Part shown: positions 1-64,000 of the stretch, piece after piece
How the letters are laid out: every line of letters starts with the position of its first letter
Numbering within the stretch: position 1 is the first letter of the stretch
Virus record (IMG/VR): IMGVR_UViG_3300048999_000191
DNA length: 64,000 bases
Source: a virus
Reading direction: 5' to 3' (one strand)
The notes under the pieces: model-generated
What the model was told of the DNA's origin: nothing
The model's database searches: none
Seen by the model: only the letters and a program-made list of their open reading frames with translations
Program-made: the position numbers and the translations under genes

Positions 1-57
1 CGACCTCGCGGGCACTGCGGTTGGTCGGGGAGAGGCGGTACTCGGGGAGCGGCATGA

Positions 58-384
58 TCATGCACCTGCCATCTCGAAGAACTCGACGCGAGCCTTGGCG
101 CCCACCTCGACGGAATCGAAGGCCAGCGTCCCCTCGGCATCGCCGGTGTCGCGGGCGATGTAGAGCCGGGCGCGCAACAACCCGTGCCGGTTGGGCACGG
201 TGCCGGTCTGCACGACCCGGGCGAGCTGCTTGCTGTTCCAGCTCTCGACGATGAGGCCCGCCGGGGTGATGGCCACCAGGTCGTAACGCCCGGCCGCGTC
301 CGTCTCAACGAAGAACCGGAACAGGTCGGGAGTGAAGTTGTGCCACAGGGCGTCGATCTCGGCGCGGGTGATGGTGTCCTGCAT
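58..384 (-). CDS. hypothetical protein
   Basis: 108-aa ORF directly behind conserved leader/RBS at 390-401. Confidence 0.75.
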   Translation of the reverse strand: MQDTITRAEIDALWHNFTPDLFRFFVETDAAGRYDLVAITPAGLIVESWNSKQLARVVQTGTVPNRHGLLRARLYIARDTGDAEGTLAFDSVEVGAKARVEFFEMAGA

Positions 385-389
385 GGTGA

Positions 390-446
390 CCTCCAGTGCG
401 GTCTCGGTAATGACCCCACACTACTCGATCGGGTAGTGTGGGGCAA
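390..446 (-). promoter_or_regulatory. Cassette element copy 1
   Basis: TTGCCC-17-TAGTGT; palindrome 421-436 extended to 414-444; leader CCGCACTGGAGG. Confidence 0.85.
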
Positions 447-451
447 CCCCC

Positions 452-667
452 TTACAGCGGATTGCCCCAGACGATCCGGCCGGTGTCCCGGCGGTAGGGG
501 CGATGCTTCGGCTGCGGCGCGCTCGGGGCGTAGTCCGGGTCGTTCAGCTGGCGGATCTTGCGATCCACGGTGACCGGGTTGGTGTAGACGGCCTGCTCGG
601 TCGGATGGCCCGAGGCGTCGCAGGGCGTTCCCTCGGCGTCCAGGATCCGGTAGACGACGCTGCTCAC
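452..667 (-). CDS. hypothetical protein
   Basis: 71-aa ORF coupled to upstream gene. Confidence 0.55.
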   Translation of the reverse strand: MSSVVYRILDAEGTPCDASGHPTEQAVYTNPVTVDRKIRQLNDPDYAPSAPQPKHRPYRRDTGRIVWGNPL

Positions 668-1188
668 AGCTCGACCTCGGCCTTCGGCGGCATCCAGCCC
701 GCCTCGACGAGCAGCTTGCGGATCTCCATCGCCTGGTCCTTCATGCCGCCCGCCTCGAAGCCGACCTGAGAGACGATGTAGTCGACGATCGGCCGCGCGT
801 CCTCCTCGAACGGGATGACGTCGACCGGCGCCATCTCCTGGGCGATCAGCTCGGAAGCGTCTTCGAGCTTCGGCGCCTCGTCGGCGTCGAACGAGGTGCC
901 GCCGCCGGTGACCTCGGCCCCCTCGACCTTCGCCGCGATCTCGTCGGCCACGGCGTAGATCTCGGTCAGCTCGTTGTAGACGAAGTTCGTCTTGTGCGCG
1001 ATGACCGAGGTATAGGTCTTCTCGGGGACGTAGGGTTCGAAGTCGTCGCCGTAGCTGAACGGCACGCCCTTCTCGTAGTGGAAGACATCCTTCTCGCGGT
1101 CGACGGTCCAGCCCGCCTTCTCGCAGAGGGCGATCAGCTCGGTGGCCGCGTCGCGGGTGGGAACACTGAAGTCGATGTCACGGATCAC
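664..1188 (-). CDS. hypothetical acidic protein
   Basis: GTG start at 1188 behind element copy 2; typical codon usage. Confidence 0.7.
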   Translation of the reverse strand: MIRDIDFSVPTRDAATELIALCEKAGWTVDREKDVFHYEKGVPFSYGDDFEPYVPEKTYTSVIAHKTNFVYNELTEIYAVADEIAAKVEGAEVTGGGTSFDADEAPKLEDASELIAQEMAPVDVIPFEEDARPIVDYIVSQVGFEAGGMKDQAMEIRKLLVEAGWMPPKAEVEL

Positions 1189-1195
1189 AGGGATT

Positions 1196-1251
1196 CCTTC
1201 CGATGCAGGATGTTGCGAGTCGACACTACCCGATCGAGTAGTGCAGGTCAA
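1196..1251 (-). promoter_or_regulatory. Cassette element copy 2
   Basis: TTGACC-17-TAGTGT; palindrome 1226-1241; variant leader CCTGCATCGGAAGG. Confidence 0.8.
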
Positions 1252-1647
1252 ACGCGGCGGCGCGGGTGCACACGCTCCTTGCGCTCGATGAAGTAGCGGG
1301 TCTTGACCTCCACGGCGGCGATGCTCGCGTGCTTGCGGGACAGGCCGCCCGCCATCAGATCCTGGACCAGCTGCTCGTACTGGTCCTCGACGGTCGGATG
1401 GGACGCGTTGGTGCCCGCGCACGAGCACCGGGTGCCGCAGAGCATGAGCGCGCAAGTGGCCATCAGCGGACCCTCACTTCCTGCATCACCGAGTTGTCCG
1501 GCGTGAAATGCGTCTCGACGTAGGTCACTCGAACGAGCGAGTAGACCCCGTACACGGTGATCAGCGCTCCCTCGCGTATCGCGGGTGCGGTGCCACTCCA
1601 CACCACGGTGTCGGGGTCGTTCTCGTGAGCGATCTTGGTGTGGATCA

Positions 1648-1851
1648 TCACGAGCCCCAGACCGGGCAGAAGTACAACGAGCCGTCCGGCCGGTCACACA
1701 CCGGCTTCCAGCTCTGCTGGACGATCACCTCGTGCGCCCAGGGCCAGATGTCGGTCCCGGCCACGAGCAGGAAGCCGAGAAGAAACGCGATCGCGGCCAG
1801 GATGCCGAGCAGGCGCCAGCAGCCGTGACCGACCGGGGGGCGGGTGGCCAT
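1648..1851 (-). CDS. small membrane protein
   Basis: Hydrophobic segment LLGILAAIAFLLGFLLVAG; ATG at 1851. Confidence 0.55.
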   Translation of the reverse strand: MATRPPVGHGCWRLLGILAAIAFLLGFLLVAGTDIWPWAHEVIVQQSWKPVCDRPDGSLYFCPVWGS

Positions 1852-2138
1852 CAGATCATTCCTCCCGGCCCACGGCGGTCGCACTCCAGCCGGACGGCCA
1901 TGCGCAGCTTGTCCAGCTCCTCGGCGCCCAGCGAGCGCAGGTCCGGATCCGGGTTCTCGATGTGGACCACGAAGCCCTTGTAGGCGGGCGCCTTGGGCCA
2001 CTCGGCCTCGAACCCCTTACGCTCGACGATCGCGGCGCAGGCGGCCAACCAGGACGACGAGCGTCGCTTCCCGGCTGTCCTGGTGAAGTCGGCCGCGCGA
2101 TTCAACGCGGCAACGCCGCCTCGGATGAACTCACTCAT
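1851..2138 (-). CDS. hypothetical protein
   Basis: 95-aa ORF with GAGGAG RBS. Confidence 0.6.
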   Translation of the reverse strand: MSEFIRGGVAALNRAADFTRTAGKRRSSSWLAACAAIVERKGFEAEWPKAPAYKGFVVHIENPDPDLRSLGAEELDKLRMAVRLECDRRGPGGMI

Positions 2139-2251
2139 CAGATCTCTCCTCGCTGATCACGGACGACTGCGCAGCGTTTCTTACGCCTGGAGGTAACAAA
2201 CGCTGCGTCAGCCGATGTGCGGAGTGGCCAAAGGTAGAACCCTTGCCAGTC

Positions 2252-2281
2252 GACACTACCCGATCGAGTAGTATGGGTCAA
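2252..2281 (-). promoter_or_regulatory. Cassette element copy 3
   Basis: TTGACC-17-TAGTGT; palindrome 2256-2271; long structured leader instead of the standard one. Confidence 0.8.
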
Positions 2282-3297
2282 CCTCGGACGTCGTGGACGC
2301 GAGGCTTGTTGATCACCGGCGTGCCCTCGGGCCCGCGCGGATGCTCGGCGATCAGGATCCGTTTACGCAGCTTCCGGCCGGGCCCGTATGCCTGATTCCG
2401 CCAGTGCTCGGACACGGTCACCCGGTGGTCGAGCTTGTGGCCGGTGCCTGGGTTCTGGACTGGCTTGTGTGCGCCCGCGTGCTGCCGGACGTTCACCACG
2501 GAGATGTCGTCGACCCGAGAGCTGACCAGTCCCGTCCGGGCGGCTCGGCGGCGGGCGTGACGCTCAATTGGCTCGTCGCTCTCCGGCAACGGCTGATTCA
2601 TCATCTGGAAGGCGGCGTAAAGCATCCGGCCGATGTTGTAGAGACTCACCACGTCCTCGGCCGTTTCACCTTCGGCACGGACCTGTTCGACCCGCTCGCG
2701 CTGCTTGTCGGTCAGCTCGGAGTACTCCGGCCCTACCATGCTCGTCGGCCCGGCCATCATGAACTGGCTGATCCATAACCCCTGGTTGATGCGATTCGTG
2801 TCTTCGAACCACGGTTCATCTCGCATTCGAGACACATCGGTACTGGGCTCGCGACTGGCATCGTTCCAGACCGTGAACAGATACCCCCGATCGGTCGCAC
2901 CGGTCTCCTTCGTGACGAGTTCGATCATGGTCCACGTCAGGATGTGGATGCGCACCACGCGCGCCTTCGCGTCGGGGTCAGCCAGGTAATTGAAAGCTTC
3001 CTCGAAGACCAACACACCCTTATCGGTCCGGGGCAGGCCGGACTGCTCAAAGCTGATGTTGTCGTCGAGCGCGTCCATCCGCTCGCGCAGCTCCGGCATG
3101 GCCGAGGCGCGCATCCGGTACGTTGGCGCCTCCAGGACGTCCTTGTGCAGGTGCAGGGCGGCGGCGGTGGGCTTGTCCAGGCCGAGCGACCATGTGGCCA
3201 CGCGTGAGACGTAGCGCTGCACGTCGCGGTTGCCGGTAACGATCGCGAGCTTGGTGTGGATGTCCAGCGCCTCAGCGCGGCTGAGCCCAGTCACCAT
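2278..3297 (-). CDS. phage protein of unknown function
   Basis: ATG at 3297; C-terminal HWRNQAYGPG...RGP motif seen in many phage proteins. Confidence 0.75.
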   Translation of the reverse strand: MVTGLSRAEALDIHTKLAIVTGNRDVQRYVSRVATWSLGLDKPTAAALHLHKDVLEAPTYRMRASAMPELRERMDALDDNISFEQSGLPRTDKGVLVFEEAFNYLADPDAKARVVRIHILTWTMIELVTKETGATDRGYLFTVWNDASREPSTDVSRMRDEPWFEDTNRINQGLWISQFMMAGPTSMVGPEYSELTDKQRERVEQVRAEGETAEDVVSLYNIGRMLYAAFQMMNQPLPESDEPIERHARRRAARTGLVSSRVDDISVVNVRQHAGAHKPVQNPGTGHKLDHRVTVSEHWRNQAYGPGRKLRKRILIAEHPRGPEGTPVINKPRVHDVRG

Positions 3298-3486
3298 CAG
3301 CGCACCTTCGCGAAGAGGATGCCGCCCACAATGAACAGCAGGGCTCCGAGGACCCACATCAGCGTCCAGAAGCCGTCGTCACTCAGCTCGATCGCGTACA
3401 TCAGTGGATCTCCTGTCGGACCCAGAGCCACATGAGCGCGTAACGCTTCCACATCTCCGCGTAGAAGCCGGGCAACGGTTCCATGA

Positions 3487-3681
3487 TCAGTTATTCCTTC
3501 CTCGGCCCAGGCCGAATCCCGAGAGCCAGGCGAGCGGCACGGCAGCGCAGACCAGGTACATCGTCGTGGTCTGCGGCGCCCCCTGCACCGAGTTCGAGAT
3601 CATCACCATGAGGATCAGGATCAGCCCGGCGGTGGCTCCGAGGCCGACCGCGAACCACAGTGCGCGCTTGTCCACACCCAT
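3487..3681 (-). CDS. two-TM membrane protein
   Basis: Two hydrophobic segments. Confidence 0.55.
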   Translation of the reverse strand: MGVDKRALWFAVGLGATAGLILILMVMISNSVQGAPQTTTMYLVCAAVPLAWLSGFGLGRGRNN

Positions 3682-3683
3682 GA

Positions 3684-4004
3684 TCAGCTCTCCCCGCCGT
3701 AGATGACGACCAGCGACGACTCGTCACGGACCTCGTAGACGAAGCCCTGTTCGGCGGCCAGCGACTGACCCGCCTCGCTCAGGGTGTACTTCAGCGGCCA
3801 GCAGTCCATGGCGTACCAGACGACCTCGACGCGGCCCTTGGGCAGCTGCGCGACCTCGTGGCCGTTCGAGTTGAACTCGCGGACGTTGACGTCGAAGTGC
3901 TTCGCGGCGTCGATGGCCACGGTGGCGGCCACGGCGGCTTCGAGCGAGGTCCCCACCCCGCACCACGCCGGGCCGAGGATGTAGCTGGACGAGTGGGCTC
4001 CCAT
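3684..4004 (-). CDS. hypothetical protein
   Basis: ATG at 4004 behind conserved leader. Confidence 0.7.
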   Translation of the reverse strand: MGAHSSSYILGPAWCGVGTSLEAAVAATVAIDAAKHFDVNVREFNSNGHEVAQLPKGRVEVVWYAMDCWPLKYTLSEAGQSLAAEQGFVYEVRDESSLVVIYGGES

Positions 4005-4009
4005 GTTGA

Positions 4010-4070
4010 CCTCCGGTGCGGTCCTTGAACTGACAAAACCCACACTACCCGTTCAGGTAGTATGAGTCAA
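4010..4070 (-). promoter_or_regulatory. Cassette element copy 4
   Basis: TTGACT-17-TAGTGT; palindrome 4045-4060; CCGCACCGGAGG. Confidence 0.88.
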
Positions 4071-4083
4071 GTCGGCGGAGTGA

Positions 4084-4383
4084 TCAGCTGATCTCCTTGA
4101 TGGTCAACGCGATCGCGCGGCCGCACCCTGCTTCTTCCTCGGCCCGATAGCCGTAAGCGAACTGGATGTTGAAGAGACTCTTGTGCATGATCATTTCGGG
4201 GATGCCGTTGTTGCGCAGGTGACCCTCGCGATCGTCGAGCCAGCCGAGGTAGTTGCCCTCGGGATCCTCGATCACCTCAACCGGCACGGGCTCGGCGCAG
4301 CCATGCATCTTGACCGTGCGACGGTCGCTGATCACGAGCCACTCGCAGTCGCCCTTGGGGTAGCCGAACATCTCCCAGCTCAT
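4084..4383 (-). CDS. hypothetical protein
   Basis: 99-aa ORF with good codon usage. Confidence 0.65.
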   Translation of the reverse strand: MSWEMFGYPKGDCEWLVISDRRTVKMHGCAEPVPVEVIEDPEGNYLGWLDDREGHLRNNGIPEMIMHKSLFNIQFAYGYRAEEEAGCGRAIALTIKEIS

Positions 4384-4572
4384 TCGTCGACCACCTGCTG
4401 GAACTCGTAAAGGCGCGGGCCGCGCTCGTGCTCGACAATGATCGAGCCGCGCAGCGCCGCCTCGGCCTCTTCCTCGGTTTCGTACGCACGCGGGCTCATG
4501 ATCCGCTTCGAGTCGAGAGGTCGGTGGTGCCCCTGATGACGCGCGCCAGCGCGCCTCGCTTCATCGGTTCGG

Positions 4573-4905
4573 TCACGTCTGCTCCTCGGGTTTCTTGATC
4601 TCGGCCAGGATGGGCACGAGCAGCTTGCGAACTCGGTCGAGGCTCTCGATGGCGTCGTTCCACTCGAAGTACTCGGTGCTGTTGGCCAGCACCTCCTCCA
4701 CGCGCTTGCGGAAGGCGCGCAGCTGATACACCTCGTTCATCACCTCGAAGACCGGCGTGCCCGCGTAGTACTCCTGCTCGGGGCTCGCCAGGAGCCCGAG
4801 CATGATCTGGGCGTCCCGCAGCTCTCGCCGCACCTTCTTCAACTCGTCGGCGACCACGGGAGACACCTTGTGCCACTGGTCACCGATCTTGATCAGCACG
4901 CTCAC
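4573..4905 (-). CDS. hypothetical coiled-coil protein
   Basis: GTG at 4905 overlapping upstream stop. Confidence 0.6.
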   Translation of the reverse strand: MSVLIKIGDQWHKVSPVVADELKKVRRELRDAQIMLGLLASPEQEYYAGTPVFEVMNEVYQLRAFRKRVEEVLANSTEYFEWNDAIESLDRVRKLLVPILAEIKKPEEQT

Positions 4906-5723
4906 CCGTGCAGCTCCTCTTCCCACTGCCACAGCGGCCGGACCTCGATCAGGTCGCGGGTGTCCAGCAGCGTGTAGTTGCCCTGCTCGCCGTCCATGTC
5001 CAAGCCGATCACCTTGGTCCCGTACGGCTCGATGGTCTGGCGGATGTCGCGGTGGTAGTGCCCGTGGATCAGCGCCTCGGGCTGGATCTTGTCCACGACG
5101 TCTTGGAGCTGCTCGCGATGCGCGTCACTGCGCGCGAGATCCATCACGTCCCACAGGCGCGACGGCTGGCCGAAGCTCATCCGCACCGCGCTGGGTGAGT
5201 CGTGGGTGAGCATCACGTGCACCTTGCCCGATCGCATGGCGTGCTTGAGCTGCTCGCCGGTGAAGGTCTCCTCCGGCCACCAGCCGAGCTTCTGCTCCTC
5301 CCGGATGACCTTGTCGACTGACACGGCGCCGCCCAGACCCATCCAGGTCTTGTGGTGCCAGGTCCAGCGGTGCCCGCGCGGGATCCAGAAGATCGACGCC
5401 TCCGGCCCGGGGCGGTCGATCGGGACGAGCCCGTGGTTTCCGTGGCTCAGCTCCTCCTCGCGCAGCGCGATCAGCTCGGGGTGCCACTCGTGGTTGCCGT
5501 CCACGAACCACAGCTCGATGTCGGCGAGCTGGAGCGAGAACGAGATGTCGTCCAGGAACTGGCGCCCGGCCGCGCCCGGCCAGACACCGAAGTCGCCCGC
5601 GTGCAGGATGATCTTGCGCTTCTCGCGACGAAGCAGCTCGGCGGCCTTGCCGATGACATGGCGACCCCAGCCTTGGTTGCCATGCCAATCGCCCGCGAGC
5701 ACCACGGCGCCGGGATCCGTCAT
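4902..5723 (-). CDS. calcineurin-like metallophosphoesterase
   Basis: Motifs GDWHG, GDFG, GNHE, THD, HGHYH; ATG at 5723. Confidence 0.9.
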   Translation of the reverse strand: MTDPGAVVLAGDWHGNQGWGRHVIGKAAELLRREKRKIILHAGDFGVWPGAAGRQFLDDISFSLQLADIELWFVDGNHEWHPELIALREEELSHGNHGLVPIDRPGPEASIFWIPRGHRWTWHHKTWMGLGGAVSVDKVIREEQKLGWWPEETFTGEQLKHAMRSGKVHVMLTHDSPSAVRMSFGQPSRLWDVMDLARSDAHREQLQDVVDKIQPEALIHGHYHRDIRQTIEPYGTKVIGLDMDGEQGNYTLLDTRDLIEVRPLWQWEEELHG

Positions 5724-5968
5724 CGGTTCCTCGCGTTCATCTTCAGCGCGTAGGCCTTCAGGCCATCGATCGCCGGACCGGCCAGGGTCTCCACGCTGAC
5801 CACCCGGCCGTCGTCGAGCACCATGCCGTCGAGGCGGTCCCAGACGTCTTCCCAGTCGACCCGGATGGCCTGGTACCAGCCGTCCACGATGTCGTCCACT
5901 GCGCGCTTGACCTCGTCCGGAATCTCCTCGAAGGAAGTCCGCGAGGTGATCTCCAGGTAGTCGCTCAT
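5720..5968 (-). CDS. hypothetical protein
   Basis: 82-aa coupled ORF. Confidence 0.65.
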   Translation of the reverse strand: MSDYLEITSRTSFEEIPDEVKRAVDDIVDGWYQAIRVDWEDVWDRLDGMVLDDGRVVSVETLAGPAIDGLKAYALKMNARNR

Positions 5969-6315
5969 CGGTTCTTCTTCCTCTCACTCTTCTCCCAGCG
6001 CTCCAGCGCGGCCGCGCCTTTGTCGTTGAACAGCAGGGAGGTCGGCCGGTCCAGCAGCTCGTACTTCCGGCCGTCGGCCCGGGACAGATACTGCGAGGCG
6101 CGCAGCTCGCGCAGCGTGTCGACCATGTCCGGGTCCACCAGCTCGATGTCACCCAGCTTCGGCTCGTACATGAACGAACCCATCGCGGTCGGGATGTCCG
6201 GGACGAAGAACAGCTCGTGCTGAGCGGCCAGGCGCAGGGCGTTCAGGCGCTTCTGCGTCTTGACCAGCCCGACGGGATCGTCCACGTACGGGCGCTTCTT
6301 CGGGTCGAGTGCCAT
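5965..6315 (-). CDS. hypothetical protein, possible winged helix
   Basis: ATG at 6315; C-terminal LLFNDKGAAAL wing-like motif. Confidence 0.55.
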   Translation of the reverse strand: MALDPKKRPYVDDPVGLVKTQKRLNALRLAAQHELFFVPDIPTAMGSFMYEPKLGDIELVDPDMVDTLRELRASQYLSRADGRKYELLDRPTSLLFNDKGAAALERWEKSERKKNR

Positions 6316-6868
6316 CACACGCCCTCCGGCTGGCTCGGGAACTCGTCTGGCCACCCGGTCGCCTTGACCTTGAGGTAGTTCTCGAAGGCCTGGTGCTGGG
6401 CGTTGTCCCAGTGCTGGGCCGCATCGCGCAGCACGGTCAGCAGGCTGGCAACCTGGTCGACCGCCTCGCAGGTAATGGCCTCTTCGAGCAAGCTCAGGGC
6501 TCGGTCGGCCTGCTGGGCGGTCAGCGCCGCCACGCCGCGCTCCCTCATCCGCTCGATGAGCACTTCGGTGGTGCTGTCCATCGGGTCTTCCTTCCGTCGG
6601 TGCTTCACGACTTCCCTTCGCTCTCGTGGCGGGTGCTCGACCGGCGTGGTCACGACTCCATCGCTTCGCGCAGGACGTACAGGCCCTCCGAGGTGATGTT
6701 GCACTTCCAGACCCGGTCCTCGTCCGCTAGCTCGGCGGTGATCAAGCCGCGCCGAACGAGAGCGTTGAGCGTCCGGACGTAGGTCGACCTCGCCAGGAAG
6801 GTGACGTCTGGGCCGCGCCAGTCGATCTCGGAAAGCACCCGGTGCATGGTCTTGCTTGAGCCTCATGA

Positions 6869-7108
6869 TCACCACTCCTCGTCGTCGTAGACAGCCTGAA
6901 GCTGGTGCTGGCTGGGGGCGACGATCTGGCTCCCCGGGCACTCTTCCTCGGAGTGGCGCTGGCGCATGGTCTTGCAGCGCTCGGGCGCGTGCTGCGGGCA
7001 GCCGGGGGCGGTCTGGTCTTCCAGCACCAGGCCGCACGGCGCCTTCGGGCAGGGGCACTCGTCTTCCAGCGGGCTGCCCGACCAGCTGCGGCCGATGTGG
7101 TGGGTCAT
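6869..7108 (-). CDS. small Cys/His-rich protein
   Basis: CPCPKAPC...CPQH...C...H...C. Confidence 0.6.
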   Translation of the reverse strand: MTHHIGRSWSGSPLEDECPCPKAPCGLVLEDQTAPGCPQHAPERCKTMRQRHSEEECPGSQIVAPSQHQLQAVYDDEEW

Positions 7109-7112
7109 CGCT

Positions 7113-7508
7113 CTACCGGCCCATCAGTGCATCGGCGGAACGGCGGGAGACAGCCAGCTCGGCCTCGCGGACCCGCTGGCGGCTCTTGATCTCCTGGCTC
7201 TCGCGATAGGCCAGCTCGGCCAGCGCCATCTCGCCGTAGCCGTGGAAGTCGATCTCGGCGACTCGCCAGAGCATCTGGTCCAGGGAGCGGCTGAAGTCGC
7301 GCACCGGTGCTCCCAGCACATCGATCACGCGGACCAGGACGTTGGCCACGCGCTCGCCCTCGGCGGTGAGCAGGGTGACCGGGACCAGGGTGTCGACGCC
7401 CAGGCCGTTGAGGTTCGGGCGCTGCACCAGCCAGCCAGTGATCTGCTCGCGCAGGCCGTAGGCCTTGTACTTCTCGCCGGTGACGAGCTTCGGGGCGATG
7501 TGGGTCAT
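7113..7508 (-). CDS. hypothetical protein
   Basis: Starts behind element copy 5. Confidence 0.7.
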   Translation of the reverse strand: MTHIAPKLVTGEKYKAYGLREQITGWLVQRPNLNGLGVDTLVPVTLLTAEGERVANVLVRVIDVLGAPVRDFSRSLDQMLWRVAEIDFHGYGEMALAELAYRESQEIKSRQRVREAELAVSRRSADALMGR

Positions 7509-7513
7509 GGGAG

Positions 7514-7574
7514 CCTCCGGTGCGGCTGGTTGCGCTGACTCCCTGATACTACCCGAACGGGTAGTATCTGTCTA
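7514..7574 (-). promoter_or_regulatory. Cassette element copy 5
   Basis: TAGACA-17-TAGTAT; palindrome 7549-7564 extended GATA/TATC; CCGCACCGGAGG. Confidence 0.85.
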
Positions 7575-7859
7575 CCCGCGCCGGGCGCGCCACTTCGCCA
7601 GCAGGTCGGCGCCCTTCGAGGTGACCCGCAGTCGGCGGCGACCCTGGTGCCCGACCATGATGTGCTCGCCGTGCACGATGGCCTCGGCCGCGAGCAGCAG
7701 CAGCACGGGATGCCGGTCCTCCGGCCTGTGGACGAACACCTCGCGGCGGATGTAGCTGACGCCCAGGCCGCCCGGATTAAAGGAATGCAGATCGCCGTTC
7801 TCGGCTGCGGTGAGCGTCTCCTGACGCTCGGGCGTCCATGCGATCTCGCGGTCGCTCAT
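7572..7859 (-). CDS. hypothetical protein, possible winged helix
   Basis: Behind element copy 6; LRVTSKGADLL wing-like motif. Confidence 0.65.
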   Translation of the reverse strand: MSDREIAWTPERQETLTAAENGDLHSFNPGGLGVSYIRREVFVHRPEDRHPVLLLLAAEAIVHGEHIMVGHQGRRRLRVTSKGADLLAKWRARRG

Positions 7860-7864
7860 CCTGA

Positions 7865-7932
7865 CCTCCAGTGTGGTCCTGCATGTGCAGATGGATGAGC
7901 ATCAAGCTACCCGAACGGGTAGATCGGCTCAA
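7865..7932 (-). promoter_or_regulatory. Cassette element copy 6
   Basis: TTGAGC-17-TAGCTT; palindrome 7907-7922; CCACACTGGAGG. Confidence 0.8.
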
Positions 7933-8003
7933 GGGGCCAACCGGATGATCACAGGTCAGCCAGGCTGTAGGCCGTCGCTTGAGGGTATTTCTGCTGTCAT
8001 GAC

Positions 8004-8039
8004 ACGGGCCCCGTCCGGCCGAAGCCAGGCGGGGCCCGT
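8004..8039 (-). terminator. GC-rich stem-loop terminator
   Basis: ACGGGCCCCG...CGGGGCCCGT inverted repeat just after stop at 8051. Confidence 0.6.
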
Positions 8040-8050
8040 GGTGCTCTCGA

Positions 8051-8356
8051 TTAGGCAGAGACGTCGAACAGGTCGACGATCTTGCCGCCGTACAGCTCAC
8101 CCTCGACCTGCTCGGCGTTGGTCCAGCCCGGCACGGTGAGCGTGCCCACGAGCATGTCCACGTCGGGGTCGTCGAGGTAGCCCTCCACGGTCGCCTCGTC
8201 GGCCAGGTCGTCGAGCAGCCGGACCGGCTCGTCCTCGGGGATGGCGTAGTTGAGCCAGCTCAGCTTCTCGGCGAGGTCGGCCAGCGCCGTCTCGTTGCCG
8301 TCCACCTGGAGCCAGAACGTGCCCTCGACGCTGTCGAGGTACTTGCGGAACTGCAC
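8051..8356 (-). CDS. hypothetical protein, paralogue of 8646-9026
   Basis: Shares FWLQVDGNExAL and G.L.VP.W. Confidence 0.7.
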   Translation of the reverse strand: MQFRKYLDSVEGTFWLQVDGNETALADLAEKLSWLNYAIPEDEPVRLLDDLADEATVEGYLDDPDVDMLVGTLTVPGWTNAEQVEGELYGGKIVDLFDVSA

Positions 8357-8645
8357 GTGATCTCCTACTCGTCGTCTTCGTCCGTGGCCAGCGTGCGCAT
8401 CGCCTCGCCGTACCACTCCCAGTTGTCCACGCCCGCCTGCTCCAGGGCGTTGAGCTTGTCCTGGTCCTCGATCAGGCGCTTGTACCTATTGCGGCCGACC
8501 ACCTTGCCCCGGGACAGGTAATCGGCGATCCGGCGCAGGTCCTGCTGCACCTCGTCGCTGGAGCCGCTACGCGCCGCGTCCTGCTTGTCGAACCAGTCGG
8601 CCAGGAAGCGCAGCTTGCTCGCGTCGTCGTCGTAGACGGCCGTGC

Positions 8646-9026
8646 TCACGCGGGCGCCGTCTCCTGGAACAGTTCGCAGACGCCGCCCTTGTTCAGGTCC
8701 TGCTCGATGCGGCCGCCGAAGTCGGTGGGCGCGGGCCAGTCCGGCACCCGCAGCACGCCGGTGACCTTGTGGTCGCTGGCCATGTAGCCGCCCTCCTCCT
8801 CGTCGGCCTGCTCGATCAGGACGTCCACGTAGGACTCGTCCTTGGCGTGGTCGATCGAGTCGAGCACGAAGGGAGAGCCGGGCTCCCCGTCGCGGTAGAG
8901 CGCCGCGAGCGCGTCCAGCGCGACGTGCAGGCGCAGCAGCGCGTCCTCGTTGCCGTCGACCTGGAGCCAGAAGCGCCAGGTCTCGCCTTCCCACTCGTTC
9001 TCCTCGGTGAGCTTCACGAACTTCAT
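8646..9026 (-). CDS. hypothetical protein, paralogue of 8051-8356
   Basis: Shares FWLQVDGNExAL and G.L.VP.W. Confidence 0.75.
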   Translation of the reverse strand: MKFVKLTEENEWEGETWRFWLQVDGNEDALLRLHVALDALAALYRDGEPGSPFVLDSIDHAKDESYVDVLIEQADEEEGGYMASDHKVTGVLRVPDWPAPTDFGGRIEQDLNKGGVCELFQETAPA

Positions 9027-9037
9027 GATGATCTCCC

Positions 9038-9313
9038 TCAGGGGTTCTTGATCTCGATCCGCATGCGGCGAGCCTTCTCCGGGACCTCCGCCACCCAGAC
9101 CGAGCCCACAGCGAGGTCGAAGAAGCTCGCCAGGGCGCGCGTGAGGTGGAAGATGCCGTCGACCGTCTGGCCCGGTGTCAGCTCCACGATGAGCCCGTCA
9201 CCGTCCTCGTCGAGCGGCCGCGAGCCGATGAGCGGGGTGAGCCGATTCGGGCAGGTCTCCTTGTTGGAGAGAGTCTCCCACTGCTCGCGCAGGGTCTTGA
9301 TGTCGTTGGACAT
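9038..9313 (-). CDS. hypothetical protein
   Basis: Variant leader CCACACCGAAGGAG upstream. Confidence 0.65.
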   Translation of the reverse strand: MSNDIKTLREQWETLSNKETCPNRLTPLIGSRPLDEDGDGLIVELTPGQTVDGIFHLTRALASFFDLAVGSVWVAEVPEKARRMRIEIKNP

Positions 9314-9433
9314 GGTGATCTCCTTCGGTGTGGTGGAAGGGCGGCCACCGCAGGCAGAACAGGTGGCTCCGCGCCCAACCAGCCCGACGCGCTATCCTGC
9401 GGTTGTTCTGTGGCTGTCCACGCCGCCCTTGAT

Positions 9434-9742
9434 CTAGATCTTTTCGACGTCGAGCAGCTTCCCGTGCTGATCCGGCGGTCCGTCCTCGGGATCGCGTGGG
9501 TGGCCGAAGTTCATGGCCTCCCAGACCTCGTCCGGCGCGGGGACGTAGACGACTGGCCAGCCCACCACGTCCACGTCCGTCTCGGTCTCCATCGGCCCCC
9601 AGAGGTCGACGATGTGCCACTTGGCGTCTTGGCCCTCCTGGTCCAGCAAGATCGCGTGCGCGAAGCCCTCGGGGGACCGCCGGACAGTGCCGTGCGGCAG
9701 CCTGTTCGCGTCGTCCACCGTGATGGTCGAGTTGGTGATCAC
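9434..9742 (-). CDS. hypothetical protein
   Basis: 102-aa coupled ORF. Confidence 0.6.
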   Translation of the reverse strand: MITNSTITVDDANRLPHGTVRRSPEGFAHAILLDQEGQDAKWHIVDLWGPMETETDVDVVGWPVVYVPAPDEVWEAMNFGHPRDPEDGPPDQHGKLLDVEKI

Positions 9743-9965
9743 AAGTCCTCCGGCGGGGTCAGGAACGGCACCATGCCCATCTCGCGCTCGATCGGCGCGT
9801 CATCGCGCGGGGGACGGTCGACGATGATCTCCAGGCCGCCCCACGGGTCGAACACGATCCAGCGCTGCGCGAGCGCAGGGTCAGGGTGCTCGGGGTGCTG
9901 ATCCGGCCAGAACAGTGCAGCCGCGCCGCCCACGTCGTAGAACATACCGGGGATCCACTCACCGC

Positions 9966-10397
9966 TCATGCGCACTCCTCCTCGTCGATCGTGATGCCGA
10001 ACAGCTCCTCCGCGACGTCCAGGTAGCCGTAGATCGCCACCAGCACGTCCTGCGTGCTGCCGAGGTAGGCCAGCGCGTGCAGACGGTGGTTGCCGTCCTC
10101 CAGCATCACCGCGCCCGACGCCGTGACGTCCACCTCCAGCCGTTCCCCGGGTGGCCAGTCGTGGTGGACCAGGTAGGCAATCCGCTCGGCATGAGCTTGC
10201 GCGCTGCACGGACCGCGCATCCAGCTCCGCTCGGGCGGCTCGGGGTTCAGCCGCCCCTCGGCCAGCGCCGAGGTGACCTGATCGCGAGTGACCCCGCCCA
10301 CGCTCCAGACATCCACCTCGAAGGGCCTGAGCAGGTCGATGAGCACCGGCGCCGAGACGGTCGCCTGGCAGTGCTGGGGCCCGGCGTCGACCCTCAT
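9966..10397 (-). CDS. ParB/Srx-like domain protein
   Basis: LEDGNHRLHAL motif; ATG at 10397 overlapping upstream stop. Confidence 0.65.
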   Translation of the reverse strand: MRVDAGPQHCQATVSAPVLIDLLRPFEVDVWSVGGVTRDQVTSALAEGRLNPEPPERSWMRGPCSAQAHAERIAYLVHHDWPPGERLEVDVTASGAVMLEDGNHRLHALAYLGSTQDVLVAIYGYLDVAEELFGITIDEEECA

Positions 10398-10624
10398 CCC
10401 TGCTCTTCCTTCGCGGAGTTGATCATGTTCTTGTACGCCTCGTTCACGTCCTGGCTTTCGACGTTCGCGTACGCCAGCGCGAGCGCCATGAGCAAGGCGT
10501 CGGACTGGTTCACCCGGCGGCGGAGCTTGTGCTGCACGTATAGCTGCCACTGGGTCAACGTGGCTCGCGCGTCGCTCTTGAGCGAGATGCTGGTGTAGCC
10601 GTAGCGGTTGTCGTCGGCCATCAC
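10394..10624 (-). CDS. small DNA-binding protein, ribbon-helix-helix-like
   Basis: YTSISL beta-strand followed by two helices (VNQSDALLMAL). Confidence 0.5.
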   Translation of the reverse strand: MMADDNRYGYTSISLKSDARATLTQWQLYVQHKLRRRVNQSDALLMALALAYANVESQDVNEAYKNMINSAKEEQG

Positions 10625-11430
10625 GCCAGCTTGAAGTGGTCGTCGGTCAGCTCGGTCAGGCCCTTGAGCGCGAGGACCTTGATCTTCTTCCCCTCGCGCT
10701 TAGCGTTCCAGGCCTTGGCCCCGGCGGCCAGGAACGGCTTCACCGGCTTCTCGCCGCCCTTCTGCGCGGAGCGGATGATCAACGCCCGCAGGGCCAGCTC
10801 GGGGTCCCCAGCGTGTAGCCCCTCGCCGTTGCGCACGCCCTCCCAGAACTCCAGGGCCGTGGCCGCGTCGATCCGGAAGGTGAGGAAGTACAGGCAGCCG
10901 AAGGCGGCCGGGAGGGCGCCGATCTCGTTGCGCAGGCCCATGCCGTAGCGCACGGCCTGGCCCATTGCGTCGCGGTTCTGGATGACGTAGTCGACGATCT
11001 CGGCGTCGGTGGGCTTGTAGACCTCACCCCGGACCTCTTCGACCTCCCACAGCAGCACAAGCCGGGTGACGGCCTGGGCCGACTTCGCCGACGGGATGCC
11101 GTGGCCCATGGTCAGCTCGTCGGAGGCAGACCGGCGCCGGTTCTTGTCCATCTTGAACCGGTCTTCGCGAGCGATGTTCTCGACGATGATGAATTCGAGC
11201 GTCACGCCCGCATCGATCAGCGCGCTCAGCCGGTGCTGGCCGTCGATCAGGTGGCCCTCGGTGTCGAACTTGATCGTCTCGCCGATGTTGGGGAACTGGC
11301 CGTTGCGCATGTCGCGGGCGAGCTTGCTAACCCAGGTCGGCGAGATCTTCCGGTTCTCGTTGTTCGTCGCCAGCCACTTCTTCGCCAGCTGGGGCGTCAC
11401 CGGGATCTTGCGGTGCTTGATATCGCTCAA
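10621..11430 (-). CDS. ParB-like (DGQHR) domain protein
   Basis: VTP..A...L..N..NR.IS, IKFD..G.LIDGQHRL.A. Confidence 0.8.
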   Translation of the reverse strand: MSDIKHRKIPVTPQLAKKWLATNNENRKISPTWVSKLARDMRNGQFPNIGETIKFDTEGHLIDGQHRLSALIDAGVTLEFIIVENIAREDRFKMDKNRRRSASDELTMGHGIPSAKSAQAVTRLVLLWEVEEVRGEVYKPTDAEIVDYVIQNRDAMGQAVRYGMGLRNEIGALPAAFGCLYFLTFRIDAATALEFWEGVRNGEGLHAGDPELALRALIIRSAQKGGEKPVKPFLAAGAKAWNAKREGKKIKVLALKGLTELTDDHFKLA

Positions 11431-11446
11431 GACGGGGTCTCCATTC

Positions 11447-11498
11447 CCTCCGGTGCGGGGTACCCGATCAGACTACCCGATCAGGTAGGTTCTGACCA
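11447..11498 (-). promoter_or_regulatory. Cassette element copy 7 with extra tandem half site
   Basis: TGGTCA-17-TAGTCT; palindrome 11473-11488 plus duplicate TACCCGATCA at 11461-11470; CCGCACCGGAGG. Confidence 0.78.
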
Positions 11499-11633
11499 GA
11501 GAATCTCCGCTTTCCCAGCATAAAACGCATCGTGGCTACAGAATGTCACATAGCCCTTGAGCTGCGGAAAGTGTCGGGTCTCCTCCAGGGTCTACCTCGG
11601 CACCTGGAGATCAATTACTACTCTCTGTGATTT

Positions 11634-11978
11634 CTACAAGAAACGCTCGATCGTGCCGTCGGGAAGCACCAGCTTCGTGTAGTGCTCGCGGGCCACTCGG
11701 CACAGCTTGGGCTTGCGCAGATGCAGTCGGGCGGCCGCGCGCGCCTCGTTGAGCGAGTGCCCGAAGAACTCGCATTCGCTCTCCACCTCGATGTGCGGGA
11801 AGAAGCCCACCGGCAGCCGGACCACGCACGGCACGATGACCCTGATCGTGCCCTCTGACCAGGTGCGCGGCGGGGCGATGGTCGGCCAGGCCTTGGGGTC
11901 GTTGTCCCGGTTCAGGCGCCAGCAGATGCCGCACTCGCAGGAGGGCGGATCGAGGAAGATGTCCGGGGCCGCCGTCAC
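11634..11978 (-). CDS. hypothetical Cys-containing protein
   Basis: CECGIC near N-terminus. Confidence 0.55.
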   Translation of the reverse strand: MTAAPDIFLDPPSCECGICWRLNRDNDPKAWPTIAPPRTWSEGTIRVIVPCVVRLPVGFFPHIEVESECEFFGHSLNEARAAARLHLRKPKLCRVAREHYTKLVLPDGTIERFL

Positions 11979-12652
11979 TCCGGGTGCCGCTCGAACCAGG
12001 CGTTGAGCGCTTCGCGTAGCGCGTCCAGTTCCGATGCAGCGTCACCGGCGCGGTCGATGATCTCCTGGGCGTCCGGCCAATTCGCGGCGACCTCCTTGAT
12101 CTCCTCGACGTCGATGGCCGCGAGCAGAACATGATCCACGTCCTCCTCCAGTGGGCCGCTCTTGCGCAGCTCCTCGCGGCTCACCGACGCTCACCGGCCA
12201 GCTTGCGGATGGTCAGCCGGTTGCGCATCTCCTCGGCGAACTCGTGGTACTGCGGGTCGAAGCTGGCCAGCACGTTGACGTGCTCATCGCACACGCTCAG
12301 CCTGCCGTCGAACTCGACCTCGACGGTGAACGGCTCGCCGACCGGCCTCGGCTCCGGCCGATAGTCGTGCACGGTGACGGGCTCACGAGAGCCGATCGCG
12401 GTGAAGGAGTAGTCCGAGCGTGTGGGGCGCAGCGGTTCGGAGATCATGCTGGTCCCGATCCCTTCGGCGCGCGGCCGTGCGCCAGCTCGTTGTTGACCCA
12501 GCTCGTCATGGCCTGGTTCGGCCCGGCGAAGTTCGCGTGGTCGATGCAGACGAGGTAGCCGTTGACCACGGTCAGTGCGGCATCCAGCCAGGCCGCCGGG
12601 CGCTCTCCGGGTTCGAGGAAGAGGCACACGCTGCATCGCAGCGGCTGGCCCT

Positions 12653-12910
12653 TCACGCCGACGCTCCGAGGATGGCTCGGGCGAAGGCGAGAGCCTGCGG
12701 GCCGACGTCGAACGACGTGGTCAGCTCGGCGGTGGCCGCAGCGTGATCGGCTCGGATCGCCTCGTTGCGGTGCCGGGAGGGGATGAGCACACCCCGAGTG
12801 CCGCCGCAGCGGTGGCAGGTGTGCTTCCAGGTCAGGCTGGCGCCGTGGCGCTTCCACCCGCACTGGGCGCACACCCACGTACCGCACACGGGGCACTCGG
12901 GGATGGTCAT
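12653..12910 (-). CDS. zinc-ribbon protein
   Basis: CPVC, CAQC, CHRC. Confidence 0.65.
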   Translation of the reverse strand: MTIPECPVCGTWVCAQCGWKRHGASLTWKHTCHRCGGTRGVLIPSRHRNEAIRADHAAATAELTTSFDVGPQALAFARAILGASA

Positions 12911-13212
12911 CAGCGAGAGCAGCGCGGGTCGGCGAGCTTGACCAGCGTGACGGTGGAGGTCAGGCCGCCGCCGTTCTGGCCACCGGCGGTGTCCGAGCCT
13001 CGCGAGGTGACGGCGAGCGAGTCGCCTGCGGTGTTGCAGAACTCGATGACGTTGCGGAAGCCGTCCGGCAGCTGGTAGGCGCCGACGATCTTCGGCGGCT
13101 TGACGTTGGCCGGGAGCGGGTCCGGACCGGACTGCTGGGACAGACCGGCGCAGCCACTCAGGGCGAACAACGCGCCGATGGCGCTGGCGCCGATGGCGAT
13201 CTTCTTGTTCAT
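12910..13212 (-). CDS. putative lipoprotein
   Basis: MNKK + hydrophobic stretch + LSGC lipobox; behind element copy 8. Confidence 0.75.
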   Translation of the reverse strand: MNKKIAIGASAIGALFALSGCAGLSQQSGPDPLPANVKPPKIVGAYQLPDGFRNVIEFCNTAGDSLAVTSRGSDTAGGQNGGGLTSTVTLVKLADPRCSR

Positions 13213-13220
13213 GGGGTGCT

Positions 13221-13280
13221 CCTCCGATGCGGGGCAGGTAGATATGGGTAGACCCTACCCGAGTGGGTAGGGTCGGTCAA
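13221..13280 (-). promoter_or_regulatory. Cassette element copy 8
   Basis: TTGACC-17-TAGGGT; palindrome 13255-13270; CCGCATCGGAGG. Confidence 0.85.
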
Positions 13281-13288
13281 GCGGTGGT

Positions 13289-13579
13289 TCAGCTCAGCGC
13301 CTTCAGGATCGCGGCCTCGATGTCGTCGATGAGAATCAGCGCGGTGTCGGAAGCGGGATCACCCTCCCAGGGCTTGTGCCCCGCACGCTGCTCCTCCAAC
13401 ACCGTGAGCGCGGCCTGGACAGCCTCGAAGGCCTTGCCCCCGACTTCGCCCCGGACCACGGAGATACTCGCGTCCGGGGGCAGCTGAGAGCCCCAACCGG
13501 TGGCGCTCAGGTTGACGTACTCCTGCTCGCGGGCGTAGTCGCGCAGCCGCTGCCGCGCCATGCTGATGCCGTCGGTCAT
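13289..13579 (-). CDS. hypothetical protein
   Basis: 96-aa coupled ORF. Confidence 0.6.
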   Translation of the reverse strand: MTDGISMARQRLRDYAREQEYVNLSATGWGSQLPPDASISVVRGEVGGKAFEAVQAALTVLEEQRAGHKPWEGDPASDTALILIDDIEAAILKALS

Positions 13580-13832
13580 CCCTGCATCTCCCTCTTGATC
13601 ACTTTGAGTAGTCGCCGGGCGAGGTTCTGCTGGCCCACCACGAGCCCGTGTGCGAAGTCGTTGGGCGCGTCCTCGGCGCGCAGCATGGCGACCTCGCCGA
13701 GGATGTCCAGCGCAGCCCCCATCGCGTCCATCTGCCGGTCGGCGACGGCCTTCACCTCACCCAGCTCCAGCACGTCCATCAGCGACTGGGCGGAGGCCAC
13801 GATCTCGTCGTGGTCCGGGTGCCGGGGCGCGC

Positions 13833-14612
13833 TCACTTGACCGGAGCCCTGCGGTAGAGCGCCACCATGCGCGCGGTCTCGTCTCGGGCGTCGTACTCGG
13901 GAAGCGTGCGCACGAGGGTGTAGTTCACGACTGCTCCGGAGGCATTGACCACGCGGATGTCCGGGTGGACCTGGTCGGACTTGGCCAGTTCTCCGCGATC
14001 CTCGTCGAGCAGCGTGTACATCGGCTCGGGCACCGGCGGCTTGGGCTTCTCTTGCTCGGCGACGTCCTCTACGTTGCGGTAGCAGGTGCGGCTGGTGATG
14101 CCGTAGGCACCCGGGCCGAACTCGGAGACCGGGAGACCCTCGCGCTGGTAGCGCCGCGACGAGCCGTCCGCGCCGACGTAGTCGAAGAACTTCAGGTTGA
14201 ACGGCTCGGTGCCGCTCCACAGCACCTCGGCCGTCTCGGCGTCGAGCAGCTCGTACCGGTGCATCTCGGGCTCGGGCTCGACCGGCAGGAAGGCGCGGGC
14301 GATGCTCTCGCGCACGTCCTCGGGCAGTTCCAGCATCACCGCGTCCACGACCAGGTTCGGCGCGTAGTTGCGGGTCAGCTCGTGCACGGCGCCGCGCAGC
14401 TTCTGCGGCAGGCCGGTGCCGTCCTGGATGACATCCCAGTCGGGCTTCAGCACTCCGGTGGGGAGTGCAGACAAGGTCACGCCGTCGTCGATCAGGTGCT
14501 GGAGTACCTTGCGGCGCTCCTCGGGCTCCAGGCGCTTGATGGACTCGATGGCCACCGTCCTGCCGGTGAACAGCCGATGCAGGGTCTCCAGGCTGGCGAT
14601 CAATTCGGTCAC
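13833..14612 (-). CDS. hypothetical protein
   Basis: 259-aa ORF with GGAGG RBS and AT-richer upstream region. Confidence 0.7.
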   Translation of the reverse strand: MTELIASLETLHRLFTGRTVAIESIKRLEPEERRKVLQHLIDDGVTLSALPTGVLKPDWDVIQDGTGLPQKLRGAVHELTRNYAPNLVVDAVMLELPEDVRESIARAFLPVEPEPEMHRYELLDAETAEVLWSGTEPFNLKFFDYVGADGSSRRYQREGLPVSEFGPGAYGITSRTCYRNVEDVAEQEKPKPPVPEPMYTLLDEDRGELAKSDQVHPDIRVVNASGAVVNYTLVRTLPEYDARDETARMVALYRRAPVK

Positions 14613-14717
14613 TTGTGGGCCTCCAATGCGGCGTTAATGCGGGGATGAAGTCATCTTCTTTGTAAGACTTTGTGGTGCGCAATGTAGCAAGAAGTCCCTG
14701 CGAATGCAGGACGCCTC

Positions 14718-15266
14718 TTAGATGATTTCCTTGAGGTCCGTCATGACCTCGTACAGCTCCTCGCGGCTTTTCTCCATCTCGGCCGCTAGGTGCCCCTCGG
14801 TGTCCTGCGTCCTCCCCTTGATCACGGCCAGCTCGGTGAGCGTCGAGACCGTGCTGTAGAGGGCGATGCGGGCCGCCAGCGTGACCCGGCCGTCGTCAGT
14901 GGACAGCGAGGTGATGCCGTCCTCCCTGCACGCGTCCACTATGTTCATCGCGCTGTTGAGCGCGTGCTGGACCGGAGTGGGCTTCTCGGGCTCGACCAAA
15001 CCGGCCTTGACCAGCCAGCTGTCCAGCTCGCGCTCGGCATGCGCCTGAGCATCGGCCAGCCTCATCAGCTTCAGGGTCTCCTGCTTGCCATCCACCGTGT
15101 GGTAGGTCAGCGCGTAGGGCAGCTCGTAGTACTCGATCTTCACGCCGTCGTAAGCCCTGGGGTCGCGCGCGGTAAGTCGCAGGGTGAAGAACTTGACCCG
15201 GCCGCGCACGCCCACCCAGGCGTGCTCGCCCTCCAGCTTGCGCCAGCCGATCTTGGGTTCACTCAT
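14718..15266 (-). CDS. hypothetical protein
   Basis: 182-aa coupled ORF. Confidence 0.7.
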   Translation of the reverse strand: MSEPKIGWRKLEGEHAWVGVRGRVKFFTLRLTARDPRAYDGVKIEYYELPYALTYHTVDGKQETLKLMRLADAQAHAERELDSWLVKAGLVEPEKPTPVQHALNSAMNIVDACREDGITSLSTDDGRVTLAARIALYSTVSTLTELAVIKGRTQDTEGHLAAEMEKSREELYEVMTDLKEII

Positions 15267-15607
15267 GATCGAACCTTCTCTTCCAGGTAGACGTTGCCCT
15301 CCCAGGTCGTGCCGATGCCGTACCGGCCCAGCTCGATCCGCTGGTCTTCGGTCAGGCCGGGGAAACGGGTCAGGTCACGCGCGCTGTTGCGTAGCGCGAT
15401 GCGGGTGCGCTCCGTCGCCGCGTCGATGTGCCGGTCGGCGCCCTGGCGGATGCTGGCATTGAAGCCCCGGTCGAAGAAGCTCAGGAAGCGGCCGAACTTG
15501 TTCCGCTCGTAGTTCGCCTCAAAGCCAGCCAGGGCTCGGGCGAGGATGTCCTGCTGAGCCTGCTCGTTCTCGTTGCGCAGGCGCAGCAGCTCGCGGTAGT
15601 CGCTCAT
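15263..15607 (-). CDS. hypothetical protein
   Basis: 114-aa coupled ORF. Confidence 0.65.
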   Translation of the reverse strand: MSDYRELLRLRNENEQAQQDILARALAGFEANYERNKFGRFLSFFDRGFNASIRQGADRHIDAATERTRIALRNSARDLTRFPGLTEDQRIELGRYGIGTTWEGNVYLEEKVRS

Positions 15608-15609
15608 GA

Positions 15610-16116
15610 TCAGTTCACCTCTCGCTCGACCTCGACGCCGAGGTCCTCCTGAGCCTGCTGGACGATGTCGATCATCGTGTCCAGGAGGTTGAGCGCTCTG
15701 TAGTACTCGGGGTCCTTGCCCATCTGCTCCAGGGACTTGAGCTGGGCCTTCAGGAACTCGCCGAAGACCATCAGGGCCTGAGTGGCCACGTACCCGGCGC
15801 GCTGCTCGTCGGTCTCGCCGTCCTTGAACCAGCGCACCTCGCTCCGAAGACGCTCAACCAGCTCCTGCGCGAGGGTGTTCTCTTCCTCGTGCTCCTCGGG
15901 CAGCGCGAGGCCCGTCTGCTCCGCGAATTCGGCCAGCACCTTCTCGGCGATCGCGCGCGACTTCGTAACGTTGCCGCAAGTGTGCATCGCACCGGTCCAG
16001 ATGAACTTGAGGCTCCAGTCGGAGCTGTTCGGGGTGGCCAGGAAGGCACTTCGGGTCCCGACCTTGCCGAGCCAGCCGAGCGCGGCGCTCTGGTACTCCC
16101 AGATGATGCGTCCCAT
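15610..16116 (-). CDS. hypothetical protein
   Basis: 168-aa coupled ORF. Confidence 0.7.
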   Translation of the reverse strand: MGRIIWEYQSAALGWLGKVGTRSAFLATPNSSDWSLKFIWTGAMHTCGNVTKSRAIAEKVLAEFAEQTGLALPEEHEEENTLAQELVERLRSEVRWFKDGETDEQRAGYVATQALMVFGEFLKAQLKSLEQMGKDPEYYRALNLLDTMIDIVQQAQEDLGVEVEREVN

Positions 16117-16118
16117 GA

Positions 16119-16538
16119 TCAGATCTCCTCGGGGGTGTAGGTGACCTGGTAGGTCTTCTGGTCGTAGTCGCTGGTGCCGATGTGCACCCAGGTGCGCGCC
16201 GGGATGTGCTGTTCCGTGCGGCCGTTGACCAGGTACTTCGGCGAGTCGGTCCAGACGGCGTAGCGCTTGTCCCCGCTCGGCGAGGCCACGATCATGCCCG
16301 GGAAGGCCAGCAGGCCACCCTGCACGCGCAGCGCGGTCAGATACGGGTCGCCGTCCTTGGCCAGCTGGATGCTGCGCTGGTTGACGTACATGTGCGCCTC
16401 ATCGGCCAGCGCCAGGGCCTGGGCTTTGTTCTCGGCCGAGATGTAGTAGCCACCCTGGGAGAAGCGCAGGCCGAACATGGTGCCGATCACGTGGGGCAAC
16501 GGGTCGTTGCTCTCGCGGGAGCGAAAGATCTTGGTCAT
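16119..16538 (-). CDS. hypothetical protein
   Basis: Behind element copy 9. Confidence 0.75.
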   Translation of the reverse strand: MTKIFRSRESNDPLPHVIGTMFGLRFSQGGYYISAENKAQALALADEAHMYVNQRSIQLAKDGDPYLTALRVQGGLLAFPGMIVASPSGDKRYAVWTDSPKYLVNGRTEQHIPARTWVHIGTSDYDQKTYQVTYTPEEI

Positions 16539-16543
16539 TGCGA

Positions 16544-16603
16544 CCTCCGGTGCGGTCTCGAACTGATACGCCCACCCTACCTGAATGGGTAGGGTGGGCG
16601 CAA
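16544..16603 (-). promoter_or_regulatory. Cassette element copy 9
   Basis: TTGCGC-N-TAGGGT; palindrome 16577-16592 extended to 16569-16600; CCGCACCGGAGG. Confidence 0.85.
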
Positions 16604-16821
16604 GGGCTCAGCTACGCGGGAAGGCGCTGATGTACTGCACGGCCACCGCGTCGGTGTCCGGCTGCTCGTCGAGGTCGATGAACGAACTGGTGACCACGTA
16701 GAAGTGGCCGCCGGTCCGGAAGACCGTGCCCTCGGGGAGCAGCGGGTACAGCTCGTGGCGCTCGTCGAAGCCGCCGCCGGGGGTCTCGATGCTGATGTAG
16801 GTGTCGAACATGGTGGCCTCC

Positions 16822-17055
16822 TCAGGCGTCGATGCGCAGGTGCTTGTTGGCGGCGTCGTGGGCCGGGCCCACCGGGATCTCGATCTGGGCGCCGTAGTCG
16901 TAGTGCTCGCCGGGGTCGATGACCATCATGATCACGATCGCCGCACCCTGCTCCTGCACGACCTCCTGCACCTCGAAGCAGGCGTGCAACTCGACGTCGA
17001 TGACGCTGTGGCCCACCAGGTCGGCGGTGGCGGTCTCGGCGGTGAGCATCTGCAT
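16822..17055 (-). CDS. hypothetical protein
   Basis: Behind element copy 10. Confidence 0.65.
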   Translation of the reverse strand: MQMLTAETATADLVGHSVIDVELHACFEVQEVVQEQGAAIVIMMVIDPGEHYDYGAQIEIPVGPAHDAANKHLRIDA

Positions 17056-17060
17056 CTTGG

Positions 17061-17120
17061 CCTCCGGTGCGGCTTGGCTGGTGATACCTGAACCCTACCC
17101 GTTCGGGTAGTGTGCGTCAA
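17061..17120 (-). promoter_or_regulatory. Cassette element copy 10
   Basis: TTGACG-17-TAGGGT; palindrome 17095-17110; CCGCACCGGAGG. Confidence 0.87.
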
Positions 17121-17627
17121 GCCAGGCAGCAGAAACGGGCGACGGCATCAGCTGCCTGAAGTAGCCGATCGACGGCTTCTTCAGGCCCTGGAACTGGAAC
17201 TTGTCCATCAGCGCCAGCCCCTCGTTCTGCCGCCAGTGCCACAACAGGGTGCGCACGGCCGGGGGCAGGGCACGCCACTCGGTGGTGCCGTGGCGCTCGT
17301 AGAAGCGCCACGTCCACGCGTTGTGCTCCAGCAGCGAGCGCTCACGCAGGGCCAGCAGCACCTCCAGTTCGACCTCATCCGGCGGCGTGGCGATGCGGTG
17401 CTCTGCGGCGCGGCGGAAGTTCTCGTTGGCCTCCTGGGCCGCCTGAGCGGCCGATGCGGCGTCGAGGTGCTTGCACTTCCAGTGGCCCGTCCACAGGTCA
17501 CGCACACCCGCCTCGGTGGGCGTGCGCACGCCGCGCAGGACGTCGAGGTAGCGGTCTTCGATGATCACGGGTCTCTCCCATGCAGCAGAGGGCCGGGGCG
17601 CCATGGGGACGCCCCGGCCGAGGTGGA

Positions 17628-18179
17628 TCAGGCGTTCAGGTCGGCCAGCATCGCCCGGCCGAGGTCGGTCAGGATGACCTGCTGGTAGGTGTGCGTGGTG
17701 GCGTGGACGTTGGCCGGGCGGACGTCGAGCGTGACGGCCTTGAGGTTCGTCAGCTTGCGCAGGGCCTCGCGACGCTCCGTCGAGATCGTGATGGGCATGC
17801 GGCCGATCACCTCGTAGAAGCTGTCCGCCAGCGCGCCGGTGCGATGCACCGTGGTGGTCGCCACCACCGAGCGCAGCGCCCAGGCGAACTCGTAGCTGTT
17901 GCGCTCGCTGATGTGGTTCAGGATGTCCTGGGCCTTGGCCTCGGCGTCGAGCGCGTCAACGACCTCGTCGGCGTCCACGCCGTGCTCGTCGAGCAGCTCG
18001 CGGGCGGTGAGCGAAACGAGCTTCGCGTACTTGAGCACCTCGGCGTGGCCCGACCCGAGAGCGGAGACCAGCTCCTCCAGCTTGTTGCGCTGGACGCGAT
18101 AGAGATTGATCAGGTCCTGCGCGTCCTCGCTCAGCTCGGCGGTCTCGGGCGTGGTGTCGGTGTCGAAGTCGTTCAGCAT
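17628..18179 (-). CDS. hypothetical protein with possible C-terminal winged helix
   Basis: ATG at 18179 behind element copy 11; ends VILTDLGRAML. Confidence 0.7.
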   Translation of the reverse strand: MLNDFDTDTTPETAELSEDAQDLINLYRVQRNKLEELVSALGSGHAEVLKYAKLVSLTARELLDEHGVDADEVVDALDAEAKAQDILNHISERNSYEFAWALRSVVATTTVHRTGALADSFYEVIGRMPITISTERREALRKLTNLKAVTLDVRPANVHATTHTYQQVILTDLGRAMLADLNA

Positions 18180-18184
18180 CTTGG

Positions 18185-18245
18185 CCTCCGGTGCGGCGTT
18201 CAGCGGGTATGACACGACCCTACCCGTTTGGGTAGGGTCGGTCAA
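18185..18245 (-). promoter_or_regulatory. Cassette element copy 11
   Basis: TTGACC-17-TAGGGT; palindrome 18220-18235; CCGCACCGGAGG. Confidence 0.87.
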
Positions 18246-18504
18246 GGGTCAGGAGTGGCCGAGTTGCGCGGCCAGGAACGGCGCCCGCTCGTCTTCGGGC
18301 AAGCAGGTGATCAGGTCACCGATCAGCTTGGGCAGGTCCTCGCGGCTCACGCGCGAGGTCAGCTCGACCTCATGCGCCTCCGTGGTCAAGCGAACTCGTA
18401 CGTCCGCCGTGCCGGGGTCGCCCACCTGCGCTGCCACGCTGGTGGTCACTTCGCTCCGGGCGTGGCGCTCTGTGCGGTCGAAGTAGCTGTCCATGATCGT
18501 CTCC

Positions 18505-18945
18505 TCAGACCAGGTTGACGACGACGGCGCCGTACTTCGTGCCGTCCCACTCGACCTCGAAGCCCTCACCCCGGAAGACCTCCACGAGCGTCTGCGCGGC
18601 CGTCAGGTCCGGGCCGCCGTGGTTGAAGTAGACGACGTGCGCGCACCGCTCCTCGCGCTTCTGGTGGCGACGGCTGCCGGAGAAGCCGTCCTCGTCCTCG
18701 TCGCCATCGCTCCACGGCTCATCGCGGTAGAAGGGCTGGCCGTTGCGCCACACCAACTCGTTGTCCTGGCCGCCGTAGTGGAAGGCGTTCGGCGTGGTCT
18801 TCGCAGCCTCGTCGCTGGGCAGGCCGACGTCCAGGCCGGTGGTGCAGCTGCGGCAGCAGGTCATGACGTTGACCGCCAGGTGGACGCCACGGGCCCGGAC
18901 GCCGTTCACGGCGGCCTCGAACTTGGTCTCGACGTTGGTGAGCAT
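18505..18945 (-). CDS. hypothetical protein
   Basis: CCRSC motif and C-terminal VEWDG. Confidence 0.7.
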   Translation of the reverse strand: MLTNVETKFEAAVNGVRARGVHLAVNVMTCCRSCTTGLDVGLPSDEAAKTTPNAFHYGGQDNELVWRNGQPFYRDEPWSDGDEDEDGFSGSRRHQKREERCAHVVYFNHGGPDLTAAQTLVEVFRGEGFEVEWDGTKYGAVVVNLV

Positions 18946-18947
18946 GA

Positions 18948-19277
18948 TCAGATTCCCATCTCCGCGCGAAGCGCGGCAGTCTGGCGGCTGTAGACGTTGG
19001 CGTAAGCCGTCTGGAGCTGGTAGCGGGCGTTGTCGGCGCTCACCGGGCCGAAGTCGACGAACTCCTGAACGATCTGCTTGGCGTCGCGCAGGGTGTCGGC
19101 GATGTCGGTGCTGGCGATGATCGGCTGACCGACCGCGTGCGTCACGTCCGCCGTGGTCTTCAGCTCACGGACGAGGATGTGCCAGCTCTTGCCGTCCTGG
19201 TAGATCGTGAACTGGTGCGTGTCGCTGCGGGCGAAGTAGGTGCCGGACCAGTCCTGGCGCTTGTAGGTGATCTCCAC
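18948..19277 (-). CDS. hypothetical protein
   Basis: GTG at 19277 behind element copy 12. Confidence 0.7.
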   Translation of the reverse strand: MEITYKRQDWSGTYFARSDTHQFTIYQDGKSWHILVRELKTTADVTHAVGQPIIASTDIADTLRDAKQIVQEFVDFGPVSADNARYQLQTAYANVYSRQTAALRAEMGI

Positions 19278-19282
19278 GACGA

Positions 19283-19344
19283 CCTCCGATGCGGTCTCTG
19301 TAACTGACAAGACCCACACTACCCGTTCAGGTAGTGTGGGTCAA
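19283..19344 (-). promoter_or_regulatory. Cassette element copy 12
   Basis: TTGACC-17-TAGTGT; palindrome 19319-19334; CCGCATCGGAGG. Confidence 0.88.
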
Positions 19345-19616
19345 GTGCCGTGCTCAGGTCAGTGCCGTGGTGACGCTCTCGTCGTCGATCATGGATCCGA
19401 TGTGCAGGTGCGGTGAGCAGGCCGCCAGATACAGGAAAGTTGGGGGCGGGCGCACACGCCCAGCGCCGCCCGCCGACCTGGACTGTCCAGGTAATCGGCA
19501 AGGTACGGCGACAAGGGCCCTGAAGGCCTCTCATTTCGCCGTAGAGAGTGCGGAGAGGCTCGGCGCCCCACGAGTCCCTCCGCGTCCCCAGGCACGTCCT
19601 GGGGAGCTTGTTCGCC

Positions 19617-19826
19617 CTACTTGGGCCGGGTGTAGGGCACCTCGTCGTCGGCGTCGAAGTAGCGCGGGGCGTGCCCGCCATCGGCGTGACGCACGCCGAC
19701 GTAGACCTGGAGCTTGCCGTTGACGGGGTTGACGCCCTCGGACACGGCGTCGGTCAGGATGGTGATCAAGACGTTTCCGTCGGCGTCGCGGTACTCGTCG
19801 CCCGCCTGGAGTTCCTTCGCGAGCAT
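19617..19826 (-). CDS. hypothetical protein
   Basis: 69-aa ORF with GAAGGGAG RBS. Confidence 0.6.
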   Translation of the reverse strand: MLAKELQAGDEYRDADGNVLITILTDAVSEGVNPVNGKLQVYVGVRHADGGHAPRYFDADDEVPYTRPK

Positions 19827-19849
19827 GGCTCGCTCCCTTCGTGAGGAGA

Positions 19850-19874
19850 GGCCGGGGGCGCGAGACCCCCGGCC
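19850..19874 (-). terminator. stem-loop terminator
   Basis: GGCCGGGGG...CCCCCGGCC after stop at 19881. Confidence 0.6.
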
Positions 19875-19880
19875 GGTGGA

Positions 19881-20774
19881 CTACTTGACGGCGTACCACT
19901 CGCGGGCGGTCTTGCCCGCCGCCTTGCGGGCGGCCTCGTCCCGGCGAGCCGGGGCCAGCTTCTTGTCCGCCTTGGTGGCGATCTCGTCGAGCACCTCGGC
20001 CAGCGGGCGGTCTTGCTTGACCGCGATGGCCTTGATCAGCCGCTGCGCGTAGAGCCGCTCGCGCTTGGACATCTCGATCAGCTGCGCCGCGTGGCTCTCG
20101 GTCTCGGCCTGGTCGGCGTAGATGTCGTCGAGGCCGGACTGCTCCAGCGCGTCCACGGCCTTGATCTGCGCGGCGCGCAGGGTCTTGATCGTGTAGCCGT
20201 CGTCGTCCTTGAGCGGCGTGCCGTCCACGTCAGTGATGCCGTTCGCGGCGGCCTTGGCCTGCTTCACGGCGGCGGCGGTCTGGCGAGCCTCACGCTCGGC
20301 GATGCGAGCCGGGGTGTCCACGCGGGCGTCGCGCTTGGCCTGCATGACCTCGACGGGCAGATTCGGGAAGCAGCGGGCGCAGGCGTCCATCCCGGAGAGC
20401 GTGCCCATCTCGTCGTGGTCGGTGCCCGAGAACTGAGTCAACCAGCCGAAGTCGGTGTCGGCGAAGCAGGTGTCGCAACTGGTCGAGGTGTGCACGTGGC
20501 CGTTGCTGTTGAGGACCAGGTAGTAACGGTTCCAGCCGCCACGGCCTCGGTATTCGTCGTCCAGCTCGCCCAGCTCGGTGACCAGCAGCTCCATCTCGGC
20601 GTGGAAAGTCTTGATCTCGGCCTTGGCCTTGGCGATGGAGTCGTCGCTGTAGTTGCACTTCATCACATAGTCGGCACGCATCAGGCCGTGCTTGATCTCG
20701 CCCCGACGGATCATGATGGCGGCGATGCGGGTGTCGATCTCGGCGGGCGAAGCGGTGGCGAGGTTGGCGATCAT
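19881..20774 (-). CDS. actinophage-type Zn-binding protein
   Basis: GHVH...CDTC...CARCFP; behind element copy 13. Confidence 0.8.
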   Translation of the reverse strand: MIANLATASPAEIDTRIAAIMIRRGEIKHGLMRADYVMKCNYSDDSIAKAKAEIKTFHAEMELLVTELGELDDEYRGRGGWNRYYLVLNSNGHVHTSTSCDTCFADTDFGWLTQFSGTDHDEMGTLSGMDACARCFPNLPVEVMQAKRDARVDTPARIAEREARQTAAAVKQAKAAANGITDVDGTPLKDDDGYTIKTLRAAQIKAVDALEQSGLDDIYADQAETESHAAQLIEMSKRERLYAQRLIKAIAVKQDRPLAEVLDEIATKADKKLAPARRDEAARKAAGKTAREWYAVK

Positions 20775-20779
20775 CTGGG

Positions 20780-20843
20780 CCTCCGGTGCGGCTCATTCTT
20801 GCTGACAAGAACGACATTACCCTACCCATTCGGGTAGTGTCAA
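20780..20843 (-). promoter_or_regulatory. Cassette element copy 13 (class B)
   Basis: TTGACA-18-TAATGT; palindrome 20822-20837 fills the spacer; CCGCACCGGAGG. Confidence 0.87.
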
Positions 20844-21150
20844 CCGCTGGGCTGCACCGACATGTGCGTGTAGGTCACGCCACCGATCTCGACCCCCTCG
20901 TCCAGCTCGCGCCACGGCGCGCCCTGAGCGGCCTCGTGCAAGCTCAGAACGCCCTGCTGCTGGCGGTCATTGCCGGGGAACCAGAAGGGCACCACAAAGC
21001 CGTTCAGCTCGCGCAAGAGCGGGTTCAGCCGGTGCGGCTCCACGTTGCTCAGGTGCAGGCGAATGTCCGCCAGCGACTGCGGATTGCCCAGGGCCGGAGT
21101 GAGGAACTGGTAGGCGGCCATGAGGCGCTCGGTCAGCTCGGCGTCCATGG

Positions 21151-21459
21151 TCATTCGCCCGCTTTCGCGGCACGGCGGGCGGCGATGCCGTTGTCGTCCT
21201 TGAGGGTCACCAGCGCCCGGCCGCCGAGCTGACCCAGCAGGTGGGCCACGTCGTGGAACGCACCAGTCTCGGAGGAGCACGAGGACCACGGGCTGCCGTT
21301 GACCGTGACGCTCCACATCATGCTGCCGAACCTGCGCGAGACCGTGATCTCCGGCGTCTGCTCGGCGGTCGCCGCCTCGTCGAGGATGTCGAGCGGATCG
21401 ATCTCGTGCCGGTATGTGTGCGCGGCCGGGTCCCACTCACCCCAGATTGCGTCGCTCAT
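21151..21459 (-). CDS. hypothetical protein
   Basis: 102-aa coupled ORF. Confidence 0.6.
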   Translation of the reverse strand: MSDAIWGEWDPAAHTYRHEIDPLDILDEAATAEQTPEITVSRRFGSMMWSVTVNGSPWSSCSSETGAFHDVAHLLGQLGGRALVTLKDDNGIAARRAAKAGE

Positions 21460-21888
21460 CAGAAGTCACCGGCCTGGCTGTGGCCGCCCGCCCAGGCTTC
21501 CGGCAGGAAGCCGTTGCCGGAGAGCCAGTTGTCGAGGCCCTCGACCAGCTCGATGAGGCGCGCGGTGTTCCCCGCGCTCAGCTCGCCGTAGTTGGCGTGG
21601 TCCTCGGTCAGCCTGCGGATCTCGGCCAGTGCAGCGTTGGGGTCCATGTCAAAGCTCCTCGGTCTCGTTGCGGACCTCCTGGACACCTATGGCGATGAGG
21701 TAGGAGGCGAAGTTCTGCCAGTCGCGCGCGATGGCGCGGCCCTTGACGTTGTAGATCCAGCCGTCCGCGTGGACGGTGTAGCCGTGCTCCTGGCCGTACT
21801 GCTTCGCGGCGGCGATCTGCACCGGTGTCGGGTCTTCCTGGGGCGGGAAGGGCCGGATGGCCTCGTTGCTCACGTCAGGCCCCTTTCT

Positions 21889-21917
21889 GGCGGGGGCTCC
21901 ACCGGGAGCCCCCGCCG
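21889..21917 (-). terminator. stem-loop terminator
   Basis: GGCGGGGGCTCC-ACCG-GGAGCCCCCGCC after stop at 21924. Confidence 0.65.
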
Positions 21918-21923
21918 GTTGTC

Positions 21924-22820
21924 TCAGCGGATGATGCTGGCCTTGGCGGGCCGCTTCAGGTAGGCAAAGGTCTCGTCGTCGGAGGCCTGCTCGAAGGTGG
22001 CGGTGAAGGCCACCCGGGTGCCCTGCTCGACGTCGGCGATCGCGGCCGGGACGGTGCCCCAGACCCGGGCACCGTTGTCCAGGGTCACGGTCATCACCAT
22101 GCGGACGCCGCCGGTGAAGTCGTTGTCCCGGGTGTCCAGCTTGGTCACGGTGCCCTCGATCGCCACGCGACCCTCGGGGGCCGGACCGGCGTCGTTCTTG
22201 ACGGCCGCGATCTCCGCGTTGCGCTGCTCCTGCTCGGCGAAGCGCTCGTCGAGCTGGGTCAGGATCCGGCTGACGAAGGCCAGCTGCTTCGCGGAGACGT
22301 CGCCGCCATACTGGCGGGCCTTGCGGGCGATGTCGGCGAGCGGACCAACGCCCCAGATGTCCGCACCGGCGGGAGCGGCCGCCTCGATGTTCCAGGCGTA
22401 GGTGGCGTAGGCGAGGTCCTGGTGGGCATCGCAGGCGGCCAGGAAACCGTCCAGCAGCTTGTGCGCCTCGCGGGCGGCCTTGGCCTCGGCCATCATCCGC
22501 TTGACCTCGTCCTTGGCCATCGCGAAGCGACCAGCCAGGCAGTCCGGGCCGACCTCGACCAGCGCGGCCGACGGGTGGTGGAAGAGGACCGCGACGTAGC
22601 GCAGGTGCTGGCCGCAGGCGTCGCACTGGTGGTGCGGGTGGACGAGCACGTAGGGGAAGCCCTCGGTCTCCATCGCGCGGACCGCCTTGCGGCCCCGGCT
22701 GTCGTCGGCGCGGAACGGGCTGGTGTCGGTGTCCAGCACGCCGATGAACTTGTAGTCGGCCGGGTCGAAGTTGTCGTGGTTGGCGGAGTGGATGTCGTGG
22801 CGAGCGATCGTGCTGGTCAT
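21924..22820 (-). CDS. Zn-finger plus OB-fold-like protein
   Basis: CDAC...GPDC; beta-rich C-terminus; behind element copy 14. Confidence 0.75.
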   Translation of the reverse strand: MTSTIARHDIHSANHDNFDPADYKFIGVLDTDTSPFRADDSRGRKAVRAMETEGFPYVLVHPHHQCDACGQHLRYVAVLFHHPSAALVEVGPDCLAGRFAMAKDEVKRMMAEAKAAREAHKLLDGFLAACDAHQDLAYATYAWNIEAAAPAGADIWGVGPLADIARKARQYGGDVSAKQLAFVSRILTQLDERFAEQEQRNAEIAAVKNDAGPAPEGRVAIEGTVTKLDTRDNDFTGGVRMVMTVTLDNGARVWGTVPAAIADVEQGTRVAFTATFEQASDDETFAYLKRPAKASIIR

Positions 22821-22825
22821 CGTGG

Positions 22826-22890
22826 CCTCCGGTGCGGCTCGTTCCGTGCTGACAGGAAGAACTCTACACTACCCATCTGGGTAGTGTCCA
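22826..22890 (-). promoter_or_regulatory. Cassette element copy 14 (class B)
   Basis: TGGACA-18-TAGAGT; palindrome 22869-22884; CCGCACCGGAGG. Confidence 0.85.
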
Positions 22891-22928
22891 TACCCTCTGA
22901 CCTGCGTCTTTCGAACGCTCGCCTGGCG

Positions 22929-23246
22929 CTACACTTCCCGGTAGACGCGCGGGCGCCGCTCCGGACCCACCAGGTCGCCGCAGTCGACGATCCAGACGGG
23001 GCCCTCGGCGGTGCCCGGCCGGATGATGCCCCAGCCGAGGCCGTAAGGGTCGTCCTTCATCACGTGGGTGAGGAAGCGCGCGGCGAGGTAGGGCGCGTCG
23101 TCGTAACGCGTGTCGGACCCGGCGGCCTCGTTGGCCTGGAAAAACTTGATCATGACCTTGCTGACTTCGCTGCCGTAGTAATGCGTGTAGATCGCGGCCT
23201 CGACGCGGTCGAATTCCTTGAAGTGGATCATGCCCCGATCGCCCAT
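22929..23246 (-). CDS. hypothetical phage protein
   Basis: MGDR...IYTHYYG; GAAGGGAG RBS. Confidence 0.7.
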   Translation of the reverse strand: MGDRGMIHFKEFDRVEAAIYTHYYGSEVSKVMIKFFQANEAAGSDTRYDDAPYLAARFLTHVMKDDPYGLGWGIIRPGTAEGPVWIVDCGDLVGPERRPRVYREV

Positions 23247-23353
23247 GATGGACTCCCTTCGTTGTGGGTGTTTCCGGTGGTGGGTAGACGGCCCCGCCCC
23301 ACCGGAGTGACGGGGGCCGCCGGTCTGTGGTTACAGCTGAGTCAACCCCTGGG

Positions 23354-24001
23354 TCACTCGCCGTTTTCGATCGTCGTTCGGATGGCGGGCAGCGCCTTGA
23401 GCGCGAACCACTCGGCCGGGCCACTCTCGCTCATGTGATACGAGCCGAAGTCCACCAGGCCCTCACGGCCGTCGTGCCACTCGCCGGTGTACTCGTTCTT
23501 CCACTTCCACTCGCAGCCTCGCTGGTCCAGCCAGAGGCCCAGCTCGTGCACGAAGCGCGCGTGCCGGTCCGAGCACGACTCGCCGCGCTCGTTCATGAAG
23601 CTGTAGCCGGTATCGATCGAGACCTCGACGGTGGCCCAGCCGTTCTCCGTGGGGTCACTGGCGACCCACTCCTCGTGCTCGCGCACGTCCTCGGCCGTGA
23701 CCTTGTAACGCTTCTTCGGCAGGTCCCACTTCGCCCAACCGACCTCGGTCTCGCAGGAGTCGGTGTGCACGTGGGTCATCGGGCCATCGGCGCCGTAGTA
23801 CATGATCAGCCAACCGTCGAGATCAATGCCGGGCTCGTGCCACAGGCTCTTCTGGCCCTTGCGATTGCCCTTCTCGACCTCGTCCCGGATCGAAACGTGG
23901 TCCGGGGTGTCGAGCAGCGTCCGGCAGTACAAGAAGATCTCGCGTGCACTCACGGGAGCGACGGCGCGGATCGCGATGCGGGTGTCGAGAGTCATGATCA
24001 A
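23354..24001 (-). CDS. hypothetical protein
   Basis: 215-aa ORF with GGAGG RBS. Confidence 0.75.
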   Translation of the reverse strand: MIMTLDTRIAIRAVAPVSAREIFLYCRTLLDTPDHVSIRDEVEKGNRKGQKSLWHEPGIDLDGWLIMYYGADGPMTHVHTDSCETEVGWAKWDLPKKRYKVTAEDVREHEEWVASDPTENGWATVEVSIDTGYSFMNERGESCSDRHARFVHELGLWLDQRGCEWKWKNEYTGEWHDGREGLVDFGSYHMSESGPAEWFALKALPAIRTTIENGE

Positions 24002-24016
24002 TCCTCCAGTGTGGGA

Positions 24017-24265
24017 TCAGGACAGGGCGAAGTTGATCCGACTTTCGGTGACCTCGTACTCGGCCAGCTGCTCCAGCAGCATCTCGCGGAAGTCCGCATC
24101 CGAAGCGGTGTCGACGACCTGACCGTTTTCGATGCCCTGCCACTCGTCACCTTTGCGGATCCAGGCGCACCCCTTGGTCGCGGTCCAGCCGGTCATCTCC
24201 CGAGCCGGAGTGAAGCGGAAGGCGGCCTTGAGCAGGTGTTCGGTGCGGAAGGTGTCGAGCGACAT
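24017..24265 (-). CDS. hypothetical protein
   Basis: Behind element copy 15. Confidence 0.7.
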   Translation of the reverse strand: MSLDTFRTEHLLKAAFRFTPAREMTGWTATKGCAWIRKGDEWQGIENGQVVDTASDADFREMLLEQLAEYEVTESRINFALS

Positions 24266-24270
24266 TGCGA

Positions 24271-24330
24271 CCTCCGGTGTGGTCCTTGACTGACAAGACC
24301 CACACTACCCGTTTAGGTAGTGTGGGTCAA
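24271..24330 (-). promoter_or_regulatory. Cassette element copy 15
   Basis: TTGACC-17-TAGTGT; palindrome 24305-24320; CCACACCGGAGG. Confidence 0.88.
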
Positions 24331-24340
24331 GCTCCGCCGC

Positions 24341-24712
24341 TCAGGCGTCCTGCGCGGCACGGTCCATGGCCTCGGCGAGCATCCGCTGGCGCGGCGCGTC
24401 GTCCCAGGTGTGCGGGCCGGTCAGGGCCTTGATCGCCGAGGCGATGGCGCCCTGGCCGTGCGTGTACGTGTCGTCCTGCATCAGCACGTCGCCCGCCGGG
24501 CCGCTGTCGGTGGCGGGACGGCCGCACACGAAGAACTGGGTCATGTGCATGTACTGGCCCTCGCCGGTGCGGGTGAAGCCCTCCTCGGTGACCGCGTACA
24601 GCTCGGTGCCGGGCACCTGGGCCTGCCAGTAGCGCAGCATCGTGTGCTCATCCGAGATGAAGCTGGGCTGCTCGGGGCTGGTCAGCTCGACGTGGTCCAG
24701 GGCGATGGCCAT
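24341..24712 (-). CDS. hypothetical protein
   Basis: Behind element copy 16. Confidence 0.7.
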   Translation of the reverse strand: MAIALDHVELTSPEQPSFISDEHTMLRYWQAQVPGTELYAVTEEGFTRTGEGQYMHMTQFFVCGRPATDSGPAGDVLMQDDTYTHGQGAIASAIKALTGPHTWDDAPRQRMLAEAMDRAAQDA

Positions 24713-24717
24713 CGGTT

Positions 24718-24769
24718 CCTCCGGTGTCGGTTGGTGATGACCTTATACTACCCGATCGGGTAGGGTCAA
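24718..24769 (-). promoter_or_regulatory. Cassette element copy 16 (class B)
   Basis: TTGACC-18-TAAGGT; perfect palindrome 24748-24763; CCGACACCGGAGG. Confidence 0.85.
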
Positions 24770-25020
24770 GACTGGACAGAAGGTGGACAGTTACCGGCGG
24801 TCGTCCAAGATGTCCAGCTCATCCCAGACCTCCGGCGGCTCTTCGAGCGAGACCTGCTCGCGGCAGGTCTCCGTGTCAACGGTGGTGACTGTGCCGTCGT
24901 CCTGCATGTACGCAATCTCCAGGCGATCCGGCGAAAGCCAGACATGGGTGATCATGCTGTTCCTCCAGGGGAGGTAGGCCGGACGGGGCGGGAAGAGAAT
25001 TGCCGCCCCGTCCGGGGCTC

Positions 25021-25959
25021 TCAGGCGGCCGTGGTGGCCTTGTCGTCCTCGGTCTCCTCCTTGGCCACGGCGCGGCCCAAAACCATGTCAGCGGCCTTCT
25101 GGGCCTTCCCGGCGGCCACGATGACCGCGCGCGGGTCCTCCTTGATCGTCTTGATCCAGGAGGCCAGGTAGGCGGCCGAGTTCTTCTGGGTGCTCTCGAT
25201 GCCGGTCTCGGCGCAGAGGAACGCGGCGCCCATCTCGGCGATCAGCTCCTCGCGGCCGTAGGCGTGGCTGCCGAAGGCGTTGTTGCGGCTCTCCGCGCGG
25301 TTCAGGCGGTGCTCGGCGGCGGTCGAGTGGGTCAGCTCGTGGAACAGCGTCGCGTGGTACTCGTCCAGGCCGTGGAAGCTCTCCTTCAGCGGCATGGTCA
25401 GCTCGTCGGTGGCCCAGGTGAAGTGCGCCGAGTCGCCGCCGTGCTTGATGACCGGCTTGGCCTCCCAGGCGTCCACCACGGCCTGCGCGGCCGCGTGGCG
25501 CTCCTCGGGGCTGGGGACCGGACGGGCCACCGGGAAGGCGTCCTTCGGCAGTTTCTCGATGCCCTCGGTCTGGTCCAGGTTGAACACGTAGAAGTGCTTG
25601 AGCAGCGGGATCATCTTCTTCTTGCCGGTCGCCTCGTCCTCGATCGGCAGCAGCTTCCAGAAGGTGACCAGGGTGCCCTTCTGCGAGCCCTTCTCGCCCT
25701 TCAGGTGACCGCCCAGCTTGGCCATCTGGTTGAAGGTCAACCAGTACGCGCTGCGGTAACCCTTCTCGGCCTGCTCCAGGCCCAGCAGGAAGGCGTTGAC
25801 GCCCCGGTAGGCCTTGCCCGAGGAGAGCGACTTCGGCGCGCCGGTGACGCTGTCCCACGGCTTGTTCCACGGCGCGGTGCCGTTCTCCAGCGCGGTCAGG
25901 ATCTTGGTGGTGACGACGTCGTAGACATCGACCTTGGGCTTGCGGGCGGTGGTGGCCAT
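25021..25959 (-). CDS. ardC: ArdC-family antirestriction ssDNA-binding protein (DUF1738 plus zincin domain)
   Basis: PWNKPW, YRGVN, WLTFNQ, LFHELTHST, YGREELIAE, SAAYLASW, AAGKAQKAAD. Confidence 0.92.
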   Translation of the reverse strand: MATTARKPKVDVYDVVTTKILTALENGTAPWNKPWDSVTGAPKSLSSGKAYRGVNAFLLGLEQAEKGYRSAYWLTFNQMAKLGGHLKGEKGSQKGTLVTFWKLLPIEDEATGKKKMIPLLKHFYVFNLDQTEGIEKLPKDAFPVARPVPSPEERHAAAQAVVDAWEAKPVIKHGGDSAHFTWATDELTMPLKESFHGLDEYHATLFHELTHSTAAEHRLNRAESRNNAFGSHAYGREELIAEMGAAFLCAETGIESTQKNSAAYLASWIKTIKEDPRAVIVAAGKAQKAADMVLGRAVAKEETEDDKATTAA

Positions 25960-25964
25960 GTTGT

Positions 25965-26030
25965 CCTCCGGTGCGGACGGTGTTCTTTGCTGACAAGAAG
26001 GACACTACCCGTTTAGGTAGTGTCCGTCAA
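25965..26030 (-). promoter_or_regulatory. Cassette element copy 17
   Basis: TTGACG-17-TAGTGT; palindrome 26005-26020; CCGCACCGGAGG; drives ardC. Confidence 0.88.
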
Positions 26031-26334
26031 GCCCCTTCGGCGACATCAGTCCAGCGGATCTTCGCCGGGTTCGAGGATCATCCAGGGACTGCCACCCGCA
26101 TCGACCAGTACACGGGTGCCCGGGTGATCGAACAATTCCAGCAGCACCTGGCCCTCGGGCATGTTCTCGGGCGTGAAGCCCACGAAAATCATCGAAGGGA
26201 CCGGCCAGGCCATTGGGTGCGGCTCGACGCTGGTCACCCGCACGACGGGGTACAGGGACCGTTCCCGGGTGCAGAACAGCCGGGAGCCGACCAGATCAGG
26301 CGTAGTGGATTCCAGGGTCAGGGGACGCATGCGA

Positions 26335-26562
26335 TCAGCCCGCGTTGAAATTCTCGTGCACGACGCCCTGCTTCACGCGGGGTCCTGCCGTGCCGAGCTT
26401 CTGGAGCTTCGCCTTCCCGTGCGCCCAGACGTCCGGCGACTGGTCACCACGCGTGCCCTTCGCCAGCTCGCGAGCGAGCTTCGGCGTGGCCGCCGCGACC
26501 ACGAGCGACTCCATCTCGTCGTAGCCGCAGTCCGGGCGTTCGATCAGGTAGAGGTTCAGCAT
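26335..26562 (-). CDS. small phage protein
   Basis: LYLIER...YDE...VVAA...AR...FNAG pattern common in phages. Confidence 0.65.
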   Translation of the reverse strand: MLNLYLIERPDCGYDEMESLVVAAATPKLARELAKGTRGDQSPDVWAHGKAKLQKLGTAGPRVKQGVVHENFNAG

Positions 26563-26620
26563 GGCCGGTTCCCTTCGTGGAAGTGGCGGAGCGCCGGTGT
26601 GGCGCCCCGCCGGGGTGGAG

Positions 26621-26965
26621 TCAGTAGGTGATCGAGCCGCCGTCCATGCCGACCGGCATGACTCCGGCCTTGGCCAGCGCGCAGGCCTCGTCGGCGTCTT
26701 CGGCGTACTCCCAGCCCTCGTCGGCCCGGTTCTGCGCCCAGACGTGCTCGTGACCGGCTTCGCAGACGAACGCCCGGCCGTCGTCCCACGCCAGCGCGTC
26801 GCAGTTGAGGACGATCCGACCGCCGTCCTCGTCGGTCAGGTAACCCCAGCGGTCACGCGCGTAGGACTGCCAGCTGCACGGGCCAGCCTGCCCGGCGTAG
26901 CAGCGGCGGACCCCTTCGACGGTGAGATGGGTGCCCTTGCAGTTCCCGCAGGTGATGCTCGACAT
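26621..26965 (-). CDS. Cys/His-rich hypothetical protein
   Basis: CGNC..H...C, CEAGH; behind element copy 18. Confidence 0.7.
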   Translation of the reverse strand: MSSITCGNCKGTHLTVEGVRRCYAGQAGPCSWQSYARDRWGYLTDEDGGRIVLNCDALAWDDGRAFVCEAGHEHVWAQNRADEGWEYAEDADEACALAKAGVMPVGMDGGSITY

Positions 26966-26970
26966 TCTGG

Positions 26971-27037
26971 CCTCCGGTGCGGCGCTCGCTTCGTGCTGAC
27001 AAGAGGAACGCTACACTACCCATCCGGGTAGTGTCAA
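26971..27037 (-). promoter_or_regulatory. Cassette element copy 18 (class B)
   Basis: TTGACA-18-TAGCGT; palindrome 27016-27031; CCGCACCGGAGG. Confidence 0.87.
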
Positions 27038-27234
27038 CTACCAAGGTGCCCGGGGGCGGTGGATGACGCGCAGGCCCTGGCGCAGGATTCCCGGCGGAAG
27101 TGGCTCGATGGTCATCAGCCACATCGTCAGAACGGTGAGGATCCAGGCCAGCTGGCGAGCCAACCGGAGCAGCATCAGGACGCTCCAGCCGACCCACCGC
27201 AGGAAGTAGAACGTGACCAAGTCGTCGTACACGA

Positions 27235-27456
27235 TCAGACCTGCGTGGCGGCGGCGACGAGGATTGTGGGTGCTGTCGGGTGGGCGCGGAGAAGCCCCGC
27301 CATGATCCGGGCCTGGCTCTTGCCGCTGGACAGCGTGACCGTCCAGTCGCCGTGCTCGTCGCGGATGAAGATCATGTGTCGAATGTCCGAACGGGAGCTG
27401 GAGAGCGTGACTCGGCGTCCCAGGGAGTTCTTGGCGGTGTAGGCGATCTTCGACAT
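27235..27456 (-). CDS. hypothetical protein
   Basis: Behind element copy 19. Confidence 0.65.
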   Translation of the reverse strand: MSKIAYTAKNSLGRRVTLSSSRSDIRHMIFIRDEHGDWTVTLSSGKSQARIMAGLLRAHPTAPTILVAAATQV

Positions 27457-27461
27457 CTGGG

Positions 27462-27523
27462 CCTCCGGTGCGGCTCGGTGCTTGATGGGTTTAACGGTAC
27501 ACTACCCGAGTGGGTAGTGTCAA
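27462..27523 (-). promoter_or_regulatory. Cassette element copy 19 (class B)
   Basis: TTGACA-18-TACCGT; palindrome 27502-27517; CCGCACCGGAGG. Confidence 0.85.
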
Positions 27524-27738
27524 GCCATCTCCTCCAGCGAGTCGTACTCCACCGCCACCCGCTTACCGTCCACGAAGAGCACGGCGAGCGCGAGGGCATG
27601 GCGGCCGCCGGAGAGGCTGCCCAGGTAGGTGCCTTCCACCTGGTCGCCGGTCTCCGGCACGACGCCAGTCACCTCGGTGCCGATGTCCGGTTCACGCATC
27701 AGCTGCCCCGTTCACGTTTCACGCGTCCTCGGGCCAAT

Positions 27739-28317
27739 TCACGCACCACGGCTGGCCGCCCAGGAGTCCAAGGCGTCCCACAAGGCGTGTTCGCGGCGCC
27801 AGACGACATCGATGACCACGAGATCTGCCGCGTCAGCGATGGCTCGGGACGCGGCGCCGGAGACGTACCGGATGGAATCGTCGTAACGCGGCTTCCCTCG
27901 GCCGCCCACCTCGCCCCACTCGGAGTAGCGCACCAGCGGCTCGTCGTGAACGAGGCTGTCCAGCACGAGCATGCCCGCGCTTTCCATGACGGCCCGGAAG
28001 GTGTGCAGCTTGGCCCGATCCAGGAAGCCCTCGACGAAGGCCCGGGTTTCCACCAGCTGCTCGTCTTCGCTGAAGGTGCCGCCGGGCTGGCTCTGATAGG
28101 TGAAGAACCCGGCGGCGTTCGCCCGCGCGAGCACGGGCAACAGGGGTTCCGTCTCCGCGTCCGGCACGTCATAACCGCCCGGGTGCGCACCCAGTTCGCC
28201 TCGGGCCCACTGGGCTCCGCACTGGCCCAGCTCGTCGACACTCTTGGCCTCGCGCCACTGGCGGCGCTGTTGGCGGTAGTAGGCCCGGTCACTCCAGGCG
28301 TCCAGCAAGTTGATCAC
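27739..28317 (-). CDS. conserved actinomycete mobile-element protein (DUF6919-like)
   Basis: PDAETEPLLPVLARANAAGFFTYQSQPG motif; family call from memory. Confidence 0.6.
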   Translation of the reverse strand: MINLLDAWSDRAYYRQQRRQWREAKSVDELGQCGAQWARGELGAHPGGYDVPDAETEPLLPVLARANAAGFFTYQSQPGGTFSEDEQLVETRAFVEGFLDRAKLHTFRAVMESAGMLVLDSLVHDEPLVRYSEWGEVGGRGKPRYDDSIRYVSGAASRAIADAADLVVIDVVWRREHALWDALDSWAASRGA

Positions 28318-28742
28318 ATGAGTCCCCTCTCGGCGTAGATGCGCAGCTGGTCCTCCAGCGCGTGGGAGACGCTGCGTCGGCTGGCCAGGATGGCCGCCTT
28401 CGCCTCGTCGTACGGGGCGCGCGGCACGATGAAGCGCAGCCGGGCGCGGGGCGTCTTGGCGCGGAACGGCGGGCGCCGCGCGGGGTCGTAGGCGGGATCC
28501 GGCCGGGCCTCGGCGGCGGCCGCGAACAGCAGAGCGCGAGCGACGGCGGCGTAGTCCACTCCGTCGCTCTCCGCGCGCTTGCTGGCGAGCCGGTTCACCT
28601 CGGCGTCGAGCAGGATGTCCGCCTCGAAGGTGGGCTGCTCCGGGTCGATGCCGTGCTGAGCCAGGATCTTCGAGAACGTGGCCTGAATCCGGGCCACCTG
28701 CGCATAGCCGCGTGCGTACCGGCCGATGCGTTCGATCGTCAC
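28314..28742 (-). CDS. putative tandem ribbon-helix-helix regulator
   Basis: Two beta-alpha-alpha units: FEADILLD...YAAVARALL and LRFIVP...SVSHALEDQLRIY. Confidence 0.55.
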   Translation of the reverse strand: MTIERIGRYARGYAQVARIQATFSKILAQHGIDPEQPTFEADILLDAEVNRLASKRAESDGVDYAAVARALLFAAAAEARPDPAYDPARRPPFRAKTPRARLRFIVPRAPYDEAKAAILASRRSVSHALEDQLRIYAERGLM

Positions 28743-29185
28743 GCCTTGGCGTCCTCGGTCAGCTCGTCCTCGACGGCCAGGCCGACCTTCTCCACCGCGA
28801 CTACCTCCCAGGTCTCGGCGTACACGCCGTACAGCTTGACGACCGCGTCGTGCGCCAGGGCCACGGCTTCCACGTGATCGCGCGGCGGCCAGGTGACGAA
28901 CTTGTGGACGTAACCATCCACAAAGGTCGCTCGCCAGATCTCCTTGTCCTTCTGGGTGTGCTGGGCGGTCCAGCGCATGCCCACCGGAGTCATCGGCAGG
29001 TGATCACCGTTGCCCTGGGCCTTGGAGGTCCACTCCAGGCTCGCGCGCCGCTCCTTCGAGGGCTTCCCGCCGGTGTGCTTGGCCACCCACTCCGCCGAGC
29101 CGTCGAAGGCCTTCCCGAACGACTTGCCCGCTCGCGCGAAAAGGCCCGGCCCCTTCTTCTTCGGCCGCTTATTCGCCTTGGCCAT
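28739..29185 (-). CDS. hypothetical basic protein
   Basis: GGGAGG RBS; divergent from the transfer operon. Confidence 0.7.
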   Translation of the reverse strand: MAKANKRPKKKGPGLFARAGKSFGKAFDGSAEWVAKHTGGKPSKERRASLEWTSKAQGNGDHLPMTPVGMRWTAQHTQKDKEIWRATFVDGYVHKFVTWPPRDHVEAVALAHDAVVKLYGVYAETWEVVAVEKVGLAVEDELTEDAKA

Positions 29186-29231
29186 GATCCCTCCCGGGTT
29201 GGTTCAGGATTGTGTACTCGCAGGGTATGTT

Positions 29232-29250
29232 ACCCCGTAGGCTACGGGGT
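29232..29250. promoter_or_regulatory. palindromic operator in divergent promoter region
   Basis: Perfect inverted repeat ACCCCGTAG-G-CTACGGGGT between divergent starts at 29185 and 29266. Confidence 0.65.
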
Positions 29251-29265
29251 GAGTATCCTACGGTC

Positions 29266-29535
29266 ATGACTTACGACCCTGAGCGTGACGAGACCCCGAG
29301 CTACGAGGGCGAGGTGGTCGAGGAGAAGGCCCGCATGCGCCCGCGTACGAAGGTGGCACTCGGCGGGCTCGTGGGCCTCGGCGTCTCGATCGTCGCCGAG
29401 CAGTACCTGATCGCCATCGGGCTGATCTGCGCCTACGTCGCGTGGATGTTCGTCCGCACGTGGCTGGCGAAGCGGCGCCGCGACCGCGCATGGCTCGACG
29501 GCGGCGGAACGATCGAGCGAGGAGGGATCCTGTGA
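29266..29535 (+). CDS. small membrane protein (Spd-like)
   Basis: Two hydrophobic segments; first gene of the plus-strand operon. Confidence 0.65.
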   Translation: MTYDPERDETPSYEGEVVEEKARMRPRTKVALGGLVGLGVSIVAEQYLIAIGLICAYVAWMFVRTWLAKRRRDRAWLDGGGTIERGGIL

Positions 29536-30332
29536 AGCTGCCCGATGGCGGCAAGCTCGTGTCCTGGACGGGCTTCATCTTCGGCACGGCGGTGTCGGTC
29601 GCCGCGAATGTGCTGGCCGCCAGGATCCCGCCCGATCACGCCGCGTCGGACTGGACCCCTCGCACGGACACCCAGTTGGGCTCGGCGGTCTGGCCGCTGG
29701 CGCTGCTGCTGTCGATCGAGGTGCTCGCACGGGTCGCCTGGCCCAAGGGCGTCTGGTGGAACGTCGCACGCTTCGGTGGCCTGAGCATCGTGGCCAGCGG
29801 TGCGTTCGTCATCTCCTACCAGCACATCAACCACGTGCTGGCCTCGTGGGGCTACGAATGGCTGAGCCAGGGCGTCGGCCCGCTGGTGATCGACGGCTTG
29901 ATGGTCATCTGCGGCGTGGCGATGCTGGCCAAGCCGGGCGCGCTGCGCAAGCTGCTCGCGGGCAAGGACGCGCCGGAGCGGAGGGACGTCATTCCCGAGG
30001 TCCCGAAGCCGATGCTGCGGCCGCTGAACGAGCCGAACATCGGCGGCCCGAGTAAGTCCTCGTCCGTCGAGGACTCGACGGCCCCGGCTGAGCTGGAGCA
30101 CGGCGTCCCGGCGCAGCGCAACGGACACCGGGTGTCGGCAGCGCTGAAGACCGGCCCGAAGCCGCGCAAGACCTCGGGCCAGAGCGACGAGGAGATCGCC
30201 ACCCTGCTGCGCGGGGAGATCGAGCGGGACGAGAACCCGGACCTCACCAAGCGCGGCGTGATGACGCGATTCGGCGTCGGCGCACCGCGCTGGACCAAGA
30301 TCACCGAGCTACTGAAGAAGGAGGAGTCGTGA
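29532..30332 (+). CDS. DUF2637 / SpdA-like membrane protein
   Basis: SVAANV, WPLALLLSIEVL, ISYQH, PLVIDGLM; 4 TM segments plus basic helical C-terminus. Confidence 0.8.
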   Translation: MKLPDGGKLVSWTGFIFGTAVSVAANVLAARIPPDHAASDWTPRTDTQLGSAVWPLALLLSIEVLARVAWPKGVWWNVARFGGLSIVASGAFVISYQHINHVLASWGYEWLSQGVGPLVIDGLMVICGVAMLAKPGALRKLLAGKDAPERRDVIPEVPKPMLRPLNEPNIGGPSKSSSVEDSTAPAELEHGVPAQRNGHRVSAALKTGPKPRKTSGQSDEEIATLLRGEIERDENPDLTKRGVMTRFGVGAPRWTKITELLKKEES

Positions 30333-32389
30333 GCGGTGAGTCGAAGGGGGTCGTGAAGGAGATCCTCGGCACGGCGGGCGGCGTGCTCGTCGCCGAGGGG
30401 ATCGGGCGGGGGTGGAAGCGCGGCCGCAAGCTGATGTTCCGGTGGCGGCGCGCGCTCACCCCGCTGTGGTTCGGGTTCCTGATCTTCCTGACCTGCGTCA
30501 TCTGGCGCTGGCAGATCCCGCAGTGGTGGCCGATCGTGCTCACCATCCCGGTCGGCGGCGGCCTGCTGGCGGTCTTCGGGCCGAAGCTGTCGGATCGCTG
30601 GTCCCGGGTGGCGATGGCCTTCGTGCCCAGTGGGCTCGACAAGGGCAAGGACGGCGTGCTGGACCGGCTCGTGGAGCGGATCTACTTCGGCACGCTCACC
30701 ACCTACATCGGCGCCTACATGGTCCTACGCATCGTGGACGGCTCCAGTTCGTTCTCCGGCTACATGTGGCAGATCGGAGTGGCTGCCTTCGGCGGCGCCT
30801 GGTGGTACCACCGCCGGGTGCGGGTGGCCGGACGGGCCGACCGCTTCGCGAAGAAGTGGCCGAAGCTCTCCGACAAGACGACCTGCCCGCCCCGGCTCGC
30901 GCCGCTGGTCGGCTCGAAGGTGGTCGACGCGCGGGCGTACGGCAAGACCTCGGTGCTGAAGATCCGGCTCGGCGAAGGCCACACTGTGGACTCCGTCTCG
31001 CACCTGCGTGACGCGCTGGCGAGCTTCTTCGGGATGCGCCCGTCCTCGGTGTTCATCGCGCCGGACCAGGACCAGGCTCGCAACGTGGTCATGACCTTCC
31101 TGCCGAAGGACCCCTGGGACGGCAAGATCGCGCACCCGATCTTCACCGATAGCGAGATCAAGCCGGGCGAGATCAGCCTGAAGTCGATGGGCAAGCGCTT
31201 CGCCATGGGCCTGCACGCCCACGGCGAACGGATCATGTACCAGCTTCAGCACACGCTGGTGGTCGGCGCGTCCGACTCGGGCAAGTCCGGCTGGCTGCAC
31301 TCGCTGATGGCGTGGCTGGTCAGCTTCTTCGACGTCGTGATCGTCGGCATCGACATGGCCGCCGGGGCGACGCTGGGCGTCTGGCGCAAGACCCTCGCGC
31401 TGCCGCTGGCCGAGGACGTGGACTCGGCGGTCGTCATCCTGGAGCGCGTCTTCGGCGTGATCCGGGACCGGGAGTCCCGGCTGGGCCTGGCCTCGGAGGA
31501 CGACGACGACGCCGAGGACAGCGTCGAGCCCGACCGCAAGACCCCGTGGCTGATCCTGGTGATCGACGAGTTCCCGGACCTGCTGGCCGAGGCCAAGGCG
31601 ACCACGAAGTACAACGGAGACGGCAAGGCCGACGGCAACATGCTGAACTACGTGATCGCCCTGCTGTCGCGGATCGCGAAGAAGGCGCGCAAGTGTGGCG
31701 TGCGGATCGTCATCGCGAGCCAGAACGGGACCAAGGCGGACCTGGGCTCGAAGGAGATGCAGGCCCAGCTGCGCGCGATCGTGGGCCTGGGCCTGGACCC
31801 GCTCCAGTCCAAGAACCTCTGGCAGAACGACATGCACCGGGGCTGGAACTCGACGGCACTACGGAACGGCCAGTTCCTCCTGAAGGACGACGAGCACGGG
31901 ACTCCGGACCCGGGCAAGGGGTACTGGGTCGAGAACAAGGACCGCCGGGATCTCGTCAAGAAGGTGGCGCCGAAGGGATACCGCGAGGTCTTCCTGGAGC
32001 CCACCGCGTGGGCGATCCTCATGGGCGAGACCAAGCCGGAGACCATCGAGGGCGAGGTCATCGCGGAGGAGACCTTCGGTCCCGAGTACGCGGTCCTGGA
32101 GTACCTCCGGGTCGAGGCCCAGGACGGCGCGAAGGTGGAGACCATCTCCGACGTCCTGACCAAGGCCAAGGAGGAGACCGGCGGGTCCGGTCCCGGGACC
32201 AGCCGGGCGACGATCTACCGGCACCTGGAGAAGCTGGAGAAGGGCGAGCTGGTCGTCCGCAACGGCGGCGGCGAGGGCTTCTGGAAGGCGGCCCCCGTCA
32301 CGGCCACCACGCCAGTGCCCGAGCCCCGCACGGAGACGGACGGGCCGGTGGTCATCGCCAGCATCCAGGGCGAGGCAGTGTCGAAGTAG
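30329..32389 (+). CDS. traB: TraB-type FtsK/SpoIIIE DNA translocase
   Basis: N-terminal TM segments, Walker A GASDSGKS, Walker B LVIDE, ARK.G..IVIASQ, C-terminal wHTH SRATIYRHLEKL. Confidence 0.85.
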   Translation: MSGESKGVVKEILGTAGGVLVAEGIGRGWKRGRKLMFRWRRALTPLWFGFLIFLTCVIWRWQIPQWWPIVLTIPVGGGLLAVFGPKLSDRWSRVAMAFVPSGLDKGKDGVLDRLVERIYFGTLTTYIGAYMVLRIVDGSSSFSGYMWQIGVAAFGGAWWYHRRVRVAGRADRFAKKWPKLSDKTTCPPRLAPLVGSKVVDARAYGKTSVLKIRLGEGHTVDSVSHLRDALASFFGMRPSSVFIAPDQDQARNVVMTFLPKDPWDGKIAHPIFTDSEIKPGEISLKSMGKRFAMGLHAHGERIMYQLQHTLVVGASDSGKSGWLHSLMAWLVSFFDVVIVGIDMAAGATLGVWRKTLALPLAEDVDSAVVILERVFGVIRDRESRLGLASEDDDDAEDSVEPDRKTPWLILVIDEFPDLLAEAKATTKYNGDGKADGNMLNYVIALLSRIAKKARKCGVRIVIASQNGTKADLGSKEMQAQLRAIVGLGLDPLQSKNLWQNDMHRGWNSTALRNGQFLLKDDEHGTPDPGKGYWVENKDRRDLVKKVAPKGYREVFLEPTAWAILMGETKPETIEGEVIAEETFGPEYAVLEYLRVEAQDGAKVETISDVLTKAKEETGGSGPGTSRATIYRHLEKLEKGELVVRNGGGEGFWKAAPVTATTPVPEPRTETDGPVVIASIQGEAVSK

Positions 32390-32403
32390 GCTTCGAGTAG
32401 GGC

Positions 32404-32720
32404 CGTTTGCGCAGGTCAGCGACCCTACGAGCGGTTTAGAGTACAGCGAAGCCCCCGGGTGTCCGACCACCCGGGGGCCTTCTGCTGTCCCACTCCCAAG
32501 AGGAACCAGGTCAGGCTAGCACGCGTCTGACCTGCGCAAACGCGCCCCGCGCGCCTGCGAACACGTACGTACGTACTGCATGTGCACACGCTATGTGCGC
32601 GCTCGGGGGCGCTGCGCGTCTCATGTCGCACGTCTCACGTCATGCGTAACGTGCGCAGGCGCGGGGGCTGCGAGAACGCGAGATCGATCATGTTTGCCCA
32701 GGTCACTGACCTGCGGAAAC
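32404..32720. repeat. four alternating copies of a TGACCTGCG-AAAC-type motif with nested inverted repeats
   Basis: 32404-32419 and 32527-32542 form a perfect 16-bp IR; further copies at 32692-32705 and 32707-32720. Confidence 0.75.
32451..32478 (+). terminator. terminator after traB
   Basis: GCCCCCGGGTG-TCCGAC-CACCCGGGGGC. Confidence 0.7.
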
Positions 32721-32778
32721 TCTCAGAGGCCGTCCTGGGGGTCTCGACCCGTCTCATCCTGGGTCGCGATCATGAACG

Positions 32779-32805
32779 AGCCCCCGGCAGGTGCTCCCGG
32801 GGGCT
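32779..32805 (-). terminator. terminator for the converging minus-strand operon
   Basis: AGCCCCCGG...CCGGGGGCT next to stop at 32825. Confidence 0.65.
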
Positions 32806-33159
32806 TTCATTCGACACAGCGTGACTAGTTCTGGTCGTCCCAGCGGAACAGCCAGCGGCCGTTGCCGTGGTCCTGGACGACGCCCGGGATCCCGCATCGC
32901 CGGTGGGTCTCGTTGAGGATCCGGGTCACCTCGGGACCGGCCACCTGCTCGACGAACTGATCGAGCCCATGGGCCCAGACCCAGGCGAGGATCCCAGCCG
33001 GGTCCCGGTGCGGCTCGAAGGTCACGTGGAACAGCACATCCCGCAGAGACCCGGAGTCGCTCTGGTCTCGGATGGTGTCCCGCGCGGCTCCGAGTTCCAT
33101 GATGAGGTGTCCCACGCTCGGCGCGAGACCCAGGCTGGGCCCGGTCTCGGTCCCAGCAC

Positions 33160-33519
33160 TCACGGCATGGTCCCGACCCAGCGGAGCTGGAACCGCTCGG
33201 GACTCGCCTGGGTCACGGTACCGTCGAGATCCAGGTCCACCGAGGCCGTCGTGAGGACCTCCTGGGCCAGGTCCGTGTGGGCCCAGCCGTACTCGTCGGC
33301 CGGGACCGCCGCCTCGATCGCGGTCCCGTCGACCCCGGTGAGGCACAGTTCCGAGATCACCCAGTGCCGGTCCCGGTCCCGACGGTCCTGCTCGTTCAGC
33401 ACGCCGTCCATCGTGACGCGCGGCTGTGGCATCACCTGGACGAGCCGATCCTTCACCGCCTGCGCTGCCGCGAGCACCTCCGCCATCGCGGGCGGCGCCT
33501 CGATCTTCGTGTTCGCCAT
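33160..33519 (-). CDS. hypothetical protein
   Basis: AAGGGAGAG RBS; 119 aa. Confidence 0.6.
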   Translation of the reverse strand: MANTKIEAPPAMAEVLAAAQAVKDRLVQVMPQPRVTMDGVLNEQDRRDRDRHWVISELCLTGVDGTAIEAAVPADEYGWAHTDLAQEVLTTASVDLDLDGTVTQASPERFQLRWVGTMP

Positions 33520-33556
33520 CTCTCTCCCTTCTCAGCTCCCGGCTGTCCGGGAACTG

Positions 33557-34261
33557 TCAATTGGTCAGAAGCTGGACGATCTCCCACCACGGCCTTCCGG
33601 CCGTCATCAGCGTGGCGGTGCCCAGCAGGCCGACCCCCACGGCCAGGCTCATCGTCACGGCGCCCTCGCCGAGATTCACCCACGACCAGCGGGACAGGGT
33701 CTTGATCCGGCCCTTCTCCCGGTGGCCGCCGACGCGGAAGCGGGCGATCTCGGGGCAGGTCCAGACCGAGAACCAGCGCTTGCCGTTGCGCTCGACGAAG
33801 GGGGCCCAGAGCGGGATCCCGCTCAGCGTGATGCTGTCGCCCCACAGGTGCGCGAAGTGGCCCAGGGTCATGGCCAGGGAGGCCCACAGGGCCCAGTCGG
33901 ATGCGGGACTGGCCGAGATCCCGAAGTAGGTCCCGAGACCCACCAGGAGGCCCCAGACGGCCGTGTGGGTCAGGGTCCGGTGACCCGGGAACCGGCCCAT
34001 CCGGTCCTTGCTGGTCCGGGTGGCCTCCCAGACGATGATCGAGACCTTGTTGATCAGCCAGGCCAGGCCCCAGGTGATGGGTCCCAGCAGCTTCGCGGCC
34101 TTCGCCTTCGGCATGTCCAGGTCCGGCAGCAGGGCGCCGATCCCGACGATCCCGACGAAGACCAGGGTCACCACCGCGTTGGCGGGACCCGGGTGCGGGA
34201 CCAGCGGGGCCACGGCGAGCGCGACTGCGTACCCAGAGAGTTGGTGTCCGGTGTGTTCCAC
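33557..34261 (-). CDS. YdjM-like membrane-bound metal-dependent hydrolase
   Basis: GH, LPDLD, HRTLTH, HLWGD motifs with TM helices. Confidence 0.85.
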   Translation of the reverse strand: MEHTGHQLSGYAVALAVAPLVPHPGPANAVVTLVFVGIVGIGALLPDLDMPKAKAAKLLGPITWGLAWLINKVSIIVWEATRTSKDRMGRFPGHRTLTHTAVWGLLVGLGTYFGISASPASDWALWASLAMTLGHFAHLWGDSITLSGIPLWAPFVERNGKRWFSVWTCPEIARFRVGGHREKGRIKTLSRWSWVNLGEGAVTMSLAVGVGLLGTATLMTAGRPWWEIVQLLTN

Positions 34262-34488
34262 TCAGCCCTCCCGGGTCAGTTCTTCGCGCCGGAACGGCAG
34301 GATCTGCCCGGTCTCGTCCAGCCGGACCTGGAACGGCCAGCCGAACCAGGTGATCGCCGAGTCGATCGCCACGATCTCGCCGGAACGGCGGACCTGGGTG
34401 GCGGCCAGGCTGGAGTACAGCTGCGGGTGCTGATGCTCCTCGACCCAGACCTCGACCCGGTCCCCGACGGCGGGGTGCCAGAACTCCA

Positions 34489-34890
34489 TCAGCCCTCCTG
34501 GTCCATGACGGCGCGCGCCACGTCCGGGTCCATCCGGAATCGGATGGACCCCTTCCAGGCCTGACGCTCGAAGAGCCGGTCGTCCCGGATCGCCTTCCGG
34601 ACTCCGCCGAGAACCCCGGACGCCTGGCGTGAGTCGAGCCCCATGGCGTTGCGCAGCGCGGGCCAGCTGATCCACGTCGCGTCGTGAGCCAAGGTCAGTT
34701 CGGCCAGCGCTCGCAGCAACACGCGGCCCGAGGTACCGAGCTTGATCCAGGCGCGATCCACGCGATCTTCAGCGGGCTCTGGTGGCTGGTTCTGCGCGAC
34801 GACTCGGGCAGTCACCTCGGCGACGTAGCGCGCCAGCTCGGGCATGACGGACTCCGGCACGGTGGCCTGGAACGAAACCCAGGTGGTCAC
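34489..34890 (-). CDS. hypothetical winged-helix-like protein
   Basis: GTG at 34890 with GGAGG RBS. Confidence 0.55.
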   Translation of the reverse strand: MTTWVSFQATVPESVMPELARYVAEVTARVVAQNQPPEPAEDRVDRAWIKLGTSGRVLLRALAELTLAHDATWISWPALRNAMGLDSRQASGVLGGVRKAIRDDRLFERQAWKGSIRFRMDPDVARAVMDQEG

Positions 34891-35715
34891 GATCCCTCCC
34901 GGGTCTCGCGCTGCTTCGCGGCGTCTCGCAACTCGGCGAGGTACTGCGCCACCTGACGGCAGGCCCAGGCCTCGGCGGACATGGACTTCTCGCTGCGCAG
35001 CTGATCCGCCTTGCCGTAGGTCTCGGCCGCCCGCTCGTACTTGCGCTGCGTGGCCAATACGGCGTTGCGCGCCTTGTTCAGCGCCAGGACGTGCTCCGGT
35101 CCCAGCTCGATGCTCATGAGCGCACCTTTCAACGGGCCGCAGGGGCCGAGATGCGGGTGGCCGGTGCCCTGGCAGTCCCAGCACCGCCCGCCGGTGGACT
35201 CGTCGTAGACCTCGCCGGTGCCGTCGCAACGCGGGCAGCAGCCCTCGCACGAACGGACGTGCAGCTGCACCACGCGCCGGTATCGCCAGTGCGCCAGGGT
35301 CGCGAAGAAAGCGGATCCGAGCGCCAGCAGGACCGCGATGCCGTCGAGCAGGTAGTGGATCATGAGTCGTGCTCCTTCAGCTTGGCCGCGACCACGCCGG
35401 GCCGGTTGGGCTCGCGGTAGGAAGAGCTGTGCCGGAAGCAGTAGGCCCGCATGTCGCACATGCATGGCCTGCGGCCGGGGCGCCAGACCCGGTAGAGCAC
35501 CCAGCGGTAGATCCCGCTGTAGGACAGCGTCAAATTCCACAGGACGAAGGCGCCGGTGGCCATGCCCAGGTAGGCGAACAACGCCGCCCAAGTGAAATCT
35601 TTCGGCCAGATGGGCAGGAGCGAGACCGCGAGAAGCGGGCTCCAGACGCTCACGCTGAAGAAGGCGGCCGACTTCAGCGTGGCGCCGAGTCCGTCGAGGA
35701 GCAGCTTCCTGCTGA

Positions 35716-36066
35716 TCATGAAACTTCGTCTCCGATCACGAAGACGCCGTACTGATCCAGGTGGCAGTAGAAGTCGCCCTCGCCGAGGGATTGCTGGAGC
35801 TGCATCGTGGCCGCGCGGGTCATCGGGCAGTCCCGCAGGTTCGGACGGCAGGCCAGCGGATGCTTGATCGTCCAGCTCTCCGGGGCCAGGCTGATCACGT
35901 GCTGGCCGTTGTCCTCGACCGGCATCAGCCGGACGGCGTCCTCGGGCAGCAGGTCGGGATCCTCGTTGTTCACCAGAGGGCCGTTGGTCAGCAGCCAGCA
36001 GAGCCCGGCATCGACCTTGATCAAACCGTGGGTGGGTGACCACCACAGCTCGGGCATCTCAGGCAT
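35716..36066 (-). CDS. hypothetical protein
   Basis: 116-aa coupled ORF. Confidence 0.6.
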   Translation of the reverse strand: MPEMPELWWSPTHGLIKVDAGLCWLLTNGPLVNNEDPDLLPEDAVRLMPVEDNGQHVISLAPESWTIKHPLACRPNLRDCPMTRAATMQLQQSLGEGDFYCHLDQYGVFVIGDEVS

Positions 36067-36444
36067 CTCGCTCCGCCTCCAGCTCGCCGATGCGCTCGCG
36101 TAGCCGCTCGTTCTCCTCGCAGACCCGCCAGAAAGCAGCCTCGGCGGAGTGCTCCTCGCTCAGCATCCCGCCCGCGACGAAGACGTCCCAGGTGCGCTCG
36201 GGGAAACTGTCGGCGAAGTCGTGAGCAGCCGTGGCGAGCATCTCGAAGAGCCTGTCCAGCTGCTCGCCGCCGAGCGCCGCCGGGACCTCGATGGTCATCT
36301 GGAAGTCCTCGATCTCCTTGCCCGCACGCGCGGCCGACCACATGGCCGTCTCGACGGTGTTCACCAGGGCTTCCAATTCCCAGCCCTTCTCCAGACTCAT
36401 GTCCTTGGGGACGTAGATCCGGAGGAAATCCTCGAAATCCTCGC

Positions 36445-37224
36445 TCATGAGAACAGGTCCAGCATCGAGAGACCGTGGCCGAAGCCGTTGCGCAGGGTTT
36501 CCGGGCTCATCGCTTCCATCCCCTTCTGCTGGCGCAGGCCAGCCATAGCCAGGTCCCAGCGCTCGTCGTCGGTGTGGTCGTCGTACCAGGCGTCCTCGTT
36601 GAGCGGCTCGCCCTCGTCGTCCCGGGGGCCGACCCACCCGGCGACGTACTGGTTCGGGAAGCCGTCGGTCACCGAGTAGGAGGTGACCACGGGGTGCTCG
36701 GCGCCGGAGCGCAGCAGCTCCTGCACCTTGTCCCAGCCCATCCCGTCGCGGCAGAGACCGGCGTCGAGACCCTGCTGGATCACGTCGGCCAGCCAGGCCC
36801 GGTCCGGGCCCTCGACCCAGGCGTGGATCTCGCACTGGGCATGCAGCCGGGCGAAGAGGCACAGCGGGTTGCTGCCGAGGGCCAACACGGTGTTGAGTTG
36901 GAGTTCGAAGTTGTCCAGCGGCTTGTCCTCGTGCTGGAAGATCTTCTCGCCGTTGATCGCGAAGCTCGTCCGCAGGTGGTCTTTGGCCAGCATGGGCCCC
37001 TGCTTGGCAAACGTGACCGGGTCCATCGGGACGCCGTTGGGGTAGGTCTCGACCGCGAACTTCCGCCGGGCGGCCGGAGTCATCAGCGCGAACACCTCCC
37101 GGTCGCTGTAGCTCGGGATCAGGGCCGCACTCAGGTCCGAGGTCAGCAGGCCCATATGCGCCCGCTCGGAGCCCAGCACCTCCGCCTCGCCCTCGTGCTG
37201 GGTGTGGAAGTAGATGCGGCTCAT
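36445..37224 (-). CDS. hypothetical protein
   Basis: 259-aa ORF with GGAGG RBS. Confidence 0.75.
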   Translation of the reverse strand: MSRIYFHTQHEGEAEVLGSERAHMGLLTSDLSAALIPSYSDREVFALMTPAARRKFAVETYPNGVPMDPVTFAKQGPMLAKDHLRTSFAINGEKIFQHEDKPLDNFELQLNTVLALGSNPLCLFARLHAQCEIHAWVEGPDRAWLADVIQQGLDAGLCRDGMGWDKVQELLRSGAEHPVVTSYSVTDGFPNQYVAGWVGPRDDEGEPLNEDAWYDDHTDDERWDLAMAGLRQQKGMEAMSPETLRNGFGHGLSMLDLFS

Positions 37225-37420
37225 CGGCCCCTCCGGAGGTCGGTCTCGGCGCAGTCGTAGCTGTCGCCGTCGGGAGTGGTGCAGTCGATGACCTCGTACC
37301 AGCGTTCACCGCCCTCGGTGGCGATCCAGGTGTCCACCGCCTGGCCATCGACCTCTTGGCCGTAGCGGTTTCGGAAGATCAGGGTGTCCTTGTAAAGCGT
37401 GAACAGCTGCGGGACGTCGC

Positions 37421-37816
37421 TCATTGGGCTTCCTTCCGGAAACGGGTGCGTTCGATCACTTCGTCGATCTCGTCGCGCAGTTCTTGAGGGAGCTGCGGGA
37501 AGGCCTTGTCCGAGGACTGCACGTCGCGCAACAGACCCATGGCCTGATAGCGCTCGGTGATGGCTTGCTGAGCCCGGTCGACCAGGTCGGCATCGCTGCC
37601 TCCGGCCGTCAGCTCGCGGCGGTCCATCGAGGTCATCAGCAGGCGCTCCAGCCGCGCCGATTCACGCTCGGCCTGCTTGGCCCGCCTCACGGCAGCCGCA
37701 GCCTTGCGGCGCCCGTCGAAAACCTTGGAAAGACCCTCCATCAGGCCCCCGCCGAAGAGCACGCCGAAGAGCACCATCCAGAAGATGTTGTCGTTCAGGA
37801 ATTGCCAGAAGGTCAT
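37421..37816 (-). CDS. membrane-anchored coiled-coil protein
   Basis: N-terminal TM segment; behind element copy 20. Confidence 0.7.
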   Translation of the reverse strand: MTFWQFLNDNIFWMVLFGVLFGGGLMEGLSKVFDGRRKAAAAVRRAKQAERESARLERLLMTSMDRRELTAGGSDADLVDRAQQAITERYQAMGLLRDVQSSDKAFPQLPQELRDEIDEVIERTRFRKEAQ

Positions 37817-37825
37817 GGCCTTCAT

Positions 37826-37882
37826 CCTCCAGTGCGGATGCGTTGTGGATGGGATACTACCCGATTGGGTAGGTGATCACAA
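37826..37882 (-). promoter_or_regulatory. Cassette element copy 20
   Basis: TTGTGA-17-TAGTAT; palindrome 37857-37872; CCGCACTGGAGG. Confidence 0.8.
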
Positions 37883-38264
37883 GCGTTTCCGGCGACGATC
37901 CTGCCGTATCGAGCGCTCGCGGTTGGACAGCTTCGCCTCGCGGACGGCATGGATGAGACGCTGCACGAGACGTGCGAAGCCGATCACAGCGGCCACGACC
38001 AGTTCATCGGCGCCATCTCGCGCAGCTTGGTCAGATGGGTCTCGACCGAGAACCCCGCGAGCGGGACGAACCGGCCGCGCCAGGTGAAGCCGCCCTGCTT
38101 GCTCGCGCGGTGGCGGGCGAGGGTGGGCGGGGTTCTCAGCGGCAGGCTGCACACGCGGTACAGCAGCTCCTTCAGCATGATGTCTTCCTCCAGGGCGGAG
38201 ACGGGCCGAGCCCGGCAACTGACGGTCACACCAGTTGCCGGGCTCGGGTTCGGGGATGAACAGC

Positions 38265-38516
38265 TCAGACGCAGGAGCGGGTGAGCTTGCGGCGCTCGTC
38301 GGGGGTCGTGCCGCCGAAGATGCCGTGGTCGAGACCCTCGTCCAGGGCGAAGCCCAGGCAGACCTCGCGGACGGGGCAGCGGGCGCAGACCGCCTTCGCC
38401 TGCGCGACCTGCCGCTCGCCTGGGCCGACCTCGGAGATCGGGAAAAACAGCTCAGGATCCTCGTCCTTGCACGCGGCGAAGTCGCTCCACGCGAACTGCT
38501 CGATGCGCTCGTTCAT
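38265..38516 (-). CDS. whiB: WhiB-family Fe-S transcription regulator
   Basis: AAC...DPELFFP...AKAVCARCPVREVCL...GIFGGTTPDER. Confidence 0.95.
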   Translation of the reverse strand: MNERIEQFAWSDFAACKDEDPELFFPISEVGPGERQVAQAKAVCARCPVREVCLGFALDEGLDHGIFGGTTPDERRKLTRSCV

Positions 38517-38758
38517 GATCGGCCTCCTCTCAGGCCTTGGTACGAAGTGAAACGGAATGGAATGCTCTGGAACAGCGGATTACCGCTGGACTTCGCCACG
38601 GTCGACGACCGCCGACATCGTGTTGAGTGCGTTCTGGGCCTCGTCGAGCAGGTCGGTCTTGCTCAGGTCCTGTCCCACCATGGCGGGGTCGAAGACGAAC
38701 TTCACCGGGACGGTGATCTCGTACAGGCCATGTTCGTTCTTCGGGGCGGTCATCGTGG

Positions 38759-38819
38759 CCTCCAGTGCGGCGTGGCCGGTGTACTGATCACAGTACCCGA
38801 ATGGGTAGGGTAGGCGCAA
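38759..38819 (-). promoter_or_regulatory. Cassette element copy 21
   Basis: TTGCGC-18-TACTGT; palindrome 38793-38808; CCGCACTGGAGG; two genes upstream of whiB. Confidence 0.8.
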
Positions 38820-39482
38820 CCCCCTACTTCCGGCGGCGCTTCCGGCGCCAGCGCCGGAACAACGGCTCGAAGCCGAGCCAGAGGAATGCCACGCCCGCGA
38901 CCGCAGCGCCGGACACGCCGACGTAGCCCAGCGTGGTCACGAGGCCAGCTCGCGCAGCTCGGTCAGCACGTCCTCGGGGATGACCTCGGTCAGGCCGAGC
39001 ATGTCGGCCAGCTCCAGGTAGTCCTCCGGATCGGTGGAGAGCCGCAGGAGGTTCCTGGCCGCCTGCACCCGCTCCCCGCGCCGGTAGGCCTGCTCGGCCT
39101 CGCGCATCTCGACGTCGGTCTTGCCGAGCCGGGTGGTCAGCGGGTTCCAGGTGCCGTTGTTGGTGATCGTGCTGCGCATCAGGCGGCCACCTCCTCGATG
39201 TCGGTGTGGATGACCCCGGTGGCCTCGAAGCCGCCGCGCTCGTCGAAGGGCTCGCCGTGCCAGCCGCGCTGCCAGGCGCGGTAGGAGACGGTGGTCGGGT
39301 GGTAGGGGTTGTCCAGGTCGGGCTGGGCTTCCAGGTGGGCGGTGTCGCCCTGGCGCCAGGCCAGGTAGGTCTGCTCGGTACGCGGAATGGCACTCATCTC
39401 CGCTCCCTTCGGTGTGGGAATGGAGCAACCCCTACCCGGCGGCCCTAGGGCATCCGCCGGGCGGGGGTTGCTGGCTCTTCAT

Positions 39483-39848
39483 CTATTGACGGTGCTTGAG
39501 AGGGCCAACGGACCGCTCGAAGGCATCCAGCACCGGCGCCGGGATCTTGCCCCGGCTGCTGACCCTCATCCCCTGCTGGGCGGCCCAGGCGCGGACGTCG
39601 GCCAGCTCGGCGCGCTTGGCCTGCGCCGGAGTCATGTCCCGGCGGGTCTCCACGTCGATCAGCGGCCGGGCCGCCGTGACGTACTCGATCAGCGCCGCGC
39701 GCAGGTCCTTCGCGTTGCGGTCGGAGAGGTCGATGACGTAGCTCGTGCCGTCGATGCCGAAGACGATCTCCTCGTCCGCCGCGACATCGAGGTTGCCGCG
39801 CTGGCGCTCCAGGTCGTCGACCCGGCGACGGATCACTTGTTCCGCCAT
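39483..39848 (-). CDS. lsr2: Lsr2 nucleoid-associated protein
   Basis: VDDL...FGIDG.SY.IDLS..NA..LR; VRAWA...G..VSSRGKIP. Confidence 0.93.
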   Translation of the reverse strand: MAEQVIRRRVDDLERQRGNLDVAADEEIVFGIDGTSYVIDLSDRNAKDLRAALIEYVTAARPLIDVETRRDMTPAQAKRAELADVRAWAAQQGMRVSSRGKIPAPVLDAFERSVGPLKHRQ

Positions 39849-39960
39849 TACGGCCTCCCTTTCCGTCGGATTCTGCTGGACATTGCGCAGAGTTCTGAGG
39901 GTATTCAAGCGTATATCACTCACCTCTTTCGATCAATAAGTGCGAGACTTCGATACGAGA

Positions 39961-39992
39961 AGAGCCGGGAGAGCGGTGGCTCTCCCGGCTCT
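39961..39992 (-). terminator. stem-loop terminator
   Basis: AGAGCCGGGAGAGC-GGTG-GCTCTCCCGGCTCT. Confidence 0.7.
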
Positions 39993-39997
39993 GTTGC

Positions 39998-40564
39998 TCA
40001 GAATTTGCTTGCGCAAACGGGGCCAATACCCCTGGCGCGGGACTCCTCGTTGGTCAGCGTCCGGTGGCAGACCCCGCAAACACCCAGCTCCTTGCCGTAC
40101 CGGATCGCGGCGGCCTTCGGGTCCTTTTCGATCTTGGCCAGCACGCTCTTGGCGGTCGGCCAGGGCAGCTTGTGCAGCTCGTCGGAGGCCTGGAGCGAGA
40201 CGGTGTAGAAGCCCTTGGGCGAGACCTCGACCTGGTAGAAGGCCAGGTGGCCTTCGTCGGTGTTGACGGCGTAGCTGCCGTCGATCACCTGGGGGCGCGG
40301 CGGGACGGGCTCGACGACCCGGGTGGCGATCGCGAGGTCGCGCAGGTGGCCACGCTCGATCTTGAGCAGGTCGATCTGAACGGAGGCGTGGGAGAAGGTG
40401 AGCAGGCCCGCGTCGTCGGCGACCCGCATCTGCTCCCACAGCTCGACGCCGCGCGAGCGGTTGTAGGCCGCGATCTGCGTGATCAGGTCCCGCAGGAACT
40501 TCAGCTGGCCCTCGGTGCGCTGGCGGGGCTGGTTGCGGGGGATGTTCGAGATCGTCGCGTTCAT
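39998..40564 (-). CDS. DUF6011-like Zn-finger protein
   Basis: CGVCHRTLT...SRARGIGPVC. Confidence 0.8.
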   Translation of the reverse strand: MNATISNIPRNQPRQRTEGQLKFLRDLITQIAAYNRSRGVELWEQMRVADDAGLLTFSHASVQIDLLKIERGHLRDLAIATRVVEPVPPRPQVIDGSYAVNTDEGHLAFYQVEVSPKGFYTVSLQASDELHKLPWPTAKSVLAKIEKDPKAAAIRYGKELGVCGVCHRTLTNEESRARGIGPVCASKF

Positions 40565-40569
40565 CTCTG

Positions 40570-40631
40570 CCTCCGGTGCGGCTCTCGTGCTGACGAGATG
40601 AACACTACCCGTTCGGGTAGGGTGACGTCAA
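40570..40631 (-). promoter_or_regulatory. Cassette element copy 22
   Basis: TTGACG-18-TAGTGT; palindrome 40605-40620; CCGCACCGGAGG. Confidence 0.87.
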
Positions 40632-41059
40632 CCCTCGTCCTCGGCCTCGATGATGATGATCGCGTTCGGCAGAGGCAGGAGGGCGCGGTCGATCTCCTTG
40701 ATCAGGAAGCCGTCCGGCTCGATGCCCTGCTCGCGGCACACGCGGTTCTGAACGACGTCCACCCAGACCCAGAAGGCGGCCCAGTCGACGCGCTGGCGGC
40801 CGAAGGCGGCCCGGGGAAGCTGGAGCCCCGCCAGCCACGGGTGCTGCCGGTGCAGCTCCTCGCGGAGGCACTCGACCACCGGCGGCGGGTAGAAAGTTAG
40901 CGCGGGCAGCCCGATGCCCGAGATCCGCCACATCAGCGGCAGCAGGCCCTGGTTCTCGGGGATGTCCAGCCGGGCGCGCACGTGCAGGCTGAGCAGGTCG
41001 ACGAAGTGGAACCTCTCCGGGATGTCGAAGAGGCTCACTCCGCCGCCGGGCTCGCTCAT
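40628..41059 (-). CDS. hypothetical protein
   Basis: 143-aa coupled ORF. Confidence 0.6.
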   Translation of the reverse strand: MSEPGGGVSLFDIPERFHFVDLLSLHVRARLDIPENQGLLPLMWRISGIGLPALTFYPPPVVECLREELHRQHPWLAGLQLPRAAFGRQRVDWAAFWVWVDVVQNRVCREQGIEPDGFLIKEIDRALLPLPNAIIIIEAEDEG

Positions 41060-41420
41060 GACGCTGGCGGAGTCGCGAAATCTTCGAGGTCGATGCCCGG
41101 CGGCGGGGCGAAGCCGTTGCCGATCTCGGCGACCTTCTGCCGGAAGTTGCCCAGCAGGTCCTTGACGGTCTCACGCGCGTAGGCCTCGTCCACACCCGCC
41201 GAGATGAAGACCGTGTTGGCCAGCCGCTGGAGGCCGTTGCCGGTCGGGATCTCGGCGTAGAGCACCAGCGAGCTGACCATCCGCTCCTTCTCCGTCGGGT
41301 GCGGGAGAGTGCACAAGCCCAGCTCCCAGCGGACGTCGAGTCCCGGGCCGTGCTCGGCGAAGGCCTCCTCGAACCACGGCTCGACGGTCGCGAACAGCCG
41401 CTGGGGGCCAGACGTGGCGG

Positions 41421-41774
41421 TCATTCGCCCTCCTCGGGGATCAGGTCGAGCAGCTTGAACATGTCGTCGAAGGACAGCCGGACGTACCCGCGCCCGTCCT
41501 TCGTCGGCGCCACCTTCTCCGGCGTGACGCCGAACTCCTCCAGCTCCTGCGTGAGCTGGAGGGTCTCCAGGAACATCTCGCGGTTGCGCTCGGTGTTCGG
41601 GATGTGGTTCTGCTCGAAGTCGTAGAGCATTTTCTGGTAGACGTCCGGAGGCATGTCCTCCGGGAGCTTCAGGTCCAGGAAGTCGGTCTCGGAGATCAGC
41701 CGGGCCACCTTGCGTTCGAACTGCCAGTCCCGGGCTGCGGGATCGTAGCGAGCGCTCACCTTCGAATACGGCAT
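41421..41774 (-). CDS. hypothetical protein
   Basis: Leader CCGCACTGGAGG at 41785-41796 but no palindrome. Confidence 0.7.
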   Translation of the reverse strand: MPYSKVSARYDPAARDWQFERKVARLISETDFLDLKLPEDMPPDVYQKMLYDFEQNHIPNTERNREMFLETLQLTQELEEFGVTPEKVAPTKDGRGYVRLSFDDMFKLLDLIPEEGE

Positions 41775-41850
41775 TTCCCTCGCTCCTCCAGTGCGGATCG
41801 GTTGGCCTCATGGTCTCATACCGTTGGCCGCCCGCCAGCATCTGTGATGA

Positions 41851-43548
41851 TCACCGGGCTGGAGCCGGGCTGTTACTCCAGTCTGCCGGAGCGGCGAGGG
41901 AACCGGGGTCTTCCGTGGCCCGGCGGTGACAGTCGAAGAGCTTTTGCATCAAGCCTTTCTGGTCTAGTGCTTTATCGATCACATTGCGTGGATCCCACCA
42001 GCCCTCGCCGTTCGGGCCGAAGGCGTCGGAGCGGTTGACGTGCACGAACTCCCAGAGGGCCGCACCGTTCTGGGTCCGGTAGGGCTCCGGCATGGCCAGG
42101 ATGCCCTCGGCTGCTTCGACCATGCCCCGGACCTCCTCGGCCAGCCCCGGACCCTCGGGGAAACTGGCCATGGACCAGCCCGGCAGGTCCGGCGGCTTCA
42201 CGATCCACTCGTCGCCTGCCACGTCGTAGGCCGCGTAGGGCCGGATCTCGGCGATGTCCCAACCCTGGAGGTTGCAGAACCAGGTCTCGTCAAACGTGCC
42301 CGGCACGCCGGGGAAGACGTGCTGCGGATCGTTCAGCTCGGCGTGCAGCTGCTGGGTGAACTCGGCCGCGATGATCTCGTCGGCGATCCCGTCGAAACCG
42401 GGCACGGCAGCCCGCAGCGTCGAGTAGTGGAGCCCGATCGAGAGATCGAAGTCGCCATTGCCGACGCGGGCGCGGCTGGTCCAATTGCTCGCCTCTGATC
42501 CAAAGAAAACGATCTTCGCCCAGCTGGCCCAGCCCTTGTAGCCATGTCGGCGGCAGAAGTCATCGAACTGCGTGATGACGTCCATCCGGATCGAATCGCG
42601 CAGGCAGTCGTCCTCGTCGAAAAGCCGGGTGTCCAGGCCATAGGTCGGACCGAACAGACGGTCTCGGGGAGCGGTGTAGCGCGCCGTGATGGTGGTGCCG
42701 TCGGGTCGCTTCGGCAGACGACCGAGGTCCACCAGGTCCGAGACCGAGTAGTGTGCGAGGTCACCTTCATGGCTGATCGAGCCGTCAGCGTGTTGCCAAC
42801 CGTCCTGGGGGTCGTACGCCATCGGCAGCCCGCAGGGGCAGCGAGGCTGCTCCTGGGCGGCGTACCGGGGTATCCTGGCCAGCTCGTGCTCGGGTACCTC
42901 ACGCAGTACCCGGAACCCGTGCGGGCTCATCATGTCGGCGTCGTAACGAGGCTCGTTGACGTCCTCTTCCAGGGCGTGCTCTGGGCCGTTGTGCCTGACC
43001 TCGTAGACGCGCGGACGGCCGCCGGTGTCGACAGAGGACATCTCGGCATAGCTGCGCGCCATCTGCGGGTCGTGCGTCGCGTAGGCCCGGTCGGTCCGGG
43101 TCAGGCCGGTGGACACTTCTCCCTGGCCGTGCCGATCGGCGGGCACCACGCTGGTGAGATCGCGCGAGGTTCCGTGGTAGAGCGGCCGAGCCGCCGCCCT
43201 AAAATCCAGGCGGCTCCCGAGAGTCCGGCCGCGCGAGACGGACTTGCCTCGGGTGTAGCTGTTCCACCAGGCCTGCCCCTCATCCGTCCGGTCGCCGTGG
43301 TCAATCGGCGTGCGGGGGTGGCGTTCCTGGAGGTGATCCATCATCTGGCCGCCGTAGCCGTTGCCCTGGTGCTGGGGCTCGACCTCCAGCCGATCGATCT
43401 GGATCTTGTCCTTGGAGCGGCGCGGCGTTCGGTACTTCAGGAAGCCCACTCGCTCGCCGGTCTCCGGGTGGACGCCGTGGATGGTGTGGCTGCTCGGCCA
43501 CGTCGAGCCGCCGTTTTCCCGCTCTTCGTGGTGGAAGTCCAGATCCAC
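41851..43548 (-). CDS. multidomain protein: GNAT acetyltransferase + Arr-like ADP-ribosyltransferase + Pol-beta-type nucleotidyltransferase
   Basis: LEVEPQHQGNGYG; LYHGT...AYAT...GRPRVYEV; FFGSEAS...GDFDL. Confidence 0.75.
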   Translation of the reverse strand: MDLDFHHEERENGGSTWPSSHTIHGVHPETGERVGFLKYRTPRRSKDKIQIDRLEVEPQHQGNGYGGQMMDHLQERHPRTPIDHGDRTDEGQAWWNSYTRGKSVSRGRTLGSRLDFRAAARPLYHGTSRDLTSVVPADRHGQGEVSTGLTRTDRAYATHDPQMARSYAEMSSVDTGGRPRVYEVRHNGPEHALEEDVNEPRYDADMMSPHGFRVLREVPEHELARIPRYAAQEQPRCPCGLPMAYDPQDGWQHADGSISHEGDLAHYSVSDLVDLGRLPKRPDGTTITARYTAPRDRLFGPTYGLDTRLFDEDDCLRDSIRMDVITQFDDFCRRHGYKGWASWAKIVFFGSEASNWTSRARVGNGDFDLSIGLHYSTLRAAVPGFDGIADEIIAAEFTQQLHAELNDPQHVFPGVPGTFDETWFCNLQGWDIAEIRPYAAYDVAGDEWIVKPPDLPGWSMASFPEGPGLAEEVRGMVEAAEGILAMPEPYRTQNGAALWEFVHVNRSDAFGPNGEGWWDPRNVIDKALDQKGLMQKLFDCHRRATEDPGSLAAPADWSNSPAPAR

Positions 43549-43582
43549 AGAATCCTCCTCGGGTTCGCTCGTTGGGGAGCGA

Positions 43583-44191
43583 TCAGTCGCGGCTGAACAG
43601 CCAGATCAGCAGGACGGTGGCGCCCAGGGTGACCACGTTGGCGATCAAGCGCTGGCGGCGCTTGCGCTTCTCCTCGTCGGAGACGAACACGTCGAAGCGG
43701 ATGTCGGTCAGCTTCTCGTAGCGCGGCAGCACCATACGGTTCAGCGCGTGCCGGTAGGCCACCACGATGAAGGGCAGCGCGACCCAGATCCAGGGGATCA
43801 CGTCCGGCGCCAGCCCGAGCAGCATCAGCGAGAGGAAGGCGAACATGCCGGTGGCGTAGTGCACCCGCTTGACCGACGCTCGGCGGGCCTCACCGCGCCA
43901 GTTCGCGTGCATGACGCGCTCGTTCTCCCGGCGGACCAGGTCGATGTCGGGCATGCCATAGAGCCGGTCGTCGCGGGTGTCGCGGTACCAGTAGACGCCG
44001 TCGCTGACGTCGATCTGCACCAGGTACTTGCGGGCGTCGGACTCGCGCTGCGGGTAGCTCAGGGCCCAGACGTCCCAGGCCGGGCCGATCTGGTCGTCGT
44101 AGGTGACGTCGAACTCGACGTCCTCGGCCGGGGGCTGCTCGCGGTAGTCACGGCGGACCTCTTCCCAGCTCAGGGGCTCGAAGTCGGTCAT
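43583..44191 (-). CDS. membrane protein
   Basis: Three hydrophobic segments; behind element copy 23. Confidence 0.75.
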   Translation of the reverse strand: MTDFEPLSWEEVRRDYREQPPAEDVEFDVTYDDQIGPAWDVWALSYPQRESDARKYLVQIDVSDGVYWYRDTRDDRLYGMPDIDLVRRENERVMHANWRGEARRASVKRVHYATGMFAFLSLMLLGLAPDVIPWIWVALPFIVVAYRHALNRMVLPRYEKLTDIRFDVFVSDEEKRKRRQRLIANVVTLGATVLLIWLFSRD

Positions 44192-44196
44192 GGCAG

Positions 44197-44253
44197 CCTC
44201 CAGGTGGTGGACGGAACACCACTCATACTACCCAAATGGGTAGGGTAAGTCAA
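44197..44253 (-). promoter_or_regulatory. Cassette element copy 23
   Basis: TTGACT-17-TAGTAT; palindrome 44228-44243; variant leader CCACCACCTGGAGG. Confidence 0.82.
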
Positions 44254-44564
44254 CGAGGCATCCGGACACCGGCGCGCTGGTGCGTCCGCTCGAAGGCCGA
44301 CCGGCTCATCCCGAGCTTGGTGATGATCTCCATCCGCTTCAGGCCCTGCTCGGCAAGGAAGGCGGCATCTTCGATGACCTCGGCGGCGCGGCGGTAGACC
44401 CTCGGGTACTGGTCCAGCTGGCCGAAGTGCCGGGCGTGGGCGAAGCAGCGGCGGCAGAGGTGCCGGGACTTGTGCACGACGAAGCCCGGGGGCGGTCGAG
44501 TTTCGACCGTCCCCGGGACCATCGGCCAGTCGCACCTCTTGCAAGGCGGCAGGCTGGATTTCAC
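44250..44564 (-). CDS. Zn-finger plus HTH protein
   Basis: CKRC...H..CRRC; EIITKLGMSRSAFER. Confidence 0.65.
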   Translation of the reverse strand: MKSSLPPCKRCDWPMVPGTVETRPPPGFVVHKSRHLCRRCFAHARHFGQLDQYPRVYRRAAEVIEDAAFLAEQGLKRMEIITKLGMSRSAFERTHQRAGVRMPR

Positions 44565-44774
44565 TCGCTCGGCGCCTCGGCCTGGACCGCGTAGCGCTCG
44601 TCGAGTGCTTCCGCCACGAGGTCGAGCAGCTCCGCACGCTGAGCCGCACGGACGGAGCGACGGCTCTTGGCCTTCACCCCGGCCGGGGCCGAGGCCAGGC
44701 AGTCGATCTTGTAGTGGCAGCTGTGGCGAGCAACGCGGTCCCGGCGCGGGGTAACGGTGACGTCCATGACTTTG

Positions 44775-44836
44775 CCTCCAGTGCGGCGGTGTTCCTTGAC
44801 CTCTCTCACACTACCCAACCGGGTAGTGTGTGTCAA
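44775..44836 (-). promoter_or_regulatory. Cassette element copy 24
   Basis: TTGACA-17-TAGTGT; palindrome 44811-44826; CCGCACTGGAGG. Confidence 0.87.
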
Positions 44837-44900
44837 GGCTGATCTTCATCCGCTGATAGGTAGTTGAACTTACCTAGCAACACTGTTCTAAACTTCTCGC

Positions 44901-45437
44901 ATGCCACGACGGATCTTCACCGCAGAAGAGCGCTATCTTGCGAAGGTAGACAAGTCAGCTGGACCAGATAAGTGCTGGCCATGGACCGGTCACCGGCTCA
45001 AGAAGGGGTACGGGCTGTTCTGGGATGGAACGCGCAATGCCAGCGGGAACAACCACCTTGTAGTCGCAAGTAGGTGGGGTTACGAACATTTCGTCGCCCC
45101 GATCCCGGCAGGGCTCTTCGTACTGCATCGATGCGACAGCCCTCCTTGCCAGAACCCAAAGTGCTGGTTCCTTGGCACTAACCAGGACAACGTCAACGAT
45201 CGAGTGATCAAAGGGCGCGGTGCCAAGGGCGAGCGCAGTGCCTTCAAGCTTCACCCCGAGCTATATCGAGGCGAGAACCACTACAAGGCGACTCTGACCG
45301 AAGACGATGTCCGCGAGATCCGTAGGCGCTACGCGGCTGGCGGGATCACCCAGCAGGCGCTAGGTGATGAATTCGGGCTCCACAACGTCACCATTTCCAA
45401 GATCATCACCAAGCAGCGCTGGGCTCACGTCGACTAA
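44901..45437 (+). CDS. HNH homing endonuclease with C-terminal HTH
   Basis: CWPWTG, VLHRCDSPPCQNP...GTNQDNVND, LTEDDVREIR; lower GC, opposite strand. Confidence 0.9.
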   Translation: MPRRIFTAEERYLAKVDKSAGPDKCWPWTGHRLKKGYGLFWDGTRNASGNNHLVVASRWGYEHFVAPIPAGLFVLHRCDSPPCQNPKCWFLGTNQDNVNDRVIKGRGAKGERSAFKLHPELYRGENHYKATLTEDDVREIRRRYAAGGITQQALGDEFGLHNVTISKIITKQRWAHVD

Positions 45438-47407
45438 CGTCGCCGCCGGTGAGGGTTCCGTGCAGGGTTGAGCCCTCCTGCGCGGACCATCGTCCTCTTG
45501 CTCGGGGACAGTCGATTGAGCACATCCTGATCGGGTGACTCCATGTTGCGGTACGGGTTGAAGCCGCCCTGCTGGCCGGTCACGATGTTCATCTCGCGCA
45601 GCATGCCCGCCTGCCAGTTCCGGACCTGCTCGCCGAGGATGGTCCAGACCACTTCCATCATGCACTTGGCCACGTCGTCATGGACCACGGGACCGGTGTC
45701 CTGGTGCACGACGCGGTTGGTGGTCGCGGTGGTCTTCAGCTGGAGGAACTTCAGCTCCAGTTCGGCGGTCTCGTACCAGGGCGCCTCGACCCAGCCCTGG
45801 TTGATCGCGACCTTGAAGCACTCGGCCACCTGCCAGTTGTGCTTGGCGTCGGACTTCTGCTCGAAGATCGTCATGCGCTTCGGCGCGCGATTCTGCCGGA
45901 CCTTGCGGTTGAGCCGCTGGATCGGCATGGCCGAGTTGTGCTGGTCGAAGGTGAACTCGTCGATCTTGAAGCCCCAGATGATCTCCCACAGCTCGACGTC
46001 CACAACCTGGATGTAGTCGATCGTGTGGTCGGGGAACTCGGCCGGATCCCAATGATGGAGCAGGTCGAAGCGGCAGCGGAGAAAGCCGTCCTCGTGCTCT
46101 TCGGCGTGGCCGACGGCGAGACCGAAGTTGTCGTTGACCTTCGAGGGGTCCGCGTGTCCCTTGTAGAACGTCGTGAGGTTCTTGGCCGTGCGGGTCATTA
46201 CGAGGTCGTTCTGGAAGATCGCCTCGACCTTCTTCGGGTCCAGGTAGGCATCCACCACCGACTGCCAATGCGAGCGGCGCTCGACGGAGAAGGTGTCGGG
46301 GTTGGCCCGCTCCAGCTTCTCCATCCGCTCGTCGTACTCCTGGATGGCGCCCTTGAGCCGCTGGAACTTCGGGTGCGGCCGCTCCAGGTACTCGTTCAGA
46401 TCGCCGGTGAAGTCCTCCGGGAAGACGGGCAGCATGTGCGCGTCTTTCCAGTCGTAGTAGATCTCCCAGCTGGCCAGCTGGAGCATCATCATCTCGGGGT
46501 ACTCGGGGTTGCCGTCCTCGTCGAAAGCCAGCGCCATCTCCCAGTTCGCGTAGAACTGGCCGATCATCTGCCAGGGACTCGACGGGTCGATGATGAAGCC
46601 GTCCATCTTGAATTGATCAAGAGATGGAGTCGCTGAGCCATACACCTCTTCGGCGGAACGACCGGCACCCGAGGGCACCACGTGCGCCATCTCGTCGAAG
46701 CCGAGCCCGAAGGAGGCCGGGCCACGCGCGGACATCAGCGTGGCCTCCTTCGGCTGGATCGTGAAGGTGGCCATGTCCCGCGCGGTGGTGACCCCGCGCT
46801 GATTCTGCCGCCGCAACCGGACGAAGTCGTGCGGTGCGTAGATGGTCAGGTTCTCCCCGAGCGACCGGGAGATGTACTTGGCGAAGCACGGGGCGCCCTG
46901 GATGACGTTGACGACGTCCTTCCAGAGGTTCTCCCGGGCCTGCTGCTTCTTCCCGGCGTAGATGAACATCGCCAGCTGCTTGTCGCGGTCGATCCCGTAG
47001 TACTCCTGGGGATCACCCTTGGCCATGAAGCGCCAGAGCACGTAGGCCATGGCCAGCGCCGAGACGTAACCCTTCCCGGCGCGGCGGCCGAGGACCAGCA
47101 GGACCTCGCGGAAGTAGAAGTAGCCCTTGAGCCGGAGCGCGGCCATGCGCTGGCGGATCTTCGGCACGATGCCGTTGTTCCCGTGCCGCTCGAAGGAGGC
47201 CTCCCACTCGTCGATGACCATGTGGTCGTACTCGGTGAGGAGGTCGTTGCGCAAGAAGATGACCTTGAGCAGGGTTGCCTGACGCGGGTAGAGCTGCCCC
47301 CGGCCACACCAGCGCGGGTTGATCGCAAAGGTGATGGGGTCAGGAACCGGCAGCCCCGTGAACGCTGCGAAGTCCACGGGGCTGAAGGCCGGAGGCGAGA
47401 GGGTCAT
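45434..47407 (-). CDS. terL: terminase large subunit
   Basis: Walker A LGRRAGKG, Walker B FDEMAH, SSP coupling motif, nuclease HADPS..ND and HDDVA; ATG at 47407. Confidence 0.85.
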   Translation of the reverse strand: MTLSPPAFSPVDFAAFTGLPVPDPITFAINPRWCGRGQLYPRQATLLKVIFLRNDLLTEYDHMVIDEWEASFERHGNNGIVPKIRQRMAALRLKGYFYFREVLLVLGRRAGKGYVSALAMAYVLWRFMAKGDPQEYYGIDRDKQLAMFIYAGKKQQARENLWKDVVNVIQGAPCFAKYISRSLGENLTIYAPHDFVRLRRQNQRGVTTARDMATFTIQPKEATLMSARGPASFGLGFDEMAHVVPSGAGRSAEEVYGSATPSLDQFKMDGFIIDPSSPWQMIGQFYANWEMALAFDEDGNPEYPEMMMLQLASWEIYYDWKDAHMLPVFPEDFTGDLNEYLERPHPKFQRLKGAIQEYDERMEKLERANPDTFSVERRSHWQSVVDAYLDPKKVEAIFQNDLVMTRTAKNLTTFYKGHADPSKVNDNFGLAVGHAEEHEDGFLRCRFDLLHHWDPAEFPDHTIDYIQVVDVELWEIIWGFKIDEFTFDQHNSAMPIQRLNRKVRQNRAPKRMTIFEQKSDAKHNWQVAECFKVAINQGWVEAPWYETAELELKFLQLKTTATTNRVVHQDTGPVVHDDVAKCMMEVVWTILGEQVRNWQAGMLREMNIVTGQQGGFNPYRNMESPDQDVLNRLSPSKRTMVRAGGLNPARNPHRRRR

Positions 47408-47991
47408 CCCTGGACGGTCTCGGAACCCCGGAAGCGCCGCGCGTCGTCCGGGAACCGCTCGCTGTAGGCACTGGTCGACATCCGCTCGCCCGAGGGCCAC
47501 AGCTCGACCATGTCGCCGTCGTCGGTGGCCCAGCTGACGAACGCGGGCTCGTTGCCGGTCAGCTTCGCCTTCTGGAGCGCGTAGACCCGGGCCTTGTCCG
47601 GCGAGTCCTCCTCGGCGGCGACCTCGGGCAGATCGCGGTTCGTGAAGCACACGAACGCGCCGTACACAGCCATGCTCTGCTCCTTTGTGGATTTGCGGAG
47701 GATCAGGTTGTACTCGACCCGGTCGCCCTCCGCCTTGCGTCCCCACCGGCTCGTAAGGACGTCGAACTGGTCACCGTTGACCTCCAGCGCCGAACCGACC
47801 TCGGGAAGGTCGAAGGGGAACACCCCGAAGCCGCTGATGCCGCGATAGTCGTCCTGGCTCGCGGCATGACGCCACGCGAGGAAGGCAGCACGCACGTCCA
47901 GGACGCTGGACTCCCGGGGCACAGGAAGACCGGCCACCACGCACCCGGCGAGCAGCGCGGCCAGCTCCTCGGTGGTCTTCCGCTCGCTCAC
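47404..47991 (-). CDS. hypothetical protein
   Basis: GTG at 47991 coupled to neighbours. Confidence 0.65.
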   Translation of the reverse strand: MSERKTTEELAALLAGCVVAGLPVPRESSVLDVRAAFLAWRHAASQDDYRGISGFGVFPFDLPEVGSALEVNGDQFDVLTSRWGRKAEGDRVEYNLILRKSTKEQSMAVYGAFVCFTNRDLPEVAAEEDSPDKARVYALQKAKLTGNEPAFVSWATDDGDMVELWPSGERMSTSAYSERFPDDARRFRGSETVQG

Positions 47992-48465
47992 TTGACCTCC
48001 GACGGCTCCACGGCGAAGCCCTCGTCCTTCAGGCCCTTGCTGGCCAGGAACTCGTCCCAGCTCAGTTCGGTGTCGTCGATCAGCCGGACGTGGCGGGTGT
48101 CGCCGATGTCGTAGCCGATGCCGACCGGCTCGCGTCCGGCCTTGGCGAGATTCCGGCAGACACGGTTGGCGCGCTCTCGGGCAGCCTCCACGGTCTCGGC
48201 ACGCACCTCGGTGAAGACCAGGGTGCCCCTGTCGTCGTTGATCGCGGTCGCCTGCACGCTCATGCGCGCTCACCTCGTTCCTTCAGATACCACCGAACAG
48301 CGAAGTGCCAGGCCACGCCCATGGCGATGAGAACTACTCCACCGCCGACGTGATGCAGACGTTCATCCAGGCCGGAGTCGATGAAGGCTGCTTGGACCAG
48401 GAACCAGATCCCGACTGAGATGAGGAACTGCTGGCCTCGCGGTAGCAGCTTGAGAAACGTTTCCA

Positions 48466-48885
48466 TCAGTGGCTGTGTCCCTTCGTGTACTGCTGGACGA
48501 TCTCGTCGAGGTTGCGTTCGGCCTTGATCACGCTCGGGCCGTCGTTCTTCAGCCCGAGCAGGTTGGACTGGACCTCGTGCGCCATCCGGTCATGGTCGAA
48601 CTCGTGCGCATCGACGCGTCCTTGGATCTCCACGTCGAAGCTCCACAGGTCCGGGACGTGCTCGACCATCGGCTCACCGGTGAGCGGATGGTGGCCCTTG
48701 ACCTCGCCGGTGGCGTAGGTCTTGACGTCCACGATCAGGCCGATCTTGGCGAACTGCTCGATCACGTCGTCGACCAGGTCCTGCGGGTTGACCCGGGCGT
48801 CCTGGTACTTCTCCTGGAGCCGGAACAGCAGGTCCCGGCCAGCAGCCACCTCGCTGTCGTACGGGGTGCTGATGCTGTGCGTCAT
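48466..48885 (-). CDS. hypothetical protein
   Basis: 139-aa coupled ORF. Confidence 0.7.
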   Translation of the reverse strand: MTHSISTPYDSEVAAGRDLLFRLQEKYQDARVNPQDLVDDVIEQFAKIGLIVDVKTYATGEVKGHHPLTGEPMVEHVPDLWSFDVEIQGRVDAHEFDHDRMAHEVQSNLLGLKNDGPSVIKAERNLDEIVQQYTKGHSH

Positions 48886-49583
48886 TCCGGCGCTCCTTCG
48901 GTGAACTCGGCGTCGATCGGTTCTTCCTCGGCGGCGGCGTCGATCCGCCGTTTGATCGCCCGCAGGACGGGATCAGTAGTTAGGCGCGCACCCAGCGCTT
49001 CCCACATGTCGTCGGGCATGAGGTCGCGGGTGATCTCGAAGTACCGGACGAAGGCCTCGGCCCAGATCGCCGAGTCCACGTCGCCACCGGCGTCACTCTC
49101 GAAGTCCTTGATCAGCTTCGCGGCGGCGAGGCCGTCCTGGATCGAGGGCTGGAGAAGGCCGGTTGCGAGGCGCTCCTGGCTCCGCTGGAGCACCTGCTGG
49201 GCGAACCCGAACCCATCGACGATCCGCTCCGTCTCCTCCTCGTAGTGCTCGCTGAGGGCTCGGGTGCGGTCGTCCAGGATCCGCCGGGCTACGGCGGCTT
49301 CCAGGGGCATGTGGTTGTTCTTGACGTGCTGGAAGATCGACATCCAGCTCAGGTCGGGGAAGGTGCGCGTTTCGCTGCCCACCTGGTACTCCGTGCCGGA
49401 GTACTGCTGGGCGATGTCGCGGTAGCTGTGCGCGCTCAGGATGCGCTTCTCGATGTCGATCCGGGCGGGGTGCATGCAGGTGTGGCAGCGCGGCTCGCGG
49501 ACCGCGTCGTAGATCTGGCCGCCGATCTCGACCTGGATCAGGGCTCCGCGCAGCTGCTCGACTTCGGTACCGGCTTCAGCCAT
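48882..49583 (-). CDS. Zn/HTH protein, candidate terminase small subunit
   Basis: CHTC...SYRDIA...H...H then helical region; a few genes upstream of terL. Confidence 0.5.
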   Translation of the reverse strand: MAEAGTEVEQLRGALIQVEIGGQIYDAVREPRCHTCMHPARIDIEKRILSAHSYRDIAQQYSGTEYQVGSETRTFPDLSWMSIFQHVKNNHMPLEAAVARRILDDRTRALSEHYEEETERIVDGFGFAQQVLQRSQERLATGLLQPSIQDGLAAAKLIKDFESDAGGDVDSAIWAEAFVRYFEITRDLMPDDMWEALGARLTTDPVLRAIKRRIDAAAEEEPIDAEFTEGAPE

Positions 49584-50049
49584 CCGCCGGGCCCGAGTCA
49601 GTGCCGGTGTGCAGCCTCAGCGCGATGGTGTGCTCGGAGCGCGCCGCCGCACGGGCAAGACCGTCCCGGCTGTTGAGGTTCGGATTGGCCCGGTTGAGGA
49701 CCCGGTTGAACATGCCCTGCCGGATGGACGGATCCGGATAGCCGCTGGCGTTGTAGACCTCGTGGCCGATCCTGTTCTTGATCTTCCAGGGAGTCAGGAC
49801 GTCCGACTTCTCTTCACGCGAGGTAATGCCCCGTAGCTGACCGTAGATCAGCTCGTCGGCGGCCTCCTCCAGCGTCGGGTTCACCCCGTAGCGCACCCGG
49901 CGGCCGACCAGCGTCCCGATGCCTTCACGCCTCATCAGATGCCACTCGTCGTACTCGATCTGCTCCCAGGGCGTCAGCTGTTCGCCGTCCTGGACTTTTT
50001 CCCAGTGGGGAGGCTGATCCATGTGGAACAAGTCGCGCGTGTCGGTCAT
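49576..50049 (-). CDS. hypothetical protein
   Basis: 157-aa coupled ORF. Confidence 0.7.
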   Translation of the reverse strand: MTDTRDLFHMDQPPHWEKVQDGEQLTPWEQIEYDEWHLMRREGIGTLVGRRVRYGVNPTLEEAADELIYGQLRGITSREEKSDVLTPWKIKNRIGHEVYNASGYPDPSIRQGMFNRVLNRANPNLNSRDGLARAAARSEHTIALRLHTGTDSGPADG

Positions 50050-50753
50050 GCTGACCTCCTCCAGCTGATGCTTCTGCGGGCCAGGCGCGCGTGCTCGTAG
50101 TTCACGCAGGCCAGATGGCAGGCACGGTAGTCGGGCAGGCGGTACCTGTGCTGGACGGCGTAACCCATGGGCACCAGGCCGACATGAGCCACGTACATGA
50201 TCTCCAGGGGGTTGACATAGAAAAATCCCGCTGCCGAAGCGCGGGATTTCAGACGGATGCGGGGGACGTGGCCACCCGGGGTCGGCACGTAGCGGAGGCA
50301 GTGGTTGACCATGACCTCGGACTGATCCTTGATCAATCCTGCCAGCTGCTGGACGGCCCCGAGGGCCATCCGGTAGTGATCTTGAGCCCAGTCCTCGCGG
50401 CGGGAGCGGAAGCGGTCCAGGCCCCCGGCATCTACGAACTCGACCAGCTTCGAGAGCCCGAGTGCGGCGTACATGCCGATGGGGTTGGTCCGGGAGACGC
50501 CCATCAGCTCGGCGGCGTCGGCTTCCTTGTGATCTTCGACCAGGAACAGCCGGATCGCCGTGAACTGGGACTCGGTGAGCAGGCTGGCGGCCTTCTCGTA
50601 GAGGTACTCCAGATCCCAGATGGACCAGGTCACGCCGCGCGGAGTGGTGACCTCGTCGATCCCTTCCTGCTCGTAGAGGGACCTGAACTCCTGGAGGTAG
50701 CGCAGTAGTGACCTGAGTTCTGCCACCTCGGGAGATGCTTGTATCGACGTCAC
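50046..50753 (-). CDS. sigma70 region-4-like HTH protein
   Basis: LTESQFTAIRLFLVEDHKEADAAELMGVS. Confidence 0.6.
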   Translation of the reverse strand: MTSIQASPEVAELRSLLRYLQEFRSLYEQEGIDEVTTPRGVTWSIWDLEYLYEKAASLLTESQFTAIRLFLVEDHKEADAAELMGVSRTNPIGMYAALGLSKLVEFVDAGGLDRFRSRREDWAQDHYRMALGAVQQLAGLIKDQSEVMVNHCLRYVPTPGGHVPRIRLKSRASAAGFFYVNPLEIMYVAHVGLVPMGYAVQHRYRLPDYRACHLACVNYEHARLARRSISWRRSA

Positions 50754-50906
50754 GTAGCCCGAGCCCCTATCGAACCCTTAGTGGCCTCGGCAAACACCGA
50801 GGCGGGCGACCTAGTGGGCCGCCCGCCTCATCGTGACTCAACGTGATCCTTTTTGGCAAGGAGATCGTCCTATTAGGTCACGAGTTCGCATCTACTTTCG
50901 CGGTTA

Positions 50907-51596
50907 CTAACCCACGTGAATGTCCTTGAGTCGCTGAGCAATTCGCTCCATCGAGCGGACGAGAGCCTCCGCCTTGCGGCTGTAGTAGGTGCTCAGGATC
51001 GCGAAGAAGTGATCTTCCCGGGCGACCAGCTTGCCGCGCGCGGTGCGGGCCTCGACGGTGTCTTTCATCGTGCCCTCAAGACGTTCGAACCCGTCGGAGA
51101 AGCTCATCTCCCAGGTGACCTTGGCGTACATCGACTCGTACCAGGCCTCGGTGGCCCGCTGTTCCCAGATCGCCAGCCGGGTCGTGAGCTGGTAGAGGAA
51201 GCGCTCTCGCTCGCGGACGTTGAGCTTGCCCCAGTCCTCGATGTATCCCCCGGACGGGGTACGTCGCCACTCCGGCATCCCGGTCATCTTGTCCCGGAGC
51301 ACCTCGCCGTCGACCCGCACCGGCTCGCGCACGAGCGACCACAGCTCGACCAGCAGAGCGAAGGCGTCGGCGAAGTTGTCGGTCAGCCGCCGCTGCACGA
51401 CCAGGTGCATCTGATTCAGCTCGGAGCGCTGTTCCGGACGCCAGTCAACCCGCATCCGGGACTGCCCGGCGGTGGCGAACTTGCGCTTGCGCTCGTCCGG
51501 CAGCTCGGGCTCGATCGGCTTGTCCAGCTCGGCGCCCAGGTCGCGAGCGGTCTCCTCGGCAGCAGTCTTACCGCTCGCGCGGGTGTTGTTGGTCAT
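50907..51596 (-). CDS. hypothetical helical protein
   Basis: ATG at 51596 with RBS. Confidence 0.7.
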   Translation of the reverse strand: MTNNTRASGKTAAEETARDLGAELDKPIEPELPDERKRKFATAGQSRMRVDWRPEQRSELNQMHLVVQRRLTDNFADAFALLVELWSLVREPVRVDGEVLRDKMTGMPEWRRTPSGGYIEDWGKLNVRERERFLYQLTTRLAIWEQRATEAWYESMYAKVTWEMSFSDGFERLEGTMKDTVEARTARGKLVAREDHFFAILSTYYSRKAEALVRSMERIAQRLKDIHVG

Positions 51597-52282
51597 GATC
51601 CACTCTCTTTCTGCGCGCAGACCTTGCAGCCGAACGTCGCGGTCATCCGGTCGTGGGGGAGTCGCTTGCGGGAGACGGGGCTCTTGTGGCCGCACTCCAG
51701 CCGGGCGACCAGGCGGGTGATGTCACGGCCGGTCATGGTCTGAGCCACCACGACCTCCTCGAACCTCGCCACCGAGCGCCGGGGCGGCCCCTCGCCCTTG
51801 GCCGCCCGGCGGCGGCGCTCGGCGCCCAGCTTGTCCAGCTCTTCCCGGATGCGCTTCTCGCCGACGCCCAGGGTCCGGGCCATCTGGGCCAGGGTCAGCC
51901 CGTTGCGGGCCATTGGCAGCAGGAGGTGGGGTGGCAGGTACGCGGCCCGGCGGCCGCCGGTCTTCCGGAGCGGGATCCCATGGTGCTCCAGCGAGGACTT
52001 CACCCGCATCTGCCCGACCTTCAGCACGGCGGCGATCTCGGTCATCGTCCGCCCCTGCCGGACGTACATCCGCTCCAGGACGGCCTTGCTCAGCGGCGGG
52101 GCCTTGCGGGAGGGCCTGATCCGGGATGCCTGCTGGTGGCTGCGCAGGGGGATCTCGTAGACGACCAGCCAGCGCCGGACGGTGTCCTTGGCCACCCCAT
52201 ACCGGACGCAGAGGCGCCGGACGGACACCTGTTCATCCAGGTAGAGGCGCCGCAGCTCGTCCTTCGGGGGCAGCTCATACAC
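51593..52282 (-). CDS. multi-HTH DNA-binding protein
   Basis: Three repeated HTH units (L..LY...S...........V...L....IPLR). Confidence 0.7.
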   Translation of the reverse strand: MYELPPKDELRRLYLDEQVSVRRLCVRYGVAKDTVRRWLVVYEIPLRSHQQASRIRPSRKAPPLSKAVLERMYVRQGRTMTEIAAVLKVGQMRVKSSLEHHGIPLRKTGGRRAAYLPPHLLLPMARNGLTLAQMARTLGVGEKRIREELDKLGAERRRRAAKGEGPPRRSVARFEEVVVAQTMTGRDITRLVARLECGHKSPVSRKRLPHDRMTATFGCKVCAQKESGS

Positions 52283-52928
52283 CGGGCACCGGCCTCGACA
52301 GCTGGACCAGGCCGACCGAGAACGCGTCGCGCTGATCCTGGTTCTTGATCAGATCCATGCCGGTGATCCCCAGCTGGACGGCCAGCTTCTTCAGCTCGGC
52401 GTGGTGCTGGGCCTTGGTCACTTTGTCCGTGCCGCAGACGAACCGCTTGTGGGTCTGCGGGGTGACCATGCGCTGAGTCGACAGCCGGAGATCGCGCGCG
52501 GCGACGCGCACGGCCATGCTGCCGAGGATTGAGGCTTCGGGCCGGATGATGCGGCCGCCGCCCGCCGGGGGCGCCTCGTGCACGATCTCCTGAGCGATGA
52601 GGCTGAATCCGGACGTGACCTCCAGCACCCAGTCCTTGAACTCCCCGGCGAGCTGCATGGCCCGCTGGAAGTTCGCCTCCCAGCCGGAGACCTCGCCTTC
52701 CTCGGTGCTGAACTTGCGCGCGGCGAGCACGCAGATCTGAGGGCTGCCCATCACCCAGGCATTGATCATGAAGACGGCGGCGAACTTGCGCAGCGACTGG
52801 TCGACGGCGATCACCTGGCGCGGGAAGTACTCGCGCATCGGGAGATCGTCCAGCGTCGGCGACCGCCACTCGTCCTTCGTCTTGCTCGGCCGACCGGCCG
52901 CGAAGGCCTCCAGGGCGTCGGTGTTCAT
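52275..52928 (-). CDS. RuvC-like resolvase
   Basis: IAVDQS, VHEAP, DQRDA catalytic pattern. Confidence 0.7.
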   Translation of the reverse strand: MNTDALEAFAAGRPSKTKDEWRSPTLDDLPMREYFPRQVIAVDQSLRKFAAVFMINAWVMGSPQICVLAARKFSTEEGEVSGWEANFQRAMQLAGEFKDWVLEVTSGFSLIAQEIVHEAPPAGGGRIIRPEASILGSMAVRVAARDLRLSTQRMVTPQTHKRFVCGTDKVTKAQHHAELKKLAVQLGITGMDLIKNQDQRDAFSVGLVQLSRPVPGV

Positions 52929-54772
52929 CGAGCGATCCCTCCCATCGGGCAGAACTCGCGGACGGGGCAGCTACTCGCCCTGGCCGAGCCGAGCACACAG
53001 CAGGGCTCGGGCAGCCAGCCCTCCTGGGTGGCGACGATCGCCTCGCGGTACTTCGCCCGCTGCCTGGCTTGGAACTCGGGGTCGGCGTGGACCACGAACT
53101 CCTGCATCGGGAACGGGCTGGCCATCGAGACGATGAAGTACCGGCTCTTCGCCTTGCCCGAGATCATCAGGTAGTCCTGGGTCTGCTCCCAGTAACCGAA
53201 CGGGTTCAGCTCGCGCAGCACGTCCTCGGACGTGTACTTCTTGATCTTCATGTCGTTCATGGTGTTGTGCGTGACGATCCCAGCGGTCACGTGGTTACCG
53301 CCCTCGACCTGCATGGCTACCGTCGGCCGGTGCAGCGGCAGTACTCGCACTTCGGCGATCCTGTCCCACCCGAGCTTGCCGACCTGGTGCTGGTTCGGCT
53401 TGGTGATCGCAGGGACGTTCAGGTCACGTAGCTGCGCCGCTTTGCCCGAGACCAGGGGGATCTGCTCGCGGAAGCGGGTCACCGACACGCGGTCGCGTAC
53501 GAACAGCACGTAGGAGATGTGCTCCTCGCCCTTGTAGGTGCCTCGCGCCGTGCTGATCGAAGAGCGGATGCCGAGGTAGCCCAGCAAGATCTGGCACTCT
53601 TCCAGCAGGCGCCGATTCACGCTGGCGTACTTCAGCTGCGCGTAGGGCGAACGCACCACCGAGCCATCTGCATCGAAGTAGCCTCCGAGGAACCCGGCCC
53701 AGCTCTCCGGGCCGCCGCGCCACACCGAGTCCGGCACGAACTTGGTCCGCGACTTGGTACCGGCGAGCCCGTTTTCTCGCACCAGATTGAGCACTCGGTT
53801 GACATGATGACTGCCGCGTCGCTCAGTGCCCGCAAAGCGCCAGGTGATGTCCTTCGACAAGTGCATCTCCGCGTTCAGGGTGGCGGCATATGCGCGCATC
53901 CAGTCCAGGAAGGCCGAATCCTTCTTGGTGATGTAGATGCAGTTCGCGTGTAACGTGCCGTCGCCGACGAGCATGCCCAGGAACCGCGCTTGATCGGCGT
54001 CCCCGCCTCCCGCGTGCCATCCAGCGTCGAAGGCCACCCGAACCAAATCCTTCGGCAGCAGGTTCTCGGCCAGCACCCAGCCTCGATCGGTGAGGAACGG
54101 GTGGTTGACCGTGGTGATGATCCGTTTGCCTTCCTTGGTGATCACCTCACAGCACGGGGCGACTCCGTTGTCCCAGGACTCCTGCACCCGGCGCGGACGC
54201 AGGCTCTGCGACGCCTCGTCCCAGCCGAGGACCATGTCCCCGGCCTGGATCTTCCCTGCGGCCTTGAGCGTGCCGTCGGCCATCGAGACGGGGGTCTCGG
54301 GGTCAAGGCATTTCAGCTCGAACAGCTCGTCGTCGGCCGTGGCCATCTCACCGTCGGCGTGCCCGGTCAGGTTGTGGTACTCGTCCCGCAGCGGCACTTC
54401 CACCCGGGTCTCGATGTCGTCGGCCGCCGTGGTGCCGGGCTGCTCGCGCAGCAGGCCTTCCTGGAGCCCGATCTGCTGGATGATCCGGTGCCAGAACTTG
54501 CCCTGAGTGACCGCCATGACGAACTCCAGCGCGGGCGGCTCCTGAGGCACGTCGGCGCCGTGCTTGAGCAGGTAGGTCAGCTGGCGGGCAGTCCAGTCGC
54601 CGTGGGTGGACGGGTGGAAGTACCCGTCCCAGCCGCGCGTGCTCTCCGCCCAGCCTTCCACGTCGACTGTGAACCGCTTGAACTTCGGGTTGGCCATGGC
54701 CGCCCGCAGCACTGGGATGAAGAGCTGCTGCTTCTTCAGCCCGGACAGCGCACGGTTGAGGTTGAGCGCCAT
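52925..54772 (-). CDS. Cas4-like PD-(D/E)XK exonuclease containing an intein
   Basis: FHPS, G..WH, GHADG, FELK|T, QTQDY, C-terminal Cys cluster. Confidence 0.82.
   Translation of the reverse strand: MALNLNRALSGLKKQQLFIPVLRAAMANPKFKRFTVDVEGWAESTRGWDGYFHPSTHGDWTARQLTYLLKHGADVPQEPPALEFVMAVTQGKFWHRIIQQIGLQEGLLREQPGTTAADDIETRVEVPLRDEYHNLTGHADGEMATADDELFELKCLDPETPVSMADGTLKAAGKIQAGDMVLGWDEASQSLRPRRVQESWDNGVAPCCEVITKEGKRIITTVNHPFLTDRGWVLAENLLPKDLVRVAFDAGWHAGGGDADQARFLGMLVGDGTLHANCIYITKKDSAFLDWMRAYAATLNAEMHLSKDITWRFAGTERRGSHHVNRVLNLVRENGLAGTKSRTKFVPDSVWRGGPESWAGFLGGYFDADGSVVRSPYAQLKYASVNRRLLEECQILLGYLGIRSSISTARGTYKGEEHISYVLFVRDRVSVTRFREQIPLVSGKAAQLRDLNVPAITKPNQHQVGKLGWDRIAEVRVLPLHRPTVAMQVEGGNHVTAGIVTHNTMNDMKIKKYTSEDVLRELNPFGYWEQTQDYLMISGKAKSRYFIVSMASPFPMQEFVVHADPEFQARQRAKYREAIVATQEGWLPEPCCVLGSARASSCPVREFCPMGGIAR
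53264..54310 (-). mobile_element. intein (349 aa) with LAGLIDADG endonuclease
   Basis: Starts CLDPET; TVNHPF block B; LGMLVGDG and LGGYFDADG; ends VTHN followed by Thr. Confidence 0.92.
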
Positions 54773-55058
54773 CAGATGCCGAACGCCTTGAGCAGGGCCT
54801 TCATGCTGTCCTTGCTCTGCGCCTTCTGGGCCAGCTCGACGAGCAACTTGGCGGCCGTCTTTTCGTCTTCGAGGCCTTCCGCGAGCCACTCCATGATCAC
54901 CGGAGCGGCCTTGGCCATCTGAGCGTGATGCTCCAGCCCGGCGAGGTCCTCGGCCTCCTTCGGAGTCAGGATCAGGGGCGTCTCGGTCAGCCCGTAGACG
55001 ATGACCCGACCCTCGCCGAGCACGTACGTCCACTGAGCCCGGATTTCTCGGTCCTCGC

Positions 55059-55586
55059 TCACGCGACCACTCCGTTCAGTCGTTGCTCGGCCAGGTCGAG
55101 CAGGGCATCCCAAGTCAGGTCCCCCTCGGCGCCTAGCAGCACAGCCAGCCGGTGCCGGGCGTGGCGCTCCTCGTTCTGGACGTCCCGCAGCACCCCGGCC
55201 GCGCTGGCGGCCTCCAGGCCCCGGATCTGCGCCGCGCGGGCGTCCTCCAGGATCGCGGCGAAGTCGTTGGCCTCCAGCGCGATCAGGTCCAGCTCGGGCT
55301 TGAGCAGGAAGCCCTTGCTGTAGAAGCGGATCGCGATCGAAGGGATCAGGCCGCCGGACTGCTCGCAGGCCTTCGACCACATCTCCCGGCTGACCGATAC
55401 CGATGCGTGCTGGGTGGCCTTGCCGTCCCAGGCCAGCGCATGCGGCTGCTCGTGCTGGTTGTTCTTGCCGTCCATCTGATCCCGCCAGTGGCTACCCGAC
55501 CCCTTGGTCTTCCGGCCGTCGAGCAGCTCGGCCAGGAAGTCTTCGTGAAGGTCACTCATGTCGCGGGTGCTGGGCTTACTGACCAC
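55059..55586 (-). CDS. PD-(D/E)XK Holliday-junction-resolvase-like protein
   Basis: HE..LA..L.G..TKGSG...DG...WDGKAT. Confidence 0.6.
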   Translation of the reverse strand: MVSKPSTRDMSDLHEDFLAELLDGRKTKGSGSHWRDQMDGKNNQHEQPHALAWDGKATQHASVSVSREMWSKACEQSGGLIPSIAIRFYSKGFLLKPELDLIALEANDFAAILEDARAAQIRGLEAASAAGVLRDVQNEERHARHRLAVLLGAEGDLTWDALLDLAEQRLNGVVA

Positions 55587-55992
55587 GGATGATCGCCTCC
55601 ACGTCGCCGGGTTGGCAGCTCATGCAGATCTGGAAGCTGTTCCCGACCGGCGCCAGCGTCTGCGGGTCGAGCAGCGGGGTGTCCCAGAAGAACTGCCCGC
55701 CGATCAGCTCGCGCCCGCAGGTCAGGCACTTCACGGAGCCCTGCTCGGGGTAGTCGGCAGGGTTGAACCGGCGCCGGATCGATCGGCCATAGACGTGCGC
55801 CGCGAGGTAGCGCGCCAGCTCGGGGTCGATCAGGCGACCAGCTATCTGGGCGTCCGGGTCGGGCTCCGAGGCGCGCTTGAGCCGCTCCCTCGACTCTCGC
55901 AGTTCGCGCAGCATCTTCCGCGTGGCGAAGCCGAGCACGACGAAGCCCCCCAGGATGACCAGGGAGACGGCGATGACCCAGATCTGCTCCAC
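55576..55992 (-). CDS. membrane-anchored Zn-finger protein
   Basis: N-terminal TM segment; CLTC...CMSC. Confidence 0.6.
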   Translation of the reverse strand: MEQIWVIAVSLVILGGFVVLGFATRKMLRELRESRERLKRASEPDPDAQIAGRLIDPELARYLAAHVYGRSIRRRFNPADYPEQGSVKCLTCGRELIGGQFFWDTPLLDPQTLAPVGNSFQICMSCQPGDVEAIIRGQ

Positions 55993-55993
55993 G

Positions 55994-57061
55994 TCAGCCC
56001 TCCTTGATCGGGTCGGTGATGACCTCGTGTGTTCGGGTGGCCAGAACCTTCTCCCGGATGGCCTCGCGCGCCTTGACGTTCTCGCGCAGGTAGGCGACCA
56101 CCGAGTCCTCGCCGTTGTGCTTCGAGCCATCCGGCAGGTCGTACCAGGCGCTCCGGCGGCCGAAGACGCCTGGGATGTTGCGGGCGGTGTTGAAGACGTC
56201 CCGGGCTACATCCAGGCCCATCGGGCCGTACTTCTCGGTGGTCTGGTTCCAGAAGGTCGCCTTCGCGGTCCGGCGCGGCGGGGCCACCTTGTTCTTCTCG
56301 ATGAACATGGCGATCTCCTGGCCGACCTGCTCCTCCGCATCCTTGCCGCCGATCATGTAGGGCTTGGTGCCGGTGCGCTTGAACTGCACGCGGTGCGTGG
56401 TCACGTGGGAGAGCGCGAAGCCGCCGGTGCGGGTCAGGTCCCCGCCGTAGGCCAAGTTGGCGCGCACCTGGTTGATGATCGAGAGAATGGCGCCGGTTCG
56501 GCCCATGTCCGCCGAAGCGATCTTGACCATGCGGGTTACGACCTTGGCGTTGGCCGCCATCGTGACCTCGTCGGCGTCCTTGTCCTTCTCGGTCTGGGTG
56601 ATCATCGCACCCACCGAGTCGAGCGTGATGAAGCCGAACATCGGCTCGCCGCCATCGGTAGCGTTGATCAGCTCTTTGGTGAGATCGGCGACTTCCTCGG
56701 CATTGCCGGGCTGGATCAGGATGAACCGGCTCGGGTCCAGGTCCAGGCCGTGCCCCCGCGACCAGTCCAGGTCGAAGGTGCCCTCGACATCGATCCACGC
56801 GGCCATCCGGTCCGGCACCTGCTTCTGAAACTCGGCGGCGGAGATCGTCAGCATGGTGGACTTGCCGGTCTGTTCCCGGCCCCACAGCTCGACGACACGG
56901 CCCTTCACCCAGCCACCGCAGCCGAGGGCGTAGTCCAGGGAGAGCGAGCCCGTGGGGACGACCTCCGGCGGGCCCTCGCTCAGGTCACGGATCGAGGCAC
57001 CCTCGTGGCGCTTTTCCAGGTCTTCGGTGAATTTCTTCAGCGCTGCCTTGCTCGGGCTCAT
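55994..57061 (-). CDS. recA: RecA recombinase
   Basis: PTGSLSLDYALGCGG, GREQTGKST, IDVE, LDSVGAM, INQVR, GGFAL, KNKVAPP. Confidence 0.95.
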   Translation of the reverse strand: MSPSKAALKKFTEDLEKRHEGASIRDLSEGPPEVVPTGSLSLDYALGCGGWVKGRVVELWGREQTGKSTMLTISAAEFQKQVPDRMAAWIDVEGTFDLDWSRGHGLDLDPSRFILIQPGNAEEVADLTKELINATDGGEPMFGFITLDSVGAMITQTEKDKDADEVTMAANAKVVTRMVKIASADMGRTGAILSIINQVRANLAYGGDLTRTGGFALSHVTTHRVQFKRTGTKPYMIGGKDAEEQVGQEIAMFIEKNKVAPPRRTAKATFWNQTTEKYGPMGLDVARDVFNTARNIPGVFGRRSAWYDLPDGSKHNGEDSVVAYLRENVKAREAIREKVLATRTHEVITDPIKEG

Positions 57062-60000
57062 GCGGTCACTCCTTGGATCGGGATGAAGGTGTCCAGGCGG
57101 CAGCCCCGGTCTCCCTTGGTGACCAGTGCGTACGCCAGGCTCCCCTTCACGAATTGGTCGCCCTGCTGCTCCCAGAGGGAGGGGAAGGCGGCGGTGGTGA
57201 ACGACCCACGAGGGGTGGAGAGGGTGACGATCGCCATGGCGTCACCCTTCTTCGTCTGGATCTTGCGGACGCCCTGGATCACGGCGGCGACCATGTAGTT
57301 GCCGAGGCCGCCGCTCTCGATGTCGTCGGCGGTCGCGAACTGCTCCATGTCCTCGGCCGGGATGACGTCGAACGGAGTGGAGGAGAGATAGGTCCCGAGC
57401 AGCTCCTGCTCGATCGCGCGGATCTCGGCGGCCGAGTAGGGCGCCACGGTGACGTCGCCGAGCCCGGCCGCCTCGGTCCACTGGCGGCAGCCCTTCGAGC
57501 AGGTCTTCGGGGGCGCCTTCCGGCGCTCCAGCTTGCCCGTGCGCTCGCTGGTCGTCTCCGGCTCACTCAGCCAGTCGAATCCGCACGGGAGCGTCCAGGA
57601 GGCCGTCTCAGGTGCCATGGGGACACCGCGCTTCGGCGAGGGGAGCCAGACCAGCTTCCGATCGTCCTCGGCGCGGTGTGCGCAGCGCTGGGCGGCCGGG
57701 AGCGAGTCGAACGCCAGCCGCTCCTCCAGCACCCGCCGGTTGGGCTCCAGCGAGTCGAACACCCCGAGCTTGACCATGGTGGCGATGTGGCCCTTGTTCA
57801 CCTTCGAGCCCCGGCGCTCCAGGAAGTCCTCCCAGGAGGCATAGGGCTGCCCGGCGATGATCGATTCGACGGCGATCGGCCCGAGCCCCTTGATCGCGTC
57901 CATCCCGTAGCGGATGTCCAGCCCGGTGTCGCCGATGGAGAAGCCACGCCCGGAGAGGTTGATGTCCGGCGAGAGGACCTTGTACCCCATCCGCCGCGTC
58001 TCTTCCACATAGGACACACGCACGTCGTCGTCCTTGGCGGTGGAGAGCGCGCCACACATGAAGTAGAGCGGGTAGTGGAATTTGAACCAGGCCGTCCAAA
58101 CACCCAGAATGGCGTAGGCGAGCGCGTGGGCGAAGCCGAAGCTGTACCGCGCGAACTCCTCCATCTGCGCCCACAGCTCGCGCGTGACGGCCTCGTCGGT
58201 GCCATTGGCCATGGCCCGCTCGATGAAGCGCGCGCCCTCCTTCTTCGCCTCCTCGACCTTTTTCTTGCCGAGGATCTTCCGGACCTTGTCGGCCTCGACG
58301 TCGTCGTACTGCGCGAGCACCATGCACAGCTTCATGAGCTGCTCCTGGTAGATCATGGAGTTGCCCGTGAGGATGTTGTCCTCCAGCACGAAGGCGTGCG
58401 TCTCCGGCACGACCGCGCAGAACACCTCTTCGACCCGGTCGGTCTCCTCGACCGACACGACGGCCCATTGGACTCGGTCCGCCTTCTGCCGTATTGCCCG
58501 CGCGGCGCTGAACCGGCGGCGGTGCTCCTCGATCAGGAAGAAGTCCTCGGCGAGCGTGGAGGCGACCAGGCCCAGGTCGTAAACGACGGCTTCGCGAGGC
58601 TCCGTTGATCCCGGCAGCGGCGATCGCGTTACTTTCTGGGTGATGCCATAGGTGCCGATGCCCACTAGTTGCGCTACCGTCCGGAAGCGCTCCAGATCCT
58701 CCCTGCGGGCGCTGGTGATCAAGGGCACCCCCTTGGCGGTCACCTGTCCGTCGGCTGCGAAGTACCCGGCCAGCCAGCCGTAGAGGTAGCTGGTTCCCTC
58801 ATCCAGGCGGGGTGCTTCGCGCCAGGACCTCGGCAGGTCGATGACCTCGATGTAAGGCACCGCGTTCGGACCCCCGTGCGGGGCGTAAGACCTCGTGCGC
58901 GAGTTCGGGAAGTACTTCAGCAGCTGTGCGTCCTTCTCGCCGTACAAACGCACACTGGCCTGGTTCTCGGTGCGCGTCCCATCACCGAAGACGATCCCGG
59001 CGGTGATCCCGAAGGGAGACGGGGTACTTCGGCTGGCCACGCGGCGCGGCAGCTGCGCAGCAAGCACCATGCCGGACCGCAGCTCGGTGGTCAGCAACTC
59101 CTTGACCTTGCTCTTGCTGTCGCTCCAACGTCCGAACCAGCGGTGGTTCGACGTCGCATAGATGACCTTCTCCTGCTTGTTGCGCCGCAGGCTCACCTTC
59201 ATGAGCGGCTGCACACCGAAGCTGCGCACTTCTGCATTGGTCCAGACCCCGCCCGTGGTCATGAGGTCGTGCTTCGACCCGACGAGATCACCGATCTCGC
59301 GCACGCCCTGCTTGGTTGTCACCCGAGTCTCGGCGGCAAAGCAGCCCCAGGTCTTGCCGAGGACCTCGCGCATCCGCTCGTCGGGGTAGTAGACCTCCTC
59401 CTCGCCCTTGCGCCGGGCCAGGTAGCGGTCGGTCAGCCCCGAGCGCGCCGGGCCGGGCCGGACCAGGGTCACCATGTCGGCCAGCTCGTGCAGGCCGCCG
59501 GGCTTCATCCGCCGGGACATCGCGGTGCCGATCGCCGAGCCGATCTGGAACAGGCCGAGACAATGGCCCTTCCCGATCTGGTCGTACAGCAGCGGGTCTT
59601 CCAGCTCCTCGGTCCAGGCGTAGGGGTTGATGCGCTTGCCGGTGTGCTCGAAGATCAGGTCCATCGCGGTCTGGATCATGTCCAGGTTGGCGATGTTGAG
59701 CAGGTCGAACTTCACGTACCCGAGTAGCTCCAGCACCTTCAGGTCGAATTGGGCGATCATCGTGCCGTCCTCGCCCATCCGCAGCGGCAGGTTCTCCGTC
59801 AGCGGATGATCCGGGTCGATGATCACGCCCGCCGGGTGCTTGCCGTAGGCCTTCAGCCGCCCGTGGAAGCGCTTGGCGTAGAGGAAGACGTCGGGGTATC
59901 GGTCGGCGTAGGGCTGGAGCAGGTCCCCGGCGCGGTCCCACAGTTCGTCCCAGGACAGCCCCAGACCGGCCGTGTCACCCTCGGCCGCCTCGATGATCTT

Positions 60001-61464
60001 CGAGCACTCCATCATGTCGGTCCAGTGGCCCTCGGGCAGGGTGTCCTTCAGCGCGCGAGCCACCGACTGGATGACGCTCTTGGACTTCAGCCGCATGTGC
60101 GTGCCGACGGTGGCCACGTTGGACTCGCCCCAGCGCTTCGCGACGTAGCCGTACATCTCGGCCTTCTTCGAGCTGGGGAAGTCGATGTCGAAGTCCGGCA
60201 GCTCCGTGCGACCCTTGGTCATGAAGCGCTCGAAGAGGACGTCGTGCTCGACCGGGTCGATCTCCGTGATGCCGAGCAGGTAGGCCACCAGCGAACCGCC
60301 GCCGGATCCGCGCCCGGGGCCGACCAGGATGCCGGTCCCCTTCGCGTAGCCGACGAGGTCGGCCACCATGAGGAAGTAGCCCGCGAAGCCCTTCGCCGCG
60401 ATCATCGTGAATTCGTTCTCGAACCGTCGCATGTAGGCGGTCGAGCCGTGCTTCTTCCCACTGGTGCGCTCGTCCCAGCGGTCCATGCATTGGGTCAGCA
60501 GCCGCTCGATGTCGTGCTTCGCGGGGTCGGGGTGGTCCTGGGTCTTGCGCGAGTAGACCGGGGTGTGGCTCGACAGCTCGATCTTTGCCGAGCACCTGTC
60601 GGCGATCGTCTGGGTGTTGGTGAAGGCGCGCTCCAAGATCTCGACCAGATAATCTGGACACCCACCGTGCTCTTCGGCGTAGTCCCGGTTCGCACCGAGA
60701 TAGCCGCGCACCTCGATGCCGGGCATGACGTGGTAGTCCTCGTCGCCCTCGAACATCGAGGAGTCGGCCAACTCATCGAGCGTCTTGCCGATGGCCGACG
60801 CCAGCCAGACCTTGTGTGCAGCCTTCTCTTGCGGTGTCGAGTAGTGCGAGTCGCAGGTGATGACCGGTTCGATCTTGTACCGCCAGGCCTCCTCCAGCAG
60901 CCAGGCGTTGCCCCGGAGCTGGTCCTCCTGCATGCCGGTCTGGATCTCCGCATAGAGCCGGTCGCCGAAGATTTCCTTGAGTCGCAGGAGGTTCGAGACG
61001 GCCAACTCCTCGTCGCCCTTGATGAAGGGGTTCAGCACCGGGCCGCCGAGGCACGCCGTCGAACACATGACGCCCTTGTTCAGGCGCTGCAAGGTGTCCC
61101 AATCGAGGCGCGCGTACTTGCCCCACAGACCGTCCCGATAGGATTCGGTGCTCATGGCCCAGAGGTTCTTCAAGCCCTCGTCGTCCATGGCCCACAGGAT
61201 CAGGTGCCAGTAGTCGGTGACCTTGCCCTCGCGGGAGAACCGGTCATCGACGAAGTAGGCCTCCAGGCCGAAGATCGGCTTGACACCCTCGGCCTCGCAG
61301 ATGATCTGAGCGTCCGGGTGCGCGGCGCAGTTGCCGTGGTCGGTGAACGCGACGGCGGTCTGCCCGTCGGCCTTGACCGCCGCGACGATCTCCTTCGTGG
61401 TTGAGAGACCGTCGAGTGGAGAATACTCAGTGTGAGTATGTAGGTGCACAAAGTTGCCAGACAT
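57058..61464 (-). CDS. dnaE: DNA polymerase III alpha subunit containing an intein
   Basis: HLHTHTEYSPLDG PHP domain, GPGRGSGGGSLVAY, PDFDIDF, HPAGV, KFDLL, YQEQ, OB-fold C-terminus. Confidence 0.96.
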   Translation of the reverse strand: MSGNFVHLHTHTEYSPLDGLSTTKEIVAAVKADGQTAVAFTDHGNCAAHPDAQIICEAEGVKPIFGLEAYFVDDRFSREGKVTDYWHLILWAMDDEGLKNLWAMSTESYRDGLWGKYARLDWDTLQRLNKGVMCSTACLGGPVLNPFIKGDEELAVSNLLRLKEIFGDRLYAEIQTGMQEDQLRGNAWLLEEAWRYKIEPVITCDSHYSTPQEKAAHKVWLASAIGKTLDELADSSMFEGDEDYHVMPGIEVRGYLGANRDYAEEHGGCPDYLVEILERAFTNTQTIADRCSAKIELSSHTPVYSRKTQDHPDPAKHDIERLLTQCMDRWDERTSGKKHGSTAYMRRFENEFTMIAAKGFAGYFLMVADLVGYAKGTGILVGPGRGSGGGSLVAYLLGITEIDPVEHDVLFERFMTKGRTELPDFDIDFPSSKKAEMYGYVAKRWGESNVATVGTHMRLKSKSVIQSVARALKDTLPEGHWTDMMECSKIIEAAEGDTAGLGLSWDELWDRAGDLLQPYADRYPDVFLYAKRFHGRLKAYGKHPAGVIIDPDHPLTENLPLRMGEDGTMIAQFDLKVLELLGYVKFDLLNIANLDMIQTAMDLIFEHTGKRINPYAWTEELEDPLLYDQIGKGHCLGLFQIGSAIGTAMSRRMKPGGLHELADMVTLVRPGPARSGLTDRYLARRKGEEEVYYPDERMREVLGKTWGCFAAETRVTTKQGVREIGDLVGSKHDLMTTGGVWTNAEVRSFGVQPLMKVSLRRNKQEKVIYATSNHRWFGRWSDSKSKVKELLTTELRSGMVLAAQLPRRVASRSTPSPFGITAGIVFGDGTRTENQASVRLYGEKDAQLLKYFPNSRTRSYAPHGGPNAVPYIEVIDLPRSWREAPRLDEGTSYLYGWLAGYFAADGQVTAKGVPLITSARREDLERFRTVAQLVGIGTYGITQKVTRSPLPGSTEPREAVVYDLGLVASTLAEDFFLIEEHRRRFSAARAIRQKADRVQWAVVSVEETDRVEEVFCAVVPETHAFVLEDNILTGNSMIYQEQLMKLCMVLAQYDDVEADKVRKILGKKKVEEAKKEGARFIERAMANGTDEAVTRELWAQMEEFARYSFGFAHALAYAILGVWTAWFKFHYPLYFMCGALSTAKDDDVRVSYVEETRRMGYKVLSPDINLSGRGFSIGDTGLDIRYGMDAIKGLGPIAVESIIAGQPYASWEDFLERRGSKVNKGHIATMVKLGVFDSLEPNRRVLEERLAFDSLPAAQRCAHRAEDDRKLVWLPSPKRGVPMAPETASWTLPCGFDWLSEPETTSERTGKLERRKAPPKTCSKGCRQWTEAAGLGDVTVAPYSAAEIRAIEQELLGTYLSSTPFDVIPAEDMEQFATADDIESGGLGNYMVAAVIQGVRKIQTKKGDAMAIVTLSTPRGSFTTAAFPSLWEQQGDQFVKGSLAYALVTKGDRGCRLDTFIPIQGVTA
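58360..59343 (-). mobile_element. intein (328 aa) with LAGLIDADG endonuclease
   Basis: KTWG|CFAAET; TSNHRW block B; AGIVFGDG and LAGYFAADG; ends LTGN followed by SMIYQEQ. Confidence 0.9.
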
Positions 61465-61495
61465 GCGGTCCCTGTGATTCCTCTGGTACGGGAGG

Positions 61496-61551
61496 GATAC
61501 GCACTCGACGGGGTCAAGCCCTGGGTATGACCCCGTCGAGGCGTGCGTATC
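61496..61551. terminator. long hairpin between the SSB-like gene and dnaE
   Basis: GATACGCAC-TCGACGGGGTCA...TGACCCCGTCGA-G-GCGTGCGTATC. Confidence 0.55.
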
Positions 61552-61571
61552 TTAGCTGATCGATCGAGCGA

Positions 61572-62672
61572 TCAGGCGTCGGCGTTCTCTTCCGCGCCCG
61601 AGTAGTTGCCCATCATGCCCGCCTGCTGGAACAGCCGGTCACGCATCGCGGCGACGTCTTCGGCGTCCACGTCCTCTTCGGCGGGTGCCGCAGCCGGGGC
61701 CTGCGTGCCCACGCCGCTCTCGCGGTCGGCCTTGGCGTCGTCACGCTTCTCGTCGTTCTTCTTGCTCGCCGGGTGCTCGTGACCCGGCCGGGTGTCGAAG
61801 AAGGTGTCGAAACGCTGGTCGGAGGCCTGCTCGGAGATGATCTCCTCCAGGTTCACGAACCCGTCGTACTTGGCCTTGATCTCCGGGTCCTCCAGGGACC
61901 AGCGGACGACCTCGAACTCGCCGGTCTCGGCGCCGGTCTCGTCCAGGATCGGCTTCTTGTAGTCCATCGGGTCCATGGCCACGATGTCATACTCGGTCTC
62001 CAGGCCCTCACCGCGACGGGTGATCTTGAAGTCCCGGTCGAGCACCGTGTCCCAGGTGTCCCAGACAGCCTGGATGGCGCCGAAGAAGTTCGACGAGGAC
62101 TGGTTGATGACGATGATCTCCGGCACCTTCCTGGTCCCGGTGACCTTGCCCTCGGAGTCGGTCTGCTCCTCGTCGATGATCTTGTCCCGGAAGCCGATGA
62201 TCTTGCCGATCTTGCTGGCCGGGCAGAGACCCTTGTCGACGGCGGCCTGGGTCCCCCGGACCTCTTCGCGCACCAGCGCTCGCGCCCAGAGCTTCACGGA
62301 CGGGAAGTACTTGCCGCGCTTGTTCTTCTGGTTCTCCATGTGGTCGCAGATGAAGCACTCCCCGTCGTACTCGGGAAAGACCAGCTCCCCGTTCTCGGGG
62401 TTCTTCTGCTTGCGGCACACCGCGCCCATGGCGGTCGGCCACTTCTTCTTGTCCGCGTCCTTGACGTCCTTCTGCCAGTCCGGCGGCGCGCCCTTGGTGG
62501 GAACGAAGGAGTGCTGGTAGACGTACGGCCACTCGTCCGAGTCGTCGATCAGCCGGATGGTGATCGACTCCTTGTCCTTGAGGGACAGGTACTTGACCTT
62601 CTTGAAGCTGCCGAACTGCTTCTTACCGGCCTCTTCGCGGGCGGCTTCGCCACCCCTACCGAAATTGGGCAT
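61572..62672 (-). CDS. gp32-like single-stranded DNA-binding protein
   Basis: YLSLKD.E...IR, C...CFIC, DFKITRRGEGLETEY, acidic tail; next to dnaE. Confidence 0.7.
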   Translation of the reverse strand: MPNFGRGGEAAREEAGKKQFGSFKKVKYLSLKDKESITIRLIDDSDEWPYVYQHSFVPTKGAPPDWQKDVKDADKKKWPTAMGAVCRKQKNPENGELVFPEYDGECFICDHMENQKNKRGKYFPSVKLWARALVREEVRGTQAAVDKGLCPASKIGKIIGFRDKIIDEEQTDSEGKVTGTRKVPEIIVINQSSSNFFGAIQAVWDTWDTVLDRDFKITRRGEGLETEYDIVAMDPMDYKKPILDETGAETGEFEVVRWSLEDPEIKAKYDGFVNLEEIISEQASDQRFDTFFDTRPGHEHPASKKNDEKRDDAKADRESGVGTQAPAAAPAEEDVDAEDVAAMRDRLFQQAGMMGNYSGAEENADA

Positions 62673-62730
62673 TCGTTTTCCTGTTCTCGTCTTTTTCGTT
62701 TCTTGGGTCTGGCGGTCGTGGGTCTTCGTG

Positions 62731-63549
62731 TTATTCAGTTAGGTCTGCGATCAGCGCGTCCGCCGCAGCTGTGGCCATCTCCCTGTCCGGCTCCATGTCC
62801 TCGCGCAGGTAGACGGTGCGGACACCATACGTGCGAGCTACGACAAAACGGGAGTCCGTGCGTCCGCGCCCGATGTAGCCGACGCAGATCTTGGTCGTCA
62901 CCTCCAGTGCGGCGAGCTGGCTGACCAGCAGTTCTTGCCAGTGACCGAGCCGAGTGACCTCGGTGCACCCGGTCCCCCAGCGGTAGTAGCCCCACCGCCA
63001 GAAGGTCTCGATCAGCAGATCTTCATCCTTGCACGGATCCTGCCCATCTGGGTACTGCTCGTTTGGGTAGTGTTCGCTGTCCGTGTTCGGCAGGTTGAAG
63101 CCCATCTGCTTCAGGATCTCACGCTGAGTGGCCCGCGTGTCATTGCTCGGCTTGACGGCGGCCGCCATTCTTTTGACCATGTCCATCAGCGCATCGATCT
63201 GGATCTGGTCCATGTGCTGATGGCCGAATTGCGCCATGTCGTATTTCCGGCGCTCCGCCTCGTTCAGCAGCAGCTTGAACACCCGGGTCAGGTAGACGCT
63301 CTTCTCGCCGTCGACTCGGTGGTAGGCCAGCCGGAGCGCCTTCTTCGTGATGCCGGTGAAGGGCCATTCGAAGCCCAGCGCCCGGTAGTAGCCGTTCACG
63401 TCCCAGATGACCTCGGGCGTGACGGCGAGGACCATGCAGCTGGACGCCTCCAGCGGCCCCGTGCCGCCGCGCTCGGGCAGGTCGCGACGGCGATCCGGCT
63501 CCTGATCGGGGACCAGGAAGCCGGAGACGTCCAGCTGCCGGAAGCTCAC
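62731..63549 (-). CDS. J-domain-like protein
   Basis: YYRALG...KALRLAY...LL.EAERRKYD; HPD motif absent. Confidence 0.55.
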   Translation of the reverse strand: MSFRQLDVSGFLVPDQEPDRRRDLPERGGTGPLEASSCMVLAVTPEVIWDVNGYYRALGFEWPFTGITKKALRLAYHRVDGEKSVYLTRVFKLLLNEAERRKYDMAQFGHQHMDQIQIDALMDMVKRMAAAVKPSNDTRATQREILKQMGFNLPNTDSEHYPNEQYPDGQDPCKDEDLLIETFWRWGYYRWGTGCTEVTRLGHWQELLVSQLAALEVTTKICVGYIGRGRTDSRFVVARTYGVRTVYLREDMEPDREMATAAADALIADLTE

Positions 63550-63721
63550 TCACCCTCCGGGCTGGCTTCGTCGGCCTCAGCGGCTCCCTCCGTCGCCGGA
63601 ACGGCCTCGGCGGGCTCCTCGGCGGCCAGGTGCCTCATCGCGGTCCTGGAGAGGCCCTGGGGGTCGTTCCGGTCCACTTCGACGGTTCCGCGCTCAACGC
63701 CGAACTTGCGCAGCGGCATGA

Positions 63722-64000
63722 TCATCCTTTCCACTTCATCAGGCTCTCGTATCCCGGCCACTTCCAGAGCGACCAGGGCATCGCGTTGGCAACCCGCTCA
63801 GCCACCACATCGTCGGGAAGATCAGCAGGGTCAGTGTCACGGTACTTCCAGTCCACCACCCGTAGGGGTACGTACCGGCGAAGCTCCGCGATCGCGCGCT
63901 GGGTGCCCTTCCATCCGGCGGCGTCCGGGTCGAACCACAGGGTGATGGACTTCGCCTTGTGCAGGATCCGCAGCTGGGGGTCGGTGAGCTGCTTGCCGAA
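63722..64000 (-). CDS. dnaG: DNA primase, C-terminal TOPRIM part (truncated by window edge)
   Basis: Manual translation: FGKQLTDPQLRIL...ITLWFDPDAAG...DPADL; stop at 63722-63724. Confidence 0.8.
   Translation of the reverse strand, partial: FGKQLTDPQLRILHKAKSITLWFDPDAAGWKGTQRAIAELRRYVPLRVVDWKYRDTDPADLPDDVVAERVANAMPWSLWKWPGYESLMKWKG

Follow-up and report, generated by a model that had tools for sequence, protein, structure and literature searches.

A promoter-palindrome-leader unit repeated 24 times heads the accessory gene cassettes of a Streptomyces-type phage and carries a candidate operator

The window, i.e., the whole stretch of 64,000 nt that was analysed, belongs to a ~150-kb uncultured phage of Streptomyces type and contains an array of 24 promoter units, which head ~100 small genes mostly lacking a known function. 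The genome is that of a terminally redundant phage with mycelial actinomycetes as hosts; the first unit is immediately preceded on its upstream side by the gene for the large terminase subunit, and the phage also has an actinomycete DNA-transfer module. Comparison of 25 kb of the window with phage and plasmid collections by megablast gave no matches, and scanning the window for Rfam families and tRNAs also came up empty. The genomes used for comparison were G001 and G002, two complete phage genomes of 150-155 kb, and pRLB1-9.1, a distant plasmid-borne Streptomyces relative.

The original prediction described the cassettes as carriers of mostly unknown genes, with ardC and whiB among them, and both statements were confirmed: about 14 of the ~99 accessory proteins have a Pfam match, the rest being orphans, and the two genes are located as follows, together with two others of recognizable type.

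25021-25959, minus strand: ArdC-type anti-restriction protein with an ArdcN and a zincin peptidase domain, encoded first after unit 8
8365-8649, minus strand: protein with a T7 gp5.9-like RecBCD inhibitor domain, in the operon of unit 18
38265-38516, minus strand: WhiB-family protein encoded within the unit 4 cassette
39483-39848, minus strand: Lsr2-like nucleoid protein encoded within the unit 3 cassette

The gp5.9-like gene adds weight to the idea of an anti-defence content in the cassettes. The proposal that the array serves establishment after conjugative transfer found no specific support, the genome being that of a terminally redundant phage with the terminase next to the first unit. ParB-like proteins, considered for the cassette under the palindrome at 11473, found no support, as ParB_N is absent from G001 and G002, Pfam returned nothing and the sole PHROG match is of unknown function.

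A search of the window for CTACCC-N4-GGGTAG with at most one mismatch gave exactly 24 matches (shuffled windows: mean 0.04, maximum 1), the same 24 positions that had been predicted. All 24 copies are intergenic and co-oriented on the minus strand, and the regions from 27.6 to 37.8 kb and beyond 44.9 kb are free of them, also as anticipated. The 16-bp palindrome stood as the core of the element, but the full dyad extends to 22 bp around an A/T-rich centre, with the consensus AC[A/C]CTACCC-RWWY-GGGTAG[T/G]GT. Both arms keep the TACCC half-site with little or no variation, while the positions flanking the core vary freely between copies. The centre is symmetric (R6/Y9, W7/W8) and shows no covariation, a pattern expected of a protein-bound dyad rather than of a loop. 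The T at position 18 is kept in 61 of 62 copies vs 49 of 62 for its dyad partner. Positions -40 to -12 have zero information content, an A/T-rich upstream element being absent. Mobile palindromes of the REP/RAYT type were rejected, as no transposase domain occurs among the window proteins scanned.

The pattern TTG[AC][CG]-N17-19-TANNNT has 20 matches on the minus strand of the 64 kb, always within units, and none on the plus strand (~1.9 expected); the other four units have weaker -35 elements. The hexamers thus fit the actinobacterial principal-sigma consensus as proposed (-35 TTGACN, spacer 17 +/- 1, -10 TANNNT in 20/24 units). The layout had been described as uniform, which holds for the 17-18 bp between -35 and -10 but not for the position of the palindrome: in five copies (20822, 22869, 24748, 27016, and 27502) the -35 abuts the palindrome and the -10 begins at the palindrome's last T (class II). 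Over the genomes, the right arm contains the -10 in 68 units (class I), and 12 units are of class II. The distance from the -35 to GTCAG is constant (36-37 nt) while the dyad shifts by 4-5 bp, and GTCAG starts 7 nt (sometimes 6) 3' of the -10 in both registers, its G being the predicted transcription start. The core arms are invariant even in units where they are not the -10. Based on these two registers, 4-5 bp apart relative to the -35/-10, the dyad is, as judged from its placement, separable from the promoter and no by-product of the -10. A SigB/F-type promoter was rejected in view of the spacing and of the invariant T18, and a divergent promoter on the opposite strand was dismissed as well, as 22 nt would separate its CTGACA from the mirrored -10. 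The 24 units are listed below with, where given, -35, spacer and -10 joined by hyphens.

44765-44836, minus: unit 1, class I, TTGACA-17-TAGTGT, palindrome 44811-44826, leader CCGCACTGGAGG; 68-aa gene, then 90-aa HTH gene
44189-44253, minus: unit 2, class I, TTGACT-17-TAGTAT, palindrome 44228-44243, variant leader; 202-aa gene and GNAT fusion gene
40562-40631, minus: unit 3, class I, TTGACG-18-TAGTGT, palindrome 40605-40620, GTCAG 7 nt past -10; DUF6011, Lsr2 and RMF-like genes
38751-38819, minus: unit 4, class I, TTGCGC-18-TACTGT, palindrome 38793-38808 with 1 mismatch; WhiB in cassette
37814-37882, minus: unit 5, class I, TTGTGA-17-TAGTAT, palindrome 37857-37872; long operon down to ~32825
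27454-27523, minus: unit 6, class II, TTGACA abutting palindrome 27502-27517, -10 TACCGT from the palindrome's last T
26963-27037, minus: unit 7, class II, TTGACA-18-TAGCGT, palindrome 27016-27031, GTCAG 7 nt past -10; Cys-rich 114-aa gene
25957-26030, minus: unit 8, class I, TTGACG-17-TAGTGT, palindrome 26005-26020; ArdC downstream
24710-24769, minus: unit 9, class II, TTGACC-18-TAAGGT, palindrome 24748-24763, variant leader
24263-24330, minus: unit 10, class I, palindrome 24305-24320, 8 extra paired bp (GACCCACA/TGTGGGTC), hairpin -28.6 kcal/mol
22818-22890, minus: unit 11, class II, TGGACA-18-TAGAGT, palindrome 22869-22884, GTCAG 7 nt past -10
20772-20843, minus: unit 12, class II, TTGACA-18-TAATGT, palindrome 20822-20837, GTCAG 7 nt past -10
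19275-19344, minus: unit 13, class I, palindrome 19319-19334, extended arms
18177-18245, minus: unit 14, class I, TTGACC-17-TAGGGT, palindrome 18220-18235
17053-17120, minus: unit 15, class I, TTGACG-17-TAGGGT, palindrome 17095-17110; upstream ORF ends inside the unit
16536-16603, minus: unit 16, class I, palindrome 16577-16592, extended arms (GCGCCCACC/GGTGGGCGT), hairpin -31.6 kcal/mol
13210-13280, minus: unit 17, class I, TTGACC-17-TAGGGT, palindrome 13255-13270
11428-11498, minus: unit 18, class I, weak -35, palindrome 11473-11488, extra half-site GATCGGGTAC downstream; nine-gene operon including the gp5.9-like gene
7857-7932, minus: unit 19, class I, TTGAGC-17-TAGCTT, palindrome 7907-7922, leader variant CCACACTGGAGG
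7506-7574, minus: unit 20, class I, TAGACA-17-TAGTAT, palindrome 7549-7564; first gene elsewhere in G001
4002-4070, minus: unit 21, class I, TTGACT-17-TAGTGT, palindrome 4045-4060, GTCAG 7 nt past -10
2136-2281, minus: unit 22, class I promoter, palindrome 2256-2271, common leader lacking; ~90-120 nt of structured non-coding sequence before the next gene
1186-1251, minus: unit 23, class I, TTGACC-17-TAGTGT, palindrome 1226-1241, degenerate leader
382-446, minus: unit 24, class I, TTGCCC-17-TAGTGT, palindrome 421-436; cassette elsewhere in G001

A leader common to most copies, also part of the original prediction, was recovered as GCACCGGAGG (at most one mismatch) 29-51 nt after 20/24 palindromes; the copy at 2256 has neither leader nor nearby start codon, and those at 1226, 44228, 7907, and 24748 are variant. 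Outside the units, this sequence occurs at only one real gene start of the window (41794). GGAGG mostly stands 5 nt before the start codon. Leader positions -1 and 12 can pair in 79 of 94 copies, by five pair types, vs 41 in shuffles, and a hairpin of 4 bp with loop GCACNGGA appears in minimum-energy folds; on this pairing pattern the ribosome-binding site is covered by a leader hairpin that is conserved and covaries.

The units are conserved beyond this phage, with 37 copies in G001 and about 25-30 in G002, and none of the palindromes in pRLB1-9.1. A scan of genome contigs with a 14-base pattern gave unrelated single matches only, and a metagenome scan one true fragment among 120 matches. The core genes of G002 show 65-78% nucleotide identity and its accessory genes are mostly different, while the dyad core is the same; between G001 and G002 the accessory genes likewise diverge widely while the units persist. 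In orthologous units identity jumps at the -35. Homology ends within 60 nt of a unit in 18 of 70 cases vs 4.5 expected, and two cassettes (units 20 and 24) are relocated with respect to G001. In T4-type phages, PeSL cassettes are promoter-early stem-loop units associated with the shuffling of orphan genes (PMC2839356, PMC4122927), and the predicted analogy with them holds for this modular exchange.

A stand-alone 90-aa protein of the LuxR/GerE type accompanies the palindrome in all relatives examined; in this phage its gene would lie outside the 64-kb window, at the regulon's far end. The gene is present in G001, G002, and five further contigs, always beside dyads, and pRLB1-9.1, itself free of palindromes, lacks it; when viral contigs were searched for more carriers of the LuxR-type gene, only G001 and G002 came up. 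In every genome, this gene's own promoter is the only one with an extra GGGTA half-site abutting the dyad. The closest solved relatives of the protein are the DNA-binding domains of LiaR, VraR, and NarL; the NarL output domain binds as a dimer to inverted TACCCCT heptamers and can repress by itself (PMC4549865). These observations suggest that the LuxR/GerE-type protein is the best repressor candidate. Counting against it, the G001 and G002 proteins are only 42% identical and their recognition helices differ (VDNVKSHIRS vs MDAAKMNVKL), though the operator core is the same. Another 90-aa HTH protein (44250-44522) was rejected as regulator, as its recognition helix is not conserved in G002 and PHROGs groups it with DNA-binding modules of HNH homing endonucleases, to which a triple-HTH protein (51593-52282) is also assigned.

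On balance, we consider it probable, if not by much, that the units constitute a complete standardised expression module in which the dyad is the operator of one dimeric protein, likely of the LuxR/GerE type. The host polymerase with its principal sigma factor would read TTGAC(N), the 17-18 bp spacer and TANNNT, and start at the G of GTCAG, while the 22-bp dyad within the core promoter would be bound by a dimeric DNA-binding protein that excludes polymerase and shuts all 24 units (~40 per genome) together, whether once the early phase has ended or during a carrier state. Since palindrome and leader are the same throughout, a single regulator could probably switch all units together. The short 5' leader hairpin may present or half-bury the Shine-Dalgarno sequence, giving the first genes an equal translation-initiation context, and the units, being near-identical over ~65-75 bp, would act as recombination points at which orphan cassettes are gained, lost, and moved.

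A different role for the dyad, mainly as a nucleic-acid hairpin that, in transcripts reading through from the preceding cassette, would form a very stable stem, terminate or attenuate transcription, undergo processing or shield the 3' end of the upstream mRNA, and insulate the cassettes as in T4 PeSL, is rather unlikely in our estimation, and it would leave the constancy of the sequence to an arm doubling as the -10 and to recombinational homogenisation of copies. The folds are stable (-18.5 to -31.6 kcal/mol, z-scores -3 to -8), in 21 of 81 units the stem gains 7-9 further perfect pairs of several compensatory types (mean stem extension 2.9 bp vs 1.07 with shuffled partners), and arm changes are skewed (24 left-arm C-to-T vs 9 right-arm G-to-A), which fits tolerance of G-U in a sense-strand hairpin. 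The extra pairs are unexplained by a dimeric protein and point to hairpin selection or template-switch mutation; moreover, upstream genes end just before or inside a unit with no separate terminator there. However, by the scanner's rule a T-rich tail follows only one unit in 11-28 kb (weak TTGT tails follow extended stems), and the phage has, besides the G+C-rich hairpin of the units, other GC-rich, terminator-like hairpins at separate sites. No covariation occurs at the core pairs C3-C5/G10-G12, even in class II, whose units show almost no stem extension, and the loop positions (R, W, W, Y) are symmetrically constrained without pairing. A composite in which the dyad is both operator and insulating RNA hairpin, the leader hairpin is a translational operator and genes are captured by recombination seems possible, though we tend to doubt it.

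The enrichment of homology ends, the two relocated cassettes and the persistence of units among diverging accessory genes, together with the PeSL precedent (PMC2839356, PMC4122927), would also suit units that are chiefly recombination scaffolds with an ordinary constitutive promoter, the dyad being kept by concerted evolution with no regulatory reader. This is improbable, as the free variation of core-flanking positions means that homogenisation is weak, and the dyad is kept in two promoter registers and persists in G002 despite the divergence of the core genes. It is very unlikely that the reader is a host protein, either a NarL/LuxR-type response regulator or a CsoR-family repressor that would link early phage expression to a host signal, even though the dyad core is identical while the phages' own DNA-binding proteins diverged, and Streptomyces CsoR operators are TACCCC...GGGGTA dyads in which TAC/GTA dyads flank G-tracts (PMC3902906). 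CsoR sites have the form TAC-X9-GTA with A/T-rich flanks (PMC3902906), whereas the units have X8, one position too short, and G/C flanks; a CsoR-family gene (PF02583) is absent from G001 and G002, and a CsoR-family reader was rejected on these grounds. The special operator at the phage LuxR-type gene further favours a phage factor. Finally, positive control, with the dyad recruiting a phage activator or a special sigma factor in place of the unmodified host polymerase, appears scarcely credible: GGGTA is similar to a SigB/SigF-type -10 and LuxR-type proteins are often activators, but a near-consensus -35 and TANNNT at 17-18 bp require no activator, a site inside the spacer is in a repressing position, and the T-rich -35 lies ~18 nt from GGGTA vs 14-16 nt for the SigB/F type.

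Compared with known systems, the units share with PeSL the repeated intergenic composite of ~70-100 bp, the host-sigma consensus promoter, stable stem-loop, Shine-Dalgarno sequence and start codon, the clustering in a hyperplastic region of small orphan genes, and the homology breakpoints and relocated cassettes at units. Unlike in PeSL, where it lies upstream, the stem-loop is here inside the promoter (spacer and -10) and has an invariant sequence core, the A/T-rich upstream element is missing, the leader is itself a conserved covarying hairpin, and the host is a high-G+C actinomycete. Dispersed regulons in which one protein acts on dozens of short sites, i.e., the stoperators of mycobacteriophage L5, P1 C1 operators, RK2 KorB OB sites and IncN CUP repeats, globally silence or time the expression of accessory and anti-restriction genes; L5 stoperators and P1 C1 sites are asymmetric, many lying within transcription units, and KorB sites stand at variable distance from promoters. 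Here, in contrast, every site is a symmetric dyad in a core promoter in one of two fixed registers (a 22-bp dyad vs the 13-bp asymmetric, orientation-dependent L5 stoperator), and the repressor is a candidate only. With NarL/LuxR systems the units share inverted TACCC-type half-sites matching TACYYMT and a GerE-type dimer-binding domain, the phage candidate being a bare domain of this type and the isolated NarL domain repressing when promoter-sited; the phage protein lacks a receiver domain, and TACCC-N4-GGGTA is 2 bp shorter than the N6 of the NarL 7-2-7 arrangement (site TACCCCTAAAGGGGTA; PMC4549865). The 17-bp dyad of Cluster O mycobacteriophages is likewise an invariant short palindrome in >30 copies with a variable A/T-rich centre, but those repeats are not promoter-built, occur genome-wide in both orientations and lie in many cases inside genes (PMC4351075).

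If the operator model is true, ~40 operons with some 170 small genes of a 150-kb phage would answer one small repressor via one 22-bp site, a directly testable operator-regulator pair, and the units would mark an early, host-takeover and anti-defence set without functional annotation, including ArdC, the gp5.9-like protein, Lsr2, WhiB, the RMF-like protein and ~85 orphans. They would also supply Streptomyces engineering with a family of promoter and ribosome-binding-site parts that are graded and can be repressed together. Should the composite of operator, insulating hairpin and translational leader hold, a captured orphan gene would be transcribed, timed, insulated, and translated like the rest, and the phage, with its actinomycete DNA-transfer module, would have a recombination-based cassette platform. 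The operator model would extend the PeSL idea from T4-type phages to those of high-G+C Gram-positive bacteria.

A pattern search of the whole window for CTACCC-N4-GGGTAG, allowing at most one mismatch, returned 24 matches, all of them exactly where the original prediction had placed its 24 copies, against a mean of 0.04 and a maximum of one in dinucleotide-preserving shuffles. Gene calling by codon-position G+C gave ~120 genes in the window (67% G+C), nearly all on the minus strand, and each of the 24 palindromes is intergenic, between two called genes. The copies are co-oriented, as had been claimed, and have one layout in common on the minus strand: in all of them TTGAC is followed by a few bases, the palindrome and [T/G]GT, after which often come cttGTCAG and then CCGCACCGGAGG, with a start codon 4-8 nt further on. 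The palindrome array is confirmed and greatly exceeds chance expectation.

The window encodes an intein-containing DnaE polymerase, a RecA-like protein and an FtsK/TraB-like ATPase; inteins with LAGLIDADG domains are located inside DnaE (57058-61464) and a second protein (52925-55033). No close relative was found among the cultured phages or plasmids searched. A pattern scan of IMG/VR retrieved two complete, terminally redundant relatives, the phage genomes G001 (155,347 bp) and G002 (149,735 bp). The window aligns in reverse to 52-117.6 kb of G001 at 72-96% identity with many gaps, and its similarity to G002 (65-78% identity) is confined to structural and replication genes. The regulon begins right after the gene for the terminase large subunit, which lies directly upstream of the first unit:

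Window 45434-47407: terminase large subunit, 657 aa, PHROG match E = 4e-10

This protein had no match in a Pfam search; its identity is 73% to the G002 counterpart and 51% to that of pRLB1-9.1 (NZ_CP041653.1, L251-L253), a circular "plasmid" of 154 kb from Streptomyces sp. RLB1-9. pRLB1-9.1 and G001 have 42 syntenic proteins in common, including the capsid protein at 73% identity, and therefore the lineage can be assigned to phages of Streptomyces-like hosts, a relative of which can persist as an episome. pRLB1-9.1 encodes an HK97 capsid protein, baseplate J, DnaE, ParA, ParB and two tyrosine recombinases; it is considered a readily lost plasmid in the literature (PMC11571958) and resembles a phage-plasmid or a phage genome in the carried state. 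Its top 12-mer, CCCAGGAGCGCC (10 copies), may be that lineage's own conserved ribosome-binding leader.

In a palindrome-anchored alignment of 62 copies, taken from G001 and the window, information was confined to TTGAC (-10 to -6), AC[A/C] (-3 to -1), CTACCC (0-5), RWWY (6-9), GGGTAG (10-15) and [T/G]GT (16-18). The conserved element thus extends over 22 bp as a dyad whose centre is A/T-rich, so that the core of the 16-bp palindrome originally described stands and its extent does not. T18 is kept in 61 of the 62 copies and its dyad partner A-3 in 49, an extra conservation consistent with T18 also being the final T of a TANNNT -10. The hexamers had been attributed to the principal-sigma type, in agreement with a search of the 64-kb window for TTG[AC][CG]-N17-19-TANNNT, which gave 20 minus-strand matches, every one in a unit, and none on the plus strand (~1.9 expected); thus, the dyad is present in every consensus-like promoter of the 64 kb.

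Counted over 81 units from three genomes, the dyad occupies two registers relative to the promoter. In class I (68 units) the -35 begins at position -10 or -11, and the right arm contains the -10, TAG[T/G]GT; in class II (12 units, including window copies 20822, 22869, 24748, 27016 and 27502) a -35 TTGACA at -6 to -1 abuts the dyad, a different TANNNT starts from T18 and the invariant GGGTAG falls in the spacer. GTCAG starts 7 nt past the -10 in both classes, and the distance from -35 to GTCAG is constant at 36-37 nt while the dyad is shifted by 4-5 bp. This constant distance supports the promoter assignment and a predicted transcription start at the G of GTCAG, and the shift of the dyad within it shows the dyad to be an independent module in the core promoter, rather than a side effect of the -10.

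The leader motif GCACCGGAGG (at most one mismatch) was found 29-51 nt after 20 of the 24 palindromes and is nearly missing from internal operon genes; therefore, it marks the 5' end of transcripts and is not a general ribosome-binding site. The first ring of bases around CC[GCACNGGA]GG is paired in 79 of 94 distinct copies, with five pair types, vs 41 in shuffles, and the second ring in 53 vs 31. For most units, minimum-energy folds of the predicted leaders give a stem of 3-5 bp that closes a loop of 8 nt, and thus the Shine-Dalgarno sequence would be divided between loop and stem. The leader CCGCACCGGAGG (e.g., window 4008-4019) resembles CCGUACCGGAAGG, a sequence of actinobacterial 16S rRNA located in helix 45, close to the 3' end. 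Unit 2256 (window 2136-2256) has a good promoter and dyad without the common leader or a nearby start codon; downstream of it, the next gene is preceded by ~90-120 nt of non-coding sequence that includes a strong hairpin (cgcagcgttt...aaacgctgcg) and may represent a small RNA or attenuator. A similar hairpin occurs at G001 116114-116183.

The dyad could act as a protein site in DNA or as a hairpin in RNA. Its four central positions are under symmetric constraint (R, W, W, Y) without pairing, and simultaneous changes in both members of a core pair are very rare, as would be predicted for the site of a dimeric protein. Pairing is evident beyond the core: in 21 of the 81 units the dyad is lengthened by 7-9 perfect pairs of several sequence types, linked by compensatory changes (e.g., GACCGACC/GGTCGGTC vs GACCGAGC/GCTCGGTC; GCGCCACC/GGTGGCGT vs GCACCACC/GGTGGTGT), and the mean extension is 2.9 bp vs 1.07 with shuffled partners. 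Changes of C to T in the left arm (24), tolerable in a sense-strand hairpin because G-U pairs form, exceed those of G to A in the right arm (9). Folded as RNA, the dyad elements reach -18.5 to -31.6 kcal/mol; T-rich tails after them are rare, and separate terminator-like hairpins exist elsewhere in the phage. Based on these patterns, we conclude that the invariant core would require a sequence-specific reader, and that a hairpin role in read-through transcripts is real for some of the units, though probably secondary.

Concerning this reader, Streptomyces CsoR operators are TAC-X9-GTA dyads flanking G-tracts (PMC3902906); a CsoR-type protein was rejected, as the spacing here is X8 and the family is absent from G001 and G002. 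Two HTH proteins of the window were also discarded, since they resemble DNA-binding modules of homing endonucleases and the recognition helix of one is not conserved in G002. The best candidate lies at the far end of the regulon in both complete genomes:

G001 142092-142364: stand-alone GerE/LuxR-type HTH gene, 90 aa
G002 11810-12139: stand-alone GerE/LuxR-type HTH gene

Seven homologues were found in a large protein collection, with a recognition helix identical in six and near-identical in the seventh, and dyad units surround the gene in all five contigs fetched, from independent samples. In every genome its own promoter carries a degenerate left dyad arm abutted by an extra GGGTA half-site, an arrangement found in no other unit. 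No counterpart was found in pRLB1-9.1, where dyad and leader are likewise missing. The nearest solved structures are the DNA-binding domains of LiaR, VraR and NarL; the output domain of NarL binds TACCCCT-AA-AGGGGTA in dimeric form and represses by itself when the site is located at a promoter (PMC4549865). Against this candidate, the half-site spacing of the NarL site is 2 bp longer than that of the phage dyad, and the G002 protein is only 42% identical, with a different recognition helix.

Other arrangements of dyads and palindromes were observed:

G001 130886-130918 and G002 18845-18877: two dyads separated by 17 bp and preceding homologous operons for small Cys-rich proteins; the sole tandems besides the LuxR-type promoter
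G001 39155-39170 (reverse strand) and G002 102648: oppositely oriented unit in the structural region, heading a helicase gene (651 aa) with a homologue in pRLB1-9.1
Window 29232-29250: perfect 19-bp palindrome ACCCCGTAGGCTACGGGGT, conserved in G001, in the divergent region between a TraB/Spd-like plus-strand operon and minus-strand genes; probably a separate operator of the transfer module

Around 14 of the ~99 accessory proteins scanned matched a Pfam family, among them ArdC and WhiB, both predicted as cassette products, a T7 gp5.9-like RecBCD inhibitor domain, Lsr2, YdjM, a metallophosphatase, several domains of unknown function and the following protein, which adjoins Lsr2 and has conserved counterparts in both G001 and G002:

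Window 39179-39397: RMF-like protein, 72 aa, weak match (E = 2e-5, below the Pfam cut-off)

The units are retained in G002, although most window genes are absent there. Between the window and G001, 18 of 70 homology-block ends fall within 60 nt of a unit (~4.5 expected by chance, maximum 13 in 2000 trials), two cassettes (window 53-451 and 7185-7526) are relocated to non-syntenic positions, and identity between orthologous units climbs sharply at the -35. The breakpoint clustering and relocations are as in the PeSL cassettes of T4-type phages (PMC2839356, PMC4122927), which bears out the suggested likeness in this respect.

Altogether, the findings are best read as a regulon whose promoters are read by the host and contain an operator, each followed by a standard leader, and whose units double as a recombination scaffold of the hyperplastic arm of the phage. 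Its single ingredients have precedents in PeSLs, stoperators, P1 C1 operators and KorB sites. The dyads of Cluster O mycobacteriophages are another (PMC4351075), and no description of dyad, leader hairpin and LuxR-type protein combined was found in the literature searched. What is new is the combination, in an uncultured actinophage lineage, of a two-register dyad in the core promoter, a covarying hairpin at the ribosome-binding site and a bare LuxR-type protein as the candidate repressor.

Follow-up and report, generated by a model that had tools for sequence, protein, structure and literature searches.

A conserved TraB-like DNA translocase module in uncultivated actinobacterial tailed phages

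Tailed phages of an uncultivated, apparently actinobacterial lineage carry a three-gene module encoding a small membrane protein, a DUF2637-family protein and a membrane-anchored ATPase of the FtsK fold, which has closer affinity to TraB than to FtsK and is found at a fixed position in many phages. The window, meaning the whole 64,000-nucleotide stretch of viral DNA that was analysed (IMG/VR record IMGVR_UViG_3300048999_000191), derives from a soil metagenome and contains one such module (Table 1). Its most likely function, at a probability of about 0.5, would be to move phage dsDNA from one hyphal compartment to another independently of virions, as we infer from the features described below.

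Composition and affinities of the module

In the window, 88 of the 96 ORFs backed by third-position GC lie on the minus strand, and the sole multi-gene plus-strand unit is that at 29266-32389, which agrees with an earlier sequence-only reading that had named it the only plus-strand operon. The interval marked in that reading, 27739-32389, does contain the operon, but the stretch from 27739 consists of three minus-strand genes outside it. The terminase gene noted at 45.4 kb is real: its product matches phrog_2, shares 33-35% identity with terminases encoded by Rhodococcus phage E3 and by cluster C-type mycobacteriophages, and identifies the replicon as a tailed phage.

Table 1. Features of the module, its surroundings and the terminase gene in the window
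Feature	Position	Strand	Basis or remark
DUF6919 protein, 192 aa	27739..28317	minus	Pfam PF21897, E 7e-23
142-aa protein	28314..28742	minus	GC3 0.92
Basic 148-aa protein	28739..29185	minus	first gene divergent from module
19-bp palindrome, ACCCCGTAG-G-CTACGGGGT	29232..29250		divergent promoter region; read in sequence
Small membrane protein, 89 aa from ATG	29266..29535	plus	ORF opens at GTG 29212
DUF2637-family protein	29490..30332	plus	membrane helices, homologs
TraB-like dsDNA translocase, 686 aa	30329..32389	plus	Pfam, NCBIfam, predicted model, tree
GGTCCCG/CGGGACC and GGWCC-core array	31463..34202	both orientations	7-mer clustering
Hairpin terminator ending operon	32451..32485	plus	GCCCCCGGG ... 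CCCGGGGGC, then T-rich run
Non-coding spacer between two terminators	32490..32780		nested inverted repeats
Small conserved gene, ~91 aa	32825..33100	minus	ORF
119-aa protein	33160..33519	minus	GC3 0.93; bears part of motif array
YdjM-family membrane-bound metal-dependent hydrolase	33557..34261	minus	Pfam PF04307, E 2e-21
Large terminase subunit (TerL)	45434..47746	minus	phrog_2 match

The translocase is composed of an N-terminal membrane domain of four hydrophobic helices (approximately residues 40-165), an FtsK alpha/beta motor (approximately residues 190-555) with intact Walker A (GASDSGKS, 313-320) and Walker B (LVIDEF, 409-414) motifs, and a C-terminal winged helix (585-655) containing the helix SRATIYRHL, for which the model gives helices at 585-638 and strands at 642-654 and HTH_20 a weak match. 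The Pfam FtsK_SpoIIIE match reaches 33.4 bits, above the cut-off of 24, and the predicted model adopts the FtsK motor fold; its solved-structure matches are led by FtsK motor domains (E 2e-19, TM 0.64-0.71 on target), followed by TcpA and EccC. The hydrophobic helices, Walker motifs, Pfam match and model together bear out the membrane-anchored FtsK-family ATPase with a C-terminal wHTH that had been proposed. Over 54 homologs 49 columns are invariant, and one homolog harbours an intein within the P-loop, which points to functional constraint on the pump. Its close homologs are all metagenomic.

Among named families, the best profile match of the window protein, and its only NCBIfam match, is plasmid_TraB, albeit at 45 bits and far under the 800-bit cut-off; the same profile is the best NCBIfam match in 54 of 54 family members. 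From a search of 1.84 billion proteins, the 73 nearest representatives were scanned, and plasmid_TraB is matched by 65 of them (best 1e-58) and FtsK by 28. In the motor-domain tree the phage translocases form one clade (starred), the sister of which (SH-aLRT 90) includes the Tra of a pZL12-like plasmid. Chromosomal FtsK and EccC from an Amycolatopsis genome fall on the other side of the root, with weak support for the deep split between the family and FtsK. A profile made from the translocase family alone fails to detect chromosomal FtsK. Because plasmid_TraB is best throughout and the tree groups the family with pZL12-like Tra, the protein is judged TraB-like rather than a captured chromosomal FtsK, and the TraB-type assignment, for which a phylogeny had been called for, holds. 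On this profile and tree evidence, its nearest relatives among named families and references are the actinomycete TraB/Tra transfer proteins.

The small membrane protein contains one hydrophobic stretch of ~40 residues (VALGGLVGLGVSIVAEQYLIAIGLICAYVAWMFV), as expected of the small TM protein read earlier, and a gene of 52-85 aa occupies its position in all relatives examined. In the DUF2637 protein, a variable linker joins the four membrane helices to a C-terminal tail that is helical and conserved (KRGVMTRFGVGAPRW). Pfam DUF2637 is sub-threshold on the window copy (17 bits against 22.8), and its homologs are 55-66% identical over the membrane domain, where 34 columns are invariant over 25 homologs, with PF10935 detected in many. 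Of the earlier label "DUF2637/SpdA-like", the first part is upheld through these homologs and the second is unsupported. The nearest cellular homologs belong to Pseudonocardiales; with the DNA itself coming from soil, the "Streptomyces-type" host once suggested is unproven. In a Kutzneria element, a homolog (64% identity over the membrane domain) adjoins a TraA-like gene and a 629-bit plasmid_TraB protein, a neighbourhood that links the DUF2637 protein to conjugation. DUF2637 genes are also found in prophages without any pump.

Divergent from the operon, the basic 148-aa protein belongs to no family at E <= 0.01, its SPDY/DUF317 match of 15.7 bits falling short of the threshold of 25; its former reading as a putative RHH regulator was dropped, with no RHH family support at E up to 5. 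Nothing in Pfam, NCBIfam or PADLOC matches the 142-aa protein, the C-terminal third of which resembles strand-helix-helix when inspected by eye. In the 150-kb phage class, the DUF6919 gene, third in this divergent unit, is conserved beside the module, and the P0012 contig has it in the same position. Between the two units, the palindrome is a candidate operator of the module operon; its block GGGTATGTTACCCCGTAGnCTACGGGG hardly varies among four phages of the 150-kb class, in contrast to the diverging flanks. Downstream, the spacer region contains a perfect inverted repeat (32404-32419 / 32527-32542) with a third copy at 32701-32720, and relatives carry an HNH endonuclease gene (HNH_3) in place of the spacer and a 98-99 aa gene at the position of the small conserved gene.

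Residency of the module and lifestyle of its carriers

At least 25 independent phage contigs have the three module genes in this position, so that the linkage sought in relatives was found. Order and orientation are kept (small gene, DUF2637 gene, pump gene and, downstream, the YdjM gene), and the module is shared by 150-kb and 60-kb phage classes with unrelated terminases. Since this synteny is conserved in two phage classes, the module is best read as a resident, conserved part of an uncultivated actinobacterial tailed phage lineage and not as an inserted AICE, in keeping with the original suspicion. A chimeric join, which was to be checked by read mapping, is contradicted by an even depth of 72-76x on either side of the join (probable source run) and by the same synteny in many independent contigs.

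These carriers could be conjugative phage-plasmids, as first proposed, persisting as plasmids in lysogen-like carriers and moving in the form of virions or through hyphal conjugation driven by TraB. A precedent is pZL12, a conjugative 90-kb Streptomyces plasmid-phage (PMC3583192, PMC4487206, PMC7157519), the transfer of which is reported to require a principal tra gene as well as two genes adjoining it (PMC3583192). Circular 90-kb pZL12-like plasmids bear a TraB-like gene beside a terminase gene, and their Tra falls within the sister group described above. Furthermore, the module operon has its own promoter and conserved candidate operator on the strand opposite all other genes, and the 154-kb circular plasmid pRLB1-9.1 of a Streptomyces isolate encodes a terminase of 47% identity. 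However, pRLB1-9.1, which alone among related replicons is known as a plasmid from an isolate, lacks the pump and is easily lost (bioRxiv 10.1101/2024.05.27.596038), and the window's terminase is of the type found in large lytic myoviruses such as those named above. ParA and ParB are carried by pSLE1 and pZL12 (PMC4487206), whereas Phage_integrase, Resolvase, the ParA-type families AAA_31 and CbiA, and ParB_N are all missing from five relatives whose genomes are complete (CheckV 100%; terminal repeats in four). One of the five, of 155 kb, carries a 91% identical pump, and Baseplate_J is present in the complete relatives G002 and G003. No integrase, Rep or partition gene was found in the window, as had been noted for integrase and rep. 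Given these absences, the phage-plasmid reading is not supported and is considered improbable; the module may instead provide a second, virion-independent route without a plasmid state.

The motif array and its bearing on function

GGTCCCG is the most clustered 7-mer in the whole window (p 5e-11), and 15 of the 31 copies of GGTCCCG/CGGGACC fall within an array that occupies the pump gene's 3' third and extends into the genes downstream of it. Against synonymous-codon resampling, the excess reaches z 3.1 in the pump gene and z 4.0 in the YdjM gene, and the 119-aa gene holds nine GGWCC where 4.9 are expected. Phages of this family have GGWCC or GGTACC arrays at 8-38 per kb, compared with 3-5 per kb elsewhere, with z up to 11.8 under the same resampling (0/1000 resamples). 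In three complete relatives the arrays are the top short-motif cluster genome-wide (G005, p 3e-23; G006; G002), that of G002 lying at the same place as in the window; in 60-kb phages they cover the 5' half of the module. The arrays are therefore under selection at the DNA level, and their excess over codon usage and rank in complete relatives mark them as a candidate site at which the pump loads, a putative clt-like cis site for the winged helix. The motifs are short palindromes of the CGGWCCG kind, and the first residue of the recognition helix partly tracks the motif type, a covariation broken by L021 and L026. The pSVH1 recognition word GACCCGGA was tested and is not enriched. Alternatively, a repressor or silencer that keeps a toxic operon in check could bind at the arrays. 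Such arrays, embedded in or beside the module, are a new observation here.

The arrays are local rather than genome-wide and without the strand polarity that directs FtsK or SpoIIIE, which argues against a role in segregation or sporulation. According to this rather improbable reading, the small protein would target the translocase to division or sporulation septa, where phage genomes are cleared or pumped into daughter compartments or spores (a carrier state), or replicated concatemers are resolved. The arrangement in which an FtsK-family gene directly follows the gene of a small membrane protein does recall smeA-sffA of Streptomyces coelicolor, a pair of this composition reportedly described by Ausmees and colleagues in 2007, and the FtsK fold of the model would suit such a role. 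FtsK-like genes of Streptomyces phages have likewise been discussed with host development (PMC13587820). The pump family nevertheless groups with TraB-like proteins rather than with the chromosomal FtsK of an actinomycete genome, and no recombinase partner is found in the complete genomes.

Equally, the translocase and its partners might block or expel the DNA of competitor phages or plasmids, or hamper conjugative elements of the host, with the array as a self mark or a regulator of the operon. In PHROGs, FtsK/SpoIIIE-like proteins from phages have the category "moron, auxiliary metabolic gene and host takeover". An ArdC-like anti-restriction gene lies near the module, which sits in an early or accessory part of the genome; the module's opposite-strand, separately regulated layout is typical of an accessory cassette, and PADLOC returns a weak mad8 match (E 1e-6). 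We regard such exclusion as unlikely: the module falls in no defence family, the PADLOC matches being weak and partial, and fast-turnover conflict genes are not usually retained so strictly, with all three genes kept in position in two otherwise unrelated phage backbones. The sequence-reading winged helix and self-encoded array instead indicate action on the phage's own DNA.

In the favoured mechanism, virion-independent movement, the 686-aa protein would be a membrane-anchored, FtsK-fold dsDNA translocase of the TraB kind, presumably hexameric, whose winged helix recognises CGGWCCG-type arrays (GGTCCCG/CGGGACC here) in the module's own DNA. The four-helix DUF2637 protein and the small protein would form the membrane part of the apparatus, as the Spd proteins of Streptomyces plasmids do with TraB, and all three would assemble into a complex. 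Its substrate would be the phage's own unpackaged dsDNA, pumped from cell to cell into adjacent compartments of a presumed mycelial host, by way of hyphal contacts or through septal cross-walls. If true, one infection could seize more cytoplasm than the compartment entered, and a plasmid state would be unneeded.

Comparison with known translocases

Chromosomal FtsK and SpoIIIE share with the pump the motor fold, a membrane anchor and a C-terminal winged helix, the gamma domain of which reads KOPS/SRS, as the pump is predicted to read its own motifs. KOPS/SRS are distributed genome-wide and skewed, whereas the phage motifs are local and non-polar, and FtsK falls outside both the pump-family profile and its side of the tree.

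An "FtsK-like DNA translocase" is annotated in isolated Streptomyces phages (bioRxiv 10.1101/2024.02.16.580700, PMC11536984, PMC13587820), namely Gilgamesh (gp10), Mandalore, Naboo, Geonosis, Jaresh and AndoPrime, which thus also encode an FtsK-family ATPase. Gilgamesh gp10, the only match of the pump in 50,697 phage records, likewise has plasmid_TraB as its best match (54 bits) and a membrane protein gene following it. It is, however, 25% identical over 37% of the protein and in a different tree clade, and the DUF2637 gene of Gilgamesh lies ~68 kb from the FtsK-like gene, unlike the adjacent pair of the module.

The pZL12-type plasmid-phages (NZ_CP108469) similarly combine a TraB-like ATPase with terminase and virion genes on one replicon, and their Tra is the nearest labelled relative of the pump in the tree, although identity is ~25% and confined to the motor. 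These elements encode ParA and ParB and live as plasmids (PMC4487206), whereas the phage lineage shows neither, and the 90-kb plasmid tested has no DUF2637 gene.

In contrast to the Streptomyces plasmid and AICE systems (pSVH1 TraB, pIJ101 Tra, pJV1 Tra), which drive double-stranded DNA from cell to cell, the pump occurs here in tailed phages that lack rep, int and par genes, the module has no GntR-type TraR/Kor repressor as a neighbour, and the partner is assigned to DUF2637 rather than to any named Spd protein. The phage repeats are palindromes of 5-7 bp that occur in both orientations across 1.5-3 kb of coding sequence, unlike the compact set of 8-bp direct repeats of a Streptomyces clt (e.g. 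pSVH1). Common to both, nonetheless, are the membrane-anchored N-terminus, FtsK-type motor and C-terminal winged helix of the pump, an operon with small and polytopic membrane proteins, and short repeated words clustered in or next to the gene.

Gene layout and residency of the module

Because open frames by themselves say little at the 67% G+C of the window, ORFs were picked by third-position G+C. The minus strand holds 88 of the 96 ORFs supported in this way, and the lone multi-gene plus-strand unit is indeed the three-gene operon (29266-32389) from which the sequence-only reading had started. That reading had drawn its interval from 27739; the operon part stands, and the additional content consists of three divergent minus-strand genes, one encoding a DUF6919 protein (E 7e-23) and two of unknown family. 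The gene taken for an RHH regulator, which is the first divergent one, lacks family support even at E up to 5 and gives only a sub-threshold match to the actinobacterial SPDY/DUF317 domain (15.7 bits against 25). The palindrome in the operon promoter region is nearly invariant across four phages despite diverged flanks. Downstream, the arms of a perfect 16-nt inverted repeat stand on either side of the operon terminator, with a third copy 160 nt further on; all three copies fall within a 290-nt non-coding spacer, where relatives have an HNH endonuclease gene. Scans for Rfam families and tRNAs gave no match in the region or in the window.

Features of the module region and other genes discussed in the text (window coordinates)
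Feature	Position	Strand	Basis
Putative ParB-like genes	9966-11498		
ArdC-like anti-restriction protein	25021-25959		
First divergent gene	28739-29185	-	
19-bp palindrome, operon promoter region	29232-29250		
Small protein, one hydrophobic stretch of about 40 residues	29266-29535	+	sequence
DUF2637 protein, four membrane helices	29490-30332	+	sequence, profile via homologs
TraB-like pump, 686 aa	30329-32389	+	profiles, fold model, tree
16-nt inverted repeat, two arms	32404-32419 / 32527-32542		
Hairpin terminator at operon end	about 32451-32485	+	
Third copy of inverted repeat	32701-32720		
DnaE-like polymerase gene, 1468 aa	57058-61464		

The replicon is a terminase-encoding tailed phage, as had been proposed, its TerL being 33-35% identical to the terminases of Rhodococcus phage E3 and cluster C-type mycobacteriophages. 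The window also encodes a DnaE with an intein, a RecA/UvsX-like protein, SSB, WhiB, Lsr2, a sigma-factor fragment and an ArdC-like protein. Two relatives with complete genomes, G002 (155 kb) and G003 (150 kb), encode Baseplate_J, in keeping with a contractile tail. The apparent intein of the DnaE-like polymerase carries a LAGLIDADG domain, and an inventory that did not include this gene returned Intein_splicing and LAGLIDADG_3 Pfam matches in another gene of the second half of the window. The ArdC-like protein, composed of ArdcN and zincin-like peptidase domains, is encoded 3 kb upstream of the module region.

The DNA originates from soil metagenomes, and a chimeric join was checked for on Logan contigs. 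In the probable source run the depth is even on both sides of the module (72-76x), one contig spans the operon far into the downstream genes, and no joint is supported, so that the concern falls away. The gene order is conserved: the small gene, the DUF2637 gene and the pump gene are followed, often after an HNH gene, by a YdjM hydrolase gene, and the terminase gene lies 8-13 kb further on. The same arrangement is seen in 150-kb contigs and in many phage genomes of 58-63 kb, two classes with unrelated terminases, and more distant relatives occur in phage-like contexts and in two Amycolatopsis genomes. With conserved phage genes as flanks in all relatives, the module is resident rather than an inserted AICE, as the sequence-only reading had held. 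In an AICE the tra/spd genes would be bounded by an integrase, att repeats and a Rep gene; no integrase or resolvase was found in the window or in the complete relatives.

The pump and the DUF2637 protein

The pump matches the FtsK_SpoIIIE family (Pfam PF01580) over residues 307-465 with 33.4 bits, above the gathering score of 24. Both its Walker A (GASDSGKS, 313-320) and its Walker B (LVIDEF, 409-414) motifs are intact, and G318, K319, S320 and E414 are invariant across 54 homologs. An AlphaFold2 model built from these 54 homologs (pLDDT 82) shows long helices at the N-terminus, an alpha/beta motor and, at the C-terminus, a unit of three helices and two strands. Sequence and model thus bear out a membrane-anchored FtsK-family ATPase with a C-terminal winged helix, all in one polypeptide. 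Sequence search against solved structures gave no match; Foldseek placed FtsK motor domains first (E 2e-19), then the coupling protein TcpA and then EccC.

Among NCBIfam profiles the sole match is plasmid_TraB (NF041214; E 4e-12), and the same profile is the best match for 54/54 homologs. At 45.4 bits, against an equivalog cut-off of 800 and 629 bits for a Kutzneria protein, the pump is by its profile score outside the curated TraB equivalog. Exhaustive search of 1.84 billion representative proteins recovered only 488 relatives at E <= 0.001; when the nearest 73 were scanned, 65 matched plasmid_TraB (best 1e-58) and 28 matched FtsK. No close relative was found among 50,697 deposited phage genomes, where only gp10 of the Streptomyces phage Gilgamesh matches, at 25% identity, and no DNA-level relative came up among plasmids and phages when 27-34 kb was searched by megablast.

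An HMM made from the phage pump family alone misses chromosomal FtsK, and a broader profile was used for the motor-domain tree. In this tree the pumps of the phages form a well-supported clade, with a sister group (SH-aLRT 90) in which the Tra of a 90-kb pZL12-like plasmid stands together with a protein whose gene lies beside portal and capsid genes; Gilgamesh gp10 and a 130-kb plasmid protein form a separate clade. Chromosomal FtsK and four EccC proteins of an Amycolatopsis genome fall on the opposite side, and a function of the module in segregation or sporulation is considered unlikely. The proposal that TraB/Tra, rather than chromosomal FtsK, EccC or coupling proteins, are the closer relatives of the ATPase is upheld by profile tallies and tree, with a weakly supported deepest split, in a comparison that used the NCBIfam profile and the pZL12-like Tra. 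Profile scores, fold, homolog tallies and tree therefore suggest that the pump is nearest to TraB-type translocases and would work like them.

Two further features of the pumps may be recorded. One homolog (P0029, 821 aa) has an intein within the Walker A P-loop, between LLCGTNG and SGKSGW. The pumps of the 150-kb class (window 32330-32389, P0004, P0012, P0018 and P0029) share a conserved end, (I/V/L)(A)SIQGE, behind a variable linker; this end is absent from the 60-kb class.

The four-helix protein encoded beside the pump scores 17 bits against Pfam PF10935, below the threshold of 22.8. Its DUF2637 label is nevertheless sustained, as PF10935 is carried by homologs with 55-66% identity over the membrane domain in Kutzneria, Saccharomonospora, Amycolatopsis and Streptomyces, which their sources name DUF2637 proteins; judged by these homologs, it is a true member of the family. 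One homolog lies in a Saccharomonospora prophage without a pump. Another, in a Kutzneria element, adjoins a TraA-like gene and the gene for the 629-bit plasmid_TraB protein, which ties DUF2637 to genuine transfer modules. Searches of phages and plasmids with the window protein by tblastn gave no match.

Motif arrays at the module

When the window was scanned without bias for short words in local clusters, GGTCCCG/CGGGACC came out as its top clustered 7-mer overall. Of the 31 copies, 14 fall in a single 2.5-kb stretch, and the interval 31463-34202 holds 15 in all (p 5e-11). In relatives the most clustered word likewise lies at the module. The word is CGGWCCG in most 60-kb phages, where copies can be as dense as one per 17 bp; three lineages have GGTACC instead, and one has GGCACC. 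When synonymous codons were resampled with the protein sequence kept, the motifs were found in excess of coding needs.

Motif copies within genes of the window and of three compared loci, against codon resampling
Locus and gene	Observed	Expected	z
L020, DUF2637 gene	31	9.1	8.7
L003, pump gene	37	11.0	9.2
L011, DUF2637 gene (GGTACC)	9	0.6	11.8
Window, pump gene	18	10.4	3.1
Window, YdjM gene	9	3.5	4.0

In three complete genomes the module array is the strongest short-motif cluster genome-wide, and in the complete relative G005 its density is 38 per kb, where the median is 3 (p 3e-23). The module arrays are selected at the DNA level. The array word also varies with the first residue of the recognition helix, phages with Ser favouring GGWCC and those with Ala GGTACC or GGCACC, a correspondence that two exceptions leave only suggestive.

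Two other candidates were set aside. The pSVH1 recognition word GACCCGGA is not enriched and occurs in 2 plus-strand and 11 minus-strand copies window-wide, with no local cluster, and the CTGGCG/CTGGTG clusters of four compared loci (L006, L010, L012 and L037) probably reflect Leu-Ala/Leu-Val coding bias of membrane segments.

Lifestyle of the carriers and relation to known systems

The earlier proposal of a large phage-plasmid fared less well than the description of the module. A phage-plasmid of the P1, N15 or pZL12 kind would combine virion genes with plasmid maintenance, by partition and/or a plasmid replication initiator. Virion genes are present (TerL in the window, Baseplate_J in the two relatives), but the partition families AAA_31, CbiA and ParB_N were found in neither the complete relatives nor the window. 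Five relatives are complete (CheckV 100%), four of them with terminal repeats and one with a 91% identical pump; family searches found no tyrosine integrase, resolvase, AAA_31 or CbiA ParA, or ParB_N in these five, nor in the window. The putative ParB-like genes of the window had no Pfam match at E <= 1e-4.

Streptomyces sp. RLB1-9 harbours a circular plasmid of 154 kb, pRLB1-9.1 (NZ_CP041653.1), whose terminase is 47% identical and which looks like a relative of the window phage lineage. Its 36312-78468 stretch encodes DnaE, a DnaB-like helicase, WhiB, two tyrosine recombinases and a DUF2637 protein with no detectable similarity to that of the window, and the plasmid has no TraB-like pump gene. 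It has been treated as a plasmid frequently lost in matings (bioRxiv 10.1101/2024.05.27.596038). Without integrase, resolvase or ParA/ParB in relatives or window, and with no pump on pRLB1-9.1, the phage-plasmid inference is therefore without positive evidence here, and a conjugative phage-plasmid is an improbable account of the window.

Other Streptomyces plasmids carry comparable genes. Circular plasmids of 89-99 kb, such as NZ_CP108469.1, have a terminase gene with a TraB-like gene a few kb away and are typed non-mobilizable by MOB-suite; these are probably pZL12-like plasmid-phages. Five plasmids of 130-132 kb, among them NZ_CP122459.1, encode an FtsK/SpoIIIE-domain protein that groups in the tree with gp10 of the 129-kb Gilgamesh, and may be Gilgamesh-like phage genomes.

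The sequence-only observation was largely right. In its best-supported reading the module is a TraB-like DNA pump, conserved and carried by phages, that comes with a candidate loading array. A role in exclusion or conflict is doubtful; the most likely role of the module, we infer, is to let phage DNA spread from one hyphal compartment to another without virions. In its full form, to which we tentatively give a probability of about 0.35, this reading gives tailed phages that infect mycelial actinobacteria, and that seem to be virulent, a second infection route that needs no virion. The TraB-like pump would load on the motif array within the phage genome and push naked phage dsDNA across cross-walls or points of hyphal contact to reach adjacent compartments or hyphae, such that a lytic infection would spread like a conjugative plasmid.

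Little is understood of how phages spread through a compartmented mycelium. Should the reading be right, these phages would borrow the simplest known conjugation machine, a single dsDNA-moving ATPase, for particle-free movement from cell to cell, and the line between infection and conjugation would be blurred, with bearing on soil phage ecology, gene flow among antibiotic producers and the design of phage and plasmid tools for actinomycetes. Its novelty is tempered by precedent. The element pZL12 is already published as a conjugative Streptomyces plasmid-phage (PMC3583192, PMC4487206, PMC7157519), and FtsK-like genes, widely annotated in actinophages, have repeatedly been reported in new Streptomyces phages without tests (bioRxiv 10.1101/2024.02.16.580700, PMC11536984, PMC13587820).

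In Streptomyces, TraB acts in a complex with Spd proteins to spread plasmid dsDNA through the mycelium, and the authors of that work point to SpdB2 homologues on actinophages that might aid the spread of phage DNA (PMC4447253). Spd proteins are as a rule not assignable from sequence, and phiC31 is cited as a carrier of an SpdB2 homologue (PMC4447253); phiC31 searched for DUF2637 gave no match. The DUF2637 protein of the window resembles SpdB2 in its four membrane helices and its place beside the pump, and as a counterpart of SpdA or SpdB2 it is only putative. The motif arrays, a candidate loading site whose word differs by lineage, offer a concrete and testable handle; they differ in layout from the known clt sites, and the winged helix of the pump is proposed to recognise them.
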